Shown: one piece after another, positions 1 to 64,000 of the stretch | How positions within the stretch are numbered: position 1 is the first letter of the stretch | How the letters are laid out: each line of letters opens with the position of its first letter | Source: Oscillospiraceae bacterium | Lineage (GTDB): Bacteria > Bacillota > Clostridia > Oscillospirales > Ruminococcaceae | Direction of reading: 5' to 3' | NCBI GenBank assembly: GCA_047602575.1 | Contig: JASGGY010000001.1 | Coordinates: forward strand, 142,413-206,412 | DNA length: 64,000 bases | Notes under the pieces: model-generated | What the model was told of the DNA's origin: nothing | What the model saw: only the letters and a program-made list of their open reading frames with translations | Databases searched by the model: none | Program-made: the position numbers and the translations under genes

Positions 1-729
1 GTCAAGTGCCGCATAAACCGCGTTCTTGTCGCCCTCAATTTTCACGATGATGCGGTGGTCAAGGGAGAGGGATTTCGAGAGGTTGCTTTCCGTGTCGTCG
101 GCGACGATTTTACCCTGATTGATGACAACGATCCGGTCGCAGACCGCCTGTACCTCCGACAGAATGTGGGAGGAGAACACAACGGTGTGGTTCTTGCCGA
201 GCTTTTTAATCAGCGAGCGGATTTCAATGACCTGATTCGGGTCAAGTCCGACGGTGGGCTCGTCGAGAATCAGCACGTTCGGGTTGCCGACGAGCGCCTG
301 CGCAAGCCCCACGCGCTGCTTATATCCTTTTGAAAGGTTGCGGATCAGACGCTTGTAAACATGGTCGATTTTCACCAGCTTGCAGATGTCCATCAGATGG
401 GTGTTGCGCGGCATCTTGCATTTTTTCAAATCATAGATAAAGCAGAGGTATTCTTTTACGGTCATGTCCATGTAGAGGGGGGGCTGCTCCGGCAAATAGC
501 CGATGCGCGCCTTTGCCTTCTGCGGTTCCTCTAAAATATCGATGCCGTCGATGAGCGCCTTGCCCTCGCTGCTGGAGATAAACCCTGTGAGAATGTTCAT
601 CGTGGTGGATTTTCCCGCACCATTGGGTCCTAAGAAACCGAGAATTTCGCCGTCGTTCGCCTTGAACGAAATGTCGTCAACCGCTTTGATGTCGCCGAAG
701 TGCTTGCTCAGGTTCACAACCTCAATCAT
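1..729 (-). CDS. ABC transporter ATP-binding protein (C-terminus lies beyond window start)
   Basis: Minus-strand translation from ATG 727-729 reads MIEVVNLSKHFGDIKAVDDISF..GFLGPNGAGKSTT (Walker A), LSKGYKQRVGLAQAL (ABC signature), LILDEPTVGLD (Walker B). The frame is open to the window edge, so it is absent from the ORF track. Confidence 0.85.
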   Translation of the reverse strand, partial: MIEVVNLSKHFGDIKAVDDISFKANDGEILGFLGPNGAGKSTTMNILTGFISSSEGKALIDGIDILEEPQKAKARIGYLPEQPPLYMDMTVKEYLCFIYDLKKCKMPRNTHLMDICKLVKIDHVYKRLIRNLSKGYKQRVGLAQALVGNPNVLILDEPTVGLDPNQVIEIRSLIKKLGKNHTVVFSSHILSEVQAVCDRIVVINQGKIVADDTESNLSKSLSLDHRIIVKIEGDKNAVYAALD

Positions 730-868
730 TGTTCAATCATTCCTTTCCCGCCCGCAAAAACCGCGGAGAGGTATCCAAATCAACACAATTTTTATTGTAC
801 CGTCTGTTTGTGATAATCCGGTGACAGACCACCGAAAAATGGACTTTTTTTCGTGCGAAACTTACAAA

Positions 869-2339
869 TTACTTCGAAAGTTTTTCGATGCCCTTGCGAA
901 TTCTGTCCAAACTGTCCGCCTTGCCCATCAGCGCGCAAAGCTCAATGCCGCCGCCGGGGGTAAAGGCTTTTCCCGAAACCGCCACGCGCAGCGGCCAAAG
1001 AATCAGACCGTTTTTCACACCCAGCCGCTCGATGAGCGCAAAGAGCGCCGTGTGGATGGCTTCCTCGCTCCAGTCGTCGAGCGCTTCAAGAACGGGGAGG
1101 ATTTTCTTAAGACTTTCGAGCGAATTCTCGGGATTGGTTTTCATTTTTTTGTGAGAATACAGGTCGGTGCTGTAGTCCGGCAGCGCGTCAAAGAAGTCCA
1201 CCTGTTCGGGGATATCGGTGAACACCTCCGTGCGCGGCTGAAGAAGCTTTGCCAGCGCCAGACAATCCACATCGGTGCGGGTGAGGGTTTTCTTCATATA
1301 GGGGACGGCATATTCCGCGAACTGTTCGGGGGAAAGCTTGCGGATATAAACGCCGTTGATTGCCTTTAATTTCAGCGGGTCGAAAATCGCGGGCGACTTG
1401 GAAAGACCGCCGATGTCAAATTCGCGGATCAGCTCCTCGAAGCGTGAAGATTTCGTTCTCGCCCTTGGGCGCCCAGCCCAGCAGCGCGATGTAGTTGATC
1501 ACCGCTTCGGTGAGGAAGCCTTTTTCCATCAAATCTTCAAAGGACGCGTCGCCGTCGCGCTTGGAGAGCTTGTGCTGCTTGTCCTTCATAATGTGTTCCA
1601 CATGAATATAGGTCGGCACATCCCAGCCGAACGCGTTGTAGAGCAGATTATATTTGGGCGCGGAGGAGAGATACTCGTTGCCGCGGACAACGTGGGTGAT
1701 GCCCATGAGGTGGTCGTCCACGACGTTGGCGAAGTTATAGGTCGGCATGCCGTCGGTTTTCAGCAGAACCTGATCGTCGAGCGTCGCGCAGTCCACGGTG
1801 ATGTCGCCGTAAAGCTCGTCGTGGAACGTGATCGAGCCGGACTCCGGAATCTTCTGCCGGATGACATAGGGAACGCCGTCGGCAAGATTTTTTGCGATTT
1901 CGGCGGCAGGGAGAGTGCGGCAGTGGCGGTCGTACATCGTCGCCATACCGCTTGCTTCCTGCACGGCGCGCAGCTCGTCGAGCCGGCACTTGTCGCAGAA
2001 GCAGTAATACGCTTCGCCCTTTTCTACCAGATCAACGGCATATTGCTTAAATAGCCCCATGCGCGCGGACTGCACGTAAGGACCGACCGGTCCGCCGATG
2101 TCCGGACCTTCGTCCCAGTTCAGCCCGACCTGCTCGAGCGTGCGGTAAATGACCTCCGTCGCGCCCTCAACAAAGCGTTCCTGATCGGTGTCCTCGATGC
2201 GCAGGATGAAATCCCCGCCGTATTTTTTCGCAAGGATATAGGTGAAAAGTGCCGTGCGCAGATTGCCGATGTGCATATAGCCGGTGGGGCTGGGCGCAAA
2301 TCGGGTGCGGACTTTTTTCGGTGCGGTATTCTCACTCAT
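869..2339 (-). CDS. gltX: glutamate--tRNA ligase, interrupted by an apparent 1-nt frameshift near 1440
   Basis: ORF 1416-2339 carries the class I catalytic core ([26 protein letters not shown]). ORF 869-1297, in another frame, carries the C-terminal anticodon-binding part. Removing one base in ACGCTTCGAGGAG (about 1436-1444) gives continuous ..[28 protein letters not shown].. and a total near 490 aa. Confidence 0.85.
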
Positions 2340-2401
2340 AACAAAGCATCCTTTCGGTGTTTTTTGGAAAATCCGATGCGGCGGAAAATCGCACGCCGCG
2401 T

Positions 2402-3376
2402 TTATTCGGCAGAATCGGCTTGTTGGCTGAAAAAGGCATCCGCGCGGGTTAAGTCTGCGGCAATCTGTTCCTTCAGCGCTTCAAGCGACGGGAATTTCTG
2501 CTCCGCGCGCAGGAAGCCGATTAGCCCGACGTCCACAGTCTGACCGTAGAGATCGCCGTTAAAATCGATGAGGTAGGTTTCCGCGCAGGGGCGGATGTCC
2601 GTTTCGCTGACGGTGGGCTTGACGCCGACGTTGGTGACGGCGCGGTAAGAAACGCCGTTTACCATCGCGTTCGCGGCATAAACCCCGAAGCGCGGCAGAA
2701 CAAGCCCGTTTGGGATCAGCTGGTTGATGGTGGGGAAGTTGAGCTTGCGCCCGATTGCGTTTCCGTGAACAACGGGCAGGCGGAAGCCGAAGGGATAGCC
2801 GAGCATGGCGTTTGCGCTTTCGATTTCACCCGCGCGCACGGCCTGCCGGATCGCGGTGGAGCTGACGGGCGCGCCGTGGTAGACGGTATGCGTGAGGATT
2901 TCCACATCGATGCCGTACCTTGCGCCGAGGGCTTTTAATTCATAGCAATCGCCGCGCGCGCCGCGCCCGAAGCGGAAGTCCTCGCCGCAGACCGCGGCGC
3001 ACGCGTTTAAGCGCCCGCGCAGAACCGAGCGGACAAATTCCTCCGGCGGCATGTCCTTCAGCGCTGAAAAGGGCGGTGTATAGAGATAATCCACGCCCAG
3101 CCGCTCGAATTTTTCCCATTTCATTTCGTCGGAAAGCAGCATTTCCAGCCGCCCGTCCCGCCCTTTGGAAGTTACCGAGTCGGTCTGAAAGGTGAACACC
3201 GCCGCCGCATAGCCGCGCGCGCGCAGCGATGCCGCCCGGCGGATGACAGCCTGATGCCCGATGTGTACGCCGTCAAACAGCCCGAGCGCCACCGCGCACC
3301 GCTGCTGCGGGATCAATCCGTCCTGCGTAAGATTGTGCAAAGCGAGCATCCTTTCGTCGGAAAATTCATCATCCAT
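2402..3376 (-). CDS. ribF: bifunctional riboflavin kinase / FMN adenylyltransferase
   Basis: ORF 2402-3496 has [19 protein letters not shown] and [13 protein letters not shown] motifs. Start set at ATG 3374-3376 (alternative 3347-3349). The upstream part of the ORF runs into a repeat element and is not credible as coding. Confidence 0.8.
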
Positions 3377-3380
3377 AATC

Positions 3381-3575
3381 GTTAGAAAAAAGCAATCAAA
3401 ATAGCGTAGACTGAAAAAAAGCATACGCTCAAATCTCGAGCGCTTTAGTGAAATCACAAAGTAACAAAAAATCAAAGTATAAAATCCAAAAGACAATGGG
3501 TTTCCAAAGGGTACTTGTACCCTTTGGTGAGGGGAGTCAAGGGGGCAAAGCCCCTTTGGGAGGGTTTATCTACAG
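3381..3575 (-). repeat. hairpin-stack repeat, long-tail copy (arm A1)
   Basis: On the plus strand: a tail with TCGAGCGC and TCACAAAGTA boxes, then GGGTTTCC (3498-3505), CCAAAGGGTACTTGTACCCTTTGG (3504-3527), a second hairpin GGGGCAAAGCCCC, and the end ..TTTATCTACAG. The reverse complement aligns along about 200 nt with 40437-40640 and 22227-22490. Confidence 0.8.
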
Positions 3576-3584
3576 TCTGATTGA

Positions 3585-4499
3585 TCAGAAATTGCGGTAA
3601 ACCCGCAGGAGCTGTTCGGTCAGATCCGCGCGTGCAAGCCCGAGAAACACGCCGTCTGCACCGTAAACGCGATAGAGCGCTTCCTGTTCCGGCATAATGG
3701 AAAGCACCTGCGAAAGGTTCAGCTTCACGCCGTTGAGATACAGTGCGGAAAGCCGCGCGTCAAGCGTGAGCGCTTCATAAGAAGCAAACACCGCGTCCGG
3801 CTTGATCAGTGCGTTTGCAATTGTGCCGGACTGCGCGAGGACTTCAATCTGCGCCAAGGTCAGGCAGTCGGCAAGGGCAATGCCGCCGGAGAGCGTCCGC
3901 TCGAGGCTTGTCATTACCGCGCCGACGCCGAGCGCCTGCCCCGCATCGTGGAGGAGCGTGCGCACATCAGTACGCTTTGAACAGAGGATGTCCGCCGTAC
4001 CGCACTGCGTTTGTTCGTCAAATGTGAGCAGCGTGAACGCTTTCACCGTGACGGTGCGTGCGGCGCGTTCGATTTCCACACCGTCGCGCGCGTATTCGTA
4101 AAGGCGCTTTCCGCCCACCGAAACCGCCGAGAACATGGGCGGAAGCTGCTCGATTTCGCCGGTGCGCGTGGCAAACGCGGCGGTAAGTTCTTGTGCCGTC
4201 ACCGCGGACGGCTGTTCGCGCAGCACGGTGCCGGTGCTGTCCTGCGTATCGGTTTCGATGCCCAGATGGAAGCCCGCCGTATAGCGCTTTTCGTTGGTGG
4301 GGAGAATGTCGCAGGCGCGTGTGCATTTTCCCGCAAAAACGGGAAGCACGCCGGTCGCCATTGGGTCGAGCGTTCCGCCGTGACCGAGGCGCTTCATTTT
4401 TAAAATCCCGCGCAGCTTCGCGATCACGTCAAAGGACGTAAACCCCGCAGGCTTATTGACGGGAAGAATGCCGTTAAAGCCGTAGTTATCCGTGTTCAA
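3585..4499 (-). CDS. truB: tRNA pseudouridine(55) synthase
   Basis: 304 aa ORF with GILPVNKPAGFTSFDVI..LGHGGTLDPMATGVLPV (TruB catalytic Asp motif). Canonical position between nrnA and ribF. Confidence 0.9.
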   Translation of the reverse strand: MNTDNYGFNGILPVNKPAGFTSFDVIAKLRGILKMKRLGHGGTLDPMATGVLPVFAGKCTRACDILPTNEKRYTAGFHLGIETDTQDSTGTVLREQPSAVTAQELTAAFATRTGEIEQLPPMFSAVSVGGKRLYEYARDGVEIERAARTVTVKAFTLLTFDEQTQCGTADILCSKRTDVRTLLHDAGQALGVGAVMTSLERTLSGGIALADCLTLAQIEVLAQSGTIANALIKPDAVFASYEALTLDARLSALYLNGVKLNLSQVLSIMPEQEALYRVYGADGVFLGLARADLTEQLLRVYRNF

Positions 4500-5447
4500 T
4501 AGCCGAACACCTCGCGCAGGGCGGCAACGAGCTTTTGCTTGACCTCGTCGAGTGTGCCGGTGATTTCGCAGCCCGCTGCGCGGATGTGTCCGCCGCCGCC
4601 GAAATTGCGGCAGAACGCGGACGCGTCGTGCTGTTCGGTGGTGCGCGCGGAAACCTTAAACACGCTTTCGTGGCGCTGGCGCACGGTCAGCCCGATTTCC
4701 ACGCCCTCAATCTGGAGCGGGATCGACGCAAGCCCGTCAAACTCCGCGGGCTCCATGCCGCTCTCGTCCATCATTTTCTTGGTAATCACAAGCATCGAGC
4801 AGCGGTCGTTGAAGAAAAATTCGATTGACTGCACAGCCTGCTGCTGCAAGCAGCACCCTGCCCTTGCTTTTTACATCGAACATCCGGCGGTTGATGCCGG
4901 CGAAATCGATGCCGCATTCCATCAGCGCGGCGCAGGCGATGTGTGCGGCGGGGGTGGTGTTTTCGTATTTAAAACAGCCCGTGTCCGTGGCGATGCCGGT
5001 GTAAAGGCAGGTCGCGACGCGCTTTGTGAGTTCCCTACCCATAAAACGGAACAGCTCAAACAGGATCAGCGCCGCCGCAGACGCGCGGGCATCGACATAG
5101 GTTTGCTTGGCAAAGCCGGTGTTGGAAATATGGTGGTCGATGCAAAGGTCGATCGCGCCCGGCTCGGCGTATTTCGTCATGCGGCTGCCCAGCAGCTGGA
5201 GATCCGCGATGTCCACCGCGATCACGAACCGCTCGTCGAATTCCTCGACGGTATAACCTTCATAAAGTGGGTCGTAGCGCGCCGGAAACGGGTCGTTGTT
5301 GACCACATTCGCGCGCTTGCCCATCCCGCGCAGCACCGCGCACAGGGCAAAGGCGCTGCCCAAGGTATCGCCGTCGGGACCTTTGTGGGTAAGAATGGTA
5401 AAGCAATCGTTCTGTTCGAGCAAAGCTTGAATTTCTGTAAAATCCAT
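4496..5447 (-). CDS. nrnA: DHH/DHHA1 phosphoesterase (NrnA-type), apparent 1-nt frameshift near 4850
   Basis: ORF 4737-5531 (start taken at MDFTEIQ, 5445-5447) has HKGPDGDTLGSAFAL, DHH (CIDHHISN) and TGIATDTGCF. ORF 4496-4849 has the DHHA1 end (GGGGHIRAAG). The frames join if one base is removed in GTGCTGCTTGCAGCAG. Confidence 0.75.
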
Positions 5448-5484
5448 TTCGGACAAATCCTTTCCGGTCGTGCGGTTGCGTTGT

Positions 5485-5862
5485 TTATTCCTGCGGTTCT
5501 TCCGGCGGGTTTTCCTTTTCGGAAATCTCACGCAGGAGTTTGTTGATCTGCTGCGAATGCGCCGCGGAGTCGTCGGCGATGAATTTCAGCTCCGGACTTT
5601 TTTTCAGATGCAGGACGTTGGAAATCTCCCGCTTGATATAGCCCGACGCGGATTCAAAGCCCTTGACAGCTTGCTTGGCGTGGTCAAAGCCCTTGAGGCT
5701 TGAGATATAAACCTTGCAGTACGAACCGTCCGCCGTCACATCGCACCGCATGACGGTGAGCATATCTCCGCCGTCGATGCGGGGGTCTTTCAGCTCTCGC
5801 ATCATGCCGGAGAGGATGCGGCGGATGTCCTCGGACATTCTTCCTGATTTAAAACCGGACAT
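5485..5862 (-). CDS. rbfA: ribosome-binding factor A
   Basis: 125 aa ORF; RbfA-like sequence (RMSEDIRRILSGMMRE..DPR...VTADGSYCKVYIS). Located directly downstream of infB. Confidence 0.9.
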   Translation of the reverse strand: MSGFKSGRMSEDIRRILSGMMRELKDPRIDGGDMLTVMRCDVTADGSYCKVYISSLKGFDHAKQAVKGFESASGYIKREISNVLHLKKSPELKFIADDSAAHSQQINKLLREISEKENPPEEPQE

Positions 5863-5974
5863 ATTAAGCTCCTTTTAATTGAAAAACATTACGTTTTGCT
5901 GTAGGGCGGGGGCTTGCTCCCGCCGCGGCTGCGCTCGGGCATTCCGGTATCGCAAACCGGACTCCGCAGCGCGC

Positions 5975-8619
5975 TTAGTCCTTGTATTCTTCCATGAGGT
6001 AAGCCTCGAAAATATCGCCCTCATGCAGATCGCTGAATTTTTCCAGCGTGATGCCGCACTCATAGCCGGCGGCAACATCCTTGACGTCGTCCTTGAAGCG
6101 CTTGAGGGAGCTGAGCTTTTCGTCGGCGACGATGATGCCGTCGCGGACAACGCGGAGTAAGTCATGTCTGCCGACCTTGCCGTCAAGCACATAACAGCCG
6201 GCAACAATGCCCACGTTGGTGATTTTATAAACCTGACGCACTTCGATGCGGGCGGTTTCAACCTCGCGGAATTTCGGTGCGAGCATACCCTTCATCGCAG
6301 TGGTGACTTCCTCGATTGCGTCGTAAATAATTCTGTACAAACGGATTTCCACACCGTCGCGCACGGCGTTTTCCTTTGCGATTGGATCGGGGCGCACGTT
6401 GAAGCCCACGATGATGGCGTTCGATGCGGCAGCAAGCATGACGTCGCTCTCGGAAACCGCACCCACCGCGCTGTGAATCACGCGCACGCGCACTTCCTCA
6501 TTGGAAATCTTCTCAAGCGACTGCTTGACGGCTTCCGCCGAGCCCTGTACGTCCGCCTTAACGATGATGGGAAGCTCCTTCATTTCGCCCTGAGAAATCT
6601 GGCTGAACAAGTTGTCCAGCGTGACTTTCTGGTACTTGCTGAACTCCTCCTCCTTCGCTTCGTGCTTGCGCTGCTCGACCAGCTCGCGGGCAAGCTTTTC
6701 GTCGCTGACCGCGTTGAAGGTGTCGCCCGCTGCGGGAACTTCTGCAAAGCCCGTGATTTCCACCGGCGTGGAAGGTCCGGCGCTCTCGACCGGCTTGCCC
6801 TTGTCGTCGCACATGGTACGAATGCGTCCAACGGATTTTCCTGCGATGATGACCTCGCCCTGGTGCAGCGTTCCGTTTTGAACCAGCACCGTCGCGGTCG
6901 GCCCTTTGCCCTTGTCAAGGCGTGCCTCAATGACCGTACCCTTTGCCTGGCGGTTGGGGTTGGCTTTCAGCTCGCGTACCTCGGTGAGCAGCAGGATGTT
7001 TTCAAGCAGATCGTCGATGCCCATGCCCGTTTTCGCGGAAACCTCGACGGCAATGACGTCGCCGCCCCATTCCTCGACCACAAGCTCATGCTCGGTCAGC
7101 TCCTGCTTCACGCGGGTGGGGTCAGCGCCTTCCTTATCCATCTTGTTGATCGCGACAATCATCGAAATGCCCGCCGCTTTGGCGTGGTTGATGGATTCCA
7201 CGGTCTGGGGCATGATGCCGTCGTCAGCAGCAACCACCAGAATCGCGATGTCGGTGATGTTCGCACCGCGCGCACGCATGGAAGTAAACGCTTCGTGACC
7301 GGGCGTGTCAAGGAATGTGATGCGCTTTCCGTTGTGGGAAACCTGATAAGCGCCGATGTGCTGCGTGATGCCGCCGGCTTCGGAGGCGGTGACGTTCGCG
7401 CTGCGGATGCGGTCTAAGATAGAGGTCTTTCCGTGATCGACGTGTCCCATGACAACCACCACGGGCGAACGGTCAACCAGATCCTCGTCCTTGTCGGCTT
7501 CGTCCTCGATCAGGCGCTCCTCGATGGTGACGATGACTTCCCTTTCAACCTTTGCGCCCAGCTCCTCGGCAACCAGTGCTGCGGTATCATAGTCGATGAT
7601 TTCGTTGATGGAAGCCATCACGCCCAGCTGCATGAGCTTCTTGATGATGACGTTCACCGTTACCTTTAAGCGCGCCGCAAGCTCCGACACCACGATTTCG
7701 GCGGGGATCAGAACCTTGAGCTGCTGCTTTCTCGCACGCTGAAGCTTAAGCGGCGCAGTTTCTCGGCTTCCGTTTCGCGCTTGTTGGAGAACTGCTGTTT
7801 TTTATGCTGCTGAGATTTCTGGGTAATTTTCTGCTTTTTCGAGAAATTATCCTTATTCTTGCTCTGTCGGTTGTCGGCAAGACTGTCGTAGCGTTCGTTG
7901 TATTTGTCAAGCTCCACGTAGCTGCCGCGCGTGTCGATGGTGCGGACCTTCTGCGGAACAACCGCCGGCTGTGCCGTGGCGGACGCGTTGACGGCAAGCT
8001 GCTGCTTGATGACATTTTCTTTTTTCTTAACCGGCTTGTTTTCTTTTTTCGGCAGCTGGGGCTTGGGCTGCGCAAAATAGCCGGGCTGTTGCTGCGCGGT
8101 CTTTGCCATGGGCTGAGCGGACTGCGCAGGTTGAATGGGCTTTGCCGCCTGCTGTGCGGGCTGATTCTGGCGAACGGGCTGCGCGGGGGAATTTGTGCGC
8201 GCCACCGGACGCTCCGGCTCTGCGGTATAAACGGGCTTCGCCGCGGACTGGGGTCTTGCGGGCTGCTGCGCGGGCTTTGCGGCGGGACGCGCACTCTGCT
8301 CGAACGGCTTGCCCGCGGGCTTTGCGGCAGGCTTCGTCTGGGAAGCGGGCTGCTCCGGCTTTTTAAACGGCAGCTTCACCGGCTCGGGCTTCGGCTCTGC
8401 CTTTTTGGGGCGGTTCTGCTTTTCGGCGAAATACGCGTCAAAGCTTTCCACCTGATGCTTCTGGGAATAGAACTCCAGCGCATAGCTGATTTCGTCGGTT
8501 GTCAGCGCGGAAACCGTTTTTTTCGCGCCCTCAAACGCCGCCGTCAGCAGCTCGAGTACCTCGTTGTTGGAAACTCCCAGATCCTTTGCCAGCTCGTTGA
8601 GTTTATATTTTGTAATCAT
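5975..8619 (-). CDS. infB: translation initiation factor IF-2, apparent 1-nt frameshift near 7747
   Basis: ORF 7708-8745 holds the N-terminal IF2 domain from [16 protein letters not shown] (ATG 8617-8619, AAGGAGGA SD upstream) and a low-complexity linker. ORF 5975-7693 holds the GTPase and C-terminal domains ([29 protein letters not shown]). The frames join via ..[26 protein letters not shown].. if one A is restored in TTAAGCTT. Confidence 0.9.
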
Positions 8620-8635
8620 AGGCGAAATATCCTCC

Positions 8636-8968
8636 TTATTCTGCGCCGTTTCCGGCATTGCCGCGCGTGGTTTCTTCGATGATTGCCTTTGCCTTTTTAA
8701 AGAAACCCGCGTCGCACACGGCGAGGGCTCCCGTTCGTTTTCCAAGCTGTTCGGACACCTCGTCCATGGTCATGCCGAGGGGGAAGAGCGGCCGGCTGTA
8801 GCGCGCGCAGTGAAAGCGCAGCTCCTTCAGCGATTTTTCGGAAAGATCACTTGCGGCGAACACGCCCCATGCTGTGCCGGTCTTGAGCGCGTCCTTGACA
8901 AGATCCGCGCCCAGCGCGAGCTTTCCGGCTCTGCGGCATACGGTCAGCAGCGACATGATTTTATTCAT
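8636..8968 (-). CDS. ylxQ: L7Ae-family RNA-binding protein (YlxQ-like)
   Basis: Start taken at MNKIMSLLTVCRRAGKLALG. L7Ae/YlxQ-like sequence with conserved position between ylxR and infB. Confidence 0.7.
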   Translation of the reverse strand: MNKIMSLLTVCRRAGKLALGADLVKDALKTGTAWGVFAASDLSEKSLKELRFHCARYSRPLFPLGMTMDEVSEQLGKRTGALAVCDAGFFKKAKAIIEETTRGNAGNGAE

Positions 8969-9230
8969 TGCCAAGCTCTCCCTCCATCCTGTCGTAGAGC
9001 GCTTCCTCGATGACGCAGGAAAACGCACGTTCAAACTTCTTTGCCTTCCGTGCTTTTTTAAAGCAGGCACGGCTTTTACAGATATATGCGCCCCGTCCGG
9101 GCAGCTTTCCGGTCAGATCCAGAGAAAGCGCGCCTTCTTTGGATCGCACCATGCGGATGAGCTCGCGTTTGGACTTCAGCGCGCCGCACCCCAAGCACAT
9201 TCTTTCCGGAATTTTTTTAACCTTTGCCAT
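8961..9230 (-). CDS. ylxR: YlxR/DUF448 RNA-binding protein
   Basis: 89 aa ORF with IPERMCLGCGALKSKRELIRMV...GRGAYIC, typical of YlxR, immediately downstream of nusA. Confidence 0.8.
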   Translation of the reverse strand: MAKVKKIPERMCLGCGALKSKRELIRMVRSKEGALSLDLTGKLPGRGAYICKSRACFKKARKAKKFERAFSCVIEEALYDRMEGELGNE

Positions 9231-9260
9231 TGCCCGCCTCCCTGATTTTGTGAAAGCCGG

Positions 9261-10313
9261 TTATTCCTGCTCCGCGGAAAACTCCGGCACAATGTCGATT
9301 TTATAGCCCGTGAGCCGTGCGGCAAGCTTTGCGTTCTGCCCCTTGTTGCCGATGGCAAGCGAAAGCTGGTTGTTGGGAACCACCACGCGGCACGCGCGGA
9401 TGTCGCCCTCTAAGATTTCCACGCTGATGACCTCAGCGGGGGAAAGCGCTTTGGCGATGAATTCCGCATCATCCTCGCTGAAGCCGATGATGTCGATTTT
9501 CTCCCCGCGCAGCTCGCTGACGATGCTCGTGATACGCGACCGCTTCGGTCCGATGCAAGCGCCCACCGCGTCAACGTTGGAATTCTTGCTGAAAACGGCA
9601 ATCTTGCTTCTCGAGCCCGCCTCGCGGGAGATTGCGCGCACCTCGACCGTGCCGTCGTAAATCTCGGGAACTTCCAGCTCAAACAGGCGCTTGACCAGAT
9701 CCTTGTGCGTTCTGGAGATTTTGATGATCGGCTTCTTGTCGGGGTTGATGATGCCCACCACGAACACCTTGACGATGTCGCCGGCTTTTAATACCTCGCC
9801 GGGGATCTGTTCGGTTCTGGTGAGGTAAACCTCGCTTTTATCAATGGTAAGTATGGCGTTGAGCGTCGCCGGTTCAACCTTTTGGACGATTGCCGAAACG
9901 CACTCCTGTGTCTTGTCCTCGAACTGCGCCAGCAAACGGTCGCGCTCGAATTCCTTGATGTCCTGCTTGATGGACTGCTTTGCCGACTGTGCGGCGACGC
10001 GTCCGAATTTCGCGGCGTTGATTTTGATTTCCGCCATACCGCCAACGCGGGCACGCTTTGAGAGGGTTTTTGCCGCGTCGATATTGATCTGATTGTCCGG
10101 ATCCTCCGGCTCGCCCTCGACGATTTCCTTGAGAATTTTCATTTCAAACTTGCCCGTTTCGGGGTTGATTTCGATGTTGATGTTCTCACAATTGGGGTAA
10201 TCCTTTTTGATTGCTTTCAGGATGCCCTGTTTGATTTTCTCGATCAGCACCGAGCCGTCGATGTCGTTTTCCTTTTCCAGTAGGCGCAGTGCCTCAAAAA
10301 ACTCGTTGTTCAT
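9261..10313 (-). CDS. nusA: transcription termination/antitermination factor NusA
   Basis: ORF 9261-10325 has NusA N-terminal, S1 and two KH-like regions (..RACRVVVPNNQLSLAIGNKGQNAKLAARLTGYKIDI). ATG 10311-10313 is preferred because of the AGGAAGG SD 13 nt upstream. Confidence 0.9.
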   Translation of the reverse strand: MNNEFFEALRLLEKENDIDGSVLIEKIKQGILKAIKKDYPNCENINIEINPETGKFEMKILKEIVEGEPEDPDNQINIDAAKTLSKRARVGGMAEIKINAAKFGRVAAQSAKQSIKQDIKEFERDRLLAQFEDKTQECVSAIVQKVEPATLNAILTIDKSEVYLTRTEQIPGEVLKAGDIVKVFVVGIINPDKKPIIKISRTHKDLVKRLFELEVPEIYDGTVEVRAISREAGSRSKIAVFSKNSNVDAVGACIGPKRSRITSIVSELRGEKIDIIGFSEDDAEFIAKALSPAEVISVEILEGDIRACRVVVPNNQLSLAIGNKGQNAKLAARLTGYKIDIVPEFSAEQE

Positions 10314-10358
10314 TTTTCCGACCAATCCTTCCTGTTCTATTGTAATCGCTTGTTGCTT

Positions 10359-10859
10359 TTATGAAAATGCTTCGTCGCTGAATAAATCCGCGTCGTCGGC
10401 AAGTCGCACATACGCGCAGTCCGCGGTTTTCACCGTGAGGGCTGTTCCGACGCAGTCGAGTGTCAGCGCGCCGTCGCTGTGCGCAACCAGCCGCGCGGTG
10501 AACTCCTTGCGCCCGTCGGTTTCACGGAATAGCTTCACGCGCACGTCGCATCCCAAGAATTTCTCAAAATGCGCCGCCTTGCGCAGCAGCCGACCAAGTC
10601 CCGGGCCGCCGACCTCCAGCACATAGCTTTGGTCGATCGGGTCAGCCGCGTCGAGAATTTCATTAAACGGCGCGGTGAACGCTTCGCAGTCCGCCATGCC
10701 GATCCCCGCGTCGCTGTCGATCATCACGCTGAGAATCCACATCGAGCCTTCTTTTTCAAATGTCACATCCCACAGTGTATAGCCGAGCTTTTTGCATAGC
10801 GGCTCGGCGAGCCGTTCGATCACGGCGGTGGTGTTTTTTGTTCCCGTGGTTTTCCCCAT
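10359..10859 (-). CDS. rimP: ribosome maturation factor RimP
   Basis: 166 aa ORF with ..LWDVTFEKEGSMWILSVMID...YVLEVGGPGLGRLL (RimP pattern). First gene of the nusA-infB operon. Confidence 0.85.
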   Translation of the reverse strand: MGKTTGTKNTTAVIERLAEPLCKKLGYTLWDVTFEKEGSMWILSVMIDSDAGIGMADCEAFTAPFNEILDAADPIDQSYVLEVGGPGLGRLLRKAAHFEKFLGCDVRVKLFRETDGRKEFTARLVAHSDGALTLDCVGTALTVKTADCAYVRLADDADLFSDEAFS

Positions 10860-10887
10860 AAGCGGGCGTTCTCCTTCCGTAGTGGTT

Positions 10888-10932
10888 TTCTTTTACAAAA
10901 GCGAAAGACCGGAACCAAGTTTCCAGTCTTTC
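10888..10932 (-). terminator. leader hairpin with U-rich tail between the promoter and rimP (candidate attenuator)
   Basis: Minus strand reads GAAAGACTGGAAAC-TT-GGTTCCGGTCTTTC followed by GCTTTTGTAAAAG, about 30 nt before the rimP SD. Confidence 0.4.
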
Positions 10933-10950
10933 ATCATACTTATTGTACCC

Positions 10951-10979
10951 AGTATAGCACAAACGCGCGGAAAATTCAA
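10951..10979 (-). promoter_or_regulatory. putative sigma-A promoter of the rimP-nusA-infB operon
   Basis: Minus strand reads TTGAAT (10974-10979), a 17-nt spacer ending in TGTGC, then TATACT (10951-10956). Confidence 0.55.
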
Positions 10980-11054
10980 GCGCTTCCCGTATTTTTGGCA
11001 CTATGCGGTAAATTCATCCTTTGTGCCCATCCTACTTTGGCGATATTGCGCAAA

Positions 11055-11405
11055 TCAAACGGGATTCCTGTCGGTTTTTACAATCCCCTCCGCGAAATCC
11101 ACCGGAACGGTAAAGAGAATGCCGGTGTTCGGCTCTGAAAGATTGCCCACCGTGGCGTAGCAGACCTTGCGCACCAGCTCGATCTGGTCGTCGGAAATCA
11201 GCGAGAGGATGGTTTTGTTGCCCTCCGCCGTGCTGAACAGCGCCCGCAGCGACGCGCCGAAGAAATTGCCGTCAAGCCTTGACACCGTCGCGGCAAGCCC
11301 CTCGGAGTCGAGAATGGTTGCGCCCTTGATTCCTGCGGTGCTGAGCCCCTCTAAAAACTGCGCGAGGACCTCGGTGCGGCTGAGAATGAAAATCATCAGT
11401 TTCAT
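11055..11405 (-). CDS. small P-II-like family protein (hypothetical)
   Basis: 116 aa ORF MKLMIFILSRTEVLAQFLEGLSTAGIKGATILDSEGL.. with the alternating beta-alpha pattern recalled from P-II-like proteins. No partner membrane gene is adjacent. Confidence 0.45.
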   Translation of the reverse strand: MKLMIFILSRTEVLAQFLEGLSTAGIKGATILDSEGLAATVSRLDGNFFGASLRALFSTAEGNKTILSLISDDQIELVRKVCYATVGNLSEPNTGILFTVPVDFAEGIVKTDRNPV

Positions 11406-11433
11406 TGTGCGGTCCCTTTCTTTTTTAGATGTT

Positions 11434-11466
11434 GAAGTTAGAAGTCAGAGGTTAGAATTGGGGTTA
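11434..11466 (+). repeat. solo heptad array
   Basis: GAAGTTA GAAGTCA GAGGTTA GAATTGG GGTTAC, between two minus-strand genes. Confidence 0.7.
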
Positions 11467-11482
11467 CCTACCGTCTGCTTCG

Positions 11483-12481
11483 CTAGGCGGCGGGTTGGGT
11501 GCTGTCCGCCGTGGCTGCGGCGGGGTTGAGGAAGCCGCCGAGCATTTCCTTGAACACGGCGCTGACGGTGAATGTGCCGGCGGGCGACCAGGTTCCCGTG
11601 GGGATGATGCAGTAAGCGGGGCGGACGGCGTTGTTGCGCAGATAATTGATTGACACTTTGGCAACCTTATATTCAACCGTTGTGATATTTGAGTCGGATT
11701 GTTCATATAAAGCATTGAATACGCTGTCGATGTCGTCGTCGGTCAGACCGGCTGTCTGGAAAACGGTGTTGAGCCAATCCGCCAGAAGCGTTCCCGTGAC
11801 CTTGACGTTTGCTGCCGCACCGTCGGAAAAGGTGGGGTAATTCATGATCATACGCAGCTGTGCGCCCTCAAGCGCGGTTTTTGTTCCTTTGGGATAAGCC
11901 ACGGATTCCTTTGTGATGGGATCGCGATAAAACAGCTCCTCGGTGACGGTGTAAAGCACACCGCCGGTCAGCTTAACAACCTTGTCAAACGCATCGCCGG
12001 TGACGGTCATGTATTTGTCCGTCGTGATGCCAAGCTCCGTTTCCAGCGATTTGCGCACGGAGATGATTCCCCCCGCGGCATAGAGGTTGGAGATCGTCTG
12101 TCCTTCGCAGACCGTCGCCGGAGAGAGCGGAATCACAACCAGCTTGCCCGTCGCGGGCAGAGAGCGGATCACGGCGCAGTTGCTCACCTTTCCGGAATCG
12201 ATCATCAGAAAGAGCATGGTGCGGTTGTTTGCCTCGCTGATGCCGGCGGACTGGGCGGTGGGAACGGACGAGGCGTCGTCGCCGGTCGAACTGAGGCTCT
12301 GCATCAGCTTCATGCCGGCAAAGCCGAACACCACCAGACACAGCATCAGGGTCAGGAAATACACCAGCGCCACGGGGGCTTGCGAGCGCTTCTTGCGCGC
12401 GGGCTTGCCGTCCGCCGGCACGGCGGGCAGGGGGAGGGGTGCGCCCGTCGGTTTCTCGGGGGTGGGGGTGTTGGAATTCAC
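11483..12481 (-). CDS. membrane-anchored LytR/CpsA/Psr (LCP)-like protein
   Basis: 332 aa ORF with GTG start (12479-12481) and an AAAGGAG SD 9 nt upstream. One N-terminal TM helix, then an LCP-like core (TMLFLMID..VIPLSPATV..ITTDKYMTVTGDAFDKVVKLTGGV..GAQLRMIMNY). Confidence 0.5.
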   Translation of the reverse strand: MNSNTPTPEKPTGAPLPLPAVPADGKPARKKRSQAPVALVYFLTLMLCLVVFGFAGMKLMQSLSSTGDDASSVPTAQSAGISEANNRTMLFLMIDSGKVSNCAVIRSLPATGKLVVIPLSPATVCEGQTISNLYAAGGIISVRKSLETELGITTDKYMTVTGDAFDKVVKLTGGVLYTVTEELFYRDPITKESVAYPKGTKTALEGAQLRMIMNYPTFSDGAAANVKVTGTLLADWLNTVFQTAGLTDDDIDSVFNALYEQSDSNITTVEYKVAKVSINYLRNNAVRPAYCIIPTGTWSPAGTFTVSAVFKEMLGGFLNPAAATADSTQPAA

Positions 12482-12571
12482 GCTGCACAGCTCCTTTTTC
12501 TATCCGGTGATAAAAAAATCCGGAAAAGGTCTTGAATAATTGCGTCCGGGGGTGTAAACTGATAAATGGCG

Positions 12572-13125
12572 TCACGGGGAATCTTCCCCGACCAGCGGGG
12601 CGATCCTGTCGATGCGGATGACGTGGGTGTCAAGCTGCTTGCGTTCGGCATAGCGGATGGTCTGCCCCGTTCCGCTGCGGAAATCCGCCACGACCGCGAT
12701 GAGCTTTGACGCGCGGTCAATCATGTATTCGTTGCGCAGGCGCATGGCTGCGGGGGAATAGTGTTCGCAGACATAAACCATTTCATCCGCCTGCTCGGCG
12801 ATGATACCGTAGTTGAATTTGTCCTCGCCGCGGAATTTTGCGGCATAGCCGGGAAACGGCACGGCGCAGATCAGGCGCAGCGGGTAGGTTTTTTTCAGAT
12901 CCAGTACAATCGACGCGGCAAGCAGGTCAATGCCCTGCGCCATGCCGGTGATGAAGTCGGTATAGCCCGACGCGGCGGTGCGTTCGGTTTCAAGGCGCAG
13001 GATGCTGAGGATTCTGCGCAGCGCGGCGGAGCTTCTGTCGCCGCAGCCGGGAAGCTTTTCGCAGCGGTGACCGGAGAACGCGCAGGTTTTTTCTCTGTCG
13101 GAAATAACGCTCCCCTCCCTCGCAT
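12572..13125 (-). CDS. SLOG/DUF1273 (YpsA-like) protein, apparent 1-nt frameshift in an A/T run (13087-13092)
   Basis: ORF 12572-12943 (GMAQGIDLLAASIVLDLKKTYPLRLICAVPF..) is open further upstream through ..TCAFSGHRCEKLPG.. with no start codon. ATG 13123-13125 (ORF 12895-13125) joins that frame if the A6 run becomes A7. Confidence 0.55.
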
Positions 13126-13267
13126 GATGTCAGAACCGCCGCGGCAATCAAAGCGGCACTTTCAGCATACCACACCCGCGGAAATTTTTCAAGTGTTCCG
13201 CGCATTTTTTAGAAATATATACTGCGGTCCGCATACGGTCGGGCTGTGCGGGAAGGAATGGAATCAA

Positions 13268-14464
13268 ATGGACTATCTCAAGCGGACATGGGCGGAGATT
13301 CATCTGGATCGGCTCAAGCTGAATATGGAGGGCTTTCGTGCGGCACTCGGACGCGATGCGGCGGGCAATACGGCGCAGATCATGTGCGTGGTCAAGGCGG
13401 ACTGCTACGGGCATTGCGACCGGGCGATCGCGCCGTTTTTACAGGACACGCTGGGCGTGGACTGGTTTGCGGTGTCCAATCTGGAGGAAGCCGTGCATAT
13501 GCGCGACAGCGGCATCACGGGGGAAATTCTCATCTTAGGCTACACCCCGCCGGAAGCCGCGGGCGAAATTGAGCGCTATGACATCATCCAGACGGTGACG
13601 GAGCTTCCCTACGCGCGGGAGCTGGCGCGTTACATCGCACCGGGGAAGCGGGTGCGCGTTCATATTAAAATAGACACGGGCATGACGCGGATCGGGCTTC
13701 ACGCGCAGGGCGTTTCCGGCGAAGCGGCGGTGAACGCCGTCTGTGACGAAGCGCAGGAAATCGTCCGCACGCCGGGCATCTGCGCGGAGGGTATTTTCAC
13801 CCACCTCGCCGTCGCGGACAGCGACGCGCCCGACGACGCGGCTTATACCGAAAACCAGCGCGCGATGATTCTGGCGGTTGCCGCACAGTTGAAAAAGCGC
13901 CTTGTCCTGCTGGAGCAGGTGCATTACCTCAACTCCGCCGGTGGGCTTTATTTAAATGACAGCCAGAGTACGCTGGCGCGTCTTGGCATTGTGCTGTACG
14001 GGCTTTGTCCGAACCCGGCGCTTGCCGTGCCGTTTCCGCTGCATCCGGTGATGGAGCTGCGTTCCCGCGTGGCGCAGGTGAAAACGGTGAAAGCTGGAAC
14101 CTGTGTCAGCTACGGCAGAACGTTCACAGCTCCCCGAGACATGGAAATCGCCACCGTCTGCGCGGGCTATGCCGACGGCTATCCGCGGGCGCTGTCCAAC
14201 CGCGGCGCGGTTCTCGTCGGCGGAAAGCGCGCCCCCATTGTCGGACGCGTCTGCATGGATCAGTTCATGTGCGATGTGACGGGGCTTGGCGTGAAGTCCG
14301 GCGACGTCGCCACGCTCATCGGCACGGACGGCTGCGAAACCGTCACCGCCGACGACATTGCGGCGCTCTGTGGGACAATCGGGTATGAAATCGTCTGCGG
14401 CATCTCAAAACGCGTCCCGCGGGTTATTTTCCGCGACGGGGCGGCATACAATGTTTACAAATAA
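13268..14464 (+). CDS. alr: alanine racemase
   Basis: Start at MDYLKRTWAEIHLDRL. PLP-lysine motif VVKADCYGHC and C-terminal ..VCMDQFMCDV..IGYEIVCGISKRVPR. The 5' part of ORF 12761-14464 is antisense to the neighbouring gene. Confidence 0.9.
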   Translation: MDYLKRTWAEIHLDRLKLNMEGFRAALGRDAAGNTAQIMCVVKADCYGHCDRAIAPFLQDTLGVDWFAVSNLEEAVHMRDSGITGEILILGYTPPEAAGEIERYDIIQTVTELPYARELARYIAPGKRVRVHIKIDTGMTRIGLHAQGVSGEAAVNAVCDEAQEIVRTPGICAEGIFTHLAVADSDAPDDAAYTENQRAMILAVAAQLKKRLVLLEQVHYLNSAGGLYLNDSQSTLARLGIVLYGLCPNPALAVPFPLHPVMELRSRVAQVKTVKAGTCVSYGRTFTAPRDMEIATVCAGYADGYPRALSNRGAVLVGGKRAPIVGRVCMDQFMCDVTGLGVKSGDVATLIGTDGCETVTADDIAALCGTIGYEIVCGISKRVPRVIFRDGAAYNVYK

Positions 14465-14513
14465 GACACGAGAAAATTTGTGATTTTTATGTGGAAATTT
14501 GTCGGAAAGGCTA

Positions 14514-14542
14514 TTGACAATTTTTTTTATGAATGTTAAAAT
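14514..14542 (+). promoter_or_regulatory. putative sigma-A promoter of the zinc-ribbon gene pair
   Basis: TTGACA (14514-14519), a 17-nt spacer, then TAAAAT (14537-14542). Confidence 0.55.
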
Positions 14543-14642
14543 AGAATTGGTATCCGAATGCAGCAAATAACATTCGGCATCAGTCCGGTGCGGTGCCGCC
14601 AAGAAATGCACCGGATCACAGTTTAAAATCAGGAGGGCTTTT

Positions 14643-15335
14643 ATGTCAAAATTCTGTACATCCTGCGGTGCATCCTTGTCCGATGAGGCGGGCTTCTGCA
14701 CCAATTGCGGCGCAAAGTCGCCGCAGACTGCGCCCGCTCAGCCGGCTTTCCAAACCGCGCCGGCAATGAATCAGAACACGCCGATATCCAACATCACCGC
14801 GGCGCTGGGAACGCCGGTTGATTTCATAAAAGCCAGGCTTAAAAATATGAACAAAAATGTCTGCGTCGGCATCTGTGCTGTGGTGGCAGGCGTGTTGGTG
14901 ATCATTCTGCTGCTGAGTATACTGGGTGGCGCCTATAAAAAACCGATCCGCAACATGGTCAAGGGTATGGATCAACAGGATTTTGACAAATACCTCTCCG
15001 CTTTCGCCGACGACGAGCAGGACTCGATAAAGGACAGTGTTGACGACGAAGATGACTACATGAAAGATCAGATGGATATCTATGAGGATATCGTCGGAAA
15101 CGACGTTGATATCTCCTATGACATTCTCGACAAAACGAAGCTTGACAAGGATCAGCTCGACGATTATGAGGACAGCTACAAATCGCGTTACGATGAAAAA
15201 ACAGACATCACCAAGGGCTACGATGTCTGCGTGAAAGTTACCATCAAAGGCGACGACGAGAAGCGGGTCAACTACCGCGACGTGACGGTGTTAAAAATTG
15301 ACGGCAAGTGGTGCGTTTACAGCGGCGGTCTTTAA
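14643..15335 (+). CDS. zinc-ribbon membrane protein with acidic extracytoplasmic domain
   Basis: 230 aa ORF MSKFCTSCGASLSDEAGFCTNCGAK (CxxC..CxxC), one TM helix and an Asp/Lys-rich C-terminal domain. SD AGGAGGG upstream. Confidence 0.6.
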   Translation: MSKFCTSCGASLSDEAGFCTNCGAKSPQTAPAQPAFQTAPAMNQNTPISNITAALGTPVDFIKARLKNMNKNVCVGICAVVAGVLVIILLLSILGGAYKKPIRNMVKGMDQQDFDKYLSAFADDEQDSIKDSVDDEDDYMKDQMDIYEDIVGNDVDISYDILDKTKLDKDQLDDYEDSYKSRYDEKTDITKGYDVCVKVTIKGDDEKRVNYRDVTVLKIDGKWCVYSGGL

Positions 15336-15391
15336 GGCAATCAAATCGCATTCGTTTTATAAAAGATATACATAAACTAGGAGGAAAAACT

Positions 15392-16108
15392 ATGTCAAAA
15401 TTCTGCACATCCTGCGGCGCAGCCCTATCCGATGATGCCGGCTTCTGCACAAGTTGCGGCGCAAAAACCGCACAAGCTGTCGCACCCCAGCCCGCTCCCG
15501 TGGTTACACCCACCCCTGTTCCCGCCGGCGCAACGGTTGCACAGGGCACACCGCTTGATTCGTTCAAGAAAAAAGTAAAGGAAATCTGGACAGGTCCTAA
15601 CCGCAATAAGATCATCGGCATCGCCGCCATCGCTGTGGTTGCGATCATTGTGCTGTGTATTCTGGCAAGTCTTTTGGGCGGCGGCTATAAAAAACCCATT
15701 GACAATCTGTTCAAGGGAATGGAAAAGGGCGACGAAGACAAATTCTTTTCCGCGTTCCCGAAAGAGGCAGAGGATCAATTTAAATCCTACAGCTCGATCC
15801 TCGGCTCATCGTCATCGTTCTTGGATTCCATCACCGACGAGCTGGAAGATAAATACGGTGACGACATTAAAATATCCTATAAGGTTAAAGATAAGGATAA
15901 AATGGACAAAGACGATCTTGACGATCTCGAAGATGATTATAAGGATAAATACGATGAGAAAGTTAAAATTACCAAAGGCTATGAGTTGACGTTGGATGTT
16001 ACCATTAAAGGTGACGACGATAAGGATACCGATGATATGGATATCACGGTTCTGAAAATTGACGGCGATTGGTATGTCGATTTCTCGTCATTCGATGTAA
16101 TGGACTAA
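15392..16108 (+). CDS. zinc-ribbon membrane protein, tandem paralog of 14643-15335
   Basis: Start at MSKFCTSCGAALSDDAGFCTSCGAK (SD AGGAGGA). Same architecture as the upstream gene; the first ~80 nt are similar at the DNA level. Confidence 0.6.
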   Translation: MSKFCTSCGAALSDDAGFCTSCGAKTAQAVAPQPAPVVTPTPVPAGATVAQGTPLDSFKKKVKEIWTGPNRNKIIGIAAIAVVAIIVLCILASLLGGGYKKPIDNLFKGMEKGDEDKFFSAFPKEAEDQFKSYSSILGSSSSFLDSITDELEDKYGDDIKISYKVKDKDKMDKDDLDDLEDDYKDKYDEKVKITKGYELTLDVTIKGDDDKDTDDMDITVLKIDGDWYVDFSSFDVMD

Positions 16109-16194
16109 ACCGGAACTAGGCAATTAACAAAATTCTCAATTCGTTTAAATCTAATACATACCCATGCGCTATAATACACTTAACAGGTATAATT

Positions 16195-16333
16195 TGCGAC
16201 CGCAGAAGATTTGTTCTGACGCGCCCGCACAATCGATGAAACACTGAACCGCAAGATTCGTTCTGACGGGAAAGGCTGCGCTAAGGGATTACTGTAAGCA
16301 AAGGCTTTCCGCGTTGCGGAGAGCCTTTTTTGC
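16195..16333 (+). promoter_or_regulatory. structured leader of the hyd maturase operon: tandem ~20-nt direct repeat plus intrinsic terminator
   Basis: GCAGAAGATTTGTTCTGACG (16202-16221) and GCAAGATTCGTTCTGACG (16251-16268), then the hairpin AAGGCTTTCCGC-GTT-GCGGAGAGCCTT followed by TTTT (16301-16333). Two TATAAT boxes lie at 16171-16176 and 16189-16194. Confidence 0.4.
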
Positions 16334-16363
16334 GTTTAAAACAAATAGGAAGGGAAGTCCTCT

Positions 16364-16609
16364 ATGGAAAATCGGATTGCACTCATCGGAATCATCGTCG
16401 AAAACTACGATTCCGCGCAGCAACTCAACGAAATCCTGCACCAGTTTGGGCAATACATCATCGGGCGCATGGGCGTGCCTTATGAAAAGCGTAAAATCCA
16501 GATAATCAGCGTGGCGGTTGACGCGCCGCAGACAATCATCAGCACCCTTTCCGGCAAGCTCGGAATGCTTCCCGGTGTGACGACCAAAACAGTGTATTCC
16601 AAACAATAG
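16364..16609 (+). CDS. TM1266-family small ACT-like protein (putative iron-only hydrogenase system regulator)
   Basis: 81 aa ORF MENRIALIGIIVENYDSAQQLNEILHQFGQYIIGRMGVPY... This is the family I recall as linked to hydE/hydG/hydF, and it sits directly upstream of hydE. Confidence 0.65.
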   Translation: MENRIALIGIIVENYDSAQQLNEILHQFGQYIIGRMGVPYEKRKIQIISVAVDAPQTIISTLSGKLGMLPGVTTKTVYSKQ

Positions 16610-16626
16610 CCAAAGGAGGGCAAACG

Positions 16627-17721
16627 ATGGAGCAGATTTCCCAAACGGTTCTGACGGCATACATCGACCGGCTCGAACGTGAGCGTACCCTCACCGCCGA
16701 TGAATTTTCGGCACTGGTGGAATTCCACACCCCCGCTTTGGCGGAATATGTCGCACAAAAAGCCCGCACCCTGCGCGCGCAATACTACGACAACGATGTT
16801 TATATGCGCGGGCTGATTGAGTTCACCAATTACTGTAAAAACGACTGCTTTTATTGCGGCATCCGCCGGAGCAACACCGCTGCCGAGCGGTACAGGCTGA
16901 CAAAGGACGACATCCTCGCCTGTGCGGCGGAAGGCTATCAGCTGGGCTTCCGGACGTTCGTTTTGCAGGGCGGTGAAGATCCCTTTTTCACCGATGAGCG
17001 GCTAACGGAAATTGTTTCGGCGCTCAAAGCGGCTTACCCCGACTGCGCGGTGACGCTTTCCGTGGGGGAACGCAGCTTTGAAAGCTATAAAAAGCTGTAT
17101 GACGCGGGGGCTGACCGGTATTTGCTGCGCCACGAAACCGCCGACGAGGCGCATTACGCAACGCTTCATCCCGCAGAACTGACGCTCGAAAACCGCAAGC
17201 GCTGTTTGTTTGATTTAAAGAAAATCGGCTTTGAAGTCGGAACGGGCTTTATGGTTGGCTCGCCGCACCAGACCCCGCAGACCATCGCCAAGGATCTGCT
17301 GTTTCTGCGGGAGCTTTTGCCCCAGATGGTGGGCATCGGGCCGTTCATCCCGCACGCGGACACGCCGCTGAAAAGCCATCCCGCCGGAAGTGCGCAGCTG
17401 ACGACATTTTTGCTCTCGCTCATCCGGATTATGCTGCCAAACGTCCTGCTCCCCGCCACCACTGCGCTCGGCACAATCGACCCCGCCGGGCGGGAAAAGG
17501 GCATTCTCTCCGGCGCAAATGTCGTGATGCCAAACCTCTCCCCCGTCGCGGTGCGGAAAAAATATATGCTCTACGACAATAAAATCTGCACCGGCGACGA
17601 GGCGGCGGAGTGCCGCTTCTGTATGCAGCGCAGGGTGGAGTCCATCGGCTATAAAATCGCCGTCTGTCGGGGGGATTGGAAGTCAGAAGTCAGAAGCCAG
17701 AAGTCAGAGGTCAGAAGATGA
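16627..17721 (+). CDS. hydE: [FeFe]-hydrogenase H-cluster maturase HydE (radical SAM)
   Basis: 364 aa ORF with the radical-SAM motif NYCKNDCFYCGIRR and BioB-like HydE sequence throughout. The last 13 codons (KSEVRSQKSEVRR) are encoded by a heptad repeat array. Confidence 0.85.
   Translation: MEQISQTVLTAYIDRLERERTLTADEFSALVEFHTPALAEYVAQKARTLRAQYYDNDVYMRGLIEFTNYCKNDCFYCGIRRSNTAAERYRLTKDDILACAAEGYQLGFRTFVLQGGEDPFFTDERLTEIVSALKAAYPDCAVTLSVGERSFESYKKLYDAGADRYLLRHETADEAHYATLHPAELTLENRKRCLFDLKKIGFEVGTGFMVGSPHQTPQTIAKDLLFLRELLPQMVGIGPFIPHADTPLKSHPAGSAQLTTFLLSLIRIMLPNVLLPATTALGTIDPAGREKGILSGANVVMPNLSPVAVRKKYMLYDNKICTGDEAAECRFCMQRRVESIGYKIAVCRGDWKSEVRSQKSEVRR
17679..17717 (+). repeat. heptad array (5.5 units) forming the 3' end of hydE
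   Basis: GAAGTCA GAAGTCA GAAGCCA GAAGTCA GAGGTCA GAAG, translated as KSEVRSQKSEVRR before the hydE TGA. Confidence 0.8.
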
Positions 17722-17744
17722 TGCGGCAAGATAGCGAGGGACGG

Positions 17745-18569
17745 ATGAAAACCTTATATGTAACGGATTTGGACGGAACGCTTTTAAAGAGCGATGAGAT
17801 GATTTCGGAATTCAGCCTGCAAGTAATCAACAAGCTTACTGCGTCCGGCACACTGTTTTCCTACGCGACCGCGCGCTCGCTGTCATCGGCGGTGGTTGTC
17901 ACGAAAGGGCTGGAGCTGAATGTTCCGGTTGTGATATACAACGGCGTTTTTCTTGTTAATCCCAAGACGGGGGAACAGATGGCGGAAAACACGTTCTGCG
18001 CGGACGAAATGAAAGAGGTTGTGCAATTTTTGACCGAACAGGAAATTTCCCCGCTTGTATATTCCTTTGTGAACGGTGAGGAAAAGGTATCGTGGCTTGC
18101 CGGAAGTGAGAACGAAGGCATGCGTCATTACCTATCCAACCGCAGGGGCGACCGCAGGCTGCGGGAGATTTCCGACCGCAAGGAGCTGTACGCAGGCGAG
18201 GTGTTCTATTTCACCTGTATCGGAACAAAAGAACGGCTTGCACCTGTTTATGCGCGGTTTCGGAACGATCCGCATTACAATGTGATTTTCCAGCAGGAGC
18301 TTTACAGAAATGAGTTTTGGTGTGAAATGATGCCAAAAAATGCGACAAAAGCGAATGCCTTGCTTCAACTGAAAAAAATATTGGGGTGCGATCGGCTTGT
18401 GACCTTTGGCGACCGCATCAATGACTTGCCGATGTTTGAGATTTCTGACGAATGCTACGCGGTGGAAAATGCTGTTTCAGAACTGAAAGAAAAAGCCACC
18501 GGAATCATCCGCTCAAACGATGCGGATGGTGTTGCGCGGTGGATGGAGGCAGAGGTTCGTAGGCAGTAG
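17745..18569 (+). CDS. Cof-type HAD-IIB phosphatase
   Basis: MKTLYVTDLDGTLL (DxD motif I) ..TFGDRINDLPMF (motif IV). An alternative start at ATG 17718 overlaps the hydE stop (ATGA). Confidence 0.7.
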   Translation: MKTLYVTDLDGTLLKSDEMISEFSLQVINKLTASGTLFSYATARSLSSAVVVTKGLELNVPVVIYNGVFLVNPKTGEQMAENTFCADEMKEVVQFLTEQEISPLVYSFVNGEEKVSWLAGSENEGMRHYLSNRRGDRRLREISDRKELYAGEVFYFTCIGTKERLAPVYARFRNDPHYNVIFQQELYRNEFWCEMMPKNATKANALLQLKKILGCDRLVTFGDRINDLPMFEISDECYAVENAVSELKEKATGIIRSNDADGVARWMEAEVRRQ

Positions 18570-18626
18570 GAGCATTTGTATGTGAACGGTAAGGACGATT
18601 CCCCGCTGTTTAGCAAGGAGTGAACT

Positions 18627-19253
18627 ATGTATAGATTATTCAAAGGCGCAGACTGGCTTTTTTTCGATATCGGCTCAACGCTTGTGGACGAGAGCGAAGC
18701 ATATACCCGCAGGCTGCGGGAAGCAATTCGGCACACAGACATTACATATGAACAAATCTCAGGAAAAGCGGAGGAGTTTTACCGCGAGAATAAAAAGGGG
18801 GATCTGGAAGCGCTTGCGTTTTTCGGTCTTGCGAAACCGCCTTGGTATAAAGAAGAGGAGCGGCTTTATCCCGACACCGCCGCGGTGCTGGAAAACTTGC
18901 ACAAGCGCTATAAAATCGGCGTGATTGCCAACCAGTCTGCCGGAAGCGTCGAACGCCTGCACGGGTTCGGGATTGGCGGGCTGATTGATCTTGTGATTGC
19001 TTCCGCAGAGGAAGGCATGGCAAAGCCCGATCCACGCATCTTCCGGCTTGCCCTAGAACGCGCCCACTGCCCGCCGGAACGCGCCGTCATGATCGGTGAC
19101 CGGTTGGACAATGATATTTATCCGGCGAAAGCCCTTGGAATGAAAACGGTGTGGGTGAAGCAGGGCTTTGCGCGGTTCAGTTCGCCGTCAACGGCGGAAT
19201 ACACCGCCGATTTTACGGCGGAAAGCTTGACGGAATTGCTTGCACTGGAATGA
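18627..19253 (+). CDS. HAD-IA family hydrolase
   Basis: 208 aa ORF with WLFFDIGSTLVDE (motif I), IANQS (motif II) and MIGDRLDNDI (motif IV). Confidence 0.7.
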   Translation: MYRLFKGADWLFFDIGSTLVDESEAYTRRLREAIRHTDITYEQISGKAEEFYRENKKGDLEALAFFGLAKPPWYKEEERLYPDTAAVLENLHKRYKIGVIANQSAGSVERLHGFGIGGLIDLVIASAEEGMAKPDPRIFRLALERAHCPPERAVMIGDRLDNDIYPAKALGMKTVWVKQGFARFSSPSTAEYTADFTAESLTELLALE

Positions 19254-19348
19254 AAAATTTGCATTACATGACGGGTGAGGGTATTCAATATGGCAATCAG
19301 CATCCGGTGAAAAATCCGGAGGTTCAAATAAGAAAGGGATGCATTGGT

Positions 19349-20767
19349 ATGTACGATGTAAAATCACCCCGCGCGGCGGAGTTTATCAGCGATGAGGAGG
19401 TGCTGGACACGCTGGATTACGCGTGGAAAAACCGACACAACGACGAACTGGTCTGTCAGATTATCGAGAAAGCAAGGCTGCGCAAGGGCTTGAGCCACCG
19501 GGAAGCGGCGGTGCTGCTCGACTGCGATATTCCGGCGCGCAACGAGGAGATTTTTGCGCTTGCCGAGCAGATCAAGAAAGACTTTTACGGCAACCGCATT
19601 GTCATGTTCGCGCCGCTTTATCTCTCGAATTATTGCGTCAACGGCTGTGTGTACTGCCCGTATCATCTGAAAAACAAAACCATCTGCCGCAAAAAGCTCA
19701 CGCAGGAGGAAATTGAAAAGGAAGTCATCGCCTTGCAGGACATGGGGCATAAGCGCCTCGCGCTCGAAACGGGCGAAGATCCGGTCATCAACCCCATTGA
19801 GTATGTGCTGGAAAGCATTAAAACCATCTATGGCATCAAGCACAAAAACGGCGCGATCCGCCGTGTCAATGTCAACATCGCCGCGACCACGGTGGAGAAT
19901 TACACCAAACTGCGCGATGCTGGCATCGGCACGTACATCCTTTTTCAGGAAACCTATAACAAGGAAACCTATGAGAAGCTCCATCCGACCGGCCCCAAGC
20001 ACAACTATGCCTACCACACCGAGGCCATGGACAGAGCCATGCAGGGCGGCATCGACGACGTGGGCTGCGGCGTGCTGTTCGGGCTGGAATTGTACCGCTA
20101 TGACTTCACGGCGCTGCTCATGCACGCGGAGCATCTTGAAGCCGCGTTCGGCGTCGGCCCGCATACCATCAGTGTGCCGCGCATCCGCAGCGCCGACGAC
20201 ATTGACGCGGATACCTTTGATAACGGAATTAACGACGATATTTTCGCAAAAATCATCGCCTGCATCCGCGTCGCCGTGCCTTATACCGGCATGATTGTGT
20301 CCACCAGAGAAAGCCAGAAGTGCCGCGAGCGCGTGCTGCGGCTGGGCGTTTCCCAGATCAGCGGCGGCTCGAAAACCAGCGTGGGCGGTTATGCCGAACC
20401 GGAAATTCCGGAAGAGAATTCTCAGCAGTTTGACGTTGCCGACACGCGTACCCTTGACGAGATTGTCAACTGGCTCATGCGCATGGGCTATATCCCGAGC
20501 TTCTGCACCGCCTGCTACCGCGAGGGAAGAACAGGCGACCGCTTTATGAGCCTGTTGAAATCCGGTCAGATTCAGAACTGCTGTCACCCGAACGCGCTGA
20601 TGACACTGCTGGAATACTTAGAAGACTACGCGTCAGACGACACGAAACGTATCGGCAGCGAAATGATCCTTAACGAAATCGGTAATGTGCCCAACGAGAA
20701 GGTGCGCAGGATCGTGACGGAGAACATCGAGAAAATCCGCGGCGGGCAAAGAGATTTCAGATTTTAG
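19349..20767 (+). CDS. hydG: [FeFe]-hydrogenase H-cluster maturase HydG (radical SAM tyrosine lyase)
   Basis: Start at MYDVKSPRAAEFISDEEV. Radical-SAM motif SNYCVNGCVYCPY, C-terminal Cys motif FCTACYREGRTGDRF..NCCHPNA, 472 aa. The 5' part of ORF 19151-20767 overlaps the preceding HAD gene. Confidence 0.85.
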   Translation: MYDVKSPRAAEFISDEEVLDTLDYAWKNRHNDELVCQIIEKARLRKGLSHREAAVLLDCDIPARNEEIFALAEQIKKDFYGNRIVMFAPLYLSNYCVNGCVYCPYHLKNKTICRKKLTQEEIEKEVIALQDMGHKRLALETGEDPVINPIEYVLESIKTIYGIKHKNGAIRRVNVNIAATTVENYTKLRDAGIGTYILFQETYNKETYEKLHPTGPKHNYAYHTEAMDRAMQGGIDDVGCGVLFGLELYRYDFTALLMHAEHLEAAFGVGPHTISVPRIRSADDIDADTFDNGINDDIFAKIIACIRVAVPYTGMIVSTRESQKCRERVLRLGVSQISGGSKTSVGGYAEPEIPEENSQQFDVADTRTLDEIVNWLMRMGYIPSFCTACYREGRTGDRFMSLLKSGQIQNCCHPNALMTLLEYLEDYASDDTKRIGSEMILNEIGNVPNEKVRRIVTENIEKIRGGQRDFRF

Positions 20768-20998
20768 GCTGTTAGGGGTTAGGAAACAAGGATTGGGAGG
20801 AGAAGGTTGCTCAACTTCTCCCATTTCACAAACCAAACCATATAGCGTCACAAGGAGTCAACGCGCCCGCCATCCCGTTGAGAACATCTCACTACAACGC
20901 GCGCAACGGGTTTCCAAAGGGGGCATGCCCCCTTTGGTGGGAGAGTCAAGAGGGGGCAAAGCCCCCTTTTGTGGGGTCAGGGGTGAAGCCCCTGCATA
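20764..20998 (-). repeat. composite repeat unit: heptads + variable hairpin + conserved boxes + hairpin stack (arm A2)
   Basis: TTAGGCT GTTAGGG GTTAGGA (20764-20784), hairpin GGAGAAG..CTTCTCC, TTCACAAACCAAA, CAACGCGCGCAA, GGGTTTCC (20908), CCAAAGGGGGCATGCCCCCTTTGG (20914-20937), then two more GC hairpins to 20995. Homologous to 32161-32375. Confidence 0.8.
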
Positions 20999-21023
20999 AG
21001 AGGCAACAAAAGGAGGAAAATAA

Positions 21024-22229
21024 ATGGGGATGAATGAAACGCCGGCGGGGGAGCGCGTGCACATCGGGCTGTTCGGGCGGCGCAATGCGGGGAAGTCAAG
21101 CTTAATTAACGCGCTGACCGGGCAGGCGCTTTCCATCGTGTCCGATGTGGCGGGAACGACGACAGACCCCGTGTATAAAGCCATGGAGCTGCTGCCGCTC
21201 GGACCTGTGATGCTCATCGACACGGCGGGGCTGGACGAGCTGGGCGAGCTGGGCGGGCTTCGCGTGAAAAAAACGCTGCAGGTGCTCAATAAAACCGACG
21301 TGGCGGTGGTGGTCTGTGACGCGCGGGAGGGAATTACCGCGGACGACCAAATGATCATTGACCGATGCAGGGCAAAAAAAATTCCGCTTGTGATTGTGAT
21401 GAACAAGATTGATCTGGCGAGCGGAATTCCCGCGCGGCAGGATGCGGACGCGGTGTTTGTCAGCGCCGCGACGGGCGAGAACATCGCCGCGCTGAAGGAG
21501 AAAATCGCACAGTCTGTCAAAGCCTCCGACGAAAAGTTGCGGCTGGTGGCGGATCTGGTTGCGCCGTCGGACTTTGTGGTGCTGGTTGTGCCGATTGACA
21601 AGGCGGCGCCCAAGGGCAGGTTGATTCTGCCCCAGCAGCAAACCATTCGCGACCTGCTGGAAGCCGACGCGGTGTCGGTTGTGGTGAAAGAATACGAGCT
21701 GCGCGACACGCTGATGACGCTCGGGAAAAAGCCGAGGCTCGTCATCACCGACAGCCAGGTGTTCGCGAAGGTGTCCGCGGACACGCCGCAGGACATCCCG
21801 CTGACGTCGTTTTCGATCCTTTTTGCGCGGTATAAGGGCATGCTGGAGGAGGCGGTGCGCGGGGCGCAGGCGCTTGATACGCTCACCGACGGCGACCGAG
21901 TGCTGATTGCGGAGGGCTGTACGCACCACCGCCAGTGCGACGACATCGGCACGGTGAAGCTCCCCCGCTGGATCGGGCAGCACACGGGCAAAAAGCTTGA
22001 TTTTACGTTCACAAGCGGCGGGGAATTCCCCGACGATCTGTCGTCTTACAAGCTCGTTGTTCACTGCGGCGGCTGTATGCTGGGCGACCGCGAGGTGAAA
22101 TTCCGCACAAAATGCGCCGCCGAGCAGAACATCCCCATCACCAATTACGGCATCGCCATCGCCCATATGCAGGGCATTCTAAAACGCAGCGTCGCCGTTT
22201 TCCCCCACATCGCAGCAATGTTGCCTTAG
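21024..22229 (+). CDS. hydF: [FeFe]-hydrogenase maturation GTPase HydF
   Basis: 401 aa ORF with GRRNAGKSSLINALTG (G1), DTAGLDE (G3), NKID (G4) and the C-terminal cluster-binding CTHHRQC...HCGGC. Confidence 0.85.
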   Translation: MGMNETPAGERVHIGLFGRRNAGKSSLINALTGQALSIVSDVAGTTTDPVYKAMELLPLGPVMLIDTAGLDELGELGGLRVKKTLQVLNKTDVAVVVCDAREGITADDQMIIDRCRAKKIPLVIVMNKIDLASGIPARQDADAVFVSAATGENIAALKEKIAQSVKASDEKLRLVADLVAPSDFVVLVVPIDKAAPKGRLILPQQQTIRDLLEADAVSVVVKEYELRDTLMTLGKKPRLVITDSQVFAKVSADTPQDIPLTSFSILFARYKGMLEEAVRGAQALDTLTDGDRVLIAEGCTHHRQCDDIGTVKLPRWIGQHTGKKLDFTFTSGGEFPDDLSSYKLVVHCGGCMLGDREVKFRTKCAAEQNIPITNYGIAIAHMQGILKRSVAVFPHIAAMLP

Positions 22230-22541
22230 ATAAAACCTATGTCAGGGGGCGCCGCCCCCCGACACCCCCTGCCAAAGGGGGCGTTGCCCCCTCTGGACTC
22301 CCTCACCAAAGGGGGCATGCCCCCTTTGGAAACCCGTCGTTTCAGGGATTATACTTTGTTTTGCTTAACAGATTTGTATTATCGCTGCTACTTTGTGAAT
22401 CTATCGGGGCGCTCGAAAAGGAAGCAAATACTTTGCTCTCAAGAAGAACTGGTTATCGCAGCAATTTTTCAATTTTTCAACAATCTGCCCTCCCAATTTC
22501 TAACGTCCAACCTCTAACATCTAACTTCAAAACGTGACTTC
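22227..22541 (+). repeat. hairpin-stack repeat, long-tail copy ending in inverted heptads (arm A3)
   Basis: TTAGATAAAACC (contains the hydF stop), GTCAGGGGGCGCCGCCCCCCGAC (22241-22263), CCAAAGGGGGCGTTGCCCCCTCTGG, CCAAAGGGGGCATGCCCCCTTTGGAAACCC (22306-22335), a tail with TACTTTGTGAA / GGCGCTCGA boxes, then reverse-complement heptads at 22491-22541. Confidence 0.8.
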
Positions 22542-22623
22542 ATCACGGTAAGAACGGAAAAAACAGGGTATACTAAACGCATAACAGTTCCGGAACTGCC
22601 GGACAAAGAAAGGAAGATGCTTT

Positions 22624-22935
22624 ATGGCGGCAATCACCATTACAAACAACAATTTTGAATCCGAGGTGCTTTATTCTGACAAGCCGGTGCTCCTTGATTT
22701 CTGGGCAAGCTGGTGCGGACCGTGCAGAATGCTTTCCCCCGTGGTGGAGGAAATCGCGGATGAAACCGACGCGGTAAAAGTAGGCAAGGTGAACGTGGAC
22801 GAAGAACCGGAGCTTGCGCGGCAGTTTCAGGTAATGAGCATCCCGACACTCGTCGTGTTCAAGGACGGCAAGGTGGTCAACACCGCAATCGGTGTCAAGC
22901 CCAAGAGTGCGATTCAGGATATGATCAACGTCTGA
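22624..22935 (+). CDS. trxA: thioredoxin
   Basis: 103 aa ORF with the WCGPC active site and a thioredoxin fold sequence. Confidence 0.9.
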   Translation: MAAITITNNNFESEVLYSDKPVLLDFWASWCGPCRMLSPVVEEIADETDAVKVGKVNVDEEPELARQFQVMSIPTLVVFKDGKVVNTAIGVKPKSAIQDMINV

Positions 22936-23019
22936 CCGGCGCGGACGGCTTTCGCAAGGGAAATTCCCGGCAGCGGAAGCCGTTTTCTATTTTCGGAAAA
23001 TGAAAGGGAGGGTTATCGG

Positions 23020-25479
23020 ATGGCAAAGAAGGTTCTCATCGTCGGCGGCGTGGCGGGCGGCGCGACGGCTGCGGCAAGGCTGCGCAGGCTGGATGAAAGC
23101 GCGCAGATCATGATGTTTGAAAAAGGCGGGTACATCTCGTTTGCGAACTGCGGGCTGCCCTATTACATCGGCGGGGCGATCCGCGAGAAGTCCGCACTTA
23201 CACTTCAGACACCGCAGAGCTTCAAGGCGCGGTTCAACGTGGATGTGCGGGTCAACAGCGAGGTTGTTTCCATCGACAAGGAAAGAAAAACCGTTTCGGT
23301 GCGCAATCACGCGACGGGTGAAACCTATGAGGAGCGCTATGACGCACTGGTGCTGTCGCCGGGCGCAGAACCGATCCGCCCGAATCTCGAGGGGATGGAT
23401 TCTGACAAGATTTTCACCCTGCGCAACATCCCCGACACCGTGAAAATCAAGGAATACATCCAGACGCACCGCCCGAAAACCGCGGCGGTCGTTGGCGGCG
23501 GCTTCATCGGCGTGGAAATGGCGGAGAACCTGCACGCAGCGGGACTTTCGGTGTCGCTCATCGAGCTGGCGGATCAGGTCATCGCACCGATTGACTATGA
23601 CATGGCGGGGGATGTCCATCGCCACATCGAGAGCAAGGGCGTTGCGCTTTATCTCGGCAATGCCGTGCGGAGCATTTCCGACAACGGAAAGCAGCTCGAA
23701 ATCGCCCTGGGCAGCGGCATGATTACCGCCGACCTGCTCATCATGGCAATCGGCGTAAAGCCCGACACGAAGCTTGCGAAGGAAGCCGGTCTGGCACTCA
23801 ACGCACGCGGTGCAATCCTCGTGGACGACCATATGCGCACCGGCGCGCCGGATGTCTACGCCGTCGGCGATGCGGTGGAAATCACCGATTTCGTCACCGG
23901 CGAAAAGGGCTTTGTTCCCCTTGCAGGGCCTGCCAACAAGCAGGGCAGGATTGCCGCGGACAATATCTGCGGGTTGGACAGCATTTACACCGGAACGCAG
24001 GGCTCGTCGATTTTAAAGGTGTTTGACTTAACCGTCGCCGCCACCGGCATCAACGAAAAAACCGCCAAGCGGCTTGGGCTGGATTATGAGAAATCCTTCA
24101 CCTATTCCGCCAGCCACGCCAGCTATTATCCCGGTGCGGTGAATATGTCGATCAAGACGATTTTTGAGAAAGCCACAGGCAAGATCCTCGGCGCGCAGGT
24201 GGTGGGCTATGACGGCGCGGATAAGCGCTGCGATGTGCTTGCGACGGCGATCCGCGCCGGCATGACCGCACTGGATCTCGCCCGGCTCGAGCTTTGCTAC
24301 GCGCCGCCCTACGGCTCGGCAAAAGACCCGGTCAACATGGCGGGCTATGTGATAGAAAACATCCTCGCCGGCAGGGAAAAGATTTTCCACTGGCACGATG
24401 TGGAGAAGCTTCCCCGCGACGGCAGCGTAACGCTGCTCGACACCCGCACACCCATAGAATATGCCAACGGACACATCGGCGGCTTTATCAACATCCCGCT
24501 CGACGAGCTGCGCGGGCGGCTGGGCGAGCTTGACAAGAAAAAGCCCGTGTATGTTACCTGCCAGATCGGGCTGCGGGGTTATGTGGCTGCGCGGATTTTG
24601 ATGCAGAACGGCTTTGACGCGTTCAATTTAAGCGGGGGCTACCGGCTTTACAACTCCATTTTCGGTGCGCATCCGCCCAAGCCCGCCGCCGGCATCAACC
24701 CCGAAACCCAGCTTCCCGAGCCGCCGGCGGAGAAGCTCGCAGAAGCTCCCGCAAAGATCGTTTCCGTTGACGCGTGCGGCTTGCAGTGCCCCGGACCGAT
24801 TGTGAAGCTTTCCGCGGCGCTCGAAACAGCGGCGGAGGGCGATGTGGTGGAAATTTCCACGACTGACCCCGCGTTTGCCGGCGACATTGAGGGCTTTTGC
24901 CGGCGCACGGGAAACGAGTTCCTCGGTATCACGAGCGCAAAGGGCGTATCGGCGGCGCGGATCAGAAAAAAGCATGTTGTTTCGGGCGGAACGGCTCAAG
25001 CTGAATCCAAGGACAAAAAGAACATCATTGTGTTTTCCGGTGATCTGGATAAAGCGATTGCGTCGTTCATCATCGCCAACGCCGCCGCCGCGATGGGGCG
25101 CAAGGTGAGTATGTTCTTCACCTTCTGGGGGCTGAACATCCTGCGCCGCGCGGAAAAGGTAAGGGTGCGGAAGAATTTTATCTCGAAAATGTTCGGGATG
25201 ATGATGCCGCGCGGCGCTGGGCGGCTCAAGCTTTCTAAAATGAATATGGGCGGCATGGGAGCGAAGATGATACGCGGCGTGATGAAATCCAAAAATGTCA
25301 GCAGTCTTGAGGAGCTCATTGCCCTTGCGCAGCAAAACGGCGTAGAGCTGATTGCCTGCTCGATGTCGATGGACGTCATGGGCATCACGCAGGAGGAGCT
25401 TCTCCCCGGCGTCAAGCTTGCAGGCGCCGCCGCCATGCTCGCCAACGCCGAAGAATCCGACATGTCATTGTTTATTTAG
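23020..25479 (+). CDS. CoA-disulfide/persulfide reductase-like flavoprotein fused to rhodanese, TusA-like and DsrE-like domains
   Basis: 819 aa ORF with GGVAGGATAAARLRR (FAD), SFANCGLPYY (redox Cys), VTCQIGLRG (rhodanese Cys loop), DACGLQCPGP (TusA CPxP) and a C-terminal DsrE/DrsE-like region (IIVFSGDLDKAIASFIIANAAAAMG..ACSMSMDVMG). Confidence 0.8.
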   Translation: MAKKVLIVGGVAGGATAAARLRRLDESAQIMMFEKGGYISFANCGLPYYIGGAIREKSALTLQTPQSFKARFNVDVRVNSEVVSIDKERKTVSVRNHATGETYEERYDALVLSPGAEPIRPNLEGMDSDKIFTLRNIPDTVKIKEYIQTHRPKTAAVVGGGFIGVEMAENLHAAGLSVSLIELADQVIAPIDYDMAGDVHRHIESKGVALYLGNAVRSISDNGKQLEIALGSGMITADLLIMAIGVKPDTKLAKEAGLALNARGAILVDDHMRTGAPDVYAVGDAVEITDFVTGEKGFVPLAGPANKQGRIAADNICGLDSIYTGTQGSSILKVFDLTVAATGINEKTAKRLGLDYEKSFTYSASHASYYPGAVNMSIKTIFEKATGKILGAQVVGYDGADKRCDVLATAIRAGMTALDLARLELCYAPPYGSAKDPVNMAGYVIENILAGREKIFHWHDVEKLPRDGSVTLLDTRTPIEYANGHIGGFINIPLDELRGRLGELDKKKPVYVTCQIGLRGYVAARILMQNGFDAFNLSGGYRLYNSIFGAHPPKPAAGINPETQLPEPPAEKLAEAPAKIVSVDACGLQCPGPIVKLSAALETAAEGDVVEISTTDPAFAGDIEGFCRRTGNEFLGITSAKGVSAARIRKKHVVSGGTAQAESKDKKNIIVFSGDLDKAIASFIIANAAAAMGRKVSMFFTFWGLNILRRAEKVRVRKNFISKMFGMMMPRGAGRLKLSKMNMGGMGAKMIRGVMKSKNVSSLEELIALAQQNGVELIACSMSMDVMGITQEELLPGVKLAGAAAMLANAEESDMSLFI

Positions 25480-25620
25480 AGGTCAGAAGTCAGAGGCCAG
25501 AGGTCAGAAACGAAAGAGGACTTATGCGCACGCGCATAAGTCCTCTTTATCACAATTTTTAGTATCTCAAGACTGTTCCCTTGTAACTTCTGACTTCTGA
25601 CCTCTGACTTCTGACCTCTA
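25477..25620. repeat. palindromic heptad element filling the whole convergent intergenic region
   Basis: GAGGTCAGAAGTCAGAGGCCAGAGGTCAGAA (25479-25509) and its near-perfect reverse complement (25588-25618, 2 mismatches) flank a near-perfect 36-nt palindrome AAAGAGGACTTATGCGCACGCGCATAAGTCCTCTTT (25513-25548). TAG stops of both flanking genes abut the arms. Confidence 0.8.
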
Positions 25621-27066
25621 ATAGGGCATCGGGAATTCGTTGAGGTAGTCGTCGGTGCTGTCCTGCTCCTGTGTGCCGGAGTTTGAGCCGGAGGATTGCG
25701 GGGAGGCGCTGCTTTCGCCCAGAACAACGTCGAGGTCGATGATTTTATCGTCGCGGTAAACGGATACCTTGATGGTATCGCCCACGCTGAAGGTTTCTTT
25801 GACTTGGTTGAATTCGTCGATGGAATTGATGAGCTTGCCGTTGATGCCGATGACAATGTCGTTGACTTTGATGCCCGCCTTGTCAGCGCCCGAGCCTTCG
25901 GTGACGGACTTGACGATGAAGCCCTGGGGAACATCATAATAGCGGGAGTAAAGCTCGCTGACGTCAACGCCTGCCATGCCGGTGGTGGGTCTGCCCTTGA
26001 CATAGCCGTATTTGATGAGGTCGTCCACAATCGGAATCGCCGCGTCAATCGGGATCGCAAAGCCCAGTCCCTCGCCGTAGGTGGAGGAAACCTTTGCCGA
26101 CGTGATGCCGACCACCTGTCCGTAAGCATTGATCAGCGGACCGCCTGAGTTGCCGGAGTTGATGGGCGCGTCGGTCTGAATGAGGTTCATTTCTCTGTCT
26201 TCAATGGTCAGCTTCCGGTCAAGGGCGGAGATGATGCCGCTGGTGACAGAGCCCTTCAGCTCAAAGCCCAGCGGGTTTCCGATGACGATGGAAAGTTCGC
26301 CGACGACCAGATCAGCGGATTTGCCGAATTCCGCGGCGGTCAGACCGGTTTTCTCGATCTTGATCACGGCGATGTCGGTCTGTGTGTCGCTGCCGATGAG
26401 CGTTCCGGTGAACTCAAGAGATGATTCCCCGGAGTCGTCAGAATCCGCCTCGGCTTCCGCATAGGTGGAAGGAAGCACAACCATAATCGACTGCGCGCCC
26501 TCAACAACGTGTGCGTTGGTGATGATATAGCCGTCCGCGCTCATGATGATGCCCGTTCCCGTCGCCGTGCCGTTGGAAAGCGTGCAGGAAATGCCGACCA
26601 CGGAGGGCGAAACCTTGGTGGCGATGTCGGGAATGCTCATCGCATCCGACGGAGCGGCAAGCTGTTCAAGCGTGGGATAGGTGCGGGTGGAGGTTTCCAC
26701 CGCGGTGTCGCTTACGCTGTTGACGGAGGACTTGCTTGAGGAATCGGTATCGCTGTCCGGCTTGCCGTCTAAGCCGCCGGTGAAAAGCTGGTAGCCGACA
26801 ATCGATGTTGTACCGATCGCGCCCGCGCAAAGCACGGCAACTGCGGCGGTGAAAATTTTCTTGCCGGTTGATTTTTTCTTGCGCGGATCGTTGGGTTCCT
26901 GACCGGGCGGGTAATAGTTGACCTCGCCGTAGCGCGCGTCCGTGCGGCGCGGGTCGGCTCCGTCAAAGCGATAACGGTAAAAGCCGTCGGGCGGGGTCGC
27001 CGGGGTGTTGTCTGTCAAGGGCGTTTCGGCTGACGGATTTATGTTGTTTTCATCAAAGCCATTCAT
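25618..27066 (-). CDS. htrA: HtrA/DegP-family serine protease with PDZ domain
   Basis: 482 aa ORF with an N-terminal TM segment, triad contexts ITNAHVV, TDIAVIKIE and GNSGGPLINA, and a PDZ-like C-terminus. Confidence 0.8.
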   Translation of the reverse strand: MNGFDENNINPSAETPLTDNTPATPPDGFYRYRFDGADPRRTDARYGEVNYYPPGQEPNDPRKKKSTGKKIFTAAVAVLCAGAIGTTSIVGYQLFTGGLDGKPDSDTDSSSKSSVNSVSDTAVETSTRTYPTLEQLAAPSDAMSIPDIATKVSPSVVGISCTLSNGTATGTGIIMSADGYIITNAHVVEGAQSIMVVLPSTYAEAEADSDDSGESSLEFTGTLIGSDTQTDIAVIKIEKTGLTAAEFGKSADLVVGELSIVIGNPLGFELKGSVTSGIISALDRKLTIEDREMNLIQTDAPINSGNSGGPLINAYGQVVGITSAKVSSTYGEGLGFAIPIDAAIPIVDDLIKYGYVKGRPTTGMAGVDVSELYSRYYDVPQGFIVKSVTEGSGADKAGIKVNDIVIGINGKLINSIDEFNQVKETFSVGDTIKVSVYRDDKIIDLDVVLGESSASPQSSGSNSGTQEQDSTDDYLNEFPMPY

Positions 27067-27211
27067 GTAAAAAAAACCTCCTTTGAAAGTTTCGGTTCGT
27101 TTTCTTTGTTCTTTTGTGTGGTTTTGCTATACTCTCATTATACCCCCGAATGTGATAATCTTATGATAACCGCTGGAATTTTTCATGTGTTTGCCGTCAA
27201 AATGCTTTCAC

Positions 27212-27243
27212 GAAAAAAAGCAGAACCGCTTCGGCTCTGCTTT
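27212..27243 (-). terminator. intrinsic terminator of pyrE
   Basis: Minus strand reads GCAGAGCCGAAGCGGTTCTGC followed by TTTTTTT. Confidence 0.7.
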
Positions 27244-27266
27244 GTTGTGCGGGGTAACGCTGTGGG

Positions 27267-27920
27267 CTATTTCACGCCGTATTGTGCGCGGTAAGCGCGC
27301 ATTGCGTCGAGGTATTCTTTACCGGGGATCACGCCGGATTCAATCGCGGCGATGATGTCCTCCATGGTGACGATGGCATAAACGCGGATGCCGAACTCGG
27401 TGAACGCGTCCTGCACCGCGGAGGTTTCGCCCAGACCCTTTTCCATGCGATCCACGGTGATGAGCATCGCGCGCACTTCCACATCCGCAGCGGCTTTGAG
27501 CTTCGGGATGCTCTCGCGCAGGGCTTTTCCGGAGGTCATCACGTCCTCGATGATCGCAACGCGCTCGCCGTCAGTGAGCTGTTTTCCGACCAGCACGCCG
27601 CCCTCGCCGTGATCCTTGGCTTCCTTGCGGTCAAAGCAGTAGTTGACGGTCACGCCGAATTTGTTAAACAGCCCGACTGCCGCCGATGCCGCCAGCGGGA
27701 TGCCTTTATAGGCAGGACCGAACAGCGTGTCAACCTCGATCTTGTTTTCCGTCATACATTCCGCGTAATATTCGCCGAGCTTTGCAAGCTGCGCGCCGGT
27801 GCAGTATTCGCCGGTGTTGATGAAATAAGGCGCAATGCGTCCGCTTTTGAGGGTAAACGTGCCGAATTTCAGCACGTGGCTTTCGTACATGAATTGAATG
27901 AAGCTTTCTTTGTAGGTCAT
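27267..27920 (-). CDS. pyrE: orotate phosphoribosyltransferase
   Basis: 217 aa ORF with VLKFGTFTLKSGRIAPYFIN and the PRPP loop VAIIEDVMTSGKA. Confidence 0.85.
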   Translation of the reverse strand: MTYKESFIQFMYESHVLKFGTFTLKSGRIAPYFINTGEYCTGAQLAKLGEYYAECMTENKIEVDTLFGPAYKGIPLAASAAVGLFNKFGVTVNYCFDRKEAKDHGEGGVLVGKQLTDGERVAIIEDVMTSGKALRESIPKLKAAADVEVRAMLITVDRMEKGLGETSAVQDAFTEFGIRVYAIVTMEDIIAAIESGVIPGKEYLDAMRAYRAQYGVK

Positions 27921-27941
27921 TTGTACACTTCCCTTATCAAA

Positions 27942-28814
27942 TTAGAAGAACAATTCCAGCGCGATGCCGCTCACCGCGGCGGTTGCGTAAAGAATTCCCA
28001 GAATTGCGAAATTTTCTTTCAGGTGCTTGTTCGCTTTAAACAGCATCGCAAGCCCCACGCCGGCACTGGTGACAAGCCCCGCGATGACCGAGCCAAAGCT
28101 CAGTGCGCCGTCGATGTAAAGCTGTGTGATGATTGCCGAAGCCGCGCAGTTGGGAATGAAGCCGACAACCGCCGCGAGCAGGGGCTGGAACACGCTGTCG
28201 GTCATGAGGATTTTGCTGATGTTGTTCTCACCGGCAAAGGTGATGGCGCTGTTTAAAAGAAAGTTGACCGCGAACAGGAACAGCGCGATTTCCCCCGTGT
28301 GGCGCAGGGCGGAAAGAAAAACCGAATGCCCCTCGCAGCCGCAGTGCGTGCAGATTTCTTTGAAGTGGTCGGTGTTGTCGGCGCGGCGTTTTTTTCGCGC
28401 AACCCGCAGGACCGCGTCGATGAGGATACCCACGGTCAGGGCGATGAGGATTTTCACAACGACGATTTTCCACATGATGCCGAGGTTTGTTTTCAAATTC
28501 TCCGGGTCGGAAAGCAGGATGATGACCGCCTCGTCGCTGGTGGAAATATACACCGCAAGCAGCGTTCCAAGCGTCACGAGCCGTCCGGCGTAGAGATTTG
28601 TTGCCGCCACGGAAAAGCCGCACTGCGGCACAGCCCCCAGCAGCGCCCCTCCCGCGGGGCCGAACGGTCCGAGCTTTTTCAGCCCGCCCGCGAGCCTGCC
28701 TGCCTGGTGGTGTTCGAGAAATTCGATGAGTAAGAATGCAGCGTAAAGAAAGGGTGCTGTTTTTGCCGTGTCGAGCAGCGCGTCGAGAAAAACGTCCAGT
28801 AATTGTTGTGCCAT
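27942..28814 (-). CDS. multi-pass membrane protein, ArsP_2/DUF2899-like putative permease
   Basis: Start at MAQQLLDVFLD (SD AAAGGA). About 8-10 predicted TM helices, GAVPQCGFSVAATNLY and a duplicated FIPNCAASAI-type motif, and a central CTHCGCEGH loop. Confidence 0.5.
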   Translation of the reverse strand: MAQQLLDVFLDALLDTAKTAPFLYAAFLLIEFLEHHQAGRLAGGLKKLGPFGPAGGALLGAVPQCGFSVAATNLYAGRLVTLGTLLAVYISTSDEAVIILLSDPENLKTNLGIMWKIVVVKILIALTVGILIDAVLRVARKKRRADNTDHFKEICTHCGCEGHSVFLSALRHTGEIALFLFAVNFLLNSAITFAGENNISKILMTDSVFQPLLAAVVGFIPNCAASAIITQLYIDGALSFGSVIAGLVTSAGVGLAMLFKANKHLKENFAILGILYATAAVSGIALELFF

Positions 28815-28895
28815 AAAAATCCTTTCGCCCAAAAGTTGTCCGGCAAGAAGCCGGTTAGCCGTACCTTATCATTGTACAGGACAAGGAACGTTTTG

Positions 28896-30368
28896 TCAAG
28901 CGTCGGCGATGCTTTTCACCGGAAAACCGTTTTCGGCGAGCAGCTTCATCAACTCGCGCTCCCGCAGCTGGCGGATGTAATGGATGTTGCGGGTTTCGGA
29001 TACGGTATAAATCTTCACCGAACAGGTGCCGGCGCGCTTCTGGAAAACGGTGCGCCGGATGGTGAGCTTGCTGATTTTCGCGGTCGGAACGGTCACGCGG
29101 TGGAATTTATAAAGCTTGCAGTAGCTCAGCACCGCGAAGCCGTCGTCAAAACCGACGCCGGTTGTAAAGACCGAAAAGAGCTGCACGACCGAAAGCCACA
29201 CCAGCGGAATGCCCAGAATCACGCCTGCAAAGCGGATGATTTCCGACCAGACAGGGAAGAAAAACGCCCCCGCGATGCCGGCAGCCGCAACGCCCGCCGC
29301 CGCGCACAAAGGCGGCAGGAAGAAGCTTGCCGCGCGCCGCGCGCCGGGCTTGAGCGAGATTTTTACCGCGCGCATACCGGGCAGCAGCATTTTCAGTGAC
29401 GCGGGAACGTGCCGGATGGTCGTGATGGGGATGAGTGCTGCGATCTGGCGGCGCTTTTTGCCGTAGCCCGCGCAGTGGATGATGACCGAGCAGATGCGGA
29501 ACAGCTTGGTGAGCATATTCTGCTGCATATCGGCGTAGTTGATTTTGTTGATGCTTAAGATGGTTGCCTGACGTGTGAGGATGCCGCTTTCGATGACGAT
29601 GTTTGTGCCCGTGCGCATACTTGTAAAGCTCCAGTGGCGGATGACATTGGCGAGGAAGGACAAGAACCAGCCGCCGGAAATCAACACCGAAATGCCCAGC
29701 GCAATCGGCGGGATGTGAACGGCAAAGCGCTCCGCCGCCGTGCTGAGGCGGTAAAGCAGGCGATCCTCCAGCTCCTGCCCGACGATGCGCCCCGCCTGAT
29801 AAAAAAACGTCGCAAACAGCACCACACCTGAAAACGCCGACGAGAAAATCAGCGAAAACACCAGCAGATACAGGCTGCCGGAGGAATAGGTGTATTTCAT
29901 CACGTCGCGGTTTTCGGCGTTGAAAATATCCGCGAGGTGCCGGAAATCCGAATTGCGGACGGTCAGCACCAGATCCGAGGACTTTGCGCTGCCGGAGTTG
30001 GTGTCCACCGTGATCCGGCTTGCCCGGAACGCGCGGTAAAACACGCCCTGCTTGGCGTGAATTGACGTAACCTGTGCGTAAAAGATTTTCGATTCCATCA
30101 GCCCGAAATACCCCTGCCGTGCCACAATGCAGTCGCTCTCAAACCGGAACGACATGAACACCCATCGCAAAAACGCATAGGAAAAAATCAGCGCGATGAC
30201 AAGCACGTCCAGCCACCGCCCGCGCAGCCACGTCGCAAGGTCAAACTTCAGCGCCACCAGACTGCGCGTGAGCGGAATCAGCAGCAGCCAAAAGCTCTTT
30301 GTCGTATACGCCAGTATCCGGATCGGGTGCTGGCGAACCCCGAAAAACCGCTTTGAAAACCCCGTCAT
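28896..30368 (-). CDS. YdbT-like membrane protein with repeated bacterial PH (DUF304) domains
   Basis: 490 aa ORF with three repeats of two TM helices followed by a PH-like segment. Paired with the upstream YdbS-like gene. Confidence 0.6.
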   Translation of the reverse strand: MTGFSKRFFGVRQHPIRILAYTTKSFWLLLIPLTRSLVALKFDLATWLRGRWLDVLVIALIFSYAFLRWVFMSFRFESDCIVARQGYFGLMESKIFYAQVTSIHAKQGVFYRAFRASRITVDTNSGSAKSSDLVLTVRNSDFRHLADIFNAENRDVMKYTYSSGSLYLLVFSLIFSSAFSGVVLFATFFYQAGRIVGQELEDRLLYRLSTAAERFAVHIPPIALGISVLISGGWFLSFLANVIRHWSFTSMRTGTNIVIESGILTRQATILSINKINYADMQQNMLTKLFRICSVIIHCAGYGKKRRQIAALIPITTIRHVPASLKMLLPGMRAVKISLKPGARRAASFFLPPLCAAAGVAAAGIAGAFFFPVWSEIIRFAGVILGIPLVWLSVVQLFSVFTTGVGFDDGFAVLSYCKLYKFHRVTVPTAKISKLTIRRTVFQKRAGTCSVKIYTVSETRNIHYIRQLRERELMKLLAENGFPVKSIADA

Positions 30369-30377
30369 GTTCAGCCC

Positions 30378-30821
30378 CTACTTCCTTTTTCGGATCGCGT
30401 GATTGAGCGTGGCGGAAATCTCGATGACCTCGTTGGAACGCAGAAAGGCAAGCAGAACCTTTCCGCCTAACGCGTTGACGATGATGAAATTGAGTGCGGT
30501 AAAGCGCGAGAACGGAATCGTCACCGTGGTCAGATACTGAATCGAGCCGGTGAGCATATAATCCTTGCGCACAACGAAAAGCCCCGAAATTTTCGTGATG
30601 TCGTCCGCGGAAATCAGATAGCTGGTTTTTGCGAAATAAACCGGCAGCAGGAAAATCCCCACCGTCACAAAAACCCCCGCGCATATTGCGTACACGCAGT
30701 ACATAAGTATGGGATAAGCCTCCAGATAGCGGTTTGCGGCATAGCAAGCCGCGGCGCAGGCAAGAAAAATCAGCAGCCGGATAAAGGACAAAGCGCTTTT
30801 GTTGGGCTTGTATTTTCTCAT
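30378..30821 (-). CDS. YdbS-like bacterial PH-domain membrane protein
   Basis: 147 aa ORF with two TM helices plus a PH-like domain. Stop lies 10 nt before the start of the ydbT-like gene. Confidence 0.55.
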   Translation of the reverse strand: MRKYKPNKSALSFIRLLIFLACAAACYAANRYLEAYPILMYCVYAICAGVFVTVGIFLLPVYFAKTSYLISADDITKISGLFVVRKDYMLTGSIQYLTTVTIPFSRFTALNFIIVNALGGKVLLAFLRSNEVIEISATLNHAIRKRK

Positions 30822-30857
30822 AAAAACTTTGTCCTTTCGGCGGAAGGTGGAACGGAT

Positions 30858-32168
30858 TTGATTGCTCAGCTCAACGCGCGCTTATCGGAAGCCGTCTGGG
30901 GCGCGCCCGTCATTATACTTATGCTCGTGACCGGCGTTTTGTTCACCGTCGGCACAGGTTTTTTTCAGGTGCGCTGCGCGGGCAGAATCCTGCGCGAAAC
31001 GCTCGGCACGCTGTTTCATAAAACCCCCGGCGCGGACGCATCAAGCCTTTCGCAGCTCCAGACGGTGTCCGCGTCGTTGGGCGCAACCATCGGCACGGGT
31101 AGTGTGGTCGGCGTGGCGGCGGCGATTTCCGTCGGTGGGGCGGGTGCGGTGTTCTGGATGTGGGTGTCGGCATTTTTCGGGATGATGACGGCTTATGCGG
31201 AAAATGTCCTCGCGATTTTGTTCCGCGAAAAGAAAAACGGCGTCACTGTCTGCACCGCCGCGGATTATATGGAAAAAGGACTCGGCGCGCGGTGGATGGG
31301 AGTGATATTCTCGGTTTTCTGCGTGTTGGCTTCCTTCGGCATGGGCAACATGGCGCAGGGGAACGCCATCGCCGGTGCTTGCGCGGAAAGCTTCGGCGTT
31401 CCGGCGGCGGTGTGCGGGGCTGCGCTTACAGCACTGGTCTGTGCGGTGATGCTTGGCGGCAGAAAGCGCCTCGGGCGCGTGGCGGAGCGGCTTGTGCCGT
31501 TTATGGCGGTCTTTTTCATCGGCGGGGCGCTGGTGATTATCCTGCTCAATTGCAGCGAGCTCGGCGGTGCGTTCGGCGAAATTTTTGCCGGCGCGTTCGG
31601 CGTAAAGTCCGCGGCGGGTGGCGCGGTGGGGGTAACACTCCAGATGGCGGTTTCCACCGGCTTCCGGCGCGGAAGCTTTTCTCACGAAGCCGGACTCGGC
31701 TCAACCGTCGCACTCCATGCCGCCACAGAGGTCAGAGATCCTGTCAAGCAGGGAATGTGGGGCATTTTTGAGGTGTTCGTTGACACCATGGTCATCTGCA
31801 CGCTCACCGCGCTCGTCATCCTCGTCACCGGTCAGACCGGCGGCGGAAGTGACTGCATCGTGCGCGCGTTCTCGACGGGTTTCGGAACGCTGGGCGGCAC
31901 ATTCGTGTCCGTGTCCATCGCGCTGTTCGCCCTTGCGACCATCCTAAGCTGGTCATATATCGGCATCCAGTCATGGAACTGGCTGTTCCCGCGCTCAAAG
32001 GGCAGGCTCTATAAAAGCATCTTCTGTGTCGCGGCTTTTTTCGGCTGCACAATGAACCTGAAGCTCGTGTGGGACATCTCCGACACCTTTAACGGACTCA
32101 TGGCAATTCCAAACCTAACCGCATTACTGCTACTAAGCAGAAAAGTTTTTAAGGCGTCTAGAAGTTAG
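30858..32168 (+). CDS. sodium:alanine (AGCS family) symporter
   Basis: 436 aa ORF with TTG start. AGCS signature region LQTVSASLGATIGTGSVVGVAAAISVGGAGAVFWMWVSAFFGMMTAYAE. The stop codon lies inside a heptad repeat. Confidence 0.8.
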   Translation: MIAQLNARLSEAVWGAPVIILMLVTGVLFTVGTGFFQVRCAGRILRETLGTLFHKTPGADASSLSQLQTVSASLGATIGTGSVVGVAAAISVGGAGAVFWMWVSAFFGMMTAYAENVLAILFREKKNGVTVCTAADYMEKGLGARWMGVIFSVFCVLASFGMGNMAQGNAIAGACAESFGVPAAVCGAALTALVCAVMLGGRKRLGRVAERLVPFMAVFFIGGALVIILLNCSELGGAFGEIFAGAFGVKSAAGGAVGVTLQMAVSTGFRRGSFSHEAGLGSTVALHAATEVRDPVKQGMWGIFEVFVDTMVICTLTALVILVTGQTGGGSDCIVRAFSTGFGTLGGTFVSVSIALFALATILSWSYIGIQSWNWLFPRSKGRLYKSIFCVAAFFGCTMNLKLVWDISDTFNGLMAIPNLTALLLLSRKVFKASRS

Positions 32169-32375
32169 AAGTCAGAAGTCAGAGGTCAGAAGTCAGAAGC
32201 TAGGAGGGTAATCTGTACAGATTACCTCACATCGCAAACCAAATCCCATTGAGCATCACAAAGAGCAGGCGCGCCCGCACACTGATCGAAAAGCAGGCAC
32301 CCCAACGCGCGCAAAGGGTTTCCAAAGGGGGCATGCCCCCTTTAGCGGGGGTCTGGGGGCGAGGAGCCCCCAGTG
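32161..32375 (-). repeat. composite repeat unit: six heptads + variable hairpin + boxes + hairpin stack (arm A4)
   Basis: GAAGTTA GAAGTCA GAAGTCA GAGGTCA GAAGTCA GAAGCTA (32161-32202), palindrome GGTAATCTGTACAGATTACC (32207-32226), TCGCAAACCAAA, CAACGCGCGCAA, GGGTTTCC (32316), CCAAAGGGGGCATGCCCCCTTTAG, and CTGGGGGCGAGGAGCCCCCAG. Confidence 0.8.
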
Positions 32376-32381
32376 AAGTCC

Positions 32382-33233
32382 TCACAAAGTCACCTCGGCG
32401 TGTCTTGTGACGTGGCAGCCGATGTTGACGGCGACGGGGAGGCCGGCGATGTGGGTGGGGGCTTGTTCGATGTTGACGGCGAGGGCGGTGATTGAGCCGC
32501 CGAAGCCCTGCGGACCGATGCCGAGGCGGTTGATCTCGCGGAGGATGACGACTTCCATGCCGGCGTAGAGGGGATTGGGGTTGCGCACCGACACGGGGCG
32601 GCAGAGGGCTTTTTTCGCGAGATAGGCACAGCTTTCAAAATTTCCGCCGATGCCGACACCCACGACCATGGGCGGGCAAGGGTTCGACCCTGCTCTTGCG
32701 CAAACCTCGACGACGAAGTCCACGATATCCGCTTTGGACACCGAGGGAGTCATCATTTTCAGCGCGGACATATTCTCGCTGCCGAAGCCCTTTGGTGCGA
32801 CGACGATTTTCACTGATTCGCCGGGAACGAATCGGGTATGTACAACGGGCGGGGTGTTGTCGTCGGTGTTGACGCGCTCAAGCGGATCGGCGACAATCGA
32901 ACAACGCAGCTTGCCCTCCACATAGCCGCGCGCCACGCCGCGATTGATCGCTTCGTTGATGCCGCCGCCGGTGAAATGCACATCCTGCCCGACCTCGAGA
33001 AAAATCACCGCCATGCCGGTGTCCTGGCAAATCGGAATCTGCTCCTCGCGCGCGGCGATGAGGTTGTTCTTCATGTCGTCAAACACAGCCCGCCCGACGG
33101 GGGATTTCTCCTCCTTTGCGGCGCAGTTGATGCACGCCTCCAGATCGGCGGGGAGATATAAATTTGCTTTGATACAAAGCGCCCGCACCGCGTTTTCGAC
33201 TTCTAAAACGTTCAGCTCACGCACAGGGGACAT
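32382..33233 (-). CDS. class I Fe-S fumarate/tartrate hydro-lyase, alpha subunit
   Basis: 283 aa ORF with ..IPICQDTGMAVIFLEVGQDVHF.. and C-terminal ..VAVNIGCHVTRH, typical of the alpha (N-terminal) chain. No beta chain is adjacent. Confidence 0.8.
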   Translation of the reverse strand: MSPVRELNVLEVENAVRALCIKANLYLPADLEACINCAAKEEKSPVGRAVFDDMKNNLIAAREEQIPICQDTGMAVIFLEVGQDVHFTGGGINEAINRGVARGYVEGKLRCSIVADPLERVNTDDNTPPVVHTRFVPGESVKIVVAPKGFGSENMSALKMMTPSVSKADIVDFVVEVCARAGSNPCPPMVVGVGIGGNFESCAYLAKKALCRPVSVRNPNPLYAGMEVVILREINRLGIGPQGFGGSITALAVNIEQAPTHIAGLPVAVNIGCHVTRHAEVTL

Positions 33234-33251
33234 CCTCTTTCTATAATAAAT

Positions 33252-34412
33252 TTACAGTTTATCAACAACAATCTTTCCGTCCGCCACAACCATCACCGGA
33301 TCATTGGCAAGCGCCAGCGGGTCGCCGCAGAATACCGCGAAATCCGCGTCCTTGCCCGGCTCGATGCTGCCCACGCGGTCGGCGATGCCCGCGATTTCCG
33401 CCGCCTGTGCCGTAATGGCGCGCAGCGCGGCGCGCGGGTCAAGCCCGTTTTTCACCGCCAGCGCCGCCGACAGCGGAAGATACTGAATCGGCACTTCGCT
33501 GTGGTCGGTGCAGATGGCGATTTTTACTCCCGCAGCGTTCAGCAGCGCGGCATTTTTTGGAGTAAAGTGCGCAAGTTCGGGCTTGCTGCGGTCGCTGATA
33601 ACGGGCCCCACCACCGCGCAGGCGTTCTCTTGTGCAAGCTCGTCCGCGATCAGGCAGCCCTCCGTGCAGTGGATGAGCACATAGTCAAGGCTGAATTCCT
33701 TTGCGATGCGCACGGCGGTAAAAATATCGTCGCTACGGTGACAGTGAAAATGCGCGCGCGTTTCCCGCCGCAGAAGCGGCAGCAGGGCTTCACACTTCAG
33801 ATCAAACTCCGGCTCGTCCAGCTCGGGGTCATTTTTTGCGTCTTCAAGCGCCTTTGCGTAGCGCTTTGCCTTAAAGAGCGCCTCGCGGATGAGCGCCGCG
33901 ACACCCATGCGCGTCACGGGGGCGGCGTCCTTGTTGAGATAGGTCATCTTCGGGTTTTCGCCAAGGGAGAACTTCATGCCGATTTCGCGCATGAGCATCT
34001 TGTCCGCGCGGACTCCGTGCGTTTTCATGGCGATGATCGCGCCGGCAATGGTGTTGGTCGAACCGGGCGAAACCGCACAGCACGTCACACCCGCCGCAAT
34101 CGCATCGGCAAAGCACGCGTCGGTCGGATTCACTGCGTCCAGCACGCGCAGCTGGGGTGTGACGGGGTCGGAGTCCTCGTTAAAGTCCTCACCCTCGACA
34201 CCCACGCCGCTCGACGCAAGCCCAAGGTGTGTGTGTGCGTCCACAAAGCCGGGATAGAGTGACGTGCCACCAAGGTCAAGCCCGCCCGCGCAGTCGTCTG
34301 GTGTGCCTTCGGCGACGGCGGTGATTCTGCCGTTTTCCAGTATAACATAGCCGCAGTCGATTATTTTGTCGGATTGATTCATCGTAAAAATTTTACAGTT
34401 ATAAAAAATCAT
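33252..34412 (-). CDS. metal-dependent amidohydrolase family protein
   Basis: LYPGFVDAHTHLGL (HxH metal motif), later HCH and CTDH motifs. Start ambiguous between 34424 and 34412. Confidence 0.65.
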   Translation of the reverse strand: MIFYNCKIFTMNQSDKIIDCGYVILENGRITAVAEGTPDDCAGGLDLGGTSLYPGFVDAHTHLGLASSGVGVEGEDFNEDSDPVTPQLRVLDAVNPTDACFADAIAAGVTCCAVSPGSTNTIAGAIIAMKTHGVRADKMLMREIGMKFSLGENPKMTYLNKDAAPVTRMGVAALIREALFKAKRYAKALEDAKNDPELDEPEFDLKCEALLPLLRRETRAHFHCHRSDDIFTAVRIAKEFSLDYVLIHCTEGCLIADELAQENACAVVGPVISDRSKPELAHFTPKNAALLNAAGVKIAICTDHSEVPIQYLPLSAALAVKNGLDPRAALRAITAQAAEIAGIADRVGSIEPGKDADFAVFCGDPLALANDPVMVVADGKIVVDKL

Positions 34413-34420
34413 AAAGCCCC

Positions 34421-34978
34421 TCACGTAATTTCAAGATAAGTCAACGCGCCCGTGTTCGAATCGATGACATAGCCGCCCACGGCGATTTCCGCCGTAATCA
34501 GCGGATGACGGCGCAAAAGCCGCACGCTGTCCGCCACCGCTTCCTCCACGCCGGAAAAGCCCGAGAACCACGCGCGCGTGTCGGTGTGATGATCCATAAA
34601 ATCAAGCGCGTCCTCCGGAACGCCGCGCTTTCGCATCGCATCATAAAGGCTCTCGCGCGAGAGGCTGAGCGCGCCGCAGTCGGTGTGCCCGACGACCATG
34701 ATTTCCGCAGCGCCGAGCTGATAAACCGCCACCAGAAGGCTTTTCACCGCCTGATCGGTCAGGCTCGTCACCGAAGCCCCCGCGACTTTGATGATCTTTG
34801 CGTCGCCGTTTCTTAAGCCCAGCGCTTTGGGCAGCAGCACCGTCAGCCGTGTGTCCATACAGGTGAGAATCGCAAGCTTTCTGCGCGGGCTTTTCTGCGC
34901 GAGGAAGGGGACGTATTTTTTGTCGGCAACAAACGCGCAGTTGTATTCCAGAATCTCGCGGTTGGGCGTGTAAGCGAT
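34421..34978 (-). CDS. beta-class carbonic anhydrase (start codon unresolved)
   Basis: ILEYNCAFVADKKY..KLAILTCMDTRL..VVGHTDCG (Cys-Asp-Arg ... His-x-x-Cys zinc site). A strong SD (AAAGGAGG, 34988-34996) is present, but there is no ATG/GTG/TTG before the catalytic CMDTR. The rest of ORF 34421-35308 is antisense to the metK promoter and SAM riboswitch region and is not coding. Confidence 0.6.
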   Translation of the reverse strand: MAYTPNREILEYNCAFVADKKYVPFLAQKSPRRKLAILTCMDTRLTVLLPKALGLRNGDAKIIKVAGASVTSLTDQAVKSLLVAVYQLGAAEIMVVGHTDCGALSLSRESLYDAMRKRGVPEDALDFMDHHTDTRAWFSGFSGVEEAVADSVRLLRRHPLITAEIAVGGYVIDSNTGALTYLEIT

Positions 34979-35017
34979 GAGAACCAGCCTCCTTTTGGAT
35001 AAAAATATACCACAATC

Positions 35018-35046
35018 AGTATACCCTAAAGCGCCGGTTTTGTCAA
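35018..35046 (-). promoter_or_regulatory. putative sigma-A promoter of the carbonic anhydrase-amidohydrolase-fumarase operon
   Basis: Minus strand reads TTGACA (35041-35046), a 17-nt spacer, then TATACT (35018-35023). Confidence 0.5.
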
Positions 35047-35143
35047 AGCTTTTTGCGCGGTTTAAAATTATACTAAAATGATAGGATTTAAACCCGCGCG
35101 GCTGTGACAAAATCACAATTTTTCGGACAACGCGCCGCAGCGC

Positions 35144-35172
35144 TTGACAAGCTTCGCATGATCCGTTATAAT
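35144..35172 (+). promoter_or_regulatory. putative sigma-A promoter of metK
   Basis: TTGACA (35144-35149), a 17-nt spacer, then TATAAT (35167-35172), just upstream of the SAM riboswitch. Confidence 0.65.
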
Positions 35173-35186
35173 ATAGATACTGAATC

Positions 35187-35299
35187 GCCTTATCAAGAGT
35201 GGCTGAGGAAACAGGTCCTTTGAAGCCCGGCAACCTGATTAACCCGCGTAGGGTTAAAAAAGGTGCTAAATCCTGCGGAGTATTCCGGAAGATGAGGAT
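35187..35299 (+). promoter_or_regulatory. SAM-I (S-box) riboswitch aptamer
   Basis: CCTTATCAAGAGTGGCTGAGGAAACAGGTCCTTTGAAGCCCGGCAACC...AAGGTGCTAAATCCTGC...GAAGATGAGGA matches the S-box core (TTATCAAGAG, GAGGGA-like, GCAACC, AGGTGCTAA, AGATGAG). It sits upstream of metK. Confidence 0.85.
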
Positions 35300-35357
35300 A
35301 GGCATCATGGTACAAAAACGCGGGAAGCGGGTTTGTGTTGTGTGCGTATAAAAAATC

Positions 35358-35395
35358 TGCTTCGGAAACGGTATGGTTTTCGGAGTTTTTCTTTT
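35358..35395 (+). terminator. intrinsic terminator (expression platform of the SAM riboswitch)
   Basis: CTTCGGAAAC-GGTATG-GTTTTCGGAG hairpin (with G-U pairs) followed by TTTTTCTTTT, 65 nt before the metK ATG. Confidence 0.6.
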
Positions 35396-35459
35396 GTTAA
35401 AAAGGCGTTCGGGGAAAATCGATGTGACTGCCGGTGACGCGGTAGGAAAGGAGTTTAAA

Positions 35460-36635
35460 ATGGCAAACTATTTATTTACGTCAGAATCCGTGACGGAGGG
35501 GCATCCGGACAAGCTTTGTGATCAGGTTTCCGACGCGGTGCTTGACGCAATGCTCGCACAAGACCCCCTCTCGCGCGTGGCGTGCGAAACGGTTGCGACG
35601 ACAGGTGTCGTGATGCTGATGGGCGAGGTTTCGACCAATGCGAATGTGGACATCCCCGCCATTGTGCGGGAGGTTGTGACGGGCATCGGCTACAATTGCT
35701 CGGACTGCGGCTTTGACGGGAACACCTGCGCGGTGATGACGACGCTCGACAAGCAATCCCCCGACATCGCGATGGGCGTGGACAACGCGCTCGAAGGTCG
35801 CGCGGAAAACGCGTTCGACACGGGCGCGGGCGATCAGGGCATGATGTTCGGCTATGCCTGCGACGAAACGCCGGAGCTGATGCCGATGCCGGTTTCGCTC
35901 TCCCACCGCCTGGCAAAACGCCTGACGGAGGTGCGGAAGAGTGGGCTTCTGCCCTATCTGCGTCCGGACGGGAAAACGCAGGTGACGGTGGAATACGACA
36001 GCGGGCGCGTTGTGCGCGTGGACACGGTGGTGGTTTCCTCCCAGCATGACGACGCGGTGACGCTTGCACAAATCCGCGCCGATCTGATTGAACACGTCGT
36101 AAAGGCCGTGATTCCGTCAGAACTGCTTGACGAGAAAACCAAATATTTCATCAATCCCACCGGACGCTTTGTCATCGGCGGCCCGCACGGCGACAGCGGC
36201 TTGACGGGCAGAAAAATCATCGTTGACACCTACGGCGGCTATTCCCGTCACGGCGGCGGCGCGTTCTCAGGTAAAGACCCCACCAAGGTTGACCGTTCGG
36301 GTGCGTACGCGGCGCGCTATGTGGCGAAAAACATTGTCGCGGCGGGATTGGCAAAGCGCTGCGAGGTTGAGCTTGCATACGCAATCGGCGTTGCCCACCC
36401 CGTGTCCGTCATGGTGGACACATTCGGCACGGGTACGGTTTCCGATGCGGTGCTTTCCGCGGCGGTGCAGAAGGAATTCGACCTGCGCCCGGCTGCAATC
36501 ATCAAAGCCCTTGACTTAAGAAAGCCCCAGTACCGCGCCCTCGCGGCATACGGCCACATGGGGCGGGAGGAGCTTGGCGTTGCGTGGGAGAAAACCGACC
36601 GCATTCAAGCGTTAATAAACGCAGTGCAGGATTAA
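35460..36635 (+). CDS. metK: S-adenosylmethionine synthetase
   Basis: Start at [29 protein letters not shown] (SD GGAAAGGAG). Contains [12 protein letters not shown] and [16 protein letters not shown]. Confidence 0.9.
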
Positions 36636-36790
36636 TGTCAGGGGGCGCCGCCCCCCGACACCTCCTGCCAAAGGGGGCATGCCCCCTTTGGAAACCCGTT
36701 GTTTTTGGAATTATAGTTTGTTTGCGTCTGTGAATTTGTGGGGATGTTCAGGTTTGGATGTTTACGGTGTTTCCGTTTATACTTTGATAT
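36635..36790 (+). repeat. hairpin-stack repeat (arm A5) in the metK 3' UTR
   Basis: GTCAGGGGGCGCCGCCCCCCGAC (36637-36659), CCAAAGGGGGCATGCCCCCTTTGGAAACCC (36668-36697), and an AT-rich tail. It lies between the metK stop and its terminator. Confidence 0.75.
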
Positions 36791-36792
36791 GT

Positions 36793-36841
36793 AAAGGCTG
36801 CACAGCGCGGGGAATGCGCAGTGCAGCCTTTTTTTATTTTT
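36793..36841 (+). terminator. intrinsic terminator of metK (lies downstream of the inserted repeat)
   Basis: AAAGGCTGCAC...GTGCAGCCTT stem followed by TTTTTATTTT. Confidence 0.7.
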
Positions 36842-37028
36842 CACGCTCCGGATGCGTTTAGCTTGACGGGAAACAGTCGTCCATCTGTCCGTAGTTATGG
36901 CTTTACGCGTGGAAGGATGGGGGTGCTTTTCACCTTAAAAATACTGATCCGTCGGCGCTTTGACGGGTGGTTATTAAGTATACCTATGAAAGTACGTAAA
37001 ATGTTAATTAATTATCTCTCGAAAAGCC

Positions 37029-37057
37029 TTGACGCGGGCGGCGTGGTATAGTATAAT
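37029..37057 (+). promoter_or_regulatory. putative sigma-A promoter of ilvBNC
   Basis: TTGACG (37029-37034), a 17-nt spacer, then TATAAT (37052-37057). Confidence 0.55.
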
Positions 37058-37166
37058 TACACTTACACGCAAATCACCGCCCGAAAAAGCGGGGCTGACC
37101 GGTTGAAAGATTCAACCAATCCGGTTCTCGCCGGCAGAGCTTTGCAAATAAAGGAGGCGACTTACT

Positions 37167-38775
37167 ATGAAAGCCAGTCAGGCGATGGCGGAATGTTTGA
37201 AAGCGGAGCAGATTAAAGTCGTCTTCGGGTATCCGGGCGCTGCGATCTGTCCGTTTTATGACGCGCTGATGGACACCGACATCCGCCACGTTCTCGTGCG
37301 GCAGGAAGCAAACGGCGGTCACGCGGCGAGCGGTTATGCGCGCGTGACGGGAAAGCCCGCGGTTTGCATCGCGACCAGCGGACCGGGCGCGACAAATCTG
37401 CTCACGGCGATTGCCACGGCTTATGCGGATTCGATTCCGCTGGTTGCGATCACCGGTCAGGTCAACTGCGACCAGATCGGCAGCGACGCGTTTCAGGAAG
37501 CGGACATCACTGGCTCGGCGGAACCCTTTGTCAAACACAGCTTTCTCGTGAAAAACGCGCAGGACATTCCGCGCGTGTTCAAGGAAGCGTTCTATATCGC
37601 CGGTTCAGGCAGACCCGGTCCGGTGCTCATCGACGTGCCGATGGACGTGCAAAATGTGGAGATTGATTTTTCTTATCCCGAAAAAGCCGACATCCGCAGC
37701 TACCGCCCGACCGGAAAGGGCAACTATGCGCAGATTAAAAAGGTGCTGAAAACGCTCGAAGCGGCGCAGAAGCCGCTCATCTGCATCGGCGGCGGTGTGT
37801 TCAACGCCGGCGCGCAGGAGGAAATCAAGGCGCTTGCACGCAGGATGAACATTCCCGTGATCACGACGATGATGGGGCTGTCGGTGTTTGAGAGCGATGA
37901 CCCGCTGTTTTTCGGAATGCTCGGAATGCACGGCGTGAAAGCGGCGAATTTCGCGGTCAACGGCTGCGACGTGCTGTTTTTAGCCGGTGCGAGGGTGGGC
38001 GACCGCGCGGTGCGCACGCCGCTGAAGCTTGCGGAAACCACGACCATCATCCACATCGATGTTGACCCCGCCGAAATCGGCAAGAACATCAAGACCGACA
38101 TTCCGCTGGTGGGCGATGCGAAGCTTGTTCTGGGGCAGCTGCTCGAAGCTTGCGCAGGAAGCGGCGCATCCGCTGTGGATTGAGAAGCTTTCCGCGCTGA
38201 AAAAAGCACCGGAATTCAAGGATGTGCCGGCTGGCACGGTCAACCCGCGTGAATTCCTGTACAAGCTTTCTCTTGCGGCGGACGCGCGGACGATTCTCGC
38301 GGCGGACGTGGGGCAGAGCCAGATCTGGGCGTCGAATTACTGGCAATCACGCGGCGGGCGCTTTCTGACCAGCGGCGGCATGGGAACGATGGGCTATTCC
38401 GTTCCCGCGGCGATCGGCGCGAAGCTTGCCGCACCGGACAAGCCCGTGATCGCGCTTTGCGGCGACGGCGCGTTTCAGATGTGTCTGATGGAGCTTGCCA
38501 CTGCCGTTCAGCACGGCGCGGACATCGGCATTGTTGTGATGCAGAACGGGTTTCTCGGCATGGTACGCGAGGTGCAGACCAGGCAGTACGACGACCGGCA
38601 GATCGGCGTAAGCTTAGACGGCTCGCCGGATTTCATCGCGCTGGCGCGGGCTTACGGCTTTGAAGCGATGCGCGTGACCAACGCCGAAGAAGCGGAAACG
38701 GCGATCGGGCGGCTTGCCGGCGGCGGCAGGTTTTTTGTCGAGTGCGTGGTTGATCCGCTGGCATCGACGCTATAA
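37167..38775 (+). CDS. ilvB: acetolactate synthase large subunit, apparent frameshift near 38131-38150
   Basis: ORF 37167-38183 (GYPGAAICPFYDAL, GPGATNL) and ORF 38029-38775 (GGMGTMGYSVPAAIGAKLA, GDGAFQM ThDP motif) overlap in different frames. The junction is around ..GDAKLVLGQLL / KLAQEAAHPLWIEKL. Confidence 0.85.
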
Positions 38776-38795
38776 AACTTGGGGAGGATAGATGA

Positions 38796-39293
38796 ATGAA
38801 ACATACCATTTCGGTTTTGGTGGAGAACCATGCGGGCGTGTTGTCGAGAATTTCGGGACTGTTTTCGCGGCGCGGATTTAACATTGACAGCCTTGCGGTG
38901 GGTGTGACCGACGACCCGAACATTTCCCGTGTGACCATCATTGCAGACGGAAACGATTATACCGTTGAACAGCTCGAAAAACAGCTCAACAAGCTCATTG
39001 ATGTGATTAAAGTAAAAACCCTCGGCACGGACGAGCTGATTGCGCGGGAGCTGTTGCTGGTGAAGCTTGCGGTGAGTGCGGAAAAGCGCAGCGAGGTTAT
39101 GACCATCGCGGAAATCATGGGAGCAAATATTATTGATATGTCCCTGACCACGATGACGCTCGAAATCGCCGATACCTCTGCGCATTTACAGCGTTTTGAA
39201 GCGCTCGTCAAGCCCTACGGCGTGATGGAAATGGTGCGCACCGGCACAATTGCCATCCAAAAGGGCACGGAAACCATTGCACCGAAAAAGTAA
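38796..39293 (+). CDS. ilvN: acetolactate synthase small (regulatory) subunit
   Basis: 165 aa ORF with ISVLVENHAGVLSRISGLFSRRGFNIDSLAV (ACT domain). Confidence 0.85.
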   Translation: MKHTISVLVENHAGVLSRISGLFSRRGFNIDSLAVGVTDDPNISRVTIIADGNDYTVEQLEKQLNKLIDVIKVKTLGTDELIARELLLVKLAVSAEKRSEVMTIAEIMGANIIDMSLTTMTLEIADTSAHLQRFEALVKPYGVMEMVRTGTIAIQKGTETIAPKK

Positions 39294-39375
39294 GCAACAA
39301 GCATTTTAAGCTTTGCGGCAGCATTTACTGCAATACGGAGCTGAAAATATAAATTAAAATCGGGAGGAAAAGAAA

Positions 39376-40377
39376 ATGGCAAAAATTTATTATCAGCAGG
39401 ACTGTGATTTGAGTTTCCTTGGCGGCAAGACCGTCGCAATCATCGGCTACGGCAGTCAGGGACACGCACACGCACTCAACCTGCACGAGAGCGGCGTTGA
39501 CGTTGTGGTTGGACTTTATACCGGCAGCAAGAGCTGGGCGAAAGCGGAGGCGGCAGGGCTCAAGGTCGCAACGGCGGCTGACGCGGCGAAAGCAGCTGAC
39601 ATCATCATGATTCTCATCAACGACGAAAAGCAGGCGAAGCTTTACACCGACAGCATCGCCCCTTATCTGACCGAGGGCAAAACCCTTGCGTTCGCGCACG
39701 GCTTCAACATCCACTTCAAGTGTATCGCCCCGCCGGCAAACGTGGACGTCATCATGGTTGCGCCCAAAGGCCCCGGACACACGGTGCGCTATGAGTATCA
39801 GGAGGGCAAGGGTGTTCCCTGTCTGGTTGCCGTTCATCAGGATTACACCGGCAGCGCGATGAAAACCGGACTTGCTTATGCGGCTGGCATCGGCGGCGCG
39901 AGAGCGGGCGTGCTGGAAACCACGTTCCGTCAGGAAACCGAAACTGACCTGTTCGGCGAGCAGGCAGTGCTTTGCGGCGGCGTAACGGCGCTGATGAAAG
40001 CCGGCTTTGAAACGCTGGTAGAAGCAGGCTATGACCCCCAGAACGCATATTTTGAGTGCATTCACGAAATGAAGCTGATTGTCGATTTGATTTATCAGGG
40101 CGGTTTCTCGAGAATGCGTTATTCGATCTCTGATACCGCGGAATACGGCGATTATCAGATCGGAAAGCGCATCATCACCGACGAAACCAAGAAGGAAATG
40201 AAAAAGGTTCTGCGCGAAATTCAGGACGGAACCTTTGCGCGCAACTGGATTCTTGAGAACCAGTGCGGCCGTCCGAACTTCAACGCAACCCGTACCCTCG
40301 AGTCCGAGCACGAGCTTGAAAAGGTCGGCGGCGAGCTGAGAAAGCTCTATAGCTGGAACAAAGAGCTGACGGACTAA
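39376..40377 (+). CDS. ilvC: ketol-acid reductoisomerase
   Basis: 333 aa ORF with [17 protein letters not shown] and class I KARI sequence throughout. Confidence 0.9.
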
Positions 40378-40399
40378 TTTCCTACCCCTCAGAAAAATC

Positions 40400-40435
40400 A
40401 AACCGGCAGCATCGCTTTGATGCTGCCGGTTTTTG
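40400..40435 (+). terminator. intrinsic terminator of ilvC
   Basis: CCGGCAGCATC-GCTTT-GATGCTGCCGG followed by TTTTT. Confidence 0.8.
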
Positions 40436-40436
40436 A

Positions 40437-40814
40437 CTGTAGATAAAACCTCCCAAAGGGGGCGTTGCCCCCTCTGGACTCCCTCACCAAAGGGTACAAG
40501 TACCCTTTGGAAACCCGTCGTTTCAGGGATTAACTTTGTTTTGTTTAGCGGATTTGTGTTTTCGCTACTACTTCGTGATTTCACAGGGCGCTCGAAAAAA
40601 GAGTATAGACTTTTTATTCAGTCTGGACTAAATCCTTTCTCCCTAAAAAATCAAACCGGCGGCATTTGCGCTATATTCCCCATATAAGAATTAAAGTACA
40701 AGTAATTGACAAACTGAAAAAGACTACAAAACATAAAAAACAAAAACAAAGGGTTTCCAAAGGGGGCATGCCTCCTTTGGTGAGGGAGTCCAGAGGGGGC
40801 AACGCCCCCTTTGG
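40437..40814. mobile_element. MITE-like element with ~64-bp terminal inverted repeats built from two stacked hairpins (arms A6 and A7)
   Basis: Left end at 40453-40516 reads CCAAAGGGGGCGTTGCCCCCTCTGGACTCCCTCACCAAAGGGTACAAGTACCCTTTGGAAACCC. Right end at 40751-40814 is its reverse complement with few changes. The ~234-bp AT-rich interior has no ORF. Confidence 0.6.
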
Positions 40815-40830
40815 TCATAGCCGGTATTTG

Positions 40831-41424
40831 TTACGGAACGAGCGGCTTGTAGAAATGCTGGTAGTCCTTTTCGTCCGTCCAGTCGCCGCCCCAGAGCCAG
40901 CCGTGGGCTGCGAACAGTTGGAAACACAAGTCGTCGTGCGTGATTTTATGCGGGAAATCCTGCGAACGGTCGACATAATCCTTGGCGGCGGCGGGCATGA
41001 CAAAGCCGCGCGCGAGGTAGGGGTTATACAGCGGGTTGATGTCCACGGCAAGCCCCAGACTGTGCAGGGAGAGCGTGGCGGTGTGCGCGATGCAGCGGTA
41101 GCAGAACGCGGAGGAATTGTTGGCGGTCATCGAGCGCTCATCGTCCGCACCGTAATCGTCGATCAGGCGGATTTGCTCGATCGGATATCGGTTTTCGTAA
41201 AGCGCTTTGAAGATCGCCAAAACATCGTCGGCAACTTCGGCATTGACAATCAGCTCGCCGGTGTGGGTTTCACCGTCAAAGCCCGTGTGCAGAACCGTAA
41301 GATGGCGCAGCTGCGCGGGGGTGATGTGCGGATTTTCGCGGTAGGAAACGCCGTTGATGCGCGCGAAAACCTGCGGGGTGATTTCCTGCGCAAAAAATCC
41401 TGCAGCGGTGTTTGTAATTTCCAT
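40831..41424 (-). CDS. M15-family (VanY/D-Ala-D-Ala peptidase-like) zinc metallopeptidase
   Basis: 197 aa ORF with SLHSLGLAVDIN (SxHxxGxAxD) and GGDWTDEKDYQHF. Confidence 0.7.
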   Translation of the reverse strand: MEITNTAAGFFAQEITPQVFARINGVSYRENPHITPAQLRHLTVLHTGFDGETHTGELIVNAEVADDVLAIFKALYENRYPIEQIRLIDDYGADDERSMTANNSSAFCYRCIAHTATLSLHSLGLAVDINPLYNPYLARGFVMPAAAKDYVDRSQDFPHKITHDDLCFQLFAAHGWLWGGDWTDEKDYQHFYKPLVP

Positions 41425-41564
41425 TCCAGCCCCGTCCTTTCCGGATTCGCCTCGTCAGGTGTTCTGACTGATATAAATATATGAAACAGCGTTCTATTTA
41501 TGAATACATATGTTTCATAACTCTTACGAAATGTAAATATTCCGCATTAGTTTAAGAAAAGCAC

Positions 41565-41595
41565 TTGACTTATAGCCCGCTCTATGGTATATAAT
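41565..41595 (+). promoter_or_regulatory. putative sigma-A promoter of the ABC exporter pair
   Basis: TTGACT (41565-41570), a spacer, then TGGTATATAAT (extended -10 region). Confidence 0.5.
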
Positions 41596-41726
41596 ACACC
41601 ACGGAACGAAAAAAAGCAAGGGTGTTTCGACAAAATCATACAAAAAAACGAAATCGTTAACGGAAACCGTTTTCATGCCGGCGGCTGGAAATTTTCTGCC
41701 GCGGTTTCCGGTAGTGGAGGAGAAAA

Positions 41727-43496
41727 ATGTTTCTCATCAGATGGATGTGGACCAACTTAAAAGGCTACCGCGCGGTTTACATCACCGCGCTGGGGTTCAC
41801 GGTGCTGTGCAATGCAATGTACATCACCACGCCTTATTTTTCGCAGAAAATCATCGACACCTTCCTGTCCTCCAGCGACGCGATGGCGAACATCACCGAA
41901 AAGCGCACGCTGTTTCTGGAGCTTCTGGCGGGGATGGTTGTGTTCACGCTGCTGCGCACGGTGCTGCAGTACAGCACGAACATGATTTATGAGTATTCGT
42001 CACAGGGCACGATTTTCAAAATCCGCGCGAAGCTGTTTGAGAACGTCCTCGGGCAGGATATGCAGTATTACGACAAGAACCGCACCGGCGACCTGATGAC
42101 GCGCCTGACCGGCGACCTGGACATGGTGCGCCACTGTATGTCATGGATCATCAAGAGTATCGTCGAGTGCGTCGCGCTGTTTACGGCGACCTCGGTGTAC
42201 TTCCTGCTCACCAACTGGAAAATGGCGATTTGCCTGCTTGCCATCACGCCGCTGATCTTCATCGTGACGACCCTGTTCCGGAAAAAGGTGCGCCCGCTGT
42301 ATTTCAATCTGCGCGAGCGGCTTGCCGGGCTGAACACTGCCGCACAGGAGAACATCTCCGGCAACCGCGTGGTGAAAGCCTTTGCCCGCGAGGAATACGA
42401 AAAGCAGCGCTTCGGCGAAAAGAACAAGGAGTTCTCCGCCGCCAATAAAACCGCCGCGCTGACGTGGCTGAAGTTCTCGCCCTTTGTGGACGGGCTTGCC
42501 GAGGCGATGCAGGTATCCATGCTGCTGGGCGGCGGCGTGCTGCTCATTCAGGGAAGCCTTGCGCCCGGCGAGTATGTGGCGTTCTCCTCCCTGATCTGGA
42601 CGCTGGCAAACCCCATGCGGCAGTTCGGTATGCTGGTGAATGACCTCCAGCGCTTCACCGCGTCGGCGAATAAAATCATCGAGATTTATTATGCCCGCCC
42701 CACGGTTGTGGACAGGGCGGACGTCGCCGAGCCGGACGGACGGATGCGCGGGGACATCGAATTTTCCCACGTCAATTTCAGCTTTGACCGTACCGAGGTG
42801 CTACACGACATCAGCTTCTCTGTCAAAGCCGGCGAAACCGTCGCCATCATGGGTGAAACCGGCAGCGGTAAAACGGCACTCATCAACCTTATCCCGCGTT
42901 TTTACAACGTCACCTCCGGCGTTATCCGCATTGACGGCACGGACATCCGCCTGCGTAAGCTGCGCGGACTGCGCCGCAGCATCGGTCTGGCTACACAGGA
43001 TGTGCTGCTGTTTTCTGACACCATCGACGGCAACATCGCATTCGGCAATTCCGACCTGCCAGAGGAGGACGTGCGCGGTTATGCCGAAGCCGCCGCCGCA
43101 TCGGAGTTCATCGATGCCATGCCCGAGGGCTATAACACCGTCATCGGCGAACGCGGCGTGGGACTTTCCGGCGGACAGAAGCAGCGCATTTCCTTAGCAC
43201 GCGCGCTGGCGATCCGTCCGGCGGTGCTGATTTTAGACGACACGACCTCCGCCGTGGACATGGAAACCGAAGCACACATTCAGGAAAGCCTGAAAAACCT
43301 CGACTTCCCCTGCACAAAGCTCATCATCGCCCAGCGGATTTCTTCCACGAAGGAAGTGGATAAAATCATCATTCTGGAAAACGGCAGAATCACCGAAATG
43401 GGCACGCACGCCGAGCTGCTGCAGAACAAGGGCTATTATTACGACGTGTTCATGCTGCAGAACGAGGGCGCGAAAACAGAGGAGGTGACCGCATAA
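41727..43496 (+). CDS. ABC exporter, fused permease/ATPase subunit (heterodimer partner 1)
   Basis: 589 aa ORF with six TM helices, then GETGSGKT, LSGGQKQRISLARAL and LILDDTTSAVD. Confidence 0.85.
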   Translation: MFLIRWMWTNLKGYRAVYITALGFTVLCNAMYITTPYFSQKIIDTFLSSSDAMANITEKRTLFLELLAGMVVFTLLRTVLQYSTNMIYEYSSQGTIFKIRAKLFENVLGQDMQYYDKNRTGDLMTRLTGDLDMVRHCMSWIIKSIVECVALFTATSVYFLLTNWKMAICLLAITPLIFIVTTLFRKKVRPLYFNLRERLAGLNTAAQENISGNRVVKAFAREEYEKQRFGEKNKEFSAANKTAALTWLKFSPFVDGLAEAMQVSMLLGGGVLLIQGSLAPGEYVAFSSLIWTLANPMRQFGMLVNDLQRFTASANKIIEIYYARPTVVDRADVAEPDGRMRGDIEFSHVNFSFDRTEVLHDISFSVKAGETVAIMGETGSGKTALINLIPRFYNVTSGVIRIDGTDIRLRKLRGLRRSIGLATQDVLLFSDTIDGNIAFGNSDLPEEDVRGYAEAAAASEFIDAMPEGYNTVIGERGVGLSGGQKQRISLARALAIRPAVLILDDTTSAVDMETEAHIQESLKNLDFPCTKLIIAQRISSTKEVDKIIILENGRITEMGTHAELLQNKGYYYDVFMLQNEGAKTEEVTA

Positions 43497-45279
43497 TGGC
43501 ACGCAATAAATTTGACATCGACGAGGAGCTGGAGTCCCCCCTTTGATTTCTCCCACCTCAAGCGCTCGTATGTTTACATAAAAAAATACAAGCACAAAAT
43601 GATCACCGCGCTGGTGCTGTCGGTGCTTGCAGCGGTTTCGGGGCTTGTCGCGCCGATCATCGTCCAGCACGCGCTCGACCATGCGATCCCCGAAAAAAAC
43701 ATCCCGCAGCTCATCCTCACCGCAGGGCTGCTGGTGCTGACCATCGGGGTGTCGATCACGCTTTCCACCATCCGCGGGCGGATTCTCACCGTCGTGGGGC
43801 AGGACATCATTTTTGACATCCGCACCGATGTGTTCGCGCATTTACAGGAATTGCCGTTCCAATACTACGACGACCGCCCGCACGGAAAAATCCTTATCCG
43901 CGTGGTCAACTACGTCAACTCCGTGTCGGATATGCTCTCAAACGGCATCATCAACATCATTCTCGAATTCATGAATATGTTCTTTATCACCATCTTCATG
44001 TTTATGGTCAACGCACGGCTTTCGTTGGTGATTCTGGCGGGTGTGCCGTTCTTCGTGCTATTCATGGGGCTAATCAAAAAGCGCCAGCGCCGCGCGTGGC
44101 AGGCGGTTTCCAACAAAAGCTCGAACCTTAATGCTTACTTACAGGAAAACATCACCGGTGCGCGGGTGACGCAGATTTTCGTCCGCGAGGAAGAAAACGC
44201 CGGCATTTTCAACAAGCTTTCCGCCAACTACCGGCGGGAATGGATGAAGGCAGTGAAGTACTCCAACCTCGTCTGGCCGACGGTGGACAACATCTCGAAC
44301 ATCGTGCGCGCGGGGCTGTTCTTCGTAGGGCTGCTCGTGATTGGACCGGCGGGGATTACATTCGGCACAATCGTCGCCATGACCTCCTACGGCGCGCGCT
44401 TCTGGCAGCCGATTTTGAACCTCTCGAATCTTTACAACAACTTCATCAACAACATCGCGTATCTCGAGCGCATTTTTGAAACCCTCGACGAACCGGTGAC
44501 GGTCAAGGACGCACCGGACGCGCATCAGATTCCCGCGCTCACGGGTGCGGTGCGCTTTGAGGACGTAACATTTTCGTATGACGAAAGCAAAACCGTACTC
44601 GAGCACGTCAGCTTTGACGTAAAAGCCGGCGAAAGCATTGCGCTGGTTGGTCCGACGGGTGCGGGAAAATCCACAATCGTGAGCCTGCTGTCGCGGTTTT
44701 ACAACGTCAGCGATGGAAAGATTACCATCGACGGACACGACATTTCCGCCGTAACGCTCAAAAGCCTGCGCGAGCAGATGGGCATCATGCTGCAGGACAG
44801 CTTTATTTTCAGCGGAACAATTTTGGATAATATCCGCTACGGCCGCCTTGACGCGACCGCCGACGAAATCCGCTCCGCCGCGAAAACTGTCTGCGCCGAC
44901 GGCTTTATTTCCGCGATGGAGGACGGCTATCTGACCGAGGTCAACGAGCGCGGCTCAAAGCTTTCGCAGGGGCAGAAACAGCTTATTTCGTTTGCGCGCA
45001 CGCTGCTTTCCGACCCGAAAATCTTGATTCTTGACGAAGCGACCTCCAGCATCGACGCAAACACCGAGCGCCTGCTCCAGCAGGGGCTTGCGCGGCTGCT
45101 CGAAGGGCAGGACGTCCTTCATCATCGCCCACAGGCTTTCAACCATCAAAAACTGCGATCGGATTCTCTACATCGACCGCAAGGGCATCACGGAAGCCGG
45201 CACGCACGACGAGCTGATGGCGAAAAAAGGTGCCTATTATGCCCTCTACACCGCCCAGCACGAGGAAGTCCCCGCTTAG
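43496..45279 (+). CDS. ABC exporter, fused permease/ATPase subunit (partner 2), two apparent 1-nt frameshifts
   Basis: ATG 43496-43498 overlaps the upstream stop (TAATG): MARNKFDIDEELESP then a shift in a C6 run (43535-43541) into ORF 43512-45299 (GPTGAGKST, LSQGQKQLISFARTL, LILDEATSSID). A second shift in a GGG run (45105-45107) leads into ORF 45031-45279 (..[21 protein letters not shown]..). Confidence 0.8.
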
Positions 45280-45296
45280 GGAACATAGATCAACGC

Positions 45297-45430
45297 TAGT
45301 CAGGGGGCGCTGCCCCCCGACACCTCCTGCCAAAGGGTACAAGTACCCTTTGGAAACCCATTGTTTTATAGTTTATACTTTGATTTTCTTTGCTATTTTG
45401 TGCGAGAGCTGTTGTTTTGTGCTTCTATAT
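45297..45430 (+). repeat. hairpin-stack repeat (arm A8) between the ABC exporter stop and the terminator
   Basis: GTCAGGGGGCGCTGCCCCCCGAC (45299-45321), CCAAAGGGTACAAGTACCCTTTGGAAACCC (45330-45359), and a tail with a TTTTGTGCGA box. Confidence 0.75.
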
Positions 45431-45440
45431 AAGGCGATAA

Positions 45441-45485
45441 AAAACGCTTGTGTGTGGTTTTTTACCAAACGCAAGCGTTTTTTGT
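45441..45485. terminator. bidirectional hairpin terminator between the ABC exporter and ribU
   Basis: AACGCTTG...CAAGCGTT stem flanked by an A-run upstream and TTTTTG downstream. Confidence 0.55.
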
Positions 45486-45492
45486 TATGTAA

Positions 45493-46125
45493 TTAGCACT
45501 TTCCGCGCAGAACCGGCGCAAGCTTTTTGTAAACCAGCAGTGTGATGAACACGCTGGCAAGACCTTTGATGAAGGTGAAGGGCAGGTTAAAAATCAGCAG
45601 GCACTTGAGCAGGGTGGAAGCCGCGGGGAGGATTGCTTTGTACATTCCCACCACCACGGGGATGGGGAAGCCCACAAAGCGCTCGTACATGGGGTAGATC
45701 AGGAAGAGGTTGATCGGCACGCTCGCCGCCGCCATCAACATCGCCCCGCCCAACGCGCTGAGAATCGCCGCGGTGCGCGTTTTCACGCGCTTGTAAATCA
45801 GCCCCGCGGGCAGAATGAACGCCGTTCCCATCAGGAAGTTTGACAGCTCGCCGATGCCCATACTTTGGCTGAACGGCAGGTGAACGAGGTTTTTCACCGC
45901 GCACACCACAATGCCGGAGAGCGGACCGAACGTAAACGCTGCGATCAGCGCAGGCAAATCGGAAAAATCAAACTTGATGAATGCCGGCATCAGCCCGGGC
46001 AGGGGGATTTCCAGAAACATCAGAATCGCCGCCGCCGCGCCCAGCATGGCGGTGGAGGTCATTTTGCGGATATTGCGGGCTTTTTGGTTGACTTTCGGAT
46101 CGGTACTGCAGTTCATAGGGATCAT
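45493..46125 (-). CDS. ribU: ECF transporter S component, riboflavin-type (RibU-like)
   Basis: 210 aa multi-TM ORF (..FLEIPLPGLMPAFIKFDFSDLPALIAAFTFGP..) directly downstream of an FMN riboswitch. The start may be ATG 46114-46116, which has better SD spacing. Confidence 0.75.
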   Translation of the reverse strand: MIPMNCSTDPKVNQKARNIRKMTSTAMLGAAAAILMFLEIPLPGLMPAFIKFDFSDLPALIAAFTFGPLSGIVVCAVKNLVHLPFSQSMGIGELSNFLMGTAFILPAGLIYKRVKTRTAAILSALGGAMLMAAASVPINLFLIYPMYERFVGFPIPVVVGMYKAILPAASTLLKCLLIFNLPFTFIKGLASVFITLLVYKKLAPVLRGKC

Positions 46126-46171
46126 TTCCTTTCAAAATTAATATCGCTATAGGAAACAGCAGTACCCGCTT

Positions 46172-46211
46172 TTTTGAAAACAAAAGCCCCCGCACGTAAA
46201 ACGAACGGGGG
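46172..46211 (-). terminator. intrinsic terminator (expression platform of the FMN riboswitch)
   Basis: Minus strand reads GCCCCCG-TTCGTTTTACGTG-CGGGGGC followed by TTTTGTTTTC. Confidence 0.7.
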
Positions 46212-46231
46212 CACAGCTTTGCCGTACTGTT

Positions 46232-46349
46232 GTTTCTCTCATCCGGACTATAACCGTTGGTACCGGAATCTAACCGGTTCGGCGGGATTCCTCAGAAATC
46301 CCGTTCGCGGACTTTACCGCCAGTGTGGAGTTGCACCACGCCCCGAAAC
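46232..46349 (-). promoter_or_regulatory. FMN riboswitch (RFN element)
   Basis: Minus strand reads TTCGGGGCGTGGTGCAACTCCACACTGGCGGTAAAGTCCGCGAAC...GAACCGGTTAGATTCCGGTACCAACGGTTATAGTCCGGATGAGAGAAAC. This matches RFN conserved blocks (GGGGC.GGGT, CGGCGGTA..GCCCGCGA-like, GGT.A.ATTCC, GACAGTATAGTCTGGATG-like, AGAAG-like). Confidence 0.85.
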
Positions 46350-46377
46350 AAATATGAAATTGTGTGTAAGATTAGCG

Positions 46378-46851
46378 TTAGGTGTCGCTTTTCTCCGGTT
46401 CGGCTTCCTCGTCCTCGATGTCGTTGAAGTCGAATTCCAGCAGCTGTCCGCAGTTCGGGCACTCGATCGAGCCTTCCTCTACGATGTTTTCGCCGATGCA
46501 GAGGCTGTCGCCGCAGTTTGTGCAGACGCATTCATACATCTGCTCGTCCTCAAAGTCGTCGAAATACTCCTCGTCGTCCTCATCCTCGTCGTCGTCGCAT
46601 TCGTCGCAGTTACAATCGCAGTCGTCGTCGCACTCGAACACGGCTTCTTCAACCTCGCCCAGATCCGCGTCGAGAATGTCAACCAGCTCGACAACCTCGT
46701 CAAGCTCCTCGGACAAATCGGTCACGCTCAGCGCCAGCTCCTCAAGAACCTCCGCCATTGCGGCAAGGATTTTGCCTTCCTTCGTGGTCAGGTCAGGCTC
46801 AAGCCCGTCCATCAGCCCTTTTAAATAGGAAACCTTTTCGGTCAGATTCAT
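46378..46851 (-). CDS. acidic zinc-ribbon protein (resembles the clostridial CD1247 N-terminal-domain family)
   Basis: 157 aa ORF MNLTEKVSYLKGLMDGLEPD.. with an extremely Asp/Glu-rich centre and C-terminal CxxC...CxxC (CTNCG..CPNCG). Confidence 0.55.
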   Translation of the reverse strand: MNLTEKVSYLKGLMDGLEPDLTTKEGKILAAMAEVLEELALSVTDLSEELDEVVELVDILDADLGEVEEAVFECDDDCDCNCDECDDDEDEDDEEYFDDFEDEQMYECVCTNCGDSLCIGENIVEEGSIECPNCGQLLEFDFNDIEDEEAEPEKSDT

Positions 46852-47002
46852 TGCGATCTTCCTTTCGTCTTGGCGGCTTCTGCGCGGGGGAAAGCCGCGT
46901 TGTTATGCGTTCCGGAATTTATGCGGGGAGTTTTTATGCGTGTTCCATATGAAATTGACGCGCGCAAATGCGGGGTAATCACATGAGATCAAGAGGGAGC
47001 TT

Positions 47003-47560
47003 TTACGCTCTTTCCATGTACTCTCCGGTGCGGGTGTCGATGCGGATTCTGTCGCCGGTGCTGATAAACAGCGGCACTTTGATTTCCGCGCCCGTTTCGA
47101 GAATTGCGGGCTTGGTGGCGTTGGTGGCGGTGTCGCCCTTAAAGCCGGGGTCGGTCTCCGTCACCTCAAGGTCAACGAAATACGGTGGCTCAACGCCGAA
47201 TACCTTGCCTTTATAGGACAGAATCTTGCAGACCATGTTTTCCTTCACGAATTTGAAGTTGTCAGCCACATCGCTCGGGTTTACCGGAACCTGCTCGTAG
47301 GTTTCGGGGTCCATAAAATAATACAGGTCGCCGTCGCCATAGGAGTATTCCATCTCCTTGCGCTCAACGAACGCGGAGGGGAATTTTGCGGTGGGGTTGT
47401 AGGTTTTTTCAACCACGGAACCTGTGATGACGTTGCGGATTTTCGTTCTGACAAACGCAGCACCCTTGCCGGGCTTTACGTGCTGGAACTCAACAATCTG
47501 CATGACATTTCCGTCCTCCTCAAAGGTCATGCCGTTTCTGAAATCGCCGGCTGTAATCAT
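47003..47560 (-). CDS. efp: elongation factor P
   Basis: 185 aa [46 protein letters not shown]. Confidence 0.9.
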
Positions 47561-47810
47561 GAATCAAACCATTCCTTTCGGGAAGCGCACCCTTGCAGCC
47601 GCTTCCGTTATTATTGTCATTCTAAAAGCATTTCATGCAACAGTCAGGGCAGCGGGGAAGCCCGCACGCCTGTGTTTTCATTCATCATTTATCATAACCG
47701 ATTTCGTCGTTTTTTGCAAGGGCTTTTTTCATGTTTTTCCGCCTATCTGAAATTATTCAATAAAAGTTTACAATAAATATTTTAAAACCGACAAAAAATC
47801 CGCGCGGGCG

Positions 47811-47839
47811 CTTGTAAAACGGATTCGGATGTGTTATAA
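47811..47839 (+). promoter_or_regulatory. putative sigma-A promoter of secG-rnr
   Basis: TTGTAA (47811-47816), a 17-nt spacer ending in TGT, then TATAAT (47834-47839). Confidence 0.5.
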
Positions 47840-47956
47840 TAAATATCTGTTGAAAAGTGCGCACATTTTTTACGGCTTTTTTACGCAAAAGCGTTTGCGC
47901 AAAGCAGGCTTTTATGGTAATCTAACAGGGAAGCATCGGAAAGGACGTTTTTACTT

Positions 47957-48217
47957 ATGAGTATGGGAGTTCCACAGATCATCGCGGGCGCGATTTTATT
48001 CTTGGCGAGCATTGTCATCATCCTCATCGTATTGATGCAGGAAAGCAAGGATCAGGGCTTGACCGGTGCCATCGGCGGCGGCGTGAACGAATCCCATTAC
48101 GGCAAGAATCCTTCGCGGACACGCGACGCGCGGCTTTCGCGTTACACCAAGGTTTCCGCGTTCATCCTGTTCGGACTGACGATTGCCGTGAACATTGTCA
48201 ACCAGGTCGCAAACTGA
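47957..48217 (+). CDS. secG: preprotein translocase subunit SecG
   Basis: 86 aa ORF with two TM helices and the LMQESKDQGLTGAIGGG motif. Confidence 0.8.
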   Translation: MSMGVPQIIAGAILFLASIVIILIVLMQESKDQGLTGAIGGGVNESHYGKNPSRTRDARLSRYTKVSAFILFGLTIAVNIVNQVAN

Positions 48218-48225
48218 TCATAATT

Positions 48226-48252
48226 CCCCGCACGGCTTGTGCGGGGTTTTTT
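48226..48252 (+). terminator. intrinsic terminator/attenuator after secG
   Basis: CCCCGCAC-GGCTT-GTGCGGGG followed by TTTTTT. Confidence 0.75.
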
Positions 48253-48333
48253 AATGTCAGACATCAGACAAGCGCTTTGACAGAAAACAAGCGGATGCTT
48301 TTTTAAGAAGGCAAGAAAAGAAAGGAAACAGGA

Positions 48334-50457
48334 ATGAATCAGGACGACATTTACAGAACACGGATTTTGGGTAAGATTAAAGCAGCGGGGAAAAATCCGC
48401 TGCCGTTTCAGACACTGCTGCGGGAGAGCCGGGGCAGCGGGTTTGAATTTGCGCGCTTCACGGCGGCAGTAACCGCGCTCAAGCGCAGCGGCGAGATTTA
48501 TGAAACCGACCAGGGCTTTCTCCTCCCCGACAAGGACAGCTATGTCCACGGCACGGTGGTCAAGCTTGCAAAGACCTTCGGCTTTGTGAAAAACACGGAC
48601 ACGGGCGAGGATATTTTTGTGTCGGGGCGCTTTTTAAAGGGCGCGATGCCCGGCGATCTGGTGACGCTGCGTACCTTTAAAGGGCGGGGCGAGTCGCCGG
48701 AGGGCGAGGTTATGAGCGTGGATGAGGAGAATTTCACGAAATTCACGGGCGTGATTGTCTTTGAATTCGGTGCGCTGAAGATCATGCCCGACACACTGTC
48801 GAAGTTCGCCATGTCGTTCACCAACCCCGGCCACATCGACCTGCGCGAGGGCGACAAGGTCATGGCGGCGGTCACAAAGCGCGGTATGCGCCACAGCGAC
48901 CACAAGTGCGAAATTCTGTCGAGCTTCGGCTCGTCGCTGAAAGCCTCGGTCTGCGCGATGAGCGTGCTGGAGGTCAACGGCTTAACGCCGGTGTTCCCGT
49001 TCCCGGTTGTGGATGAGGCAAGGCGGGTTTCCGCAAAGGGCATCGCCGGCGACATGGCAGGACGGGTTGATCTGCGCGGTGAACCGATTTTCACCATCGA
49101 CGGCGCGGACACCAAGGACATCGACGACGCGGTCTGCGTGTTCCGTACAGAGGACGGCTATGAGCTGGGCGTTCACATCGCGGACGTTTCGCACTATGTC
49201 ACGCCGAAATCCGCACTCGACGACGAAGCGTTCACGCGCGGCACGAGTGTTTATTATGCCAACCGCGTCATCCCGATGCTGCCGGAGGAGCTGTCAAACG
49301 GCATCTGCTCGCTCAACCCGCAGGAGGACAGGCTTGTGTTTTCGGTGAAAATCAACCTCGATAAATCCGGGACGATCAAGAGCTACAAATTCTTCAAGTC
49401 TGTCATCCGTTCGCGCGTCAAGGGCGTTTATTCGGAATTAAACAGCATTCTGGCAGGCGAACTCACCCCCGCGCTTGCTGAAAAATACGCGGAGGTGCTT
49501 GACAGCATTCCGCTGATGAAGGAACTGGCAGAGGTTCTCAAACGCAGTCGTGTGGGACGGGGTGCACCCCAGCTTTCCAGCACGGAGAGCAAGCTTGTGC
49601 TGGATGAAAACGACGTCTGCGTCGGCGTCATCCCCCGTAAGAGCGGGCGCAGCGAGGAGCTGATCGAGGACTTCATGCTCATGGCGAACACCTGCGCGGC
49701 GCGCTTCGGCACAGAAAACGCCCTGCCCTTCGTCTACCGCATTCATGAAGATCCGCCGGAGGAAAAGGTCAACGGCATGACCAACGGTCTGCTGTCGCTC
49801 GGCGTGAATTACCAGCCAAAAGCAACATGGTCAGCGACGGATTTCTCCGCAATTCTGGCGAGCGTCAAGGATACGCCGCTCGAAATCCCTGTCAACACGC
49901 TCGTGCTGCGCTCCATGGCAAAGGCGAAGTATTCGCCGGAGCCGGTCGGGCATTTCGGGCTTGTGTTAAAGGACTATGCACATTTCACCTCGCCCATCCG
50001 CCGGTTTCCCGATCTGACGATCCACCGGATCATGAGCGATTTTCTGGCTGGGAAAAGCATTGACGACTGCGAAACGCGTTACCGGAAATTTGTCTGCGCT
50101 TCCGCGGAAATGTCTACCCGCACGGAAATCACCGCCATGACCGTCGAGCGCACCTGCGAGGATTTATACAAGGCGGAATATATGAAGTCGCATCTCGGCG
50201 ACGTGTTCGAGGGCGTTGTGATGTCGGTGATGGAATTCGGGATGTTTATCGAGCTGCCCGACACCTGCGAGGGGCTGCTGCGCGTGGACGATCTGCCCGC
50301 GGGCGAGTATGCTTATGACGGGATGACGAAGCTCAAAAACCTCAACACCGGCATCACTTATCAGGTCGGCAATCGCGTTAAGGTGCAGGTTGCCAAAGCG
50401 GACGTGAGCGCGGGTAAAGTTGATTTTGTGCCGGCGGATGAATTTCTGCTCGCTTAA
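48334..50457 (+). CDS. rnr: ribonuclease R
   Basis: 707 aa ORF with cold-shock-like N-terminus, RNB domain (FTIDGADTKDIDDAV, ..YYANRVIPMLPEELSNGICSLNP) and a C-terminal S1 domain (FEGVVMSVMEFGMFIEL). Confidence 0.85.
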   Translation: MNQDDIYRTRILGKIKAAGKNPLPFQTLLRESRGSGFEFARFTAAVTALKRSGEIYETDQGFLLPDKDSYVHGTVVKLAKTFGFVKNTDTGEDIFVSGRFLKGAMPGDLVTLRTFKGRGESPEGEVMSVDEENFTKFTGVIVFEFGALKIMPDTLSKFAMSFTNPGHIDLREGDKVMAAVTKRGMRHSDHKCEILSSFGSSLKASVCAMSVLEVNGLTPVFPFPVVDEARRVSAKGIAGDMAGRVDLRGEPIFTIDGADTKDIDDAVCVFRTEDGYELGVHIADVSHYVTPKSALDDEAFTRGTSVYYANRVIPMLPEELSNGICSLNPQEDRLVFSVKINLDKSGTIKSYKFFKSVIRSRVKGVYSELNSILAGELTPALAEKYAEVLDSIPLMKELAEVLKRSRVGRGAPQLSSTESKLVLDENDVCVGVIPRKSGRSEELIEDFMLMANTCAARFGTENALPFVYRIHEDPPEEKVNGMTNGLLSLGVNYQPKATWSATDFSAILASVKDTPLEIPVNTLVLRSMAKAKYSPEPVGHFGLVLKDYAHFTSPIRRFPDLTIHRIMSDFLAGKSIDDCETRYRKFVCASAEMSTRTEITAMTVERTCEDLYKAEYMKSHLGDVFEGVVMSVMEFGMFIELPDTCEGLLRVDDLPAGEYAYDGMTKLKNLNTGITYQVGNRVKVQVAKADVSAGKVDFVPADEFLLA

Positions 50458-50567
50458 AATTACAGAAAATTTGTGATTTAAGCAATTCATTCACCTAATT
50501 CCGGCAAAAAATGAATGATTGCCGCGCCGTTCCTGCATAAATAAATCTGAATTCCGAAAAAACACGC

Positions 50568-50596
50568 TTGACAACTTGACACGGATGCGGTATACT
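50568..50596 (+). promoter_or_regulatory. putative sigma-A promoter of the PEP carboxykinase gene
   Basis: TTGACA (50568-50573), a 17-nt spacer, then TATACT (50591-50596). Confidence 0.55.
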
Positions 50597-50676
50597 AGTA
50601 TTTGTGGGAATTTGGATTTGTAAGCCGGATTTTAACAGACGGCTTTCAAGGATAGATTGGAAAGGAAGGTATCACA

Positions 50677-52470
50677 ATGGCAAGTCTGACAAAGAACCCG
50701 AATGTCAACAACTGGGTCACTGAAATGGCGGCTCTCACCAAACCGGACAAAATCGTATGGATCGACGGCAGCGACGAACAGCTGGCATCCCTGCGCGCGG
50801 AGTCAATTTCCGCCGGCGAGGTCATGGAACTCAATCAGGAGAAGCTCCCCGGCTGTCTTTATCACAGAACCAAGGTCAACGACGTTGCGCGCGTCGAGGA
50901 CAGAACCTTCATCTGCTCAAAGTCCAAGGCCGACGCGGGCCCGACCAACAACTGGTGCGACCCCGCCGAAATGTACGCAAAGCTCACCCCCATGTTCGAC
51001 GGCGTGATGAAGGGCAGAACCATGTATGTCATCCCGTATTCCATGGGACCGATCGGCTCGCCCCTTGCGAAAGTCGGCGTTGAGCTGACCGACTCGATTT
51101 ATGTTGTTCTGAACATGGACATCATGACGCGAATGGGCGCAAAAGCCTTCGACAACCTCGGCGACGTGTCTGACGACTTCGTAAGAGGTCTGCATTCCAA
51201 GGCTGACATTGATCCCGAAAATCGTTATATTGTGCATTTTCCGGAGGACAATACCATTTGGTCAATCAACTCCGGCTACGGCGGAAACGTTCTGCTGGGC
51301 AAAAAATGCTTTGCACTGCGCATCGCGTCCTTCCAGGGCAAGAACGAGGGCTGGATGGCGGAGCATATGCTCATTCTCGGCATCGAGAAGCCCGACGGCG
51401 ACGTGAAGTACGTGACCGCGGCATTCCCCTCCGCTTGTGGAAAAACCAATCTGGCAATGCTCATCCCGCCTGAGGTTTACACCAAAAAGGGCTATAAGGT
51501 ATGGACAGTCGGCGACGACATCGCGTGGCTCAAGCAGGGCGACGACGGAAGGCTCTATGCCATCAACCCCGAGAACGGCTTCTTCGGCGTTGCACCGGGA
51601 ACAAACGTGAAGTCCAACTTCAACGCACTCGAGTCCACCAAGAAAAATACGATTTTCACCAACGTTGCCCTGAACAACGACGACAACACCGTTTGGTGGG
51701 AAGGACTTGATAAGAACCCGCCTGTCAATGCCACCGAGTGGAAGGGCGCGGTCGTCAACGGCAAGGAGTTCTCCGCCGAGGGCAACAAGCTTGCGCACCC
51801 CAACTCCCGCTTCACCGCACCGGCAATCAACTGCCCGTGCATTTCTTCTGAATTTAACAACCCCAAGGGCGTGCCGATTTCGGCAATTGTGTTCGGCGGC
51901 CGCCGCGCGAAAACCGCTCCACTGGTGTATCAGTCCTTTGACTGGCAGCATGGCACATTCGTCGGCTCGATCATGGCTTCGGAAACCACCGCAGCCGCCA
52001 TCGGCGCAGTCGGTGTCGTAAGACGCGATCCCATGGCAATGCTGCCGTTCTGCGGCTACCACATGGGCGACTACTGGGCGCACTGGCTCGAAATGGGCAA
52101 GAAGCTCGGCGACAAAGCACCGCTGATTTTCAACGTAAACTGGTTCCGCACCGATGCTCAGGGACGCTTCATCTGGCCCGGCTTCGGCGACAATATGCGT
52201 GTGCTCGAATGGATCATCGACCGCTGCGAGGGCAAGGCTGACGCAGTCGAAACCGCTATTGGCTACGAGCCCAAGCCCGAGGACATCAACATCGAAGGCC
52301 TCAAGGAAGAGGGCATCACCCTCGACGTCGTCAAGGATCTCCTCGACGTTGACACCGCACTGTGGAAGTCCGAAGCAGACGGCATCCGCGAATTCTACGG
52401 CAAGTTCGGCGATAAGCTCCCCGCCGCAATGACCGACGAGCTGAACAAACTCGTCGCCCGCCTCGGCTAA
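50677..52470 (+). CDS. pck: phosphoenolpyruvate carboxykinase (GTP)
   Basis: 597 aa ORF with AAFPSACGKTNLAML (P-loop), HPNSRFTAP and GTP-type PEPCK sequence throughout. Confidence 0.9.
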   Translation: MASLTKNPNVNNWVTEMAALTKPDKIVWIDGSDEQLASLRAESISAGEVMELNQEKLPGCLYHRTKVNDVARVEDRTFICSKSKADAGPTNNWCDPAEMYAKLTPMFDGVMKGRTMYVIPYSMGPIGSPLAKVGVELTDSIYVVLNMDIMTRMGAKAFDNLGDVSDDFVRGLHSKADIDPENRYIVHFPEDNTIWSINSGYGGNVLLGKKCFALRIASFQGKNEGWMAEHMLILGIEKPDGDVKYVTAAFPSACGKTNLAMLIPPEVYTKKGYKVWTVGDDIAWLKQGDDGRLYAINPENGFFGVAPGTNVKSNFNALESTKKNTIFTNVALNNDDNTVWWEGLDKNPPVNATEWKGAVVNGKEFSAEGNKLAHPNSRFTAPAINCPCISSEFNNPKGVPISAIVFGGRRAKTAPLVYQSFDWQHGTFVGSIMASETTAAAIGAVGVVRRDPMAMLPFCGYHMGDYWAHWLEMGKKLGDKAPLIFNVNWFRTDAQGRFIWPGFGDNMRVLEWIIDRCEGKADAVETAIGYEPKPEDINIEGLKEEGITLDVVKDLLDVDTALWKSEADGIREFYGKFGDKLPAAMTDELNKLVARLG

Positions 52471-52482
52471 TCAAACCAAACC

Positions 52483-52524
52483 AAAGCGCACACAGCTCCA
52501 ATGCTGTGTGCGCTTTTTGCTTTC
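52483..52524 (+). terminator. intrinsic terminator of pck
   Basis: AAAGCGCACACAGC-TCCAAT-GCTGTGTGCGCTTT followed by TTGCTTTC. Confidence 0.75.
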
Positions 52525-52534
52525 GCTAAACGTT

Positions 52535-52880
52535 ATGTCAGGGGGCGCCGCCCCCCGACACCCCCTGCCAAAGGGTACAAGTACCCTTTGGAAACCCATA
52601 GTTTTTGTTATTATTCGTTTGTAATCTTTTCTGGTTTGCTAATTACTGTTACTTTGTGTTTTTATTTAGCAACAAAGCACAAATGCCGCCAGCTGATGGT
52701 TCAGACGGGCGGCATAAAGCGCATATTTAATGTATGTTTTTATAATGAAGAGGAGAAATCCAAAGTAAAAGTCTGCGCAAATTAAAATCGTTTTACAAAG
52801 TTATAATTACACAAACAAAGGGTTTCCAAAGGGGGCAGGCCCCCTTTGGTGGGAGGTGTCGGAGGGTGAAACCCTCTGAC
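52535..52880. mobile_element. MITE-like element with ~61-bp terminal inverted repeats built from two stacked hairpins (arms A9 and A10)
   Basis: Left end at 52537-52597 reads GTCAGGGGGCGCCGCCCCCCGACACCCCCTGCCAAAGGGTACAAGTACCCTTTGGAAACCC. The right end at 52820-52880, reverse-complemented, reads GTCAGAGGGTTTCACCCTCCGACACCTCCCACCAAAGGGGGCCTGCCCCCTTTGGAAACCC. The ~222-bp AT-rich interior is partly homologous to that of 40437-40814. Confidence 0.6.
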
Positions 52881-52891
52881 AAAGTGTAAGT

Positions 52892-53572
52892 TCAATACGC
52901 TTCTAGTCGGTAAATCGGTTTTCCCTCTGCAACAAATTTCGCTTCGTATTCGGTGATGATGTTTTCGGCGGTGAAGGGGCTGTTGTGCAGGTCGAGGGAG
53001 ATGTTTTTCAGGCGGAAACCGTTCTGGGAGAATTCGGCGAGGGAGAATTCGAACAAGCCCATCGCGTCGGTTTTCTGGTGAATTTCGCCGCCGGGGAGCA
53101 GCAGACCCTTGTAGATTTCAAGAAAACGCCGGTGGGTGAGTCGGTGAACAGCGTAGGTGTTTTTGGGGAACGGGCAGCTGAAGTTCAGATAAATCGTGCG
53201 CACCGACGCGGGCGGGATGTAGCAGGCGAGGTATTCCGCACCCCCGCGCAGGAAGCGCAGGTTGGGGATGTTCTCTTGCTCGGCGCGTTCGGCGGCGGAG
53301 AGGATCACGTTACTGCTCTGCTCGACGGCGAGGAAATTCGTGTTGGGATCGCGCTTTGCCGCTTCACAGGCAAACTGCCCCTTGCCGCAGCCGATTTCGA
53401 GTGCGAGGGGATTGGTGTTGCCGAACACCGCCGCGAGATCGATCAGTGTGCGCTCCGTTTCGGCGAGGCGATGATCGCGGTTGGGGCGGTCCATGTAAAG
53501 GATTCTGCCGCCTGTGTGTTCTAAGCGTGTGTCAAGGTTCTTTTTCTTTCTCATTCTCATGGTGCGCGTCAA
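52892..53572 (-). CDS. trmB: tRNA (guanine46-N7)-methyltransferase
   Basis: 226 aa ORF with LALEIGCGKGQF (SAM motif), ..IYLNFSCPFPK.. and ..LLPGGEIHQKTD. Confidence 0.8.
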   Translation of the reverse strand: MTRTMRMRKKKNLDTRLEHTGGRILYMDRPNRDHRLAETERTLIDLAAVFGNTNPLALEIGCGKGQFACEAAKRDPNTNFLAVEQSSNVILSAAERAEQENIPNLRFLRGGAEYLACYIPPASVRTIYLNFSCPFPKNTYAVHRLTHRRFLEIYKGLLLPGGEIHQKTDAMGLFEFSLAEFSQNGFRLKNISLDLHNSPFTAENIITEYEAKFVAEGKPIYRLEAY

Positions 53573-53584
53573 TCTCCCGCTTCG

Positions 53585-54850
53585 TTATAAAGTGATGGCA
53601 ACCTCTGTGCCGCCGACGGGGCGGATGCTCAGCACGTGGCAGCTGCCCTTGCCGAACACCGCGTCCATGCGCGCGATGAATTCCGAAATCAAATCCACCG
53701 GCACAAACGCCTGAATCGTCCCCGCAAAGCCCCCGCCGTGAACGCGGTAAGCGCCCCTGCCGCACAGTACGCTTTTTGCCGTGTAGAGTGCCAGGGAAAC
53801 GCCCTGCTCGCGCGGATTTGCCGCCGAGAACACATTCTGCAGGTATTTGCACGACGAGTTGCCCGACGCGCGCACGAGCCGGAGAAATTCGTCGAAATTA
53901 CCCTTGCGCAGCGCGTGGCTTTCCGCGGTCACGCGGTCGTTGTCGTCAAAGAAATGCAGCGCCCGCAGCACCGCGCGGTCGGAGCATTTTGCCCGCAGCT
54001 TTGCGATGTTTTCCACCACGTCGTCGCGGGTCAGCTCGGAAAGAAAATTCTTGCCGAAAAACCGTGCCACCGACTTCATCTCCTCCGGGATCGCCGCGTA
54101 TTCGGGCGTGAGGTCGGCGTGGCTGCCCTTGGTGTCCACAATGCAGAGCCTGTGTCCGCTGCGCGCGAAATCGAAGTTGATTTCCTCGATCACCGGCGCG
54201 GTCGGATCGGCGAAATCAATCGTGATGAAGCCGCCCACCGACGATGCCATCTGATCCATCAGTCCGGAGGGCTTGCCGAAGAAGCGGTTTTCGGCGTATT
54301 GCGCGATCTGGGCGATCTCCACCGCCGACACCGCGCCGTTGTTGTAAAGCCGGTTGAGGATGTTCGCAACCAGCACCTCAAACGCCGCCGAGGAGGAAAG
54401 CCCCGAACCCTTGAGCACGCTCGAGGTCGTGAACGCGCGGAAGCCGCCGATTTTGTAGCCCCTGTCCTTGAATGCAGCGGCCACACCGCGGATGAGCGCG
54501 GCGGAGGTGTTGATCTCCAGCGCGGAGGGATCTAAGCGTGCGAGATCGACGCGGTCGCGGGGGAAGAACTCCGACTGAATTTCGATGATGTTGTCGGTGG
54601 TCGCCGCCGCCGCCGCAATTACGTCAAGTGACACGCCCGCGGCAAGCACCTTGCCGTGGTTGTGATCGGTGTGGTTGCCGCCGACTTCGGTTCTGCCGGG
54701 AGCGGAGAAAAATCGCGCCGTCCGGTTTCCGTAAATCTCGGTAAAGCCGGCGTAGCAGTGCTGATAACGTGGCTTCTGCACCGCCCAGTCCGCGCCGTAA
54801 ATGGTTTCAAGCGTGTGAATCCCCGTATCTTTTCGGTTGTCCATATCCAA
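53585..54850 (-). CDS. galK: galactokinase
   Basis: 421 aa ORF with APGRTEVGGNHTDHNHG (galactokinase signature), GSGLSSSAAFEV (GHMP motif) and RVHGGGFAGT. Confidence 0.85.
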   Translation of the reverse strand: MDMDNRKDTGIHTLETIYGADWAVQKPRYQHCYAGFTEIYGNRTARFFSAPGRTEVGGNHTDHNHGKVLAAGVSLDVIAAAAATTDNIIEIQSEFFPRDRVDLARLDPSALEINTSAALIRGVAAAFKDRGYKIGGFRAFTTSSVLKGSGLSSSAAFEVLVANILNRLYNNGAVSAVEIAQIAQYAENRFFGKPSGLMDQMASSVGGFITIDFADPTAPVIEEINFDFARSGHRLCIVDTKGSHADLTPEYAAIPEEMKSVARFFGKNFLSELTRDDVVENIAKLRAKCSDRAVLRALHFFDDNDRVTAESHALRKGNFDEFLRLVRASGNSSCKYLQNVFSAANPREQGVSLALYTAKSVLCGRGAYRVHGGGFAGTIQAFVPVDLISEFIARMDAVFGKGSCHVLSIRPVGGTEVAITL

Positions 54851-55030
54851 AACCCCTTTTGATATTTGTAATAAATTTCCTTAGCCGACGCGTTTCGCCA
54901 GAAAACCGTCCGCCTCTTGGTTTATTATACAATAAGACAAGCCTCTTTACAAGTGGATTTTATGAAGGAAACGGATTTTCGCGGAAATTTTCTTAGGCAA
55001 CACCGCGCAATGAAAACGGGAGGGATTGGG

Positions 55031-56020
55031 ATGAAAAGCTATATCAAGCTGTTCGCGCTGTTTGCCGGACTGCTGGTGCTGATACCGGCGCTGGCGTTTT
55101 ATTTCGGAAAAGGAGAATCGGCTGCGCCCGCTGACGCGCCTGTGCGGATTTCCGATGCGGAAAGCGTCAAAATGCTCGATACCGAAACCGGTGCGGTCAC
55201 AGAGCTTTCGATGCGGGACTACCTCATCGGCAGCGTCTTTGCCCAGATGCCGGCGGAATTTGAACCGGAAGCGCTCAAGGCGCAGGCGGTGCTGGCACAT
55301 ACCTACATACTCAAGCGCCGCCTACAGGAGCAGGCGAGTCCTGACGCGACGCTTTCCGGCGCGGATTTCAGCACGGACTCCACCCGTTATCAGGCGTTTT
55401 TCACCGAAAGTTACGCCAAGGAATTCTACGGTGATTCTTATGCCGCCAATTTCGACAAGATCGCCGCCGCCGTGGATGCGGTTCCCGGAAAAATCTGCAC
55501 CTATGACGGCGCGCTGATCACCGTGGCGTTCCACGCGATTTCGTGCGGCGTAACCGAGAGTGCCGCCTACGCGTGGGGGATACAGATTCCGTACCTTGTC
55601 AGCGTGGACAGCGCTTCCGACACCACCGTCACGGGCTGCACAAAAACCGTCAGCTTCACCGCGGAGGAAGTCAAGGCGCGCCTGACGCAGGGCTTTGATC
55701 ATCTGACGTTCAGCGGAGAGCCGGCACATTGGCTGGAAATCGCCGAAAAAAGTCCGGCGGGAACGGTGCTAACGGTCGCTGCCGGCGACAGCAAAACACC
55801 GCTTAACGCGAACGCGTTCGCGGTCTGCCTGAATCTGCCCTCCCAGCATTTTTCGGTCGCCTATGCCGATGAGAAGTTCACCTTCACCGTCATGGGATCG
55901 GGGCATCAGGTGGGGATGTCGCAGTACGGCGCGGAAGCCATGGCGCAGCAAGGCGATGATTTTCAGAAAATTCTCACCCATTATTTTACCGGGATCACCG
56001 TCGCGGATGCAACCGATTAA
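55031..56020 (+). CDS. spoIID: stage II sporulation protein D (SpoIID/LytB domain lytic transglycosylase)
   Basis: Start at MKSYIKLFALFAGLLVL (SD GGGAGGG). Contains ..EALKAQAVLAHTYILKRR.. and GHQVGMSQYGAEAMAQQG. Confidence 0.75.
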   Translation: MKSYIKLFALFAGLLVLIPALAFYFGKGESAAPADAPVRISDAESVKMLDTETGAVTELSMRDYLIGSVFAQMPAEFEPEALKAQAVLAHTYILKRRLQEQASPDATLSGADFSTDSTRYQAFFTESYAKEFYGDSYAANFDKIAAAVDAVPGKICTYDGALITVAFHAISCGVTESAAYAWGIQIPYLVSVDSASDTTVTGCTKTVSFTAEEVKARLTQGFDHLTFSGEPAHWLEIAEKSPAGTVLTVAAGDSKTPLNANAFAVCLNLPSQHFSVAYADEKFTFTVMGSGHQVGMSQYGAEAMAQQGDDFQKILTHYFTGITVADATD

Positions 56021-56145
56021 GCAATCTCCACAAAACGAGGACTGTAACCTATGCAATTGAAACAAAAATGCGAAAAGCTTATGCAAAAGAACAATAAAAA
56101 ATTAGCTTTATAAAAAAAAATTAGCGATAATGCCCCAAAAAAGTA

Positions 56146-56174
56146 TTGACAACGTTTTCAGGATGTATTATAAT
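56146..56174 (+). promoter_or_regulatory. putative sigma-A promoter of the solute-binding lipoprotein gene
   Basis: TTGACA (56146-56151), a 17-nt spacer, then TATAAT (56169-56174). Confidence 0.6.
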
Positions 56175-56222
56175 GAGGTACGTAGGTTGGCTGATTCTAT
56201 GGATTTTAAGGAGGAATATTTT

Positions 56223-57686
56223 ATGAAGACTTGTAAAAAAACGCTGGCAATGCTGCTGGCACTGACCGCGGCGCTCAGCGTTGTCGGCTGCGGAGACAAA
56301 GATGACGGCAGTGCCGCAGAAACCTCGCACGTCGATCTCGTGTCGGTGAATTCGCTGAATCTTTCCAACGAAAGCGGAACCGATTCCGGCTCGCTGACCC
56401 AGACCATGAGTAAGATTCCGGACGGACAGGGCGAAATCGAATGGCTGTCGTATTTTGACCTTAACCCGGTCGGAACGGAAGAAAAAAGCACCCAGCTGTC
56501 ACTGTTTGAGCAGCTCGGCGGAAGCATCAAGTACACGAGATGCGCTTCCATGAGTAAATATGACGCACTCGCAAAGCGAGAGATTTCCGGCGATGTGCCC
56601 GATATTTTCTGGCATGAAGGTATGACCTTCCCCGCCAACGTTATCGACGGCATGTTCCAGTCCATCGATCCGATTGTTGACTTTGACACACCGCTGTGGG
56701 CGGACGTGAAGAACGCTGCGAGTCAGTATGTTCTCAACGGCAAGCATTATGTTGCGCCGATCGCGTTCAACCAGCTTTCGGTGATCTGCTATGACAAGGC
56801 GCGCATGAACGATGCGGGACTGAAAGATCCGTATGATCTTTACAAGAAAAACGAGTGGACATGGGACACCATGGAAGATATGATGCGCACCTATGTTGAG
56901 GCAGCAACGGGCGATCAGGTTCGTTACGGCGTAAACGGCTGGTTCCATGCCTTTATTTTCAGAAGCACCGGTGAAACACTGATCAAATATGACGCAGACA
57001 AACAGGAATATGTCAACAACATGGACAGCCCGCAGCTTCAGCGTGCGGCAAACTGGCTGTATGATCTTTCCTCAGACGGACTTGTCAACCTCACTTGGTA
57101 TGACGAGGCGAGAAAAGCGTTTGACGACAATACGCTGTTCTATGCCATGGGACCTTGGGCATCCACCGGCATTCATACACCCACGGGCGATGAGGAATAC
57201 GGCGTTGTGCCGATGCCGCGTGATCCCCAGTCCGACACCTATTACACCTCGCTCGAAACCAATGCGTATATGTGGGTAAAGGGCTCGACCAAAACCGCTG
57301 CGGTCAAGACTTGGATGGAATGCGCAAAGCTTGCCAACACCCAAGAGGATTATATTGCAACCGGTAAGGAAAAATTCTTTGTAAACAACCCGGGCTGGAC
57401 GGAAGATATGTGGAATCTGGTATATGGTCCGGAAGCAAGATCGAACTTCACCATTGTGGTTGACCCCGGCTACGGCATCACCACCGCGCTGTCGAACAAC
57501 GATGCGGCAACCAACGATACCAAGGAAGCCCTCATTCCTTACCTCTATTCCTCCGTCAGCAAGAAGGACGAAAACGAAACCCAGATGACATGGACCGGTC
57601 TGCGCACTGCCTATGCGGGAACTGTGGACAGCGAGCTTGCCACATTCAACGCAAAGCTCAAGGACTTCATCGCCAAGGGCGAATAA
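56223..57686 (+). CDS. ABC transporter extracellular solute-binding lipoprotein (sugar-type, orphan)
   Basis: Start at MKTCKKTLAMLLALTAALSVVGCGD (lipobox LSVVGC; SD AAGGAGGA). Size and sequence resemble family-1 SBPs. No permease or ATPase gene is adjacent. Confidence 0.7.
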   Translation: MKTCKKTLAMLLALTAALSVVGCGDKDDGSAAETSHVDLVSVNSLNLSNESGTDSGSLTQTMSKIPDGQGEIEWLSYFDLNPVGTEEKSTQLSLFEQLGGSIKYTRCASMSKYDALAKREISGDVPDIFWHEGMTFPANVIDGMFQSIDPIVDFDTPLWADVKNAASQYVLNGKHYVAPIAFNQLSVICYDKARMNDAGLKDPYDLYKKNEWTWDTMEDMMRTYVEAATGDQVRYGVNGWFHAFIFRSTGETLIKYDADKQEYVNNMDSPQLQRAANWLYDLSSDGLVNLTWYDEARKAFDDNTLFYAMGPWASTGIHTPTGDEEYGVVPMPRDPQSDTYYTSLETNAYMWVKGSTKTAAVKTWMECAKLANTQEDYIATGKEKFFVNNPGWTEDMWNLVYGPEARSNFTIVVDPGYGITTALSNNDAATNDTKEALIPYLYSSVSKKDENETQMTWTGLRTAYAGTVDSELATFNAKLKDFIAKGE

Positions 57687-57696
57687 TCTCAATCAT

Positions 57697-57730
57697 AAAA
57701 GCGGAGCTTTCATGCTCCGCTTTTTCTTTT
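57697..57730 (+). terminator. intrinsic terminator of the SBP gene
   Basis: AAAGCGGAGC-TTTCAT-GCTCCGCTTT followed by TTCTTTT. Confidence 0.8.
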
Positions 57731-57743
57731 GCACAATTCAAAC

Positions 57744-57790
57744 AAAATTAAAACGCCCGCCGTTACTAAAAACGACGGGCGTATTTTTGC
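57744..57790 (-). terminator. intrinsic terminator of gap (hairpin usable in both directions)
   Basis: ACGCCCGCCGTT-ACTAAAA-ACGACGGGCGT with T-runs on both strands. Confidence 0.7.
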
Positions 57791-57798
57791 TTGTGTGC

Positions 57799-58812
57799 TT
57801 AGTTGAGCTCTGCGAAATACTTGATAGTTCTTACCATCTGGCTGGTGTAGGAGTTCTCGTTGTCGTACCATGCAATAACCTGAACCTGATAGGTTTCGTC
57901 GTCAAGCTTGGAAACCATGGTCTGGGTTGCGTCGAACAGCGAGCCGTAGGTGATGCCGATGACGTCGGAGGATACGATCTCGTCGGTGGTGTAGCCGAAC
58001 GAAGCGGAAGAAGCAGCTTTCATTGCGGCATTGATGCCGTCAACGGTAACGTCCTTGCCCTTGACAACAGCCACGAGGATCGTGGTAGAGCCAGTCGGAA
58101 CAGGAACGCGCTGTGCGGAGCCGATGAGCTTGCCCTTCAGCTCGGGGATAACCAGTCCGATTGCCTTTGCAGCGCCGGTGGAGTTGGGAACGATGTTTGC
58201 AGCACCCGCTCTTGCTCTGCGCAGGTCACCCTTTCTGTGAGGGCCGTCGAGGATCATCTGGTCGCCGGTATAAGCATGGATGGTGGACATGATGCCGCTC
58301 TGGATGGGCGCGTAGTCATTGAGCGCCTTTGCCATCGGAGCAAGACAGTTCGTTGTGCAGGATGCCGCGGAAATGATGGTGTCGTCCTTGGTCAGGATGT
58401 TCTCGTTTACGGAGAATACGACAGTGGGCAGGTCATTTCCGGCAGGAGCAGAGATAACGACTTTCTTGGCACCTGCGTCGATGTGCGCCTGGCTGGCTGC
58501 CTTGGATACATAGAAGCCCGTGCATTCGAGAACCACGTCAACGCCGATTTCACCCCAGGGAAGCTCTGCTGCCTTGGGCTTTGCGTAGATGATGATTTTC
58601 TTTCCGTCAACGGTGATGAAATCCTCGCCTGCTTCGACGGTATGACCATCGTATCTGCCCTGTGCGGTGTCATATTTGAGCAGGTGCGCAAGCATATCGG
58701 GCTTTGTCAAGTCGTTGATTGCAACAACCTCGTAGCCCTCCGCGCCAAACATCTGCCGGAACGCAAGGCGTCCGATTCTGCCGAAACCATTGATTGCAAC
58801 TTTAACTGCCAT
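57799..58812 (-). CDS. gap: glyceraldehyde-3-phosphate dehydrogenase
   Basis: 337 aa ORF with [15 protein letters not shown] and the active site SCTTNCLAP. Confidence 0.9.
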
Positions 58813-59316
58813 AATTTATTAACCTCCTAAAAAAATTCATGTATTTATTGTACACCATTTCCTGTGTTTTTTCAAGGGCTTTGATAAAAAAATAACTAAA
58901 TTTTTATATATCACACAAACTTGCCGCCCATTTTCCCGAAAAACCAGCCACAACGCTTGAATCGGAAAAATCCGACGCCCGATGATTGCCGGATCGGGTG
59001 GAACGTATATTCCATATATAGAAATATCAGATAGTATCCCATGATAAAGAAAACTACACTTGATTTGTCGTATATCTGAATTTTTCCTTAATTCGTGCGA
59101 GTTGGACTATAATTGACTACTATTATGTGATATAATAGAACAAATATACGATTGATATTCTTCCGCCGAAAACAAATACTACTACGGATGTCAAATGCAA
59201 CGTGTTACAAATGCCCTGCCCACAAAAACTTTGTCTGATACGACAAATAAATGACACGAAATTTGTAGAAACGCATAAATTAAGGGCGACAAACACATCA
59301 ACAAGGAGCAAATGCA

Positions 59317-60426
59317 ATGGACAAGCGGAAATTGGAAATCTTGGCGGAACTCTATGGTACGGCTGCACAAAAAGCCGCGGTCACGGACGAGCAGATGTGC
59401 GTTTTGTGGACAAACCAACCGGATTTTTTTAAAGACTTTTTTCCCGGCGCGCTGTTTGAGCGCCCTGAGCCGAAAGCCGAATTTGCACTCCGGCTGCCAA
59501 TTGAAACAGACACAATGTGCATTCTTTTTCAAAGCGGCGAGCCTTATACCGCGCGGGTATTGCCGGTGTCAGAAGGCGGCGCGGTGGGCGGCTATCTCAT
59601 CGAAGCGGTCACAATGACGGAATTTGATTTACTTGCCATGCGGCTTGACACGAATGTGGTTCAGGATCGCCAGCGCCAGATCGCCGGCATCCGCACAGCC
59701 GTTTCGGAGATCGTCGCCACCAACGCCATGCTCTACGAAGCGCTTGTCCAGCAGGGGCAGTTCGAGCTGGTGGAGATGGTCAAGAACCAAAGCGCCAGCT
59801 GTTACAAAGCCTTATCCTACAGCAGCAATCTCTCCGAGCTGCTCAAATATAGCATGGGTGTCTTTAAGCCCGTGCGCAGCAACGCATCGGTGTACCTCGC
59901 CGACATCGTAGGAACCTGCGCGCATTTCCTGCGCGACCTGAATGTGGAGATCACCCGGCAGATTGAACCGGATATTCATCTGGAGCTTGACTACGACCGG
60001 TTTACCGCCGCGGTGATGAACCTGATCATCAACGCCGTCCAGAATAACATTTCCGAGAAAAAAACCGTTCAGATCACCCTGCGCCGCAGCCGGTCTGAAA
60101 TTATCTTCTCTATCGAGGACAACGGCATCGGCATCCCGCCGGAGAATATCCCGAAGCTGTTCACACCGTATGCACTGACGGAAAAGTTCTCCGAAAAAAC
60201 CGGACTGGGGCTGCCACTCTGCAATATGTTCGCGGAAAAGTTTGGCGCTGCGATCACCGTTTCCTCAAAGCTTGATATGGGCACGCAGATTTTCATGCGT
60301 TTTCCCGCGGACGACGACCCGACCATTCCCGCATCGCTCGAATCCCCCTCAAAAGCGTATATCACCGAACGCTTCTCCCCGCTGTACCTGTATCTGTCAA
60401 AGGTCATTAAAATCAAAATTGTATAA
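59317..60426 (+). CDS. soluble histidine-kinase-like ATPase (HATPase_c) without recognisable H-box
   Basis: 369 aa ORF with SD AAGGAG. N box (AVMNLIINAVQN), G1 (IEDNGIGIP), F (LFTPY) and G2 (TGLGLPLC) are present. No TM helix is present. The DHp-like segment reads QIAGIRTAVSEI, with no His. Confidence 0.6.
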   Translation: MDKRKLEILAELYGTAAQKAAVTDEQMCVLWTNQPDFFKDFFPGALFERPEPKAEFALRLPIETDTMCILFQSGEPYTARVLPVSEGGAVGGYLIEAVTMTEFDLLAMRLDTNVVQDRQRQIAGIRTAVSEIVATNAMLYEALVQQGQFELVEMVKNQSASCYKALSYSSNLSELLKYSMGVFKPVRSNASVYLADIVGTCAHFLRDLNVEITRQIEPDIHLELDYDRFTAAVMNLIINAVQNNISEKKTVQITLRRSRSEIIFSIEDNGIGIPPENIPKLFTPYALTEKFSEKTGLGLPLCNMFAEKFGAAITVSSKLDMGTQIFMRFPADDDPTIPASLESPSKAYITERFSPLYLYLSKVIKIKIV

Positions 60427-60433
60427 CAAACAA

Positions 60434-60473
60434 GAAGCCCGGCGCTGCATTTTACAGCGTCGGGCTAATTTTA
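60434..60473. terminator. bidirectional hairpin terminator between the HK-like gene and gltD
   Basis: AGCCCGGCGCTG-CATTTTA-CAGCGTCGGGCT followed by AATTTT. Confidence 0.6.
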
Positions 60474-60490
60474 GAGGTTGGGGTTACTTA
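60469..60490 (+). repeat. short heptad-like remnant
   Basis: TTAGAGGTTGGGGTTACTTA shares GAGGTT..GGGGTTAC with the end of the array at 11448-11466. It overlaps the gltD stop. Confidence 0.4.
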
Positions 60491-61965
60491 ATGAAAGTCC
60501 GTCCGGTGAGGAATTTGTCAACCTCGCGTGCGCAGAGCTTGCCTTCCTGGATTGCCCAGACCACAAGGCTCTGACCGCGGCGCATATCGCCGGCTGCGAA
60601 CACATTGTCCGTACCGGTGCGGAAATCGCCGTATTCCGCCTTGACGTTGGTGCGCGCGTCGCGTTCAAGCGTAAGTTGCGCGGGAACAGTGTCCTCCGGT
60701 CCGATGAAGCCCATGGCGATCAGCACCAGATCCGCTTCCCAGACCTTTTCGCTGCCGGGGAGTTCCTTCGGAACAAAGCGTCCGGCGGCATCCTTTTCCC
60801 AAACCACGCTCACCGTGTGCAGCTCTTTGACCGCGCCCTTGCTGCCCGCGATTTTTTTGGTGGAAATGAGATAATTGCGCGGATCTGCGCCGAATTTGAA
60901 GATCGCTTCATCCTGACCGTAGTCAACCTTCAGCTTTTTGGGCCATTCCGGCCACGGGTTGGAAACGGGATCGCGCTTTGCCGCAGGCTCGGGCATGATT
61001 TCAAACTGCACAACGCTCTTGCAGCCGTGCCGGATGGAGGTCGCCACGCAGTCCGTACCGGTGTCGCCGCCGCCGATGACGACGACGTTCTTGTCCTTGG
61101 CACTGATGAACTTGCCGTCGGCAAGCTTGGAGTCAAGCAGGCTCTTGGTATTCTGCGTCAGGAAATCCACCGCGAAGTGAACGCCCTTTAAGTCGCTGCC
61201 GGGCACAGCCAGCCCGCGCGCCTTGGTTGCGCCGCAGCACAATACCACCGCGTCGAATTTCGCCGCTAAGGAATCGGCGGTGATGTCCTTACCGATTTCG
61301 GTGTTAAAAACAAACTTCACGCCAGCGTCGGTCATCTGGTCGATTCTGCGCTGTACGATGCTTTTGTCAAGCTTGACATTGGGAATGCCGTACATCAGCA
61401 GTCCGCCCGCGCGGTCGGCGCGCTCGAACACGGTGACGTCATGACCCGCGCCGTTGAGGTACTGTGCCGCCGACAAGCCCGACGGTCCCGAGCCGACAAC
61501 CGCCACGGTTTTACCGGTTGCGGTCGCCTTGGGCGTTTTCACCCAGCCCTCTTTGAAGGCGCGCTCGATGATTTCATATTCGATGGCGCTGATGGTGACA
61601 GCCTCCATGTGATAGCCCTCTGTGCAAGAGCCCTCGCACGGGGCGGGGCAGACCCTGCCCGTGAATTCGGGGAACGGATTTGTGCGGGAAAGGCGCTTAT
61701 ACGCTTCCTCCCACTGATTTTTATAAACCAGATCGTTCCACTCGGGGATCAGATTTTTGACCGGACAGCCCGCGGTCATACCGCCGAGCATCGCGCCGCC
61801 GTGGCAGAACGGAATGCCGCAGTTCATGCAGCGCGCCGCCTGTGTCGTGATGACTTCCATATCGGTCGGAAGCCGGATTTCGTCCCAGTCGCCGATGCGT
61901 TCCTCGCAGGGGCGCTTTCCGGGATTGACTCTCTCATATTCTAAAAAGCCGGTTGCTTTTCCCAT
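60484..61965 (-). CDS. gltD: glutamate synthase (NADPH) small chain
   Basis: 493 aa ORF with CMNCGIPFCH (Fe-S), VAVVGSGPSGLSAA and VVVIGGGDTGTDC (two dinucleotide folds). Confidence 0.85.
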   Translation of the reverse strand: MGKATGFLEYERVNPGKRPCEERIGDWDEIRLPTDMEVITTQAARCMNCGIPFCHGGAMLGGMTAGCPVKNLIPEWNDLVYKNQWEEAYKRLSRTNPFPEFTGRVCPAPCEGSCTEGYHMEAVTISAIEYEIIERAFKEGWVKTPKATATGKTVAVVGSGPSGLSAAQYLNGAGHDVTVFERADRAGGLLMYGIPNVKLDKSIVQRRIDQMTDAGVKFVFNTEIGKDITADSLAAKFDAVVLCCGATKARGLAVPGSDLKGVHFAVDFLTQNTKSLLDSKLADGKFISAKDKNVVVIGGGDTGTDCVATSIRHGCKSVVQFEIMPEPAAKRDPVSNPWPEWPKKLKVDYGQDEAIFKFGADPRNYLISTKKIAGSKGAVKELHTVSVVWEKDAAGRFVPKELPGSEKVWEADLVLIAMGFIGPEDTVPAQLTLERDARTNVKAEYGDFRTGTDNVFAAGDMRRGQSLVVWAIQEGKLCAREVDKFLTGRTFIK

Positions 61966-61988
61966 TATAATTCTCCTCTCATCCAGAT

Positions 61989-64000
61989 TTACTTCGCCAT
62001 GCTTGCTTTAAATGCGTGCATGAGCGCTTCTTCGCCCGCAAGACCCGCCGTGTGTGCCTGCTCGATGTTTTCCATCATCACCTTGTAGTCTTTCGGAATG
62101 ACCTTGGTAAAGCGCGTTCCGTAATCCCACCAGTTGTCAAGAATTTTCTTACCGAGAGGGCTGTTGGTGTAATCCACGTGCTTCTGGATGCAGGATTTAA
62201 GCTCCGCAAGCTCCTTGTCCGATTCGATTTTCTCGATCAGCACAATGCTCTTGTTGCAGTAAGCGTCGTTAAAATCAAGGATGTACGCTACGCCGCCGGA
62301 CATACCCGCCGCGAAGTTTCTTCCGGTTTTACCGAGAATGACCGCTTTTCCGCCCGTCATATACTCGCAGCCGTGATCGCCCACGCCCTCAACCACGGCG
62401 GTGATGCCGCTGTTTCTGACACAGAAGCGCTCGCCGGCGATGCCGTTGATGTAAGCCTCTCCGTCCGTTGCGCCGTAGAAGGCGACGTTGCCGATGAGGA
62501 TGTTGTTTTCGGGGGCGAAGTTGGGGATGTTCGGCGGGTAAACGATGATTTTTCCGCCCGACAAGCCCTTGCCGATGTAGTCGTTCGCGTCGCCCTCAAG
62601 CTCCAGCGTGATGCCCTTGGGCGCAAACGCACCAAAGCTCTGACCAGCCGAGCCGACAAAGGTCAGGTCGATGGTATCCTCCGGCAGTCCGGCTTCCCCG
62701 TATTTCTTGGAGATCTCGCTGCCGATGAGCGTGCCGACTACGCGGTCAACATTGTTGATTTCGAGCTTCGCACGGATCGGTCTGCCGTGCTTGAGCGCGG
62801 GCTTGCACATTCTGAGCAGCTTTTTCATGCCCAGCGAATGCTCCAGTCCGTGGTTCTGCTCCTGTGTGTTGAATCTGCCCACGTCCGCGCCGGCATAGGG
62901 CTGATAGAGAACCTTCGACAGGTCAACCTTGGAAGCCTTCCAGTGGTTGATGTTGTCCTTCATCTTCGAGCTTGTCGGTGCGTCCGACCAGCTCGTTGAT
63001 CGTGCGCAGTCCCATTTTCGCCATGATTTCGCGCATTTCCTGTGCGATAAAGCGCATGAAGTTCTCGACGTACTCCGGCTTGCCGTTGAAGCATGCACGA
63101 AGCCGCTCGTCCTGTGTCGCAATGCCCACGGGGCAGGTGTTGAGGTTGCACACGCGCATCATTACGCAGCCGATGGCGATTAGCGGCGTGGTGGCAAAGC
63201 CGAATTCCTCCGCGCCGAGGAGCGCCGCGATCACGACATCCCGTCCGGTCAGAAGCTTGCCGTCTGTTTCAACCTTGACGCGGTCACGCAGGCGGTTCAT
63301 GGTCAGCGTCTGGTGGGTTTCCGCCAGACCGAGTTCCCAGGGAAGACCCGCGTGCTTGATGCTCGTCAAGGGAGAAGCGCCTGTTCCGCCGTCATAACCG
63401 CTGATGAGGATGACGTCCGCCTTGCCCTTTGCAACGCCGGCGGCGATTGTGCCGACACCGACTTCCGAAACCAGCTTGACGTTGATTTTTGCGTCGCGGT
63501 TTGCGTTTTTCAGGTCATGAATCAGCTCCGCGAGATCCTCGATGGAATAAATATCGTGGTGGGGGGGGGGCGAAATCAGATCCACGCCGGGGGTGGAATG
63601 GCGCACCTTGGCAATCGGGGGATAAACCTTTTTACCGGGGAGCTGTCCGCCCTCGCCGGGCTTTGCGCCCTGTGCCATTTTGATCTGGATTTCCTCTGCG
63701 TTGACAAGGTAATTGCTTGTCACGCCGAAGCGGCCGGAAGCCACCTGCTTGATGGCGCTGCGCTTGGAGTCGCCGTTTTCCATCGGCAGGAAGCGCTCGG
63801 GATCTTCGCCGCCCTCGCCGGTGTTGCTCTTTCCGCCTAAGCGGTTCATCGCAATGGCAAGACATTCGTGCGCTTCCTTGCTGATCGAGCCGTAGCTCAT
63901 TGCGCCCGTTTTAAAGCGCTTGACAATCGCGTCAACCGACTCGACTTCCTCAAGCGGAATGATCTCGCCCTTGGTGTTGTTAAACTCGAGCAGGTTGCGC
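61989..64000 (-). CDS. gltB: glutamate synthase large chain, C-terminal FMN and GXGXG domains (5' end beyond window), apparent 1-nt frameshift near 62964
   Basis: The minus frame is open from 64000 (..[45 protein letters not shown].., GEGGQLPG). ORF 61989-63122 carries the GXGXG domain ([26 protein letters not shown]). The frames join as ..[17 protein letters not shown].. if one base is removed in CTCGAAGATGAAGG. Confidence 0.85.

Follow-up and report, generated by a model that had tools for sequence, protein, structure and literature searches.

A dispersed family of intergenic, hairpin-bearing elements in an Oscillospiraceae genome resembling non-autonomous mobile DNA

We identified ten copies of a GC-rich, multi-hairpin intergenic repeat in a 64-kb stretch of Oscillospiraceae DNA (the window, by which we mean the whole stretch at its full length), and we consider it probable, at roughly 0.6, that the ten hairpin arms are modules of a small, non-coding, non-autonomous mobile DNA family that is MITE-like with a REP/BIME-like stacking of palindromes. 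The family is a new one of a familiar kind of element, with a core hairpin that is unusually conserved and strand-specific. An earlier note on this DNA had left three options side by side, namely a REP/BIME-like element, a MITE-like element or a structured RNA module; a MITE/REP-like DNA element is the best supported, because of the terminal inverted repeats of one branch, duplications of 9-10 bp, an empty orthologous site, direct repeats flanking some window copies and a patchy distribution. Copies would arrive by insertion duplicating about 10-11 bp of the target, a length that would fit an IS4-family DDE transposase supplied in trans. They persist at sites where they do little harm, right behind stop codons and in the spaces separating convergent or co-directional genes.

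Results

Copies and architecture of the element in the window

The core CCAAAGGG-N8-CCCTTTGG matches the 64-kb window ten times when up to two mismatches are allowed, against 0.05 matches expected from shuffled sequences, and a scan of the window with the covariance model R1 (filters off) recovers exactly the same ten copies at 60-73.5 bits, with E-values of 1e-12 to 1e-15 (Table 1). No eleventh copy was found in the window, the next non-overlapping R1 match scoring 9.9 bits, and the density is about one element per 6 kb. The dispersed family of ten arms described in the earlier note is thereby borne out, together with its M1 and M2 hairpins, its occurrence in both orientations (five plus-strand and five minus-strand copies by the AAACCC flank) and its counts of N8 variants, which read GGCATGCC in five copies, TACAAGTA in four and GGCAGGCC/GGCCTGCC in one in the orientation of the element. 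The arms are real, but they form only the structured part of longer elements, which that description had not recognised: a full window element spans about 190-235 nt and consists, in order, of an optional terminal sequence starting with CAAT, one to three GC-rich hairpins each with a C-rich linker, the core hairpin, AAACCC, and a conserved AT-rich tail of about 100-124 nt on the 3' side of AAACCC.

Hairpin units within one cluster all have the same orientation and are joined by stereotyped linkers, and their number differs between copies. The lower 8 bp of the core stem (M3) are conserved in sequence as well as in structure, and the core stem and AAACCC are invariant across phyla among copies found with a search in which this sequence was obligatory. 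Accordingly, the proposal that structure rather than sequence is selected holds for the outer hairpins, but not for the core stem and AAACCC. Two window copies contain CTGTAGATAAA and a third carries TTAGATAAA; the sequence does not serve as a general tag. Reading the tail region 40510-40757 by eye revealed no start codon or ORF.

Table 1. The ten window copies, with the position of the core, the limits of the element, the R1 score and the surrounding genes
Copy	Core	Element	Strand	R1 (bits)	Intergenic site	Limits and flanks
1	3504	3393-3583	-	67.1	truB/ribF	Full element, 191 nt; hairpin block 3498-3575; begins 1 nt past the truB stop codon (3585-3587) and stops about 17 nt short of the ribF start; imperfect ends CAATCAGACTG... 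and ...CAGTCTACGCTATTTTGATTG
2	20914	20810-20995	-	65.7	hydG (radical SAM/BATS)/hydF	GCGCGCG-type tail; left limit approximate; about 25 nt between the end of the last hairpin and the hydF start
3	22306	22220-22454	+	64.9	hydF/trx	Three hairpins (A, M2, core) and tail; flanked by exact direct copies of ATCGCAGCAAT, at 22209-22219 (final codons of hydF) and at 22455-22465
4	32322	32215-32386	-	64.4	Na:Ala symporter/fumarase (convergent)	Left limit approximate; hairpin side directly adjoins the stop codon of fumarate hydratase (32382)
5	36668	36630-36816	+	73.1	metK/ilvB-like	Start at the stop codon of metK, whose terminator lies downstream; CGCAGTGCAG directly repeated at 36620-36629 (last codons of metK) and 36817-36826 (3' arm of the terminator)
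6	40487	40433-40632	+	66.2	ilvC/peptidase M15	3' of the ilvC terminator; ends GACTGTAGATAAAAC... and ...TTTTTATTCAGTC; imperfect 33-nt direct repeat (15 nt exact) at 40380-40412 and 40633-40665
7	40757	40633-40825	-	60.1	ilvC/peptidase M15	Tail to tail with copy 6; hairpin side adjoins the Peptidase_M15_4 stop codon (40831)
8	45330	45297-45430	+	73.5	ABC exporter/ECF-S	Starts at the stop codon of the ABC exporter gene (45299), with a bidirectional terminator downstream; right limit approximate
9	52568	52533-52715	+	72.9	pck/trmB-like	3' of the pck terminator; weak flanking direct repeat AAAGCGCA(C/T)A at 52483 and 52716
10	52826	52716-52884	-	64.9	pck/trmB-like	Tail to tail with copy 9; hairpin side adjoins the stop codon of the trmB-like methyltransferase gene (52892)

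Selection for folding on one strand

The hairpins are under selection to fold on one strand, the GGGTTT-CCAAAGGG strand, because their mismatches are strand-asymmetric: 22 distinct hairpins carry an A·C mismatch on the other strand and a single one carries G·T, so that the mismatches are G·U-compatible on the GGGTTT strand only. Among 74 distinct copies, 95.8% of the cells are paired compared with 80.1% in shuffles, a level that none of 500 shuffles reached, 255 cells are compensatory compared with 86, and nine of the ten pairs of the second helix covary. The claim that the stems are maintained by compensatory change is in agreement with these counts, and so is that of a selected structure, although selection on the strand opposite the adjacent gene had been missed. 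Copies in Ruminococcus have long variable hairpins that covary as well. The loops on the GGGTTT strand include CUUG and UGCG, which we take, by likeness of sequence, to be stable RNA tetraloop types. The purpose of the fold may be the recognition of a single-stranded intermediate; alternatively an RNA role may apply, such as stopping transcription that enters the neighbouring gene from downstream.

Genes, terminators and promoters around the copies

All ten copies are intergenic relative to Pfam-confirmed genes, as had been claimed, and nine of the ten come after a stop codon in the orientation of the gene. Copies occupy sites right after stop codons as well as the spaces that separate convergent or co-directional genes. 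According to crude ORF calls, their hairpin side adjoins a co-directional stop in 57 cases and a gene start in 29, a pattern of placement typical of REP and MITE elements (compare PMC3733652). The GGGTTT strand is usually antisense to the adjacent gene, copy 2 being the only window copy in which it is the mRNA strand. Gene ends are remodelled by the elements: copy 3 provides the stop codon of hydF, copy 2 sits in the hydF leader, and copy 1, which carries an outward promoter-like site, fills the spacer between truB and ribF.

Separate canonical terminators are present for metK, ilvC, pck and the ABC exporter. Those of metK (about 36793-36835) and the ABC exporter (about 45442-45480) lie 3' of the element and those of ilvC and pck lie 5' of theirs, the order that had been reported. 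Since the metK and ABC-exporter copies are located between stop codon and terminator, they are probably transcribed, judging from their position in the sequence. We rejected the element itself as an intrinsic terminator, as only three T residues follow the core and most copies have no U-tract after the last hairpin. A terminator scan detected terminator-like sites at only two copies, both on the GGGTTT strand (22265-22239 and 40478-40452), with AGGTTTTATC after the last hairpin. The A3-GC stem-T3 layout of the core is that of a bidirectional terminator. No family-wide sigma-70 promoter was found; TTGGAA-18-TATACT on the gene-side strand and a TATAAT box on the other strand occur only in the tail of the window lineage, and by our reading of the sequence most of the ten window copies have a TATAAT-like box at a distance of 12-14 nt upstream of GGGTTT. 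There is no replication-strand bias in the window, where GC skew is uniformly positive and copies are evenly divided between the strands.

Occurrence in other genomes

Further copies were found beyond the window. The family occupies no fewer than 97 loci in about 42 assemblies, which come mostly from Oscillospiraceae and Ruminococcus and also from Alistipes, Desulfovibrionaceae, Alphaproteobacteria and others; R1 has 146 matches in 722 kb of these other loci. The nearest relatives of the window genome share about 80% amino-acid identity in MetK, and the best HydF match shares 69%. The distribution is patchy, since the regions surrounding 80 hydF orthologues of relatives (61-69% amino-acid identity), about 540 kb in total, contain no R1 match. 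Copies are nearly identical within one MAG, and MAG contigs often terminate inside an element. At one orthologous site the number of tandem units is one in locus L020 and two in locus L031. A BLAST search with one copy returned nothing relevant from plasmids and phages, and only two of 2.9 million viral contigs have the pattern. Neither the window nor any of 18 other loci has an Rfam match at the gathering threshold, in line with the view that this is not a named family. At E-value thresholds the weak match to Clostridiales-2 is the sole hint, and miRNA-type Rfam matches were dismissed since they reflect nothing but long fold-backs. A literature search did not find the core sequence in any paper.

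Signatures of insertion

Exact flanking direct repeats of 11, 10 and 15 nt were detected at copies 3, 5 and 6, respectively (P <= 0.01 each; P = 0.000 in 200 shuffles for copy 3 and P = 0.01 for copy 5). With the weak repeat of copy 9 as a fourth, these are the only flanking repeats among the ten window copies, and the right-hand repeat always lies at +125 to +135 from the core. Two of the repeats duplicate the last codons of hydF (residues HIAA, present in several orthologues) and of metK, and two involve terminator arms, an arrangement that simple target duplication does not explain. The best terminal inverted repeat in the window matches at 10 of 20 positions (copy 1), and neither an outer closing stem nor a terminal inverted repeat is significant in the solo copies of the window, where agreement with the IS4 family is limited to the repeat length (10-11 nt) and the CAAT start of copies 1 and 3.

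The signatures are clearer in one branch of relatives. The Ruminococcus subfamily consists of a 187-nt element with 18-bp terminal inverted repeats CAATGYYRWCAACTTAAG (17-19 of 20 positions matching) and with target duplications that match at 10 of 10 positions in L052 (ACAAGGACTG), 9 of 10 in L095 (CTGTTTTAG) and 7 of 10 in L079; target duplications of 9-10 bp are seen in these three loci and in L025. Presence and absence at orthologous sites, as known for MITEs, is also seen, the leader of an orthologous response-regulator gene holding the element in L025 and lacking it in L080. Elements of the IS231 subgroup have the ends CAT-------AA--TAA--- and direct repeats of 10-12 bp, and those of the IS4 subgroup the ends -AATR--------WTW---- and direct repeats of 10-13 bp (PMC2266710); the ends of the Ruminococcus subfamily, CAATGCTAACAACTTAAG, and its 10-bp duplications fit the IS4-family consensus. 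Terminal inverted repeats and target duplications are both missing from most subfamilies, such as the copies in the CANCXY MAG and in Rhodobacterales, and the conserved hairpin module may therefore spread by a route other than that of the IS4-like branch. A parent IS with the ends CAATG...CAACTTAAG was not found in the loci examined. The mobilising enzyme envisaged by the earlier note did not emerge either: clustering of neighbouring proteins showed no recurrent transposase within 3 kb of about 100 copies, the clusters consisting only of spurious ORFs across repeats and of common families.

Discussion

Comparison with known systems

The family is similar to the MITEs derived from IS4-family elements (IS231/IS4 subgroups; compare the MIC231 cassettes) in that it is small (well within the MITE range of under about 300-500 bp), non-coding and multi-copy, differs in insertion or absence between genomes, shows 18-bp terminal inverted repeats and 9-10-bp duplications in its Ruminococcus branch, and has in the window flanking repeats of at least 10-11 nt and two left ends that start with CAAT. 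It differs from them in that no parent IS turned up in the loci examined and window copies have no convincing terminal inverted repeats, and from a simple deletion derivative of an IS in its covarying, strand-specific interior and in a cross-phylum core with differing ends. With the RAYT-associated REP/BIME repeats of Proteobacteria it shares short GC-rich palindromes stacked with stereotyped linkers, a high copy number, and an extragenic location, mostly downstream of genes and between convergent or co-directional ones, sometimes touching or supplying the stop codon. However, units here have one orientation per cluster, whereas REP/BIME units alternate; the element also carries an AT-rich tail of about 124 nt, target duplications of about 10 bp accompany some copies, and no RAYT was seen near copies. 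REPs are defined by a GTAG or CGTC tetranucleotide at one end of the palindromic unit (PMC3733652). Among 108 distinct copies there is no family-wide GTAG or CGTC tag, GTAG occurring in only two of the ten window copies, about 10 nt from the hairpin; with no transposase seen nearby, the GTAG/RAYT link once suggested for this DNA finds no support.

The Clostridiales-2 RNA (Rfam RF02937) weakly matches the GGGTTT strand, with which it shares the order of a G-rich leader (GGGnnU), a GC hairpin and another hairpin, and the linker and second hairpin of some copies (GGGGGUGCAGGGGGAC...GUCCCCCUGC) are near the model consensus. The scores of 20.2, 13.4 and 17.4 bits, however, compare with a gathering score of 58.6 that was not attained by any copy, be it in the window or in 18 other loci, and the copies are therefore not members of RF02937. 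The pneumococcal BOX element (boxA-boxB(n)-boxC) is a modular intergenic repeat whose internal modules are optional or variable and whose predicted secondary structure is strong. Compared by description only, it is like the present family in its modularity and predicted structure and unlike it in host range; to our knowledge, no mobilising enzyme has been established for BOX and it has no equivalent of the cross-phylum core. Integron attC sites, in which R''/R' core sites (RYYYAAC ... GTTRRRY) flank one long imperfect hairpin in cassette arrays, were rejected: our reading of the sequence revealed none of these core sites, and the neighbouring genes are of the housekeeping kind and lie in both orientations.

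Alternative explanations

Several observations run against a mobile family of this kind. No parent IS or transposase with matching ends was found in the loci examined, the window copies have no clear terminal inverted repeats and have flanking repeats in only 3-4 of ten cases, and one core extends across phyla while the outer ends differ. Moreover, DDE cut-and-paste transposition needs neither hairpins nor a particular strand, yet the hairpins covary and their mismatches are strand-biased. The conserved unit might instead be a functional RNA on the GGGTTT strand, with mobility secondary, an explanation that we regard as unlikely but worth keeping in mind. Such an RNA would be transcribed from a promoter in the tail or by read-through from the downstream side, and would work either as a small antisense RNA or as a backstop, stopping antisense transcription ahead of the neighbouring gene. 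It would account for mismatches that are G·U-compatible on that strand only, although G·T is also the best-tolerated mismatch in single-stranded DNA and the strand bias is therefore no proof of RNA. The strong covariation, including that of the long Ruminococcus hairpins, the apparent likeness of the CUUG and UGCG loops to stable tetraloops, the two terminator-like AGGTTTTATC sites and the weak Clostridiales-2 match also point in this direction, as does the TATAAT-like box upstream of GGGTTT, but that promoter-like box is confined to the tail of the window lineage and absent in other lineages. About half of the copies have co-directional genes on either side, a setting in which antisense transcription would not be expected to come in, and about one third lie just upstream of a same-strand gene start (for example hydF), so these cannot be strong terminators; in addition, the U-tract after the last hairpin is missing in most copies, and no copies are kept at orthologous genes.

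Quite unlikely, in our judgement, is that the copies are REP/BIME-type units moved as single-stranded DNA by an HUH (Y1) transposase, RAYT or IS200/IS605-like, which would read the conserved core hairpin and its GGGTTT flank. Strand-specific hairpins, a sequence-conserved stem, a conserved single-stranded flank, and stacked units with stereotyped linkers and variable number would suit this mechanism, as would the missing terminal inverted repeats and target duplications of most subfamilies and a high-copy, extragenic placement beside stop codons like that of REPs (PMC3733652). However, there is no GTAG or CGTC tag, no Y1 transposase was seen within 3 kb of about 100 copies, the window copies (5 plus, 5 minus) show no orientation bias relative to the likely direction of replication, and the target duplications of about 10 bp in one branch and several window copies are of a kind that HUH transposition does not make. 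Already strongly disfavoured, and highly improbable in our estimate, is that the hairpins are gene-end structures of the upstream mRNA, either terminators or stabilising 3'-UTR hairpins, that evolved in place. The location of nine of the ten window copies after stop codons in the orientation of the gene, the metK and ABC-exporter copies between stop codon and terminator and the bidirectional-terminator layout of the core would be expected of such structures, but not one 30-nt core with its linkers at ten unrelated window loci and in about 42 assemblies, U-tracts of just 3 nt beside separate canonical terminators, mismatches that disfavour folding on the mRNA strand, or orthologous gene ends without the element.

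A possible common module and practical consequences

More tentatively, and with considerable doubt, we suggest that the GGGTTT leader, the 8-bp CCAAAGGG stem with its covarying top, the G-rich linker and the second covarying hairpin form a single-stranded recognition module (RNA or single-stranded DNA) that is common to at least six bacterial phyla, was captured by different outer ends and is read by a putative conserved factor. Possible candidates for this factor are a new mobilising enzyme acting on REP-like repeats that fall outside the GTAG/CGTC superfamilies, or else a host system in which hairpin arrays serve as polar barriers shielding gene 3' ends from incoming antisense transcription. 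If the cross-phylum, strand-specific core does have a dedicated partner, it would hint at an undescribed system of mobilisation or transcription insulation in gut and rumen Clostridia. Irrespective of the factor, the elements break MAG assemblies, with many contigs ending in them, give rise to spurious ORFs, and can pass for terminators or sRNAs when genomes are annotated; the covariance model R1 is a practical means to mask or track the family.

Copies of the element in the window

We found the core CCAAAGGG-N8-CCCTTTGG ten times in the window against a chance expectation of 0.05, at the coordinates where an earlier note had placed ten hairpin arms; the AAACCC flank orients five copies on the plus strand and five on the minus strand. 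A covariance model (R1) built on 74 distinct copies and run over the window with filters off returned exactly these ten copies at 60-73.5 bits, the next non-overlapping match scoring 9.9 bits. The hairpin-repeat finding is real. Pfam scans of the ORFs flanking each copy put all ten outside genes, as the same note had claimed, and its statements on terminators are borne out as well: the metK and ABC-exporter copies precede the terminator, and the ilvC and pck copies follow it.

Copies (named by core position) and other features of the window
Feature	Position	Strand	Context
Copy	3504		3' of truB stop, 5' of ribF
Copy	20914		hydG/hydF spacer
Copy	22306		3' of hydF stop, 5' of trx
Copy	32322		3' of fumarate hydratase stop; convergent with Na:Ala symporter
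Copy	36668		3' of metK stop
Copy	40487		3' of ilvC and its terminator
Copy	40757		3' of Peptidase_M15_4 stop
Copy	45330		3' of ABC exporter stop
Copy	52568		3' of pck and its terminator
Copy	52826		3' of trmB-like methyltransferase stop
Promoter-like site	22326-22355; 36688-36717		core 3' end and AAACCC
Heptamer arrays	17679-17717; 25478-25508; 32160-32199; 11429-11456; ~20770-20810; 22499-22525		
Heptamer array	25586-25619	reverse	
SAM riboswitch	35187-35298	+	upstream of metK
FMN riboswitch	46227-46354	-	upstream of ECF-transporter S component (45493-46125)
Matching ORF stretches	14642-14747 / 15391-15496; 14916-14971 / 15668-15723		adjacent ORFs

When the copies are aligned in one orientation, their likeness runs about 100-124 nt beyond AAACCC into an AT-rich tail, which has two subtypes in the window, and the pairs 40487/40757 and 52568/52826 are each two elements tail to tail. 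Copy 3504 is a 191-nt unit that begins 1 nt 3' of the truB stop and extends to about 17 nt short of ribF, with imperfect ends (CAATCAGACTG... and ...CAGTCT...TGATTG). The core 3' end and AAACCC together form a promoter-like -35 TTGGAA in two copies, with equivalent positions in copies 3504, 45330 and 52826; it lies 18-20 nt from a tail box TATACT, TATAGT or TATAAC, and the site faces outward, away from the adjacent gene (toward ribF in copy 3504).

Structure and strand

In the alignment of distinct copies, 95.8% of cells are paired versus 80.1% after shuffling (none of 500 shuffles gets there), double-change cells number 255 versus 86, and sliding the 3' partners leaves only 31-63% paired. Invariance of the core's lower 8 bp was imposed by the pattern used to retrieve the copies; covariation is found in the top 2 bp of the core and in nine of the ten pairs of the second hairpin. 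On the gene-side (AAACCC) strand, mismatches are A·C in 22 distinct hairpins from many genomes and G·T in one, and these A·C positions become G·U or G·T wobbles on the GGGTTT strand. This excess of A·C thus points to a fold selected on the complement, 5'-GGGTTT-core-G-rich linker-hairpin; as judged from these sequence patterns, either RNA or single-stranded DNA would be compatible with it. In nine of the ten window copies the hairpins adjoin the stop of a gene to which the GGGTTT strand is antisense; the exception is copy 20914, where this strand is the hydF leader strand. Across the listed loci, crude ORF calls place a co-directional stop at the hairpin side in 57 cases; in 29 it is a gene start that lies there.

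Distribution across bacteria

The window itself belongs to an Oscillospiraceae MAG, its MetK matching P0001 at 100% identity. A single scan of species-representative genomes for core plus AAACCC gave at least 97 loci in about 42 assemblies. Most of the loci listed belong to Oscillospiraceae, Ruminococcus and other Clostridia MAGs, the other listed carriers being Alistipes, Desulfovibrionaceae, Pyrinomonadaceae, Dehalococcoidia, one Treponemataceae MAG and the alphaproteobacteria Gemmobacter, Pararhodobacter, Falsiroseomonas and Methylobacterium. Chance terminators are ruled out for the non-clostridial copies, since these have in common an upstream GC hairpin and a C-rich linker. R1 detected 146 copies in 722 kb of the listed loci, and in numerous MAG contigs the element lies at a contig end. 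The family is near-absent from viral contigs (2 in 2.9 million), and a BLAST search of one copy against plasmid and phage records gave nothing relevant.

Probable mobility and the nature of the element

Several observations support mobility. hydF in the window has one copy on either side, versus none at 80 orthologous metagenomic loci (61-69% identity, about 540 kb), and an orthologous response-regulator leader holds the element in L025 and an empty site in L080. Copies 22306, 36668 and 40487 are flanked by exact direct repeats of 11, 10 and 15 nt, each with P <= 0.01; the second of the two repeats invariably lies at +125 to +135 from the core, marking the right element boundary. The repeat at copy 22306, ATCGCAGCAAT, duplicates the stretch of hydF that encodes HIAA, residues seen in several orthologues, and the last residues and stop codon of hydF come from the element; that at copy 36668, CGCAGTGCAG, duplicates the last codons of metK. 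A 187-nt Ruminococcus subfamily has 18-bp terminal inverted repeats (CAATGYYRWCAACTTAAG) and target duplications of 9-10 bp (ACAAGGACTG, 10/10; CTGTTTTAG, 9/10; one 7/10), and both its ends and the lengths of its duplications are consistent with the IS4-family end consensus and direct-repeat length (PMC2266710).

Some features do not fit a simple MITE. The retrieved loci showed no parent IS or transposase, good terminal inverted repeats are lacking in the window copies, most subfamilies yielded neither such repeats nor target duplications, and two of the window direct repeats involve terminator arms in a manner that plain target duplication does not account for; moreover, a strand-specific covarying interior and a cross-phylum core are not expected of neutral MITE cargo. 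Two rivals therefore stand. The GGGTTT strand may specify a functional RNA; Rfam at gathering threshold gave no match in the window or at 18 other loci, the sole hint being Clostridiales-2 (13-20 bits versus a threshold of 58.6), whose consensus resembles the linker and second hairpin. Alternatively, REP-like mobilisation of single-stranded DNA by an HUH enzyme may operate, as the elements are like published REPs in placement and contact with stop codons (PMC3733652); however, no GTAG or CGTC tag marks the family, the window copies show no replication-strand bias, and target duplications exist. We conclude that the family is a MITE/REP-class intergenic repeat previously uncatalogued in Rfam, ordinary in kind, and notable for its conserved core, strand-specific fold and polarity toward gene ends.

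Other repeats and features

As a further sign of mobility, L018 and L077 each have an element at a common site whose flanks are 93% identical, and their long AT hairpins differ wholly in sequence while each is internally compensated. Such a 15-19-bp AT-rich hairpin lies 3' of AAACCC in Ruminococcus loci L018, L019, L024, L025, L037, L047, L052, L053, L064, L067, L069, L070, L077, L080 and L087; its stem varies by copy with full compensation, its ends and loop (~ATAAA) are conserved, and a second small hairpin and copy-specific outer inverted repeats follow. At L030 7030-7510 (also L068, L007, L076, L091) a composite of about 480 nt recurs; two inverted core units, hairpin sides inward, form its borders, and it contains about a dozen different perfect hairpins (predicted folding energy about -257 kcal/mol). 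Another repeat, some 100 nt long, ..AAATCACGAGCGATGTGTTCT..GGAAGTAGCTTCGTGGTCGG.TGCAGCGTCACGCTGCCCTTTGGAAACCC (L018 4330-4560, L052, L054), terminates in a variant half-core and may occur in tandem. Direct tandem units 100-250 nt apart occur in Desulfolutivibrio, an Eubacteriales MAG and Clostridiaceae (L039 1462-1777, L088 260-499, L031 5149-5318), and one orthologous site has one unit in L020 versus two in L031.

Another intergenic repeat of the window consists of heptamers in tandem, (AGAAGTC/AGAGGTC/GTTAGAG)n, each array counting 4-6 units. Most arrays overlap a stop codon or directly follow one, in the orientation of the gene upstream. Between the convergent genes at about 25.5 kb lies an inverted pair of arrays, and three arrays adjoin tail ends of hairpin elements. 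Both riboswitches score well above the Rfam gathering threshold. The adjacent ORFs 14643-15335 and 15308-16108, whose common stretches are 77-78% identical, look like tandem paralogues.

Follow-up and report, generated by a model that had tools for sequence, protein, structure and literature searches.

The window analysed here, a 64-kb stretch of DNA, contains five genuine tandem arrays of the heptanucleotide GARGTYA that lie far above chance level, together with a sixth that is a degenerate or decayed copy. These arrays are a lineage-specific heptanucleotide repeat family, belonging to the class of the cyanobacterial STRR sequences, the TAACTGA repeats of Beggiatoaceae and the GGGAATC/GGGGAYT repeats of Xanthomonas and Nostoc; they add a further case to a repeat class that is known yet unexplained, and are no new kind of system. 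We regard them as probably being microsatellites generated by slippage, filtered by selection to the ends of genes and passively built in there.

The window has 13 exact GARGTYA dimers where none is expected (100 dinucleotide shuffles), and there are six (GARGTYA)n runs of at least three units with no more than one mismatch per unit, compared to none in 30 shuffles. TRF, an independent method, reports period 7 at 17679, 22499, 25478, 25586, and 32160. The original prediction listed nine arrays, and each of these intervals was scored against (GARGTYA)n and for period-7 self-identity, and ranked against all scoring windows. Five (11434, 17679, 25479, 25584-25618, and 32161) match at between 25/28 and 41/42 positions and fall within the top 0.01-0.07%, and the decayed sixth, 22491-22541, matches at 37/51 (top 0.1%). 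The interval 20764-20784 is borderline (14/21, top 0.4%; self-identity top 1.2%), and two are indistinguishable from chance: the degenerate array proposed for the end of the Cof-type HAD gene (18553-18575, plus strand; 14/23, top 1.2%), with a non-significant self-periodicity that is exceeded by 17% of scoring windows, and the remnant proposed to follow the terminator of the histidine-kinase-like gene (60469-60490, plus strand; 13/22, top 2.6%), whose self-identity is exceeded by 29%. All six array loci fall within 21 kb, and the remaining 43 kb of the window has none. The commonest unit is GAAGTCA (18 of 26), and G1, A2, G4, and A7 are invariant across the 23 full units, bearing out the claim that in RNA the arrays present an NAG triplet every 7 nt. 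Single heptamers outside of the arrays show neither over-representation nor strand bias, and the arrays have no match in Rfam.

Pfam and NCBIfam confirm the identities given to the neighbouring genes (HydE, Cof-type HAD, HydG, HydF, thioredoxin, HtrA, and AGCS symporter), the 819-aa product being a CoA-disulfide-reductase-like flavoprotein. Four of the strong arrays lie against or across the stop codon of a gene on their own strand – hydE and the flavoprotein, htrA, and AGCS symporter genes – and for three of these four the array supplies a TAG stop. The first G of the array at 25479-25509 (plus strand, 4.4 units; 25479-25506 and four units in the strict scan) is the G of the flavoprotein stop (25477-25479), and that of the five perfect units at 25584-25618 (minus strand) is the G of the htrA stop (25618-25620, minus). 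The AGCS symporter stop (32166-32168) spans the junction between the first two of the six units at 32161-32202 (plus strand), an array followed by a 9-bp hairpin and then by a REP-like element abutting the convergent fumarase gene; all three arrays were found by both TRF and the unit scan. Arguably, the hydG stop (20765-20767) is also array-supplied, as it is overlapped by the borderline variant array (GTTAGGN)x3 at 20764-20784 (plus strand), after which there is a hairpin. TAG terminates nine of the 51 window genes, and six of the nine adjoin an interval claimed as an array (in one case 18553, itself not significant).

The fourth of these arrays (17679-17717, plus strand, 5.6 units; 17679-17713 and five units in the strict scan; also found by TRF) lies within the final 13 codons of hydE. 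Homology to HydE ends at residue 345-350 of 364 (the family model ends at 350), and the array encodes 13 additional C-terminal residues, KSEVRSQKSEVRR. The hydE TGA (17719-17721) overlaps the ATG of the Cof-type HAD gene (17718), and the last GAGG of the array (17707-17710) is 7 nt before that ATG; the array provides the Shine-Dalgarno site of the HAD gene.

The remaining two arrays are both upstream of the next gene. That at 11434-11461 (plus strand; strict scan 11434-11454; 25/28) has three units (GAAGTTA GAAGTCA GAGGTTA) and a degenerate fourth, GAATTGG, and is situated between two minus-strand genes, an ORF at 11055-11405 and a lytR-like gene (11483-12481) with a TAG stop 21 nt off; it is therefore antisense in the transcript, reading UCUAACCUCUGACUUCUAACUUC. 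The decayed array in the hydF/thioredoxin gene spacer (22491-22541, minus strand; GAAGTTA GATGTTA GAGGTTG GACGTTA; found by TRF) has a strict-scan core at 22501-22528 (minus, four units, three mismatches) and is also antisense to transcription. The view that six or seven of the nine arrays are in sense orientation at the end of a gene thus stands for hydE, the flavoprotein gene, htrA, and the AGCS gene, with hydG as a borderline fifth, but otherwise relied on the non-significant 18553 and 60469 intervals, with 11434 and 22491-22541 being antisense.

The arrays at the convergent flavoprotein and htrA genes form an inverted pair, with 25479-25509 as the 5' arm and 25584-25618 as the 3' arm on the plus strand. 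The 34-nt arms (25476-25509 and 25584-25618) are 94% complementary, and the fold of 25470-25630 (-88.7 kcal/mol, z = -12.9) has a predicted 34-bp outer stem that encloses an inner, GC-containing 16-bp hairpin, AAAGAGGACUUAUGCG....CGCAUAAGUCCUCUUU (25513-25548), which is a candidate bidirectional terminator of the two genes. The outer stem is not followed by a U-tract, and TA is present at both ends of the pair.

The collections searched contain no close relative of the window's lineage (best protein identity 79%). GARGTYA arrays are present at a minimum of 119 genome loci (128 arrays) in at least 12 phyla, including Acidobacteriota, Cyanobacteria, Verrucomicrobiota, Bacteroidota, Planctomycetota, Chloroflexota, and Bacillota, and on at least 120 viral contigs; among the matches listed they are frequent in Okeania, Moorena, and Plectonema. 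Among the tandem repeats of the fetched genome loci a period of 7 far outnumbers any other (375 of ∼950 TRF hits), and there are many sister units, including TCAGTTA, the reverse complement of TAACTGA; GAAGTCA is the commonest unit elsewhere too (58 of 111 arrays). A same-strand stop codon lies no more than 10 nt from the 5' edge of 24 of 98 genome arrays and 20 of 119 viral arrays, compared to 2.4% and 3.1% of random positions, respectively, and genes on the opposite strand are often terminated by a TGA or TAA belonging to the array itself. Arrays tend to lie on whichever strand of the locus is purine-rich and mRNA-like (61:39 in genomes, 75:32 on viral contigs), and single arrays in co-directional spacers have no sense bias (27 vs 26, using crude gene calls).

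The polarity of inverted pairs is a strong rule, and one that is explained only in part: the purine-rich arm is first in 44 and the order is reversed in none, and pairs are found whether the intergenic region is co-directional, convergent, or divergent. Strand-specific selection, or a strand-specific mechanism of some kind, therefore acts on them, and this could reflect a genuine function. In inverted pairs of other units AG is on the 5' arm in 46 versus 4, and AGT in 27 versus 0. That such strand-specific rules exist argues for a constraint at the level of the RNA or the strand rather than for a duplex DNA site.

At orthologous intergenic sites of related genomes the heptad array is kept and its unit is changed, with GARGTYA swapped for CAGGTGT, for GAGGTCG/GAAATCA, or for GAACRTC, and GAGGTYA for GAGGACA or GARGGAT; some sites carry units lacking AG, such as GAACATC. 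This turnover, which is seen in other lineages, is consistent with slippage and concerted evolution. Four phage contigs with flanks that are 88-94% identical share the same 4-unit array with a single substitution, and this conservation suggests constraint.

The cyanobacterial STRR sequences of Mazel et al. 1990 are reportedly heptanucleotides (CCCCAGT, TTGGTCA, CAACAGT), said to have been defined by hybridisation and PCR fingerprinting, with no analysis of their position relative to genes. As with GARGTYA, these are tandemly amplified and dispersed in intergenic DNA with several unit families per genome, and although the units differ, when rotated they share an RGTY core (AGTCCCC, GGTCATT, and AGTCAAC, with AGTCAGA for GARGTYA). 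The heptameric repeats of Xanthomonas (GGGAATC) and Nostoc (GGGGA(C/T)T) described by Rehm et al. [quoted passage not shown] Xanthomonas has 70-75 pairs per genome, which are convergent and G-rich-first (PMC4692102). In contrast, the unit here is GARGTYA and the host is among the Oscillospiraceae-like gut-type Clostridia, known here from the 64-kb window, and because GARGTYA has no G-tracts it has no G-quadruplex potential, unlike the Xanthomonas and Nostoc units.

The TAACTGA direct repeats of marine Beggiatoaceae, Cyanobacteria, and Bacteroidetes (MacGregor 2015; PMC4679880) are present in 2-6 copies at ∼170 loci, nearly all of them intergenic, and 7-nt indels occur in heptamer arrays between Cyanothece strains; S1, Csp, and CsrA were proposed as candidate readers but never demonstrated (PMC4679880). 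Some of these arrays also overlap the stop codon of the upstream ORF, and arrays are split by related 7-mers (PMC4679880), and TCAGTTA arrays co-occur with GARGTYA arrays in the fetched loci. However, TAACTGA repeats are mostly 1-40 nt upstream of start codons and in one orientation, whereas GARGTYA abuts stop codons, and the TAACTGA forward strand has stops in all three frames whereas the GARGTCA sense strand has none. That the heptad has no described function is right for the GARGTYA unit, but the class has been described (Mrazek 2007, as far as summarised in PMC4679880; PMC4692102; PMC4679880), with stop-codon overlap, sense-strand preference, and convergent pairs already reported (PMC4692102, PMC4679880).

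In the mechanism we propose, slipped-strand mispairing or unequal exchange would create, resize, and homogenise arrays in 7-nt steps, and these would survive solely in the few dispensable bases at gene ends, growing up to the stop codon or another signal. A strand filter would then act, with the G- or purine-rich strand usually transcribed and the C-rich complement tolerated mainly as the 3' partner in a hairpin; a candidate for this filter is the avoidance of exposed C-rich, G-poor untranslated RNA that Rho would bind. Once present, arrays would turn into passive parts of gene ends, and those in the window supply the TAG stops, the HydE tail, the ribosome-binding site of the next gene, and the outer stem. 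Three parts of this scheme are inferred: that slippage generates the arrays in the window's lineage, that these lack a dedicated function, and what the strand filter consists of. The data can be accounted for without a dedicated trans-acting reader. Several observations count against this explanation: a single unit family common to six loci in 21 kb is not predicted by independent slippage at each site, and the four invariant positions, the conservation of the phage-contig array, and the absolute polarity of pairs also weigh against it.

It is unlikely that the sense arrays are multivalent 3' UTR platforms offering one motif per 7 nt to a single-strand RNA-binding protein, such as a HutP-like hexamer (NAG-N4) or a cold-shock-domain protein covering ∼7 nt, whose binding would control termination, the stability of mRNA 3' ends, or coupling to the gene that follows. 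HutP, cited in the original prediction in support of a ring-shaped reader, recognises the A and G of XAG triplets spaced 4 nt apart in single-stranded RNA, three motifs per face with a period of 7 (PMC2425495), and such a platform is consistent with the invariant, periodic AG, the unit family shared by six window loci, the mRNA-like array strand, and the AG on the 5' arms of other-unit pairs; structure prediction also leaves lone arrays as open single strands, with less folding than shuffled sequence (z +0.8 to +1.7). However, the HutP site in the 5' leader of the Bacillus hut operon comprises two XAG sets of three motifs each, one on either side of a GC-rich terminator stem, with a linker of 12-17 nt (PMC2425495). 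Each locus here carries a single set, located at the 3' end of one of several unrelated genes with no hutP beside it, and a scan of ∼60 window ORFs yielded no such protein, including no member of the HutP, TRAP, CsrA, or Hfq families. Also arguing against the platform are the units without AG at orthologous sites, the two of six window arrays that are antisense, and the co-directional single arrays without sense bias. We know of no HutP in some of the phyla that carry arrays.

A structural role, in which pairing of the arms would lengthen terminator or REP-like hairpins and so block 3' exonucleases or halt convergent transcription, and single arrays are half-sites or decayed pairs, is quite improbable. 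It draws support from the window pair with its enclosed hairpin, from the 44 further pairs, whose spacers (2-127 nt) are frequently palindromic themselves, and from the Xanthomonas convergent pairs, where species agree in whether a site is paired or single (PMC4692102), and the fixed polarity agrees with folding during transcription, whereby the C-rich arm would at no point be exposed. REP/BIME elements are similarly multi-copy and intergenic, often a few bases from stops, and form hairpins in mRNA 3' ends, and the window pair behaves as one; their units, however, are palindromes of 20-40 nt and not tandem 7-mers, and the arrays here are mostly single and unstructured. Single arrays predominate (∼190 vs 44 paired), five of the six window arrays have no partner, the sequence 3' of single arrays is not enriched for structure (mean MFE of the next 60 nt -12.3 vs -12.6 kcal/mol at random positions), and the outer stem lacks a U-tract.

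We consider it very doubtful that the GAGG units are Shine-Dalgarno mimics holding the 30S after termination for re-initiation or mRNA protection: GAGGU is complementary to the anti-SD sequence, one GAGG is 7 nt before the HAD gene ATG, and the Beggiatoaceae TAACTGA repeats are directly upstream of start codons (PMC4679880), but GAAGTCA, the commonest unit in the window and elsewhere, is not an SD, three arrays are in convergent spacers with no gene downstream, and gene starts are not enriched after arrays (11% vs 20% in the control).

DNA-level elements, whether iteron-like protein-binding sites or terminal inverted repeats of miniature transposable elements, are highly unlikely even though the latter would show a fixed pair polarity and the window pair is TA-flanked, since the six loci are spread over 21 kb with neither a rep gene nor origin context, the arrays have no common flanking or internal sequence, the window has no transposase, the flanking TA is the end of a partial repeat unit beyond which there is no target duplication, single arrays predominate, and orientation correlates with the mRNA-like strand, as would not be expected of a duplex binding site. 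The REP-like element found alongside is independent of the arrays, with its core present at 120 or more metagenome loci, none of which has a GARGTYA array.

Tandem runs of the heptamer GARGTYA are a real feature of the window, although the original prediction of nine arrays partly over-counted them. Exact GARGTYA dimers occur 13 times and are absent from 100 dinucleotide shuffles, six arrays have at least three units compared with none in 30 shuffles, and a period of 7 was found independently by TRF at 17679, 22499, 25478, 25586, and 32160. When each claimed interval was scored against all same-length windows of the 64 kb, five were extreme (11434-11461, 17679-17717, 25479-25509, 25588-25618, and 32161-32202), 22491-22541 ranked in the top 0.1% as a decayed array, and 20764-20784 ranked in the top 0.4% as a borderline variant, but 18553-18575 and 60469-60490 are indistinguishable from chance. 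All of the real arrays lie within 21 kb (11434-32202), and the remaining 43 kb has a similar number of intergenic spacers and no array. Across the strong arrays' 23 full units, G1, A2, G4, and A7 are invariant; the third base is A or G, the fifth T or C, and the sixth C or T. The unit variants across six loci in 21 kb are GAAGTCA, GAGGTCA, GAAGTTA, and GAAGCCA. That the differences inside arrays are transitions only (16/16) was discarded as evidence, because variants spread by copying and there may have been just three independent events.

The gene identities proposed earlier for this region are borne out by Pfam and NCBIfam, with the order TM1266-family regulator, hydE, Cof-type HAD, second HAD, hydG, hydF, thioredoxin, an 819-aa CoA-disulfide-reductase-like flavoprotein, htrA (reverse strand), AGCS symporter, and fumarase (reverse strand). 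Six or seven of the nine arrays had been placed in the sense orientation at gene 3′ ends, and this holds for hydE, the flavoprotein gene, htrA, the AGCS gene, and the borderline case of hydG. The arrays at 11434 and 22491-22541 run antisense to transcription and precede the next gene. The G of the TAG stop of both the flavoprotein gene and htrA is the first base of the gene's own array, the TAG of the AGCS gene is made from units 1 and 2 of its array, and the hydG TAG sits inside the variant array at 20764-20784. The hydE open frame continues through its array (17679-17717), and because alignment to the HydE family model and to the T. maritima structures stops at residues 345-350 of 364, the array contributes KSEVRSQKSEVRR; its final GAGG is positioned 7 nt ahead of the next gene's ATG, which overlaps the hydE stop. 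Nine of the 51 genes in the window end in TAG and six of these nine adjoin a claimed array interval (one of the six, at 18553, is not itself significant), so the stop codon usually belongs to the repeat pattern YAGARGT.

Scanning one genome per species for three tandem GARGTYA units returned at least 119 loci, which among the matches listed span at least 12 phyla or classes: Acidobacteriota, Cyanobacteria (Okeania, Moorena, and Plectonema), Verrucomicrobiota, Bacteroidota, Planctomycetota, Chloroflexota, Nitrospirota, Desulfobacterota, Alphaproteobacteria, Actinomycetota, Bacillota, and Kiritimatiellota. Viral contigs gave at least 120 matches to the same pattern, and of two composition-matched permutations tried on them, three units of GTARGAY gave 22 and three of AGGRATY also gave at least 120. 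Many heptads are therefore abundant, and GARGTYA appears to be one common heptad among many rather than a unique signal. A period of 7 predominates in the GARGTYA genome loci, accounting for 375 of about 950 TRF matches among those listed, and sister units are numerous there; one of them is TCAGTTA, which has been published as its reverse complement, TAACTGA. Closer to the window, we found no identical copies of its flavoprotein and thioredoxin elsewhere on record; the closest homologues of the flavoprotein are MAG proteins of Oscillospiraceae or other Clostridia at 77-79% identity, and three of these relatives' contigs (GC 39-47%) are not syntenic with the window and contain no arrays.

Stop adjacency was scored when an open frame of 120 codons or more, on the same strand, ended no more than 10 nt from the 5′ edge of the array. 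Among the matches listed, 24/98 genome arrays and 20/119 viral arrays qualified, compared with 2.4% and 3.1% of random positions, respectively. TAG makes up 11 of 25 array-adjacent stops against a background of 25%, and on the opposite strand a TGA or TAA belonging to the array itself often closes the frame (10 genome and 27 viral cases). In the cross-phylum sets, spacers between divergent genes rarely hold arrays. A general bias of arrays to the sense strand is weak to moderate and the tests of it conflict: the ratio of sense to antisense is 24:10 in genomes and 20:27 in viral contigs by stop adjacency, and 27:26 by flanking-frame calls once the artefact of open frames spanning the array is removed, whereas the purine skew of the flanks places the array on the mRNA-like strand in ratios of 61:39 for genomes and 75:32 for viruses.

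As RNA, lone arrays are predicted to lack structure (z-scores of +0.8 to +1.7). The 25479 and 25588 arrays are inverted relative to each other, and their 34-nt arms show 94% complementarity; with an inner 16-bp hairpin included, the predicted fold is −88.7 kcal/mol (z = −12.9). This is the single inverted pair in the window. A terminator following single arrays was considered and dropped, as structure downstream of single arrays is not enriched in the cross-phylum sets. Among the matches listed from other genomes and viruses, the GARGTYA arm comes first and the TRACYTC arm second in 44 distinct inverted pairs and the reverse order in none (examples are at 34-100 in L001, 2229-2310 in L089, 248-330 in L111, and 5080-5160 in L276, drawn from the comparison loci L001-L119 and L243-L362). 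The sequences between the arms of these 44 pairs are mutually unrelated. The pairs occupy every type of intergenic spacer, again among the matches listed: co-directional (19), convergent (6), and divergent (6). Where a pair consists of another unit, AG falls in the 5′ arm in 46 cases against 4, AGT in 27 against 0, and the purine-rich arm comes first in 47 against 18. This polarity rule is only partly anticipated by the pairs of Xanthomonas, which were already described as convergent by Rehm et al. (PMC4692102). A strict order with the purine arm first is a simple and testable rule that could narrow down the mechanism.

At orthologous sites in related phage and Pyrinomonadaceae genomes a heptad array is kept and its unit differs. 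Comparison of four groups of orthologous loci (L284/L259/L260, L044/L111, L089/L008, and L254/L273/L345/L281) revealed GARGTYA exchanged for CAGGTGT or GAGGTCG/GAAATCA, GARGTYA for GAACRTC, and GAGGTYA for GAGGACA or GARGGAT. By contrast, in one group of four phage contigs, whose flanks are 88-94% identical, the 4-unit array is preserved apart from one substitution. A site that is kept while its unit varies is the pattern of concerted evolution within arrays. The changes of copy number or unit seen between related genomes at one site come from lineages other than that of the window, whose nearest relatives carry no arrays to compare.

These properties are those of a described class of repeat. 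In a 2007 survey, as summarised in PMC4679880, heptamers were the commonest long simple repeats of most genomes, and slippage of the polymerase was proposed as their origin; three heptamers were reported from Calothrix in 1990, as cited in PMC4692102. Arrays of TAACTGA occupy about 170 loci in a Beggiatoaceae genome and are also present in Cyanobacteria and Bacteroidetes, with 7-nt indels distinguishing closely related strains (PMC4679880). In Xanthomonas and Nostoc the arrays consist of GGGAATC/GGGGAYT. They avoid coding sequence and divergent spacers, and on the coding strand they either overlap a stop codon or come no further than 50 bp from one; 70-75 pairs in each genome are convergent. 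These arrays are transcribed, their sites are conserved between species while the repeats themselves vary, and no function was found for them (PMC4692102). The window arrays share with this class a stop-proximal, intergenic, and divergent-poor placement. They consist of tandem head-to-tail 7-nt units in three or more copies beyond chance; one unit family with related 7-mers is dispersed over loci, six of them and all within the window; and an intergenic bias, proximity to or overlap with stops, and scarcity between divergent genes were seen both in the window and in the cross-phylum sets. The arrays thus fit the class of heptanucleotide simple repeats on the features tested for the window, namely tandem structure, dispersal of one unit family, and placement at gene ends. 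The original prediction that the heptad has no described function stands insofar as a literature search found no paper with GAAGTCA- or GAGGTCA-type arrays, but the heptanucleotide repeat class itself is described. The window arrays therefore belong to a known, unexplained class of repeat of which the unit and the lineage are new.

The most economical mechanism combines slippage, confinement to gene ends, and passive incorporation. Arrays would be generated and homogenised by slippage in 7-nt steps, selection would confine them to dispensable bases at gene ends, and there they would become stop codon, C-terminal tail, ribosome-binding site, or outer hairpin stem passively. The absolute polarity of the pairs, together with the weaker bias to the mRNA strand, shows that a strand-specific filter acts. 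Exposed untranslated RNA that is C-rich and G-poor might be harmful, for example as a Rho loading site, and a C-rich arm might be tolerated only if its G-rich partner has emerged first and it can pair immediately. A filter based on Rho cannot be universal, because cyanobacteria, to our knowledge, lack Rho.

Alternatively, heptad arrays could be a cross-phylum, strand-specific cis element that is read as single-stranded nucleic acid, and not neutral. We regard this as improbable, and keep it open because the arm bearing G, AG, or AGT is 5′ in pairs (including the excess of AG in pairs of other units), and because arrays begin at stops and sites persist while the unit turns over. These observations would fit a conserved machine that measures 7 nt, such as a cold-shock-domain or HutP-like protein, Rho, or primase, or else a dedicated repeat generator.

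A specific reader of the HutP type is not supported. The original prediction was correct that array RNA presents AG every 7 nt, in agreement with HutP spacing, and three XAG motifs with a 7-nt period are present in RNA predicted to be single-stranded. However, the rest of the architecture is missing, since the HutP site has two sets of XAG around a GC-rich terminator stem with a 12-17 nt linker, in a 5′ leader next to hutP (PMC2425495). No second XAG set was found beyond a terminator stem (the partner arm of the 25479 array is a complement without XAG, and the other arrays have no second set), the arrays are at the 3′ ends of hydE, the flavoprotein gene, htrA, and the AGCS gene rather than in 5′ leaders, and the check for a HutP- or TRAP-like gene, run on the window ORFs only, found none, with Hfq and CsrA family proteins likewise lacking among the ORFs scanned. 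The turnover of orthologous sites to heptads without AG also argues against a reader of fixed sequence.

The remaining candidates lack their defining features. Transposon or MITE ends, also raised in the original prediction, should show inverted termini, a target-site duplication, and internal sequence common to the copies; the window has just one inverted pair, the TA beside it belongs to the repeat unit, and the sequences between the arms of the 44 pairs are unrelated. Iterons, the other system suggested there, are direct repeats usually of 17-22 bp clustered at an origin beside a rep gene, whereas these are 7-nt units at six dispersed loci in a chromosomal housekeeping context, with no rep gene in the window. 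A TRAP site has 9-11 (G/U)AG triplets that are 2-3 nt apart, which the 4-nt spacing and 3-6 triplets of the arrays do not match. Contingency repeats for phase variation switch expression by changes of length and lie in promoters or 5′ coding regions of surface or virulence genes, whereas these arrays are at the 3′ ends of housekeeping genes. A Chi, DNA uptake, or KOPS-like motif would be over-represented and strand-biased as single copies across the genome, but lone heptamers outside arrays occur in the window at the expected frequency and without strand bias (7, 14, 2, and 3 observed versus 7.1, 12.3, 2.9, and 3.7 expected). Resemblances to primase trinucleotides (CTG/CTA on one strand and GTC on the other), the S. 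aureus Chi sequence GAAGCGG, the CAGT ends of Tc1/mariner elements, and the polarity of telomere fusions were considered and set aside.

If the arrays are neutral they are ordinary. The window adds a clean Clostridia example of heptad repeats, with a unit, GARGTYA, shared by lineages from Acidobacteriota and Cyanobacteria to phages, and it provides concrete cases of a repeat turned stop codon, C-terminal tail, ribosome-binding site, and outer hairpin stem. For annotation, a microsatellite can set the ends of genes in such genomes, and these ends may shift by 7-nt steps; TAG stops cluster at arrays.

The window also contains a second intergenic repeat family, which is REP- or MITE-like in appearance, with ten copies at 3494-3562, 20904-20972, 22221-22398, 32312-32380, 36617-36738, 40449-40532, 40747-40815, 45279-45400, 52517-52638, and 52816-52884. 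An invariant core (GGGTTTCCAAAGGG..CCCTTTGG) forms a GC hairpin and is joined to one or two more GC hairpins and a CACAAA...TATAAT arm, and most copies begin directly after a stop codon. Rfam has no match either at this element or at the arrays. Metagenome contigs with the core number at least 120, vary in GC content, and in many cases are labelled human gut. Three arrays have such an element nearby, and a mosaic element of array plus hairpin was considered and rejected: among the matches listed from those contigs there is no GARGTYA array and period 7 is not enriched, and the REP-like element and the heptad arrays are therefore independent. Several metagenome contigs of about 42% GC with the REP-like core also contain short arrays of another heptad, AATTACG/AATTCCG (L133 263-281, L170 7549-7580, L207 10058-10090, and L221 1219-1244).

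Elsewhere in the window, a SAM riboswitch (35187-35298, forward strand) precedes metK (35373-36635), and an FMN riboswitch (46227-46354, reverse strand) precedes the S component of an ECF transporter (45493-46125). The acetolactate synthase large subunit is split between overlapping ORFs in different frames, 37167-38183 (TPP_N and TPP_M) and 38029-38775 (TPP_C), with a frameshift, an assembly error, or a pseudogene as possible reasons. A pair of neighbouring zinc-ribbon paralogues (14643-15335 and 15308-16108) has stretches of 106 nt and 56 nt in common at about 78% identity, indicating a tandem gene duplication.

Follow-up and report, generated by a model that had tools for sequence, protein, structure and literature searches.

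Bacterial heptanucleotide arrays have been on record since 2007 or earlier, and rRNA IVSs with their S23p genes since the 1990s. To our knowledge the former still lack an explanation, and no origin or function is known for the latter. The closest described systems are the helix-45 23S IVSs with an S23p ORF, which occur in Coxiella burnetii, Leptospira and Xanthomonas (PMC4990558). In Coxiella, the IVS has terminal repeats that form a 28-bp stem cut by RNase III (Warrier et al. 2016, PMC4990558) and tandem GACAGAT heptamers, the number of which varies among strains (PMC4990558). No activity is known for S23p, which is reported to be probably not expressed in Coxiella (PMC4990558). The locus described here resembles the S23p IVSs in its terminal inverted repeats, its stem (about 28-34 bp across the two systems) and its purine-rich heptamers (GACAGAT in Coxiella, GTYAGAR here). 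It differs in that it lies between protein genes, its interior consists of a 36-nt hairpin and a 39-nt spacer, and its termini double as stop codons; a role for RNase III is a prediction here.

Geobacter metallireducens has 8 inverted pairs of five heptads (MTYCTGA x5), described as 'class 3 putative global regulator binding sites' (Aklujkar et al. 2009, PMC2700814). The two systems are alike in that the heptad is near-identical (TCAGAAG reads CTTCTGA on the opposite strand), each arm has about five units, and the arms are intergenic and on opposite strands. However, Geobacter belongs to another phylum, its arrays are read as DNA sites and have no link to an IVS, S23p or stop codons, and the CCTCTGA units of this genome do not fit MTYCTGA. 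On this precedent the paired arrays might bind a nucleoid-associated or regulatory protein, or S23p, at the DNA level. This explanation is improbable, and the Geobacter assignment was itself a prediction (PMC2700814).

Other heptameric simple-sequence repeats in bacteria include those of Mrazek et al. 2007 (as cited in PMC4679880), the GGGAATC/GGGGAYT heptamers of Xanthomonas and Nostoc (Rehm et al. 2015, PMC4692102), the TAACTGA heptamers of Beggiatoaceae (MacGregor 2015, PMC4679880) and the cyanobacterial STRR. Like the arrays in this genome, they are dispersed, lineage-specific, 3-7 units long, biased toward non-coding DNA and have no assigned function. In contrast, the GTYAGAR unit is not G4-forming and is tied here to an IVS/S23p cassette, and its positional bias is sharper, with base-exact abutment, TAG in unit 1 and placement directly after tRNA CCA. 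The REP/BIME and REPIN elements of E. coli and Pseudomonas are also hairpin-forming inverted doublets in 3' UTRs near the stop codons of convergent or tandem genes. They differ in that a RAYT gene was not found here, the arms are tandem heptads instead of a single palindrome, and the interior is not conserved. In a literature search, the literal heptad dimers matched only primers and DR1 sites of eukaryotic nuclear receptors.

Anatomy of the convergent gap

The window is the whole 64-kb stretch of DNA that was analyzed. It contains a flavoprotein gene and htrA in convergent orientation, and the gap between their TAG stop codons is exactly 138 nt (25480-25617). The original prediction assigned all of this gap to parts of one nested structure, and the heptad arms, inner hairpin and 39-nt spacer were all located (Table 1). 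It described inverted heptad arrays with 2 mismatches; the outer arms measure 34 nt each and are 94% complementary, with those 2 mismatches. TRF places period-7 arrays at 25478-25508 and 25586-25619, with 4.4-4.9 copies. The inner palindrome was likewise found as predicted, with 17-nt arms (25513-25529 and 25532-25548) on either side of a 2-nt center, as was the spacer of about 39 nt that follows it.

Table 1. Positions of the parts of the convergent gap, and of solo heptad arrays, in the window
Feature	Position	Strand	Basis or context
TAG stop, 819-aa CoA-disulfide-reductase/rhodanese-type flavoprotein gene (23020-25479)	25477-25479	+	Within left arm unit 1
Left arm TTAGAGGTCAGAAGTCAGAGGCCAGAGGTCAGAA, about 5 GTYAGAR heptads, sense with flavoprotein gene	25476-25509	+	Repeat, TRF and pattern searches
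Linker ACG, 3 nt, joins left arm to inner hairpin	25510-25512		Sequence
Inner perfect palindrome AAAGAGGACTTATGCGC-AC-GCGCATAAGTCCTCTTT, candidate bidirectional terminator	25513-25548		17-nt arms, 100% complementary
AT-rich spacer, 39 nt, starts ATCACAATTTTT (ATCACAA), locus-specific	25549-25587		Sequence
Right arm, minus-strand TTAGAGGTCAGAAGTCAGAGGTCAGAAGTCAGAA, about 5 heptads, sense with htrA	25588-25621	-	Repeat, TRF and pattern searches
TAG stop (CTA on plus), htrA-like S1C protease gene (25618-27066, 482 aa)	25618-25620	-	Within right arm unit 1
Solo array, read through by hydE; its GAGG lies 7 nt before next ATG	17679-17717	+	TRF, pattern
Solo array abutting TAG stop; then GGAGG hairpin; GGGTTTCCAAAGGG repeat at about 117 nt	32160-32199	+	TRF, pattern
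Short solo array, 3 units	11437-11457	+	Pattern

Both genes end with the junction (T/A)TTAG-AGGTCAGAAGTCAGAGG, which had been predicted and is seen in the sequence. The termini of the locus are TTTAGAGG...CCTCTAA, and both convergent TAG stops sit inside the arms. The 78-nt interior between the arms has no ORF, and no promoter-like site was found in the 39-nt spacer. The same-genus orthologue of the flavoprotein gene ends ...TTTATTTAG followed by gaaacg, with an identical C-terminus and a native TAG, and that of htrA ends ...CCGTATTAA with a TAA stop. For annotation, this means that such elements can furnish ordinary genes with a stop codon and an entire 3' UTR.

Fold and termination signals

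On both strands, the MFE and the centroid fold alike contain the predicted long stem enclosing a second hairpin. The MFE is -88.7 and -88.4 kcal/mol for the two strands compared with a shuffle mean of about -37 (z -12.9 and -12.4), and none of 200 shuffles folded equally well. The 70 nt after the array fold at -26.1 kcal/mol, and the inner hairpin is the only long helix in them. Its stem, of 16-17 bp, has a GC-rich core with A/U-paired ends, so either transcript would present a stem followed by UUU. The GC core is followed by UUUCGUUUCU on the htrA-sense strand (7 U in 10) and by UUUAUCACAAUUUUU on the flavoprotein-sense strand (4 U in 10, then UUUUU). The earlier statement that there is no U-tract thus needs a qualification, as the tail is interrupted and not absent. 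The inner hairpin was not called by a consensus terminator scan. This hairpin, which is unique in the genome, is probably a bidirectional terminator, and from the anatomy it is plausible that the locus is a bidirectional termination or RNA-stability device, as the original prediction suggested. In the family as a whole, the 70 nt 3' of the arrays have no stronger fold than the same length after ordinary stop codons (P = 0.91), and the idea of a special structure at this position was rejected.

Heptad arrays in the genome

The genome has about 62 (53-62) GTYAGAR-heptad arrays. In the 64-kb window the heptad dimer pattern occurs 16 times, compared with 0.03 expected. These are head-to-tail 7-nt units in at least 3 copies and in many dispersed arrays, which is the pattern of a heptad LSSR. 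The family is absent from all 30 relatives searched; one relative has a single array of the GTYAGAR unit. In this genome, 20 arrays at the ends of ORFs of at least 150 codons are sense and 1 is antisense. There are 26 arrays that begin at most 7 nt from the end of a co-oriented gene or tRNA, and 5 of the 47 tRNAs have an abutting array, directly after the tRNA CCA. TAG is the stop codon of 20 of the 30 array-linked ORFs, compared with 16% genome-wide. This strict sense orientation, and the way in which the arrays abut stop codons and tRNA CCA to the base, point to the transcript and argue against binding sites on duplex DNA.

Solo arrays are the majority of the family. About 55 solo arms lie base-exact at stop codons or tRNA ends, and many have a stop codon on one side and a classical terminator on the other. 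They provide the main rival to a relationship with the IVS: each gene may have independently acquired its own 3' array, or grown it by slippage, around a native shared terminator, and the outer stem would be an accidental by-product. This is a possible explanation, although not a probable one. It is consistent with the majority of the arrays being at gene ends in the sense orientation or at tRNAs (about 50 other genes and tRNAs) and with the frequent order of stop codon, array and classical terminator. The locus arms match at 26 of 28 positions, a value reached by 18% of all array pairs. The arms are no closer than random family arrays, which gives no sign of selection for pairing and also fits coincident solo arrays. 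So does the whole-genome search with the inner 78 nt, which returned only the self-match; the locus unit as a whole is thus not repeated.

Independent placement of solo arrays is less consistent with the number of convergent intergenic regions that contain both arms. There are 2-3 such regions, whereas 0.15 would be expected (P of about 0.01 or lower; the ORF map was crude). The genome search for other inverted heptad pairs, which had been proposed as a check, found C2, C8 and the two 23S IVSs, so the uniqueness named in the original prediction as its own refutation does not hold. The ORF-less pairs are at C2 37951-38079 and C8 97382-97492 and share with the locus a layout of array, hairpin, AT spacer and reverse-complement array. 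Reverse-complement copies in the genome are always downstream of the array and never upstream. The description of the locus as a minimal TIR-bounded member of the heptad family thus stands as architecture, with other inverted pairs in the genome, but not as a multi-copy MITE because the interior is unique. For the same reason a classical MITE was rejected.

The locus could also be a non-autonomous REPIN/RAYT or TIR-MITE element, in which case a Y1 (RAYT/IS200) or DDE transposase would move it in trans and the target would be TA or TTAG. The hairpin-forming doublet looks like a REPIN, its position after stop codons is like that of REP/BIME elements, and the edges of the unit are TA...TA or TTAG...CTAA. 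However, the TA/TTAG belongs to the inverted terminus, so a target duplication is indistinguishable from a TIR. A PF01797 Y1 transposase was not found in the genome, which is 90.6% complete (the control search was positive in 6 of 14 genomes), and the interior is not conserved among copies. A REP/RAYT element proper was rejected on the negative Y1 search, and the broader possibility of transposition in trans is highly improbable.

The 23S rRNA IVS and S23p

Both 23S rRNA genes of this genome have an IVS of about 532 nt in helix 45 that encloses an S23p (PF05635) ORF; the relatives have a tip of 14-16 nt at this position. The two copies are at C3, about 220.3-220.8 kb and 903.6-904.1 kb. The PF05635 profile matches (E = 3e-36) only in these two identical loci, which are inside LSU rRNA (2441 bits). 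S23p is a pentameric four-helix-bundle protein that is related to the DGR Avd. The IVS arms are 34 nt and 91% complementary, TTTAGAGGTTAGAAATCAGAAGTCAGAAGTCAGAG ... TTCTGACCTCTAAA. The GTYAGAR heptads and the termini TTTAGAGG...CCTCTAAA are common to the IVS arms and the arms of the locus. Since the same arms surround a small gene in 23S rRNA, the gap resembles a copy of the rRNA IVS without the gene. The presence of full inverted pairs around S23p in the same genome also argues against coincident solo arrays. The genome encodes an RNase III (E = 1e-42).

The locus shares with the IVSs a predicted stem of at least 20 bp formed by terminal inverted repeats. It lies between two protein-coding ORFs and there is no rRNA in the window, so it does not have the location of an IVS, which is helix 25 or helix 45 of the 23S rRNA gene. 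An S23p ORF in the loop, which is optional in the IVS family, is absent from the locus. The link to the 23S IVS and S23p was missed by the original prediction; both the IVS and the S23p gene are outside the window.

In the relatives, short iterated motifs are regularly found before or around the S23p genes, which is consistent with DNA-level binding sites. In contrast, the arms in 23S rRNA are certainly transcribed, and they are located at the RNase III site of other species.

Environmental loci and relatives

A set of 240 environmental loci was retrieved by the heptad pattern alone. Inverted pairs are common in it, and 43 have the polarity of the locus compared with 1 that is opposite. The loops of these pairs are as short as 2-7 nt. 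The frequency, the single polarity and the short loops do not favor coincident solo arrays. In 3 environmental loci an S23p homologue is tightly flanked by inverted heptad arms, and 2 of the 3 are in 23S helix 45. A crude ORF test found no orientation bias of the arrays in environmental contigs (18 vs 15; 28 vs 26), so the sense rule at gene ends is established for this genome alone.

A search of 5.8 billion proteins found no close relative or empty-site strain, and the best htrA homologue is 64% identical. In a same-genus genome the gene order differs at the flavoprotein/htrA junction. At this synteny breakpoint the two gene ends were thus joined secondarily, which favors coincident solo arrays.

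Proposed origin and role

On balance, and with moderate confidence, we place the 138-nt gap in a family of heptad-armed inverted repeats, as a member that lies outside rRNA and has no ORF; the full-length form of the family in this genome is the S23p-encoding IVS of 23S helix 45. The unique interior, the arms that are not specially alike, the predominance of solo arrays, the failure to find a mobility gene or an empty-site strain, the lack of a known S23p activity and the failure of the terminator scan to call the inner hairpin count against this reading. One genome and one heptad unit combine an S23p-carrying IVS, ORF-less inverted pairs and about 55 solo arms. Since all of these are built on the one unit, their relation is directly testable.

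As a relative of the IVS, the element might function as follows. The inner hairpin, with its A-run and U-run ends, would stop most transcription from either side, and each mRNA would end with a stop codon, its own purine-rich arm and a stem-loop. A transcript that passes the hairpin would include the second arm and could form a 34-bp duplex of the type that RNase III cuts in IVS stems. Cleavage would sever such RNA before it runs antisense into the neighboring gene. Probably the element spread within this lineage as a selfish or neutral passenger, and it may settle at sites where a stop codon or an RNA 3' end can fall on its TAG-bearing terminus. The solo arrays would then be decayed copies or halves of the element. 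Neither a transposase nor any other mobility gene was identified for the element.

A wider proposal is more doubtful. Heptad-armed S23p cassettes may be widespread mobile hairpin elements for which the 23S IVS is merely the best-known landing site. ORF-less copies would colonize mRNA 3' ends and tRNA trailers, donating stop codons and RNase III-cleavable stems, and S23p might recognize the arms and promote their spread or maintenance.

Other observations

A known RNA family was rejected, as Rfam searches (gathering and E-value) returned only a chance match to MIR529 at 18 bits. The reverse-complement arm has C > G, YC dimers every 7 nt and stops in all three frames, which prompted the idea of a Rho loading site. 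The Rho RNA-binding domain PF07497 was not found in this genome (the control search was positive in 9 of 14 genomes) and this candidate was also rejected. The GGGTTTCCAAAGGG repeat downstream of one solo array (Table 1) has 187 copies. A GGAGG-like motif is enriched 3' of the arrays, occurring at 20 of 62 compared with 8 of 400 controls.

Structure of the htrA/flavoprotein junction

The 138-nt gap between the flavoprotein and htrA stops had been described as a single nested palindrome built from inverted heptad arrays, and a sequence check, repeat search, TRF and folding found all elements claimed for 25477-25620 at their stated positions. Gene calls throughout are ORF-based. The flavoprotein is CoA-disulfide-reductase-like, with rhodanese and DsrE/TusA-like C-terminal parts. 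TRF places period-7 arrays at both sides of the gap, and the window contains 16 heptad dimers where 0.03 would be expected. The locus folds as one nested structure on either strand (MFE -88.7 and -88.4 kcal/mol; z = -12.9 and -12.4), and none of the shuffles matches its stability. On both strands the GC core of the inner hairpin runs into UUU; on the htrA strand the tail has 7 U in 10.

Features of the junction and of related sites (C1, C3 and C4 are contigs of the genome holding the window; other positions are those of the window)
Feature	Location	Strand	Details
Flavoprotein ORF	23020-25479		819 aa; TAG stop at 25477-25479
S1C/HtrA-like protease ORF	25618-27066	minus	482 aa; TAG stop at 25620-25618
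Heptad arms	25476-25509 and 25588-25621		34 nt each; 94% complementary (repeat search)
Inner palindrome	25513-25548		perfect, 17+17 nt (repeat search)
IVS in both 23S genes	C3:220275-220804 and C3:903574-904103		~532 nt; fetched loci L329 1360-1895 and L330
tRNA-Arg-CCT with array	C1:3379
tRNA-Leu-TAG with array	C3:392508
tRNA-Arg-CCG with array	C3:852512
tRNA-Leu-CAG with array	C3:925035
tRNA-Leu-TAA with array	C4:80464

The flavoprotein's best match is 80% ('Ruminococcus sp. UBA1366'). The same-genus flavoprotein has identical last residues and a native TAG (...TTTATTTAG/gaaacg), and htrA ends in TATTAA in that genome. There the flavoprotein gene, a pyrE-like gene and htrA follow one another on one strand (contig C103; loci L081 and L085). 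Compared with this contig, the pyrE-htrA block of window 25477-27920 lies in the opposite orientation with respect to the flavoprotein gene. The heptad-pair junction therefore coincides with a break in synteny, and it is right at the pair that htrA and the flavoprotein gene converge. A Fibrobacter MAG, of an unrelated phylum, carries five GTCACAA heptads ~90 nt 3' of the orthologous flavoprotein gene (L073 3251-3286).

Heptad arrays across the genome

The genome (2.72 Mb, 8 contigs, ~52% GC) is that of an Oscillospiraceae/Ruminococcus-like Firmicute and contains 53-62 arrays of at least three GTYAGAR units by pattern search. The array family was found in none of the 30 relatives searched, including the same-genus genome (75% completeness); one same-order genome among them has a single array. 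The arrays show a strong polarity here: those at the ends of ORFs of at least 150 codons are sense in 20 cases and antisense in one, and 26 arrays start no more than 7 nt from where a gene or tRNA of the same orientation ends. Arrays usually open with the unit (T)TTAGAR, and therefore 20 of the 30 array-linked ORFs stop with TAG, versus 16% of long ORFs genome-wide. An array also follows five of the 47 tRNAs, directly after CCA in four cases and 14 nt further on in the fifth. A tandem duplication at C3:852512/853830, as at an integration site, comprises the tRNA 3' end and the array. At window 17679-17721 the hydE frame crosses a five-unit array, the hydE TGA overlaps the ATG of the next gene, and the last GAGG of the array lies 7 nt 5' of that ATG; thus one array gives C-terminal codons, stop context and a Shine-Dalgarno-like site.

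The search for other inverted heptad pairs in the genome found two more without an ORF, at C2 37951-38079 and C8 97382-97492. Both share the layout of array, GC hairpin, AT-rich spacer and reverse-complement array, which favors the pair as one unit. Reverse-complement copies invariably lie downstream of an array and never upstream. With a crude ORF map, 0.15 convergent intergenic regions would be expected to have an array in both slots, and 2-3 do. Both results point the same way, as does another array, which is followed by a 12-nt reverse-complement segment and a T-run. The main rival is that two independent solo arrays came to surround a native terminator. The inner 78 nt occur once in the genome, which counts against a unit, and the arms match at 26 of 28 positions, a level reached by 18% of all array pairs, so that they are no more similar to each other than random arrays are. 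This rival is less likely than not. As architecture, the original prediction of a TIR-bounded family member holds, and the 23S genes supply a full-length relative. As a MITE or REPIN the locus failed the tests; no Y1 transposase was found in the genome, which is 90.6% complete.

A related element in 23S rRNA

PF05635 (S23p) matches two identical loci in the genome (E = 3e-36), both inside LSU rRNA (2441 bits). The order of each intervening sequence (IVS) is ...ACACCGAAGCTTGGGC/TTTTAGAGGTTAGAAATCAGAAGTCAGAAGTCAGAG - 118-aa S23p ORF - GTTCTGACATCTGACATCTGATTTCTGACCTCTAAA/GGGGTAGGAGAGCG..., with the ORF intact and 34-nt arms that are 91% complementary. At the exact position of the ~532 nt, the helix tip of two relatives is 14-16 nt long. 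The site is ~1.2 kb from the 23S 5' end, which we take to be helix 45, the classical IVS site, from the E. coli sequence. Since both 23S genes carry an IVS with heptad arms and an S23p ORF, the sequence suggests that the 23S rRNA is probably fragmented. The heptad unit and the termini (TTTAGAGG...CCTCTAA) are common to the IVS arms and the junction, showing that the two sets of arms are one family. S23p is present in 10 of the 30 relatives; the search did not find it in the same-genus genome, where arrays are absent too. In two S23p-bearing relatives the ORF lies between inverted heptads that have a different unit, AATTCGG or GTGGTCA.

The heptad pattern alone retrieved metagenome and 'viral' stretches, at least 120 of each. 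Among the matches listed, adjacent inverted pairs are purine-arm-first in 43 cases versus one of opposite polarity, with loops of 2 to 128 nt. A soil metagenome contig has a tRNA-Thr gene in a 128-nt loop between inverted heptad arms (L099 1-190). Of the 240 environmental loci listed, whose retrieval did not involve any protein, three encode S23p homologues (39-53% identity) with inverted GTYAGAR-type arms within 3-40 nt on both sides; two are at the same 23S site as in this genome, and the three lend independent support to the link with the IVS. Besides an S23p gene or a plain hairpin, a tRNA can evidently lie between heptad arms.

Possible function and origin

The inner hairpin, as modeled, could be a bidirectional terminator and a protective 3' stem. 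Both arms would be present solely in read-through RNA, which may fold into a 34-bp duplex of the kind cut by RNase III in IVS stems; such cleavage would keep antisense transcription of the neighbouring gene in check. The genome has an RNase III gene, and the Rho RNA-binding domain (PF07497) was not detected in it at 90.6% completeness. The element was more probably carried along as a passenger than kept as an adaptation. It is lineage-specific and settles at sites where its TAG-bearing terminus can fall on a stop codon.

In Coxiella, the helix-45 IVS is a 'selfish' element of 428 nt with an S23p ORF, an RNase III-cut terminal-repeat stem of 28 bp and tandem GACAGAT heptamers of strain-dependent copy number (PMC4990558). 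In Geobacter metallireducens, arms of five MTYCTGA heptads form eight inverted pairs, and the annotation there is putative regulator sites (PMC2700814). Heptameric repeats are known as a class, without explanation (PMC4679880), and Xanthomonas GGGAATC repeats occur preferentially on the sense strand within 50 bp downstream of a stop codon (PMC4692102). No description of ORF-less IVS-type pairs at mRNA stop codons was found in the open-access literature. This genome adds an IVS, ORF-less pairs and many solo arms with one heptad unit in a single Firmicute genome.

Other repeats

A second and much larger repeat family has ~187 sites genome-wide, including window 32311-32380, with the core GGGTTTCCAAAGGGGGCATGCCCCCTTTGG followed by more GC hairpins. 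It lies 3' of 15 of 62 heptad arrays on the same strand, mostly at ~117 nt, and has no Rfam match. A metagenome rRNA operon whose S23p IVS has heptad arms also carries several arrays of the same heptad at and just past the 16S 3' end (L186 574-1066), each followed by a hairpin and CCGACAT repeats. The S23p genes of related Clostridia at L332, L333, L335, L336, L337, L339, L341 and L342 (genomes G005, G020, G021, G022, G025 and G029) have no heptad arms. They have 3-5 short GC hairpins upstream and, after every hairpin, a lineage-specific motif of 8-9 nt (e.g. AATATAACT, CATCATT, GATTACAT), a different iterated architecture beside the S23p family.

Follow-up and report, generated by a model that had tools for sequence, protein, structure and literature searches.

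The 64,000-nt window analysed here is taken from contig JASGGY010000001.1 of an Oscillospiraceae bacterium (GCA_047602575.1, hereafter G000), whose genome of 2.72 Mb is assembled in 8 contigs and is 90.6% complete; plain positions are those of the window. The interval between the convergent genes pck and trmB is dominated by an imperfect inverted repeat (Table 1), for which a repeat finder reports arms of 89 nt at 52536-52624 and 52793-52881 that are 75% complementary. Each arm opens with two stacked GC hairpins, M1 and M3, after which comes GGAAACCC pointing inward. As single strands, the two 63-nt ends adopt an identical two-hairpin dot-bracket structure, with folding energies of -18.9 and -18.6 kcal/mol (z = -5.1 and -4.8; 0 of 200 shuffles were as good). 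The interior, of 206 bp, is 33% GC, compared to 55% across the window, and the sole notable interior ORF, of 94 aa (52501-52785), has no Pfam match. A scan across the region found no promoter-like site, and an Rfam search returned nothing at the gathering score, the best score being that of RF02937 (Clostridiales-2) at 20.2 bits against a cut-off of 58.6. The core sequence CCTTTGGAAACCC occurs 10 times in the window versus 0.07 expected, and a stretch reading GGCGGCAT..GCGC.ATATT is common to 52535-52880 and to a second paired structure at 40437-40814.

A first-pass annotation, made from the sequence alone, had described 52535-52880 as a complete MITE of about 346 bp. Much of that description stands. 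The paired inverted ends with their hairpin stacks are present (about 63 nt, with the same double-hairpin fold), as are the AT-rich interior lacking a credible ORF and the match to the interior at 40437-40814. The compensatory stem changes are also borne out, since the G-C to A-T difference between the M1 hairpins is real and M3 pairs covary across 131 copies. The classification as non-autonomous, non-coding transposon DNA agrees with membership of a large family (188 profile matches), and further copies bounded by terminal inverted repeats (TIRs) do exist elsewhere in the genome. What has to be given up is the 346-bp piece as the basic unit, which is instead an asymmetric element of about 196 nt, and the idea that 61-bp hairpin stacks are the ends recognised by a transposase, as 16-bp TIRs lie outside the stack.

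Table 1. Coordinates of features at pck-trmB, of the second dimer in the window, and of comparison elements
Feature	Position	Strand	Details
pck (GTP-type PEPCK)	50677-52470	+	left flank
pck intrinsic terminator	52483-52516	+	14-bp stem + T tract, z = -6.4
Left MITE unit	52520-52668	+	profile positions 5-156 of 196; nhmmer E = 2.3e-26
Left TIR, decayed	52520-52534	+	CTTTCGCTAAACGTT vs consensus CTGTAGATAAACCCT (profile alignment)
M1 outer hairpin, left unit	52537-52559	+	GTCAGGGGGCGCCGCCCCCCGAC
M3 inner hairpin, left	52568-52591	+	CCAAAGGGTACAAGTACCCTTTGG
M3 + AAACCC block, left unit	52568-52597	+	most conserved block of the family
GGAAACCC	52590-52597	+	inward-facing motif, left arm
AT-rich arm, left unit	52598-52668	+	profile alignment
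Central hairpin	52683-52715	.	ATGCCGCC-N17-GGCGGCAT, z = -3.85
Right MITE unit	52761-52887	-	profile positions 15-144; nhmmer E = 1.6e-18
GGGTTTCC	52820-52827	-	inward motif, right arm; block with M3 = 52820-52849
M3 inner hairpin, right	52826-52849	-	centre GGCCTGCC
M1 outer hairpin, right unit	52858-52880	-	GTCAGAGGGTTTCACCCTCCGAC, read on - strand
trmB	52892-53572	-	right flank
Full-length unit	40435-40624	+	profile 3-194; just 3' of terminator ~40395-40432
Partial convergent unit	40716-40814	-	profile 21-118; completes the second dimer of the window
Duplicated hairpin	C6:8660-8851		both sides: AATCCGCACCGAAGCGCGGATT
Duplicated hairpin	C3:1073310-1073499		left/right: AAACGGGTGTAACCACGCCCGTTT / AAACGGGTGTAACCACGACCGTTT
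Duplicated hairpin	C5:157673-157883		both sides: 39-nt hairpin
IS ends, L157			1,509 bp; CAGTCTGTCGAAAAAG ... reverse complement CAGTCTGTAGAAAAAC
IS ends, L158			CAGCTTGTAGAAAAAC ... CAGCCTGTCGAAAAAG

A family of asymmetric units

The core with its hairpin marks about 160 heads in the 2.72-Mb genome. These fall into 29 inward pairs, defined as two heads facing each other within 1.5 kb, and about 100 singles. Single units share CAGACTGTAGATAAACCCT outward of the hairpins and, inward of GGAAACCC, an AT-rich arm of about 105 nt that ends in CTTCAGTCTGA; because the shared sequence extends to both sides of the hairpins, the unit is asymmetric and about 196 nt long. It is bounded by a 16-bp imperfect TIR, CAGACTGTAGATAAAC ... 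CTTCAGTCTG, in which the head is identical at 13 of 16 positions to the reverse complement of the tail (CAGACTGAAGAAAAAG); the tail-end repeat reads CTTTTTCTTCAGTCTG. Just inside the head lie one to three GC-rich hairpins, the innermost of the form CCAAAGGG-N8-CCCTTTGG and followed by AAACCC, and a small hairpin is found just inside the tail end. We describe here a family with the core CCAAAGGG..CCCTTTGGAAACCC, a stacked-hairpin head and abundant tail-to-tail dimers. A profile built on 51 single units finds 188 matches, about 72 of them near full length, that together occupy 25.4 kb, or 0.93% of the genome. The copies have diverged considerably, with a median pairwise identity of 69% and a maximum of 86%. 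The full-length unit at 40435-40624 follows the terminator of a putative ilvC gene.

Another subfamily has the same heads with a different arm, in which a locus-specific hairpin is followed by tandem heptads, (CTTCTGA/CCTCTGA)n, that resemble the unit tail end TTCAGTCTGA. Such arms are seen in the arrays at 11434-60490 of the window, and arm ends lie at C1:6094, C3:1258252, C7:407342 and C8:135330.

Inside 52535-52880 the profile search yields exactly two matches, convergent and both partial, so that the "346-bp MITE" resolves into two units lying tail to tail. The left unit is without its tail TIR and subterminal hairpin. Judged by position, the tail of the right unit probably extends to about 52701, and TCAGACGG (52701-52708, within the central hairpin) is likely to be its tail end; the central hairpin would then sit at the tail-to-tail junction. 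The terminal repeats of both units are decayed and agree with the consensus only to about 40-60%. In trmB, the final codons (..L E A Y stop, with TGA at 52892-52894) fall in a stretch, 52892-52906, that resembles the unit terminal repeat (CCGACTAGAAG, - strand), and the right unit may reach into the end of the gene.

The M3 stem keeps 11 base pairs. Its pairs 9-16, 10-15 and 11-14 are paired in 99-100% of 131 genomic copies, with two to three pair types each (T-A/G-C, G-C/A-T/C-G and C-G/A-T, respectively), and the variation is packaged into four to five discrete versions, among them TACAAGTA (n = 52), GGCATGCC (n = 44), TCAATTGA (n = 10) and TGCATGCA (n = 8). Pairing has clearly been maintained, although only a small number of events account for it; such covariation could also be upheld by a structural or RNA role. 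Family-wide, for example at 40453-40516, the outer hairpin of type M2 (CCAAAGGGGGCGTTGCCCCCTCTGG) closely copies the inner M3 (CCAAAGGGGGCATGCCCCCTTTGG) located 9 nt away, and this tandem duplication inside the element may be a footprint of the same mechanism that duplicates target hairpins.

Terminator hairpins as insertion sites

On either side of many single units stands a copy of the hairpin that forms the local Rho-independent terminator. The first copy ends directly before CAGACTG, while the second, which includes the T tract, begins directly after CAGTCTG(A). In 15 of 61 full-length units the flanks align with each other, abutting both ends, at a local alignment score of at least 12, a score reached in 0.5% of 610 control comparisons that paired the left flank of one unit with the right flank of another; only about a quarter of full-length units, then, still show the duplication. 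The duplicated segment measures 15 to 42 nt, in step with hairpin length. In the case of the unit at 40435-40624, 42 nt of upstream sequence (GGACTAA..AAACCGGCAGCAT), including about 30 nt upstream of the hairpin, are repeated right after the tail.

Duplicated terminator copies sometimes differ from each other by changes on both arms, as at C5:157673-157883, in the C3:522070 region and at locus L132 of the related genome described below. One such example pairs GGCGCG/CGCGCC with GGAGCG/CGCTCC. Since changes on the two arms compensate, both terminator copies remain foldable.

Genomic context points to gene ends as well. By crude ORF-based gene calls, convergent genes flank 44% of units and 16% of intergenic regions overall, divergent genes flank 6% and 15%, respectively, and the head is directed toward the 3' end of a gene in 139 of 188 units. 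In tandem gene contexts the two orientations relative to the upstream gene number 56 and 37.

Two other routes to such flanks were considered and set aside. Insertion at TA of the Tc1/IS630 type is at odds with flanks that read T|CAG...CTG|A and not TA|...|TA. A Cas1/casposase-like or retro-element source of the long duplications is rejected as well, given that reverse transcriptase is absent and that the ends match a DDE IS family.

No hairpin or target duplication was detected around the whole pck-trmB dimer or around either of its two units, and with the terminal repeats decayed as well we infer its insertion history, including the order of the two insertions, from the family. The left unit probably landed on the pck terminator.

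Relatives and the IS1182 connection

Among 40 relatives, the family was found only in the single congener (G001, 75% complete), and a strict pattern scan of the genomes of 185,579 species added one other MAG, so the range of the family hardly extends beyond this genus. That MAG, 'Bacillota bacterium OH_PFB_246' (G041), is an unrelated one; it carries the M3-AAACCC core at gene ends behind stacks of other GC hairpins and without the AT-rich arm (L131/L147/L148). In three further genomes of the order (L150, L151 and L153), single copies of a variant whose stem centre is shorter were picked up with a mis-spaced pattern (N8 for N10) that under-counts even G000 and therefore says little about distribution.

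In the congener, units L136 and L137 are alike over the parts read, a short masked segment excepted, and lie at different loci, each between perfect duplicates of a terminator hairpin of 22-26 bp that is not the same for the two units. Units L132 and L133 likewise lie between duplicated hairpins, and the intergenic region of G000 that is orthologous to the site of unit L134 lacks this unit. A glycogen-phosphorylase-like gene has units in both species (L132 and C7:159025-159214).

The orthologous-site check proposed by the first-pass annotation gave a divided answer. In four other genera pck is followed by a plain terminator alone, but the sole congener has a unit there: at locus L032 it lies directly after a pck terminator of its own, different sequence, and the neighbouring gene differs, pck and trmB being on different contigs in G001. 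The presence of a unit right after pck in the congener indicates that the left half of the pair is old, and with trmB located elsewhere it is suggested to be older than the present neighbourhood. Units on the pck side in both species, like those at the glycogen-phosphorylase-like gene, could reflect either an insertion predating the split or a repeated strike on the same terminator. Exact-protein look-ups of pck and trmB for a strain-level empty site gave no match, and a metagenome scan found no close strain, the best trmB match being 64% at the amino acid level.

Could the units be kept for what they encode as RNA? A module that serves chiefly as a functional RNA or in regulation, be it as a small RNA, as an insulator of transcription or as a stabiliser of 3' ends, and whose spread was secondary would fit the two very stable hairpins (z about -5), the nearly 100% pairing through four to five stem versions and the position of units just 3' of genes. 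The core without its AT-rich arm in the unrelated MAG, and the short-centre variant that the mis-spaced pattern found in three genomes, point the same way. The absence of any Rfam family at threshold and of a promoter-like site in the region speaks against it, as do the occurrence of both orientations behind upstream genes, the decay of the copies to a median identity of 69%, and the few discrete alleles, rather than many independent compensations, that make up the stem versions. On balance a primary RNA function is very improbable, and we favor transposition as the source of the units.

The search for a transposase within G000 itself turned up little. No match was found there to DDE_Tnp_1 (PF01609), DUF772 (PF05598), Y1_Tnp (PF01797), IS110 (PF01548) or reverse transcriptase (PF00078); PF01797 was found in 6 of 14 control genomes. 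The IS1182-family model NF033551 has no match in G000 or G001, and the IS30-family model NF033563 none in G000, G001 or G041. Taken over G000 and G001, the searches revealed no gene of IS1182, IS30, IS4/IS5, IS110 or IS200 type and none for a reverse transcriptase. The only transposases detected in G000 are four rve (PF00665) matches of the IS3 family, with unrelated ends. Outside the known units, the left-end motif gave only chance-like matches in G000, and a self-BLAST of that genome for long repeats revealed no IS with the unit ends.

A multi-copy repeat of about 1 kb was considered as the autonomous copy and rejected, as it encodes a ComEA-like HhH protein and no transposase. It is present in three to four copies of 94-99% identity (C1:42684-43475, outside the window; C8:911-1702; the end of C3, 1281263-1282742), some of them at contig ends; its product is 263 aa long (HHH_3, TIGR00426), and one copy lies just downstream of the unit head at C1:42287. 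An exact duplication of 6,353 bp, 100% identical between C3:218450-224802 and C3:901749-908101, may be an rRNA operon.

Full IS1182-family transposase genes are found in 5 of 60 sibling genera of the same bacterial family (NF033551, 341-397 bits). The transposase ORFs of the two elements whose ends are clear, L157 and L158, score 389-397 bits on this model, and the termini of both agree with the unit ends at 13-15 of 16 positions (CAG.YTGTMGAWAAAS), at the exact ends of the element. A GC hairpin follows each of their terminal repeats, as it does just inside the ends of the unit, and the insertions resemble those of the unit too: L157 sits between terminator-hairpin copies (aaaccgcttgacatatttgtcaagcggt | IS | aaaccgcttgacatatttgccaagcggtttt) and L158 between two copies of a hairpin of about 38 nt. 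The matching ends, the hairpins and the hairpin duplication together argue that the unit derives from this IS1182 lineage in miniature form or travels as its passenger. The unit differs from these ISs in being without a transposase gene, in its length of 196 nt against about 1.5 kb, and in the stack of two to three hairpins at its head. In G000 the family looks extinct, since no matching transposase was found, no two copies are more than 86% alike, and both terminal repeats of the pck-trmB dimer are decayed.

Classical bacterial MITEs, such as Correia/NEMIS and RUP, and REP/BIME sequences are also small, abundant, intergenic, hairpin-forming and non-coding, and are often located at gene ends. 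Classical MITEs make short duplications of fixed length, such as TA; REP/BIME sequences lack terminal inverted repeats and are associated with RAYT. Unlike either, the unit duplicates a whole hairpin of variable length, and G000 has no RAYT. The proposal that the units are REP/BIME-like palindromes, spread by RAYT (Y1 HUH) or retained by the host to protect mRNA 3' ends, and not DDE products at all, would be in keeping with GC-rich imperfect palindromes that stand singly and in inverted pairs at gene ends, with the GTAG upstream of the outer hairpin, and with pairing upheld by covariation. It is scarcely credible in view of the missing Y1_Tnp gene, of the 16-bp TIRs, 105-nt AT-rich arm and flanking target duplications, all of which REPs lack, and of unit ends that match IS1182-family elements. 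The features by which a MITE is recognized are instead all found in this family: small, non-coding copies with TIRs and target duplication, dispersed and variably present between genomes, with an autonomous relative (in sibling genera).

Insertion into structured targets has precedent. IS1272 and TnSha1, of the IS1182 family, insert into terminator hairpins that have no primary-sequence consensus, and the hairpin is partly deleted with no duplication (Furi et al. 2016, PMC4923244, where Siguier et al. 2015 is also cited on the palindromic targets of the IS1182 family). Targeting of inverted-repeat structures has likewise been read as inverted-repeat replacement (Wan et al. 2017, PMC5678879). 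The unit shares with IS1272/TnSha1 and with L157/L158 a target that is a terminator hairpin structure without a sequence consensus; the unit and L157/L158, in contrast to IS1272/TnSha1, duplicate the whole hairpin rather than partly deleting or replacing it. A duplication comparable in length is cited for IS1630 of Mycoplasma fermentans, which duplicates 19-26-bp inverted repeats (Calcutt et al. 1999, as cited in PMC2853133). IS1630 differs from the unit in being autonomous and in belonging to another transposase family, IS30, of which none was found here. As structure-directed insertion and hairpin-length duplication are already known from these papers, an abundant IS1182-type MITE with hairpin duplication is a new example of known behaviour.

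Dimers and a model for their origin

Of the 29 inward pairs, 11 have an inner distance of 220-234 bp, and the pck-trmB pair, at 222 bp, belongs to this size class. Two groups of dimers, together spanning about 375-382 bp, can be aligned over their full length. The first (about 378-382 bp; C3:856992, C8:107147, C3:976873 and C3:862543) aligns at 76-82% and has a conserved central hairpin, GAGCTTGTGC..GCACAAGCTC, and the second, which includes 40437-40814, aligns at 68-76%. Full-length alignment at several loci indicates that some dimers have spread as units, as would be expected of a tail-to-tail structure bounded by two head ends with the same terminal repeat. The earlier view of inward pairs as single elements was therefore right in part: the pairs are a real class and some dimers of about 380 bp recur whole, but the pck-trmB dimer has no full-length match.

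These observations can be accommodated in a simple scheme. An IS1182-family DDE transposase, supplied in trans, would bind the terminal repeats and pick its target by DNA shape, namely the palindrome that a Rho-independent terminator forms and that is probably extruded into a hairpin or cruciform. The element would be joined at both feet of the palindrome, and after repair a complete hairpin would stand on either side of it, which gives a target duplication that equals the hairpin in length (15-42 bp or more). Both cleavage at the hairpin feet and recognition of a cruciform are steps that we infer. Every insertion would also create a new hairpin target beside the element, so that second insertions in the opposite direction could build tail-to-tail dimers, some of which would move on as elements of about 380 bp with long structured inverted ends.

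For 52535-52880, the most probable interpretation is that it comprises two old, convergent copies of a MITE of about 196 nt, of IS1182 type, inserted by hairpin-directed transposition (probability about 0.78). An unlikely alternative has the whole piece of about 346-372 bp as one MITE with structured TIRs of about 61-75 bp, which arrived as a single mobilised dimer. Its inner distance within the common size class, the recurrence of other 375-382-bp dimers at several loci with full-length alignments, and outer ends that are both head ends with the same terminal repeat would all suit such an arrival. The pck-trmB dimer, however, aligns with no other dimer over at least 70% of its length, no duplication surrounds the whole piece, its halves are only 75% complementary, and G001, where trmB is on another contig, has a counterpart of the left half behind pck. 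Given the missing full-length partner, the missing duplication and the counterpart of the left half, we interpret the pair as the result of two separate, old insertions that followed the two convergent genes, one each, and that meet at the hairpin.

A more speculative extension, which we regard as doubtful, is that hairpin-directed transposition builds its own structured ends. With each landing duplicating a hairpin and each hairpin offering a fresh target, rounds of insertion, excision and nested landing would leave behind both tandem hairpin stacks, such as M2 near M3, and tail-to-tail dimers that turn into mobile elements with structured inverted ends of about 75 bp, and the heads would then be a record of landings and not transposase-binding sites.

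Shape-directed targets with hairpin-length duplication have been documented for few elements (IS1630, along with the hairpin targeting of IS1272), and the present case adds many copies together with identified autonomous relatives. The L157 and L158 ISs and the near-identical units of G001 form a pair suited to studying how an IS1182 transposase reads a hairpin. For genome annotation, duplicated terminators around an AT-rich insert of about 200 bp constitute a usable footprint, and inverted pairs should not be called single elements with long TIRs before single units have been looked for. In this genome, about 1% of the sequence and the hairpin stacks at many gene ends are explained as the relics of one transposon family and not as host signals. 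If the stacks do record past landings, the host may nonetheless have kept them as transcript 3'-end structures.
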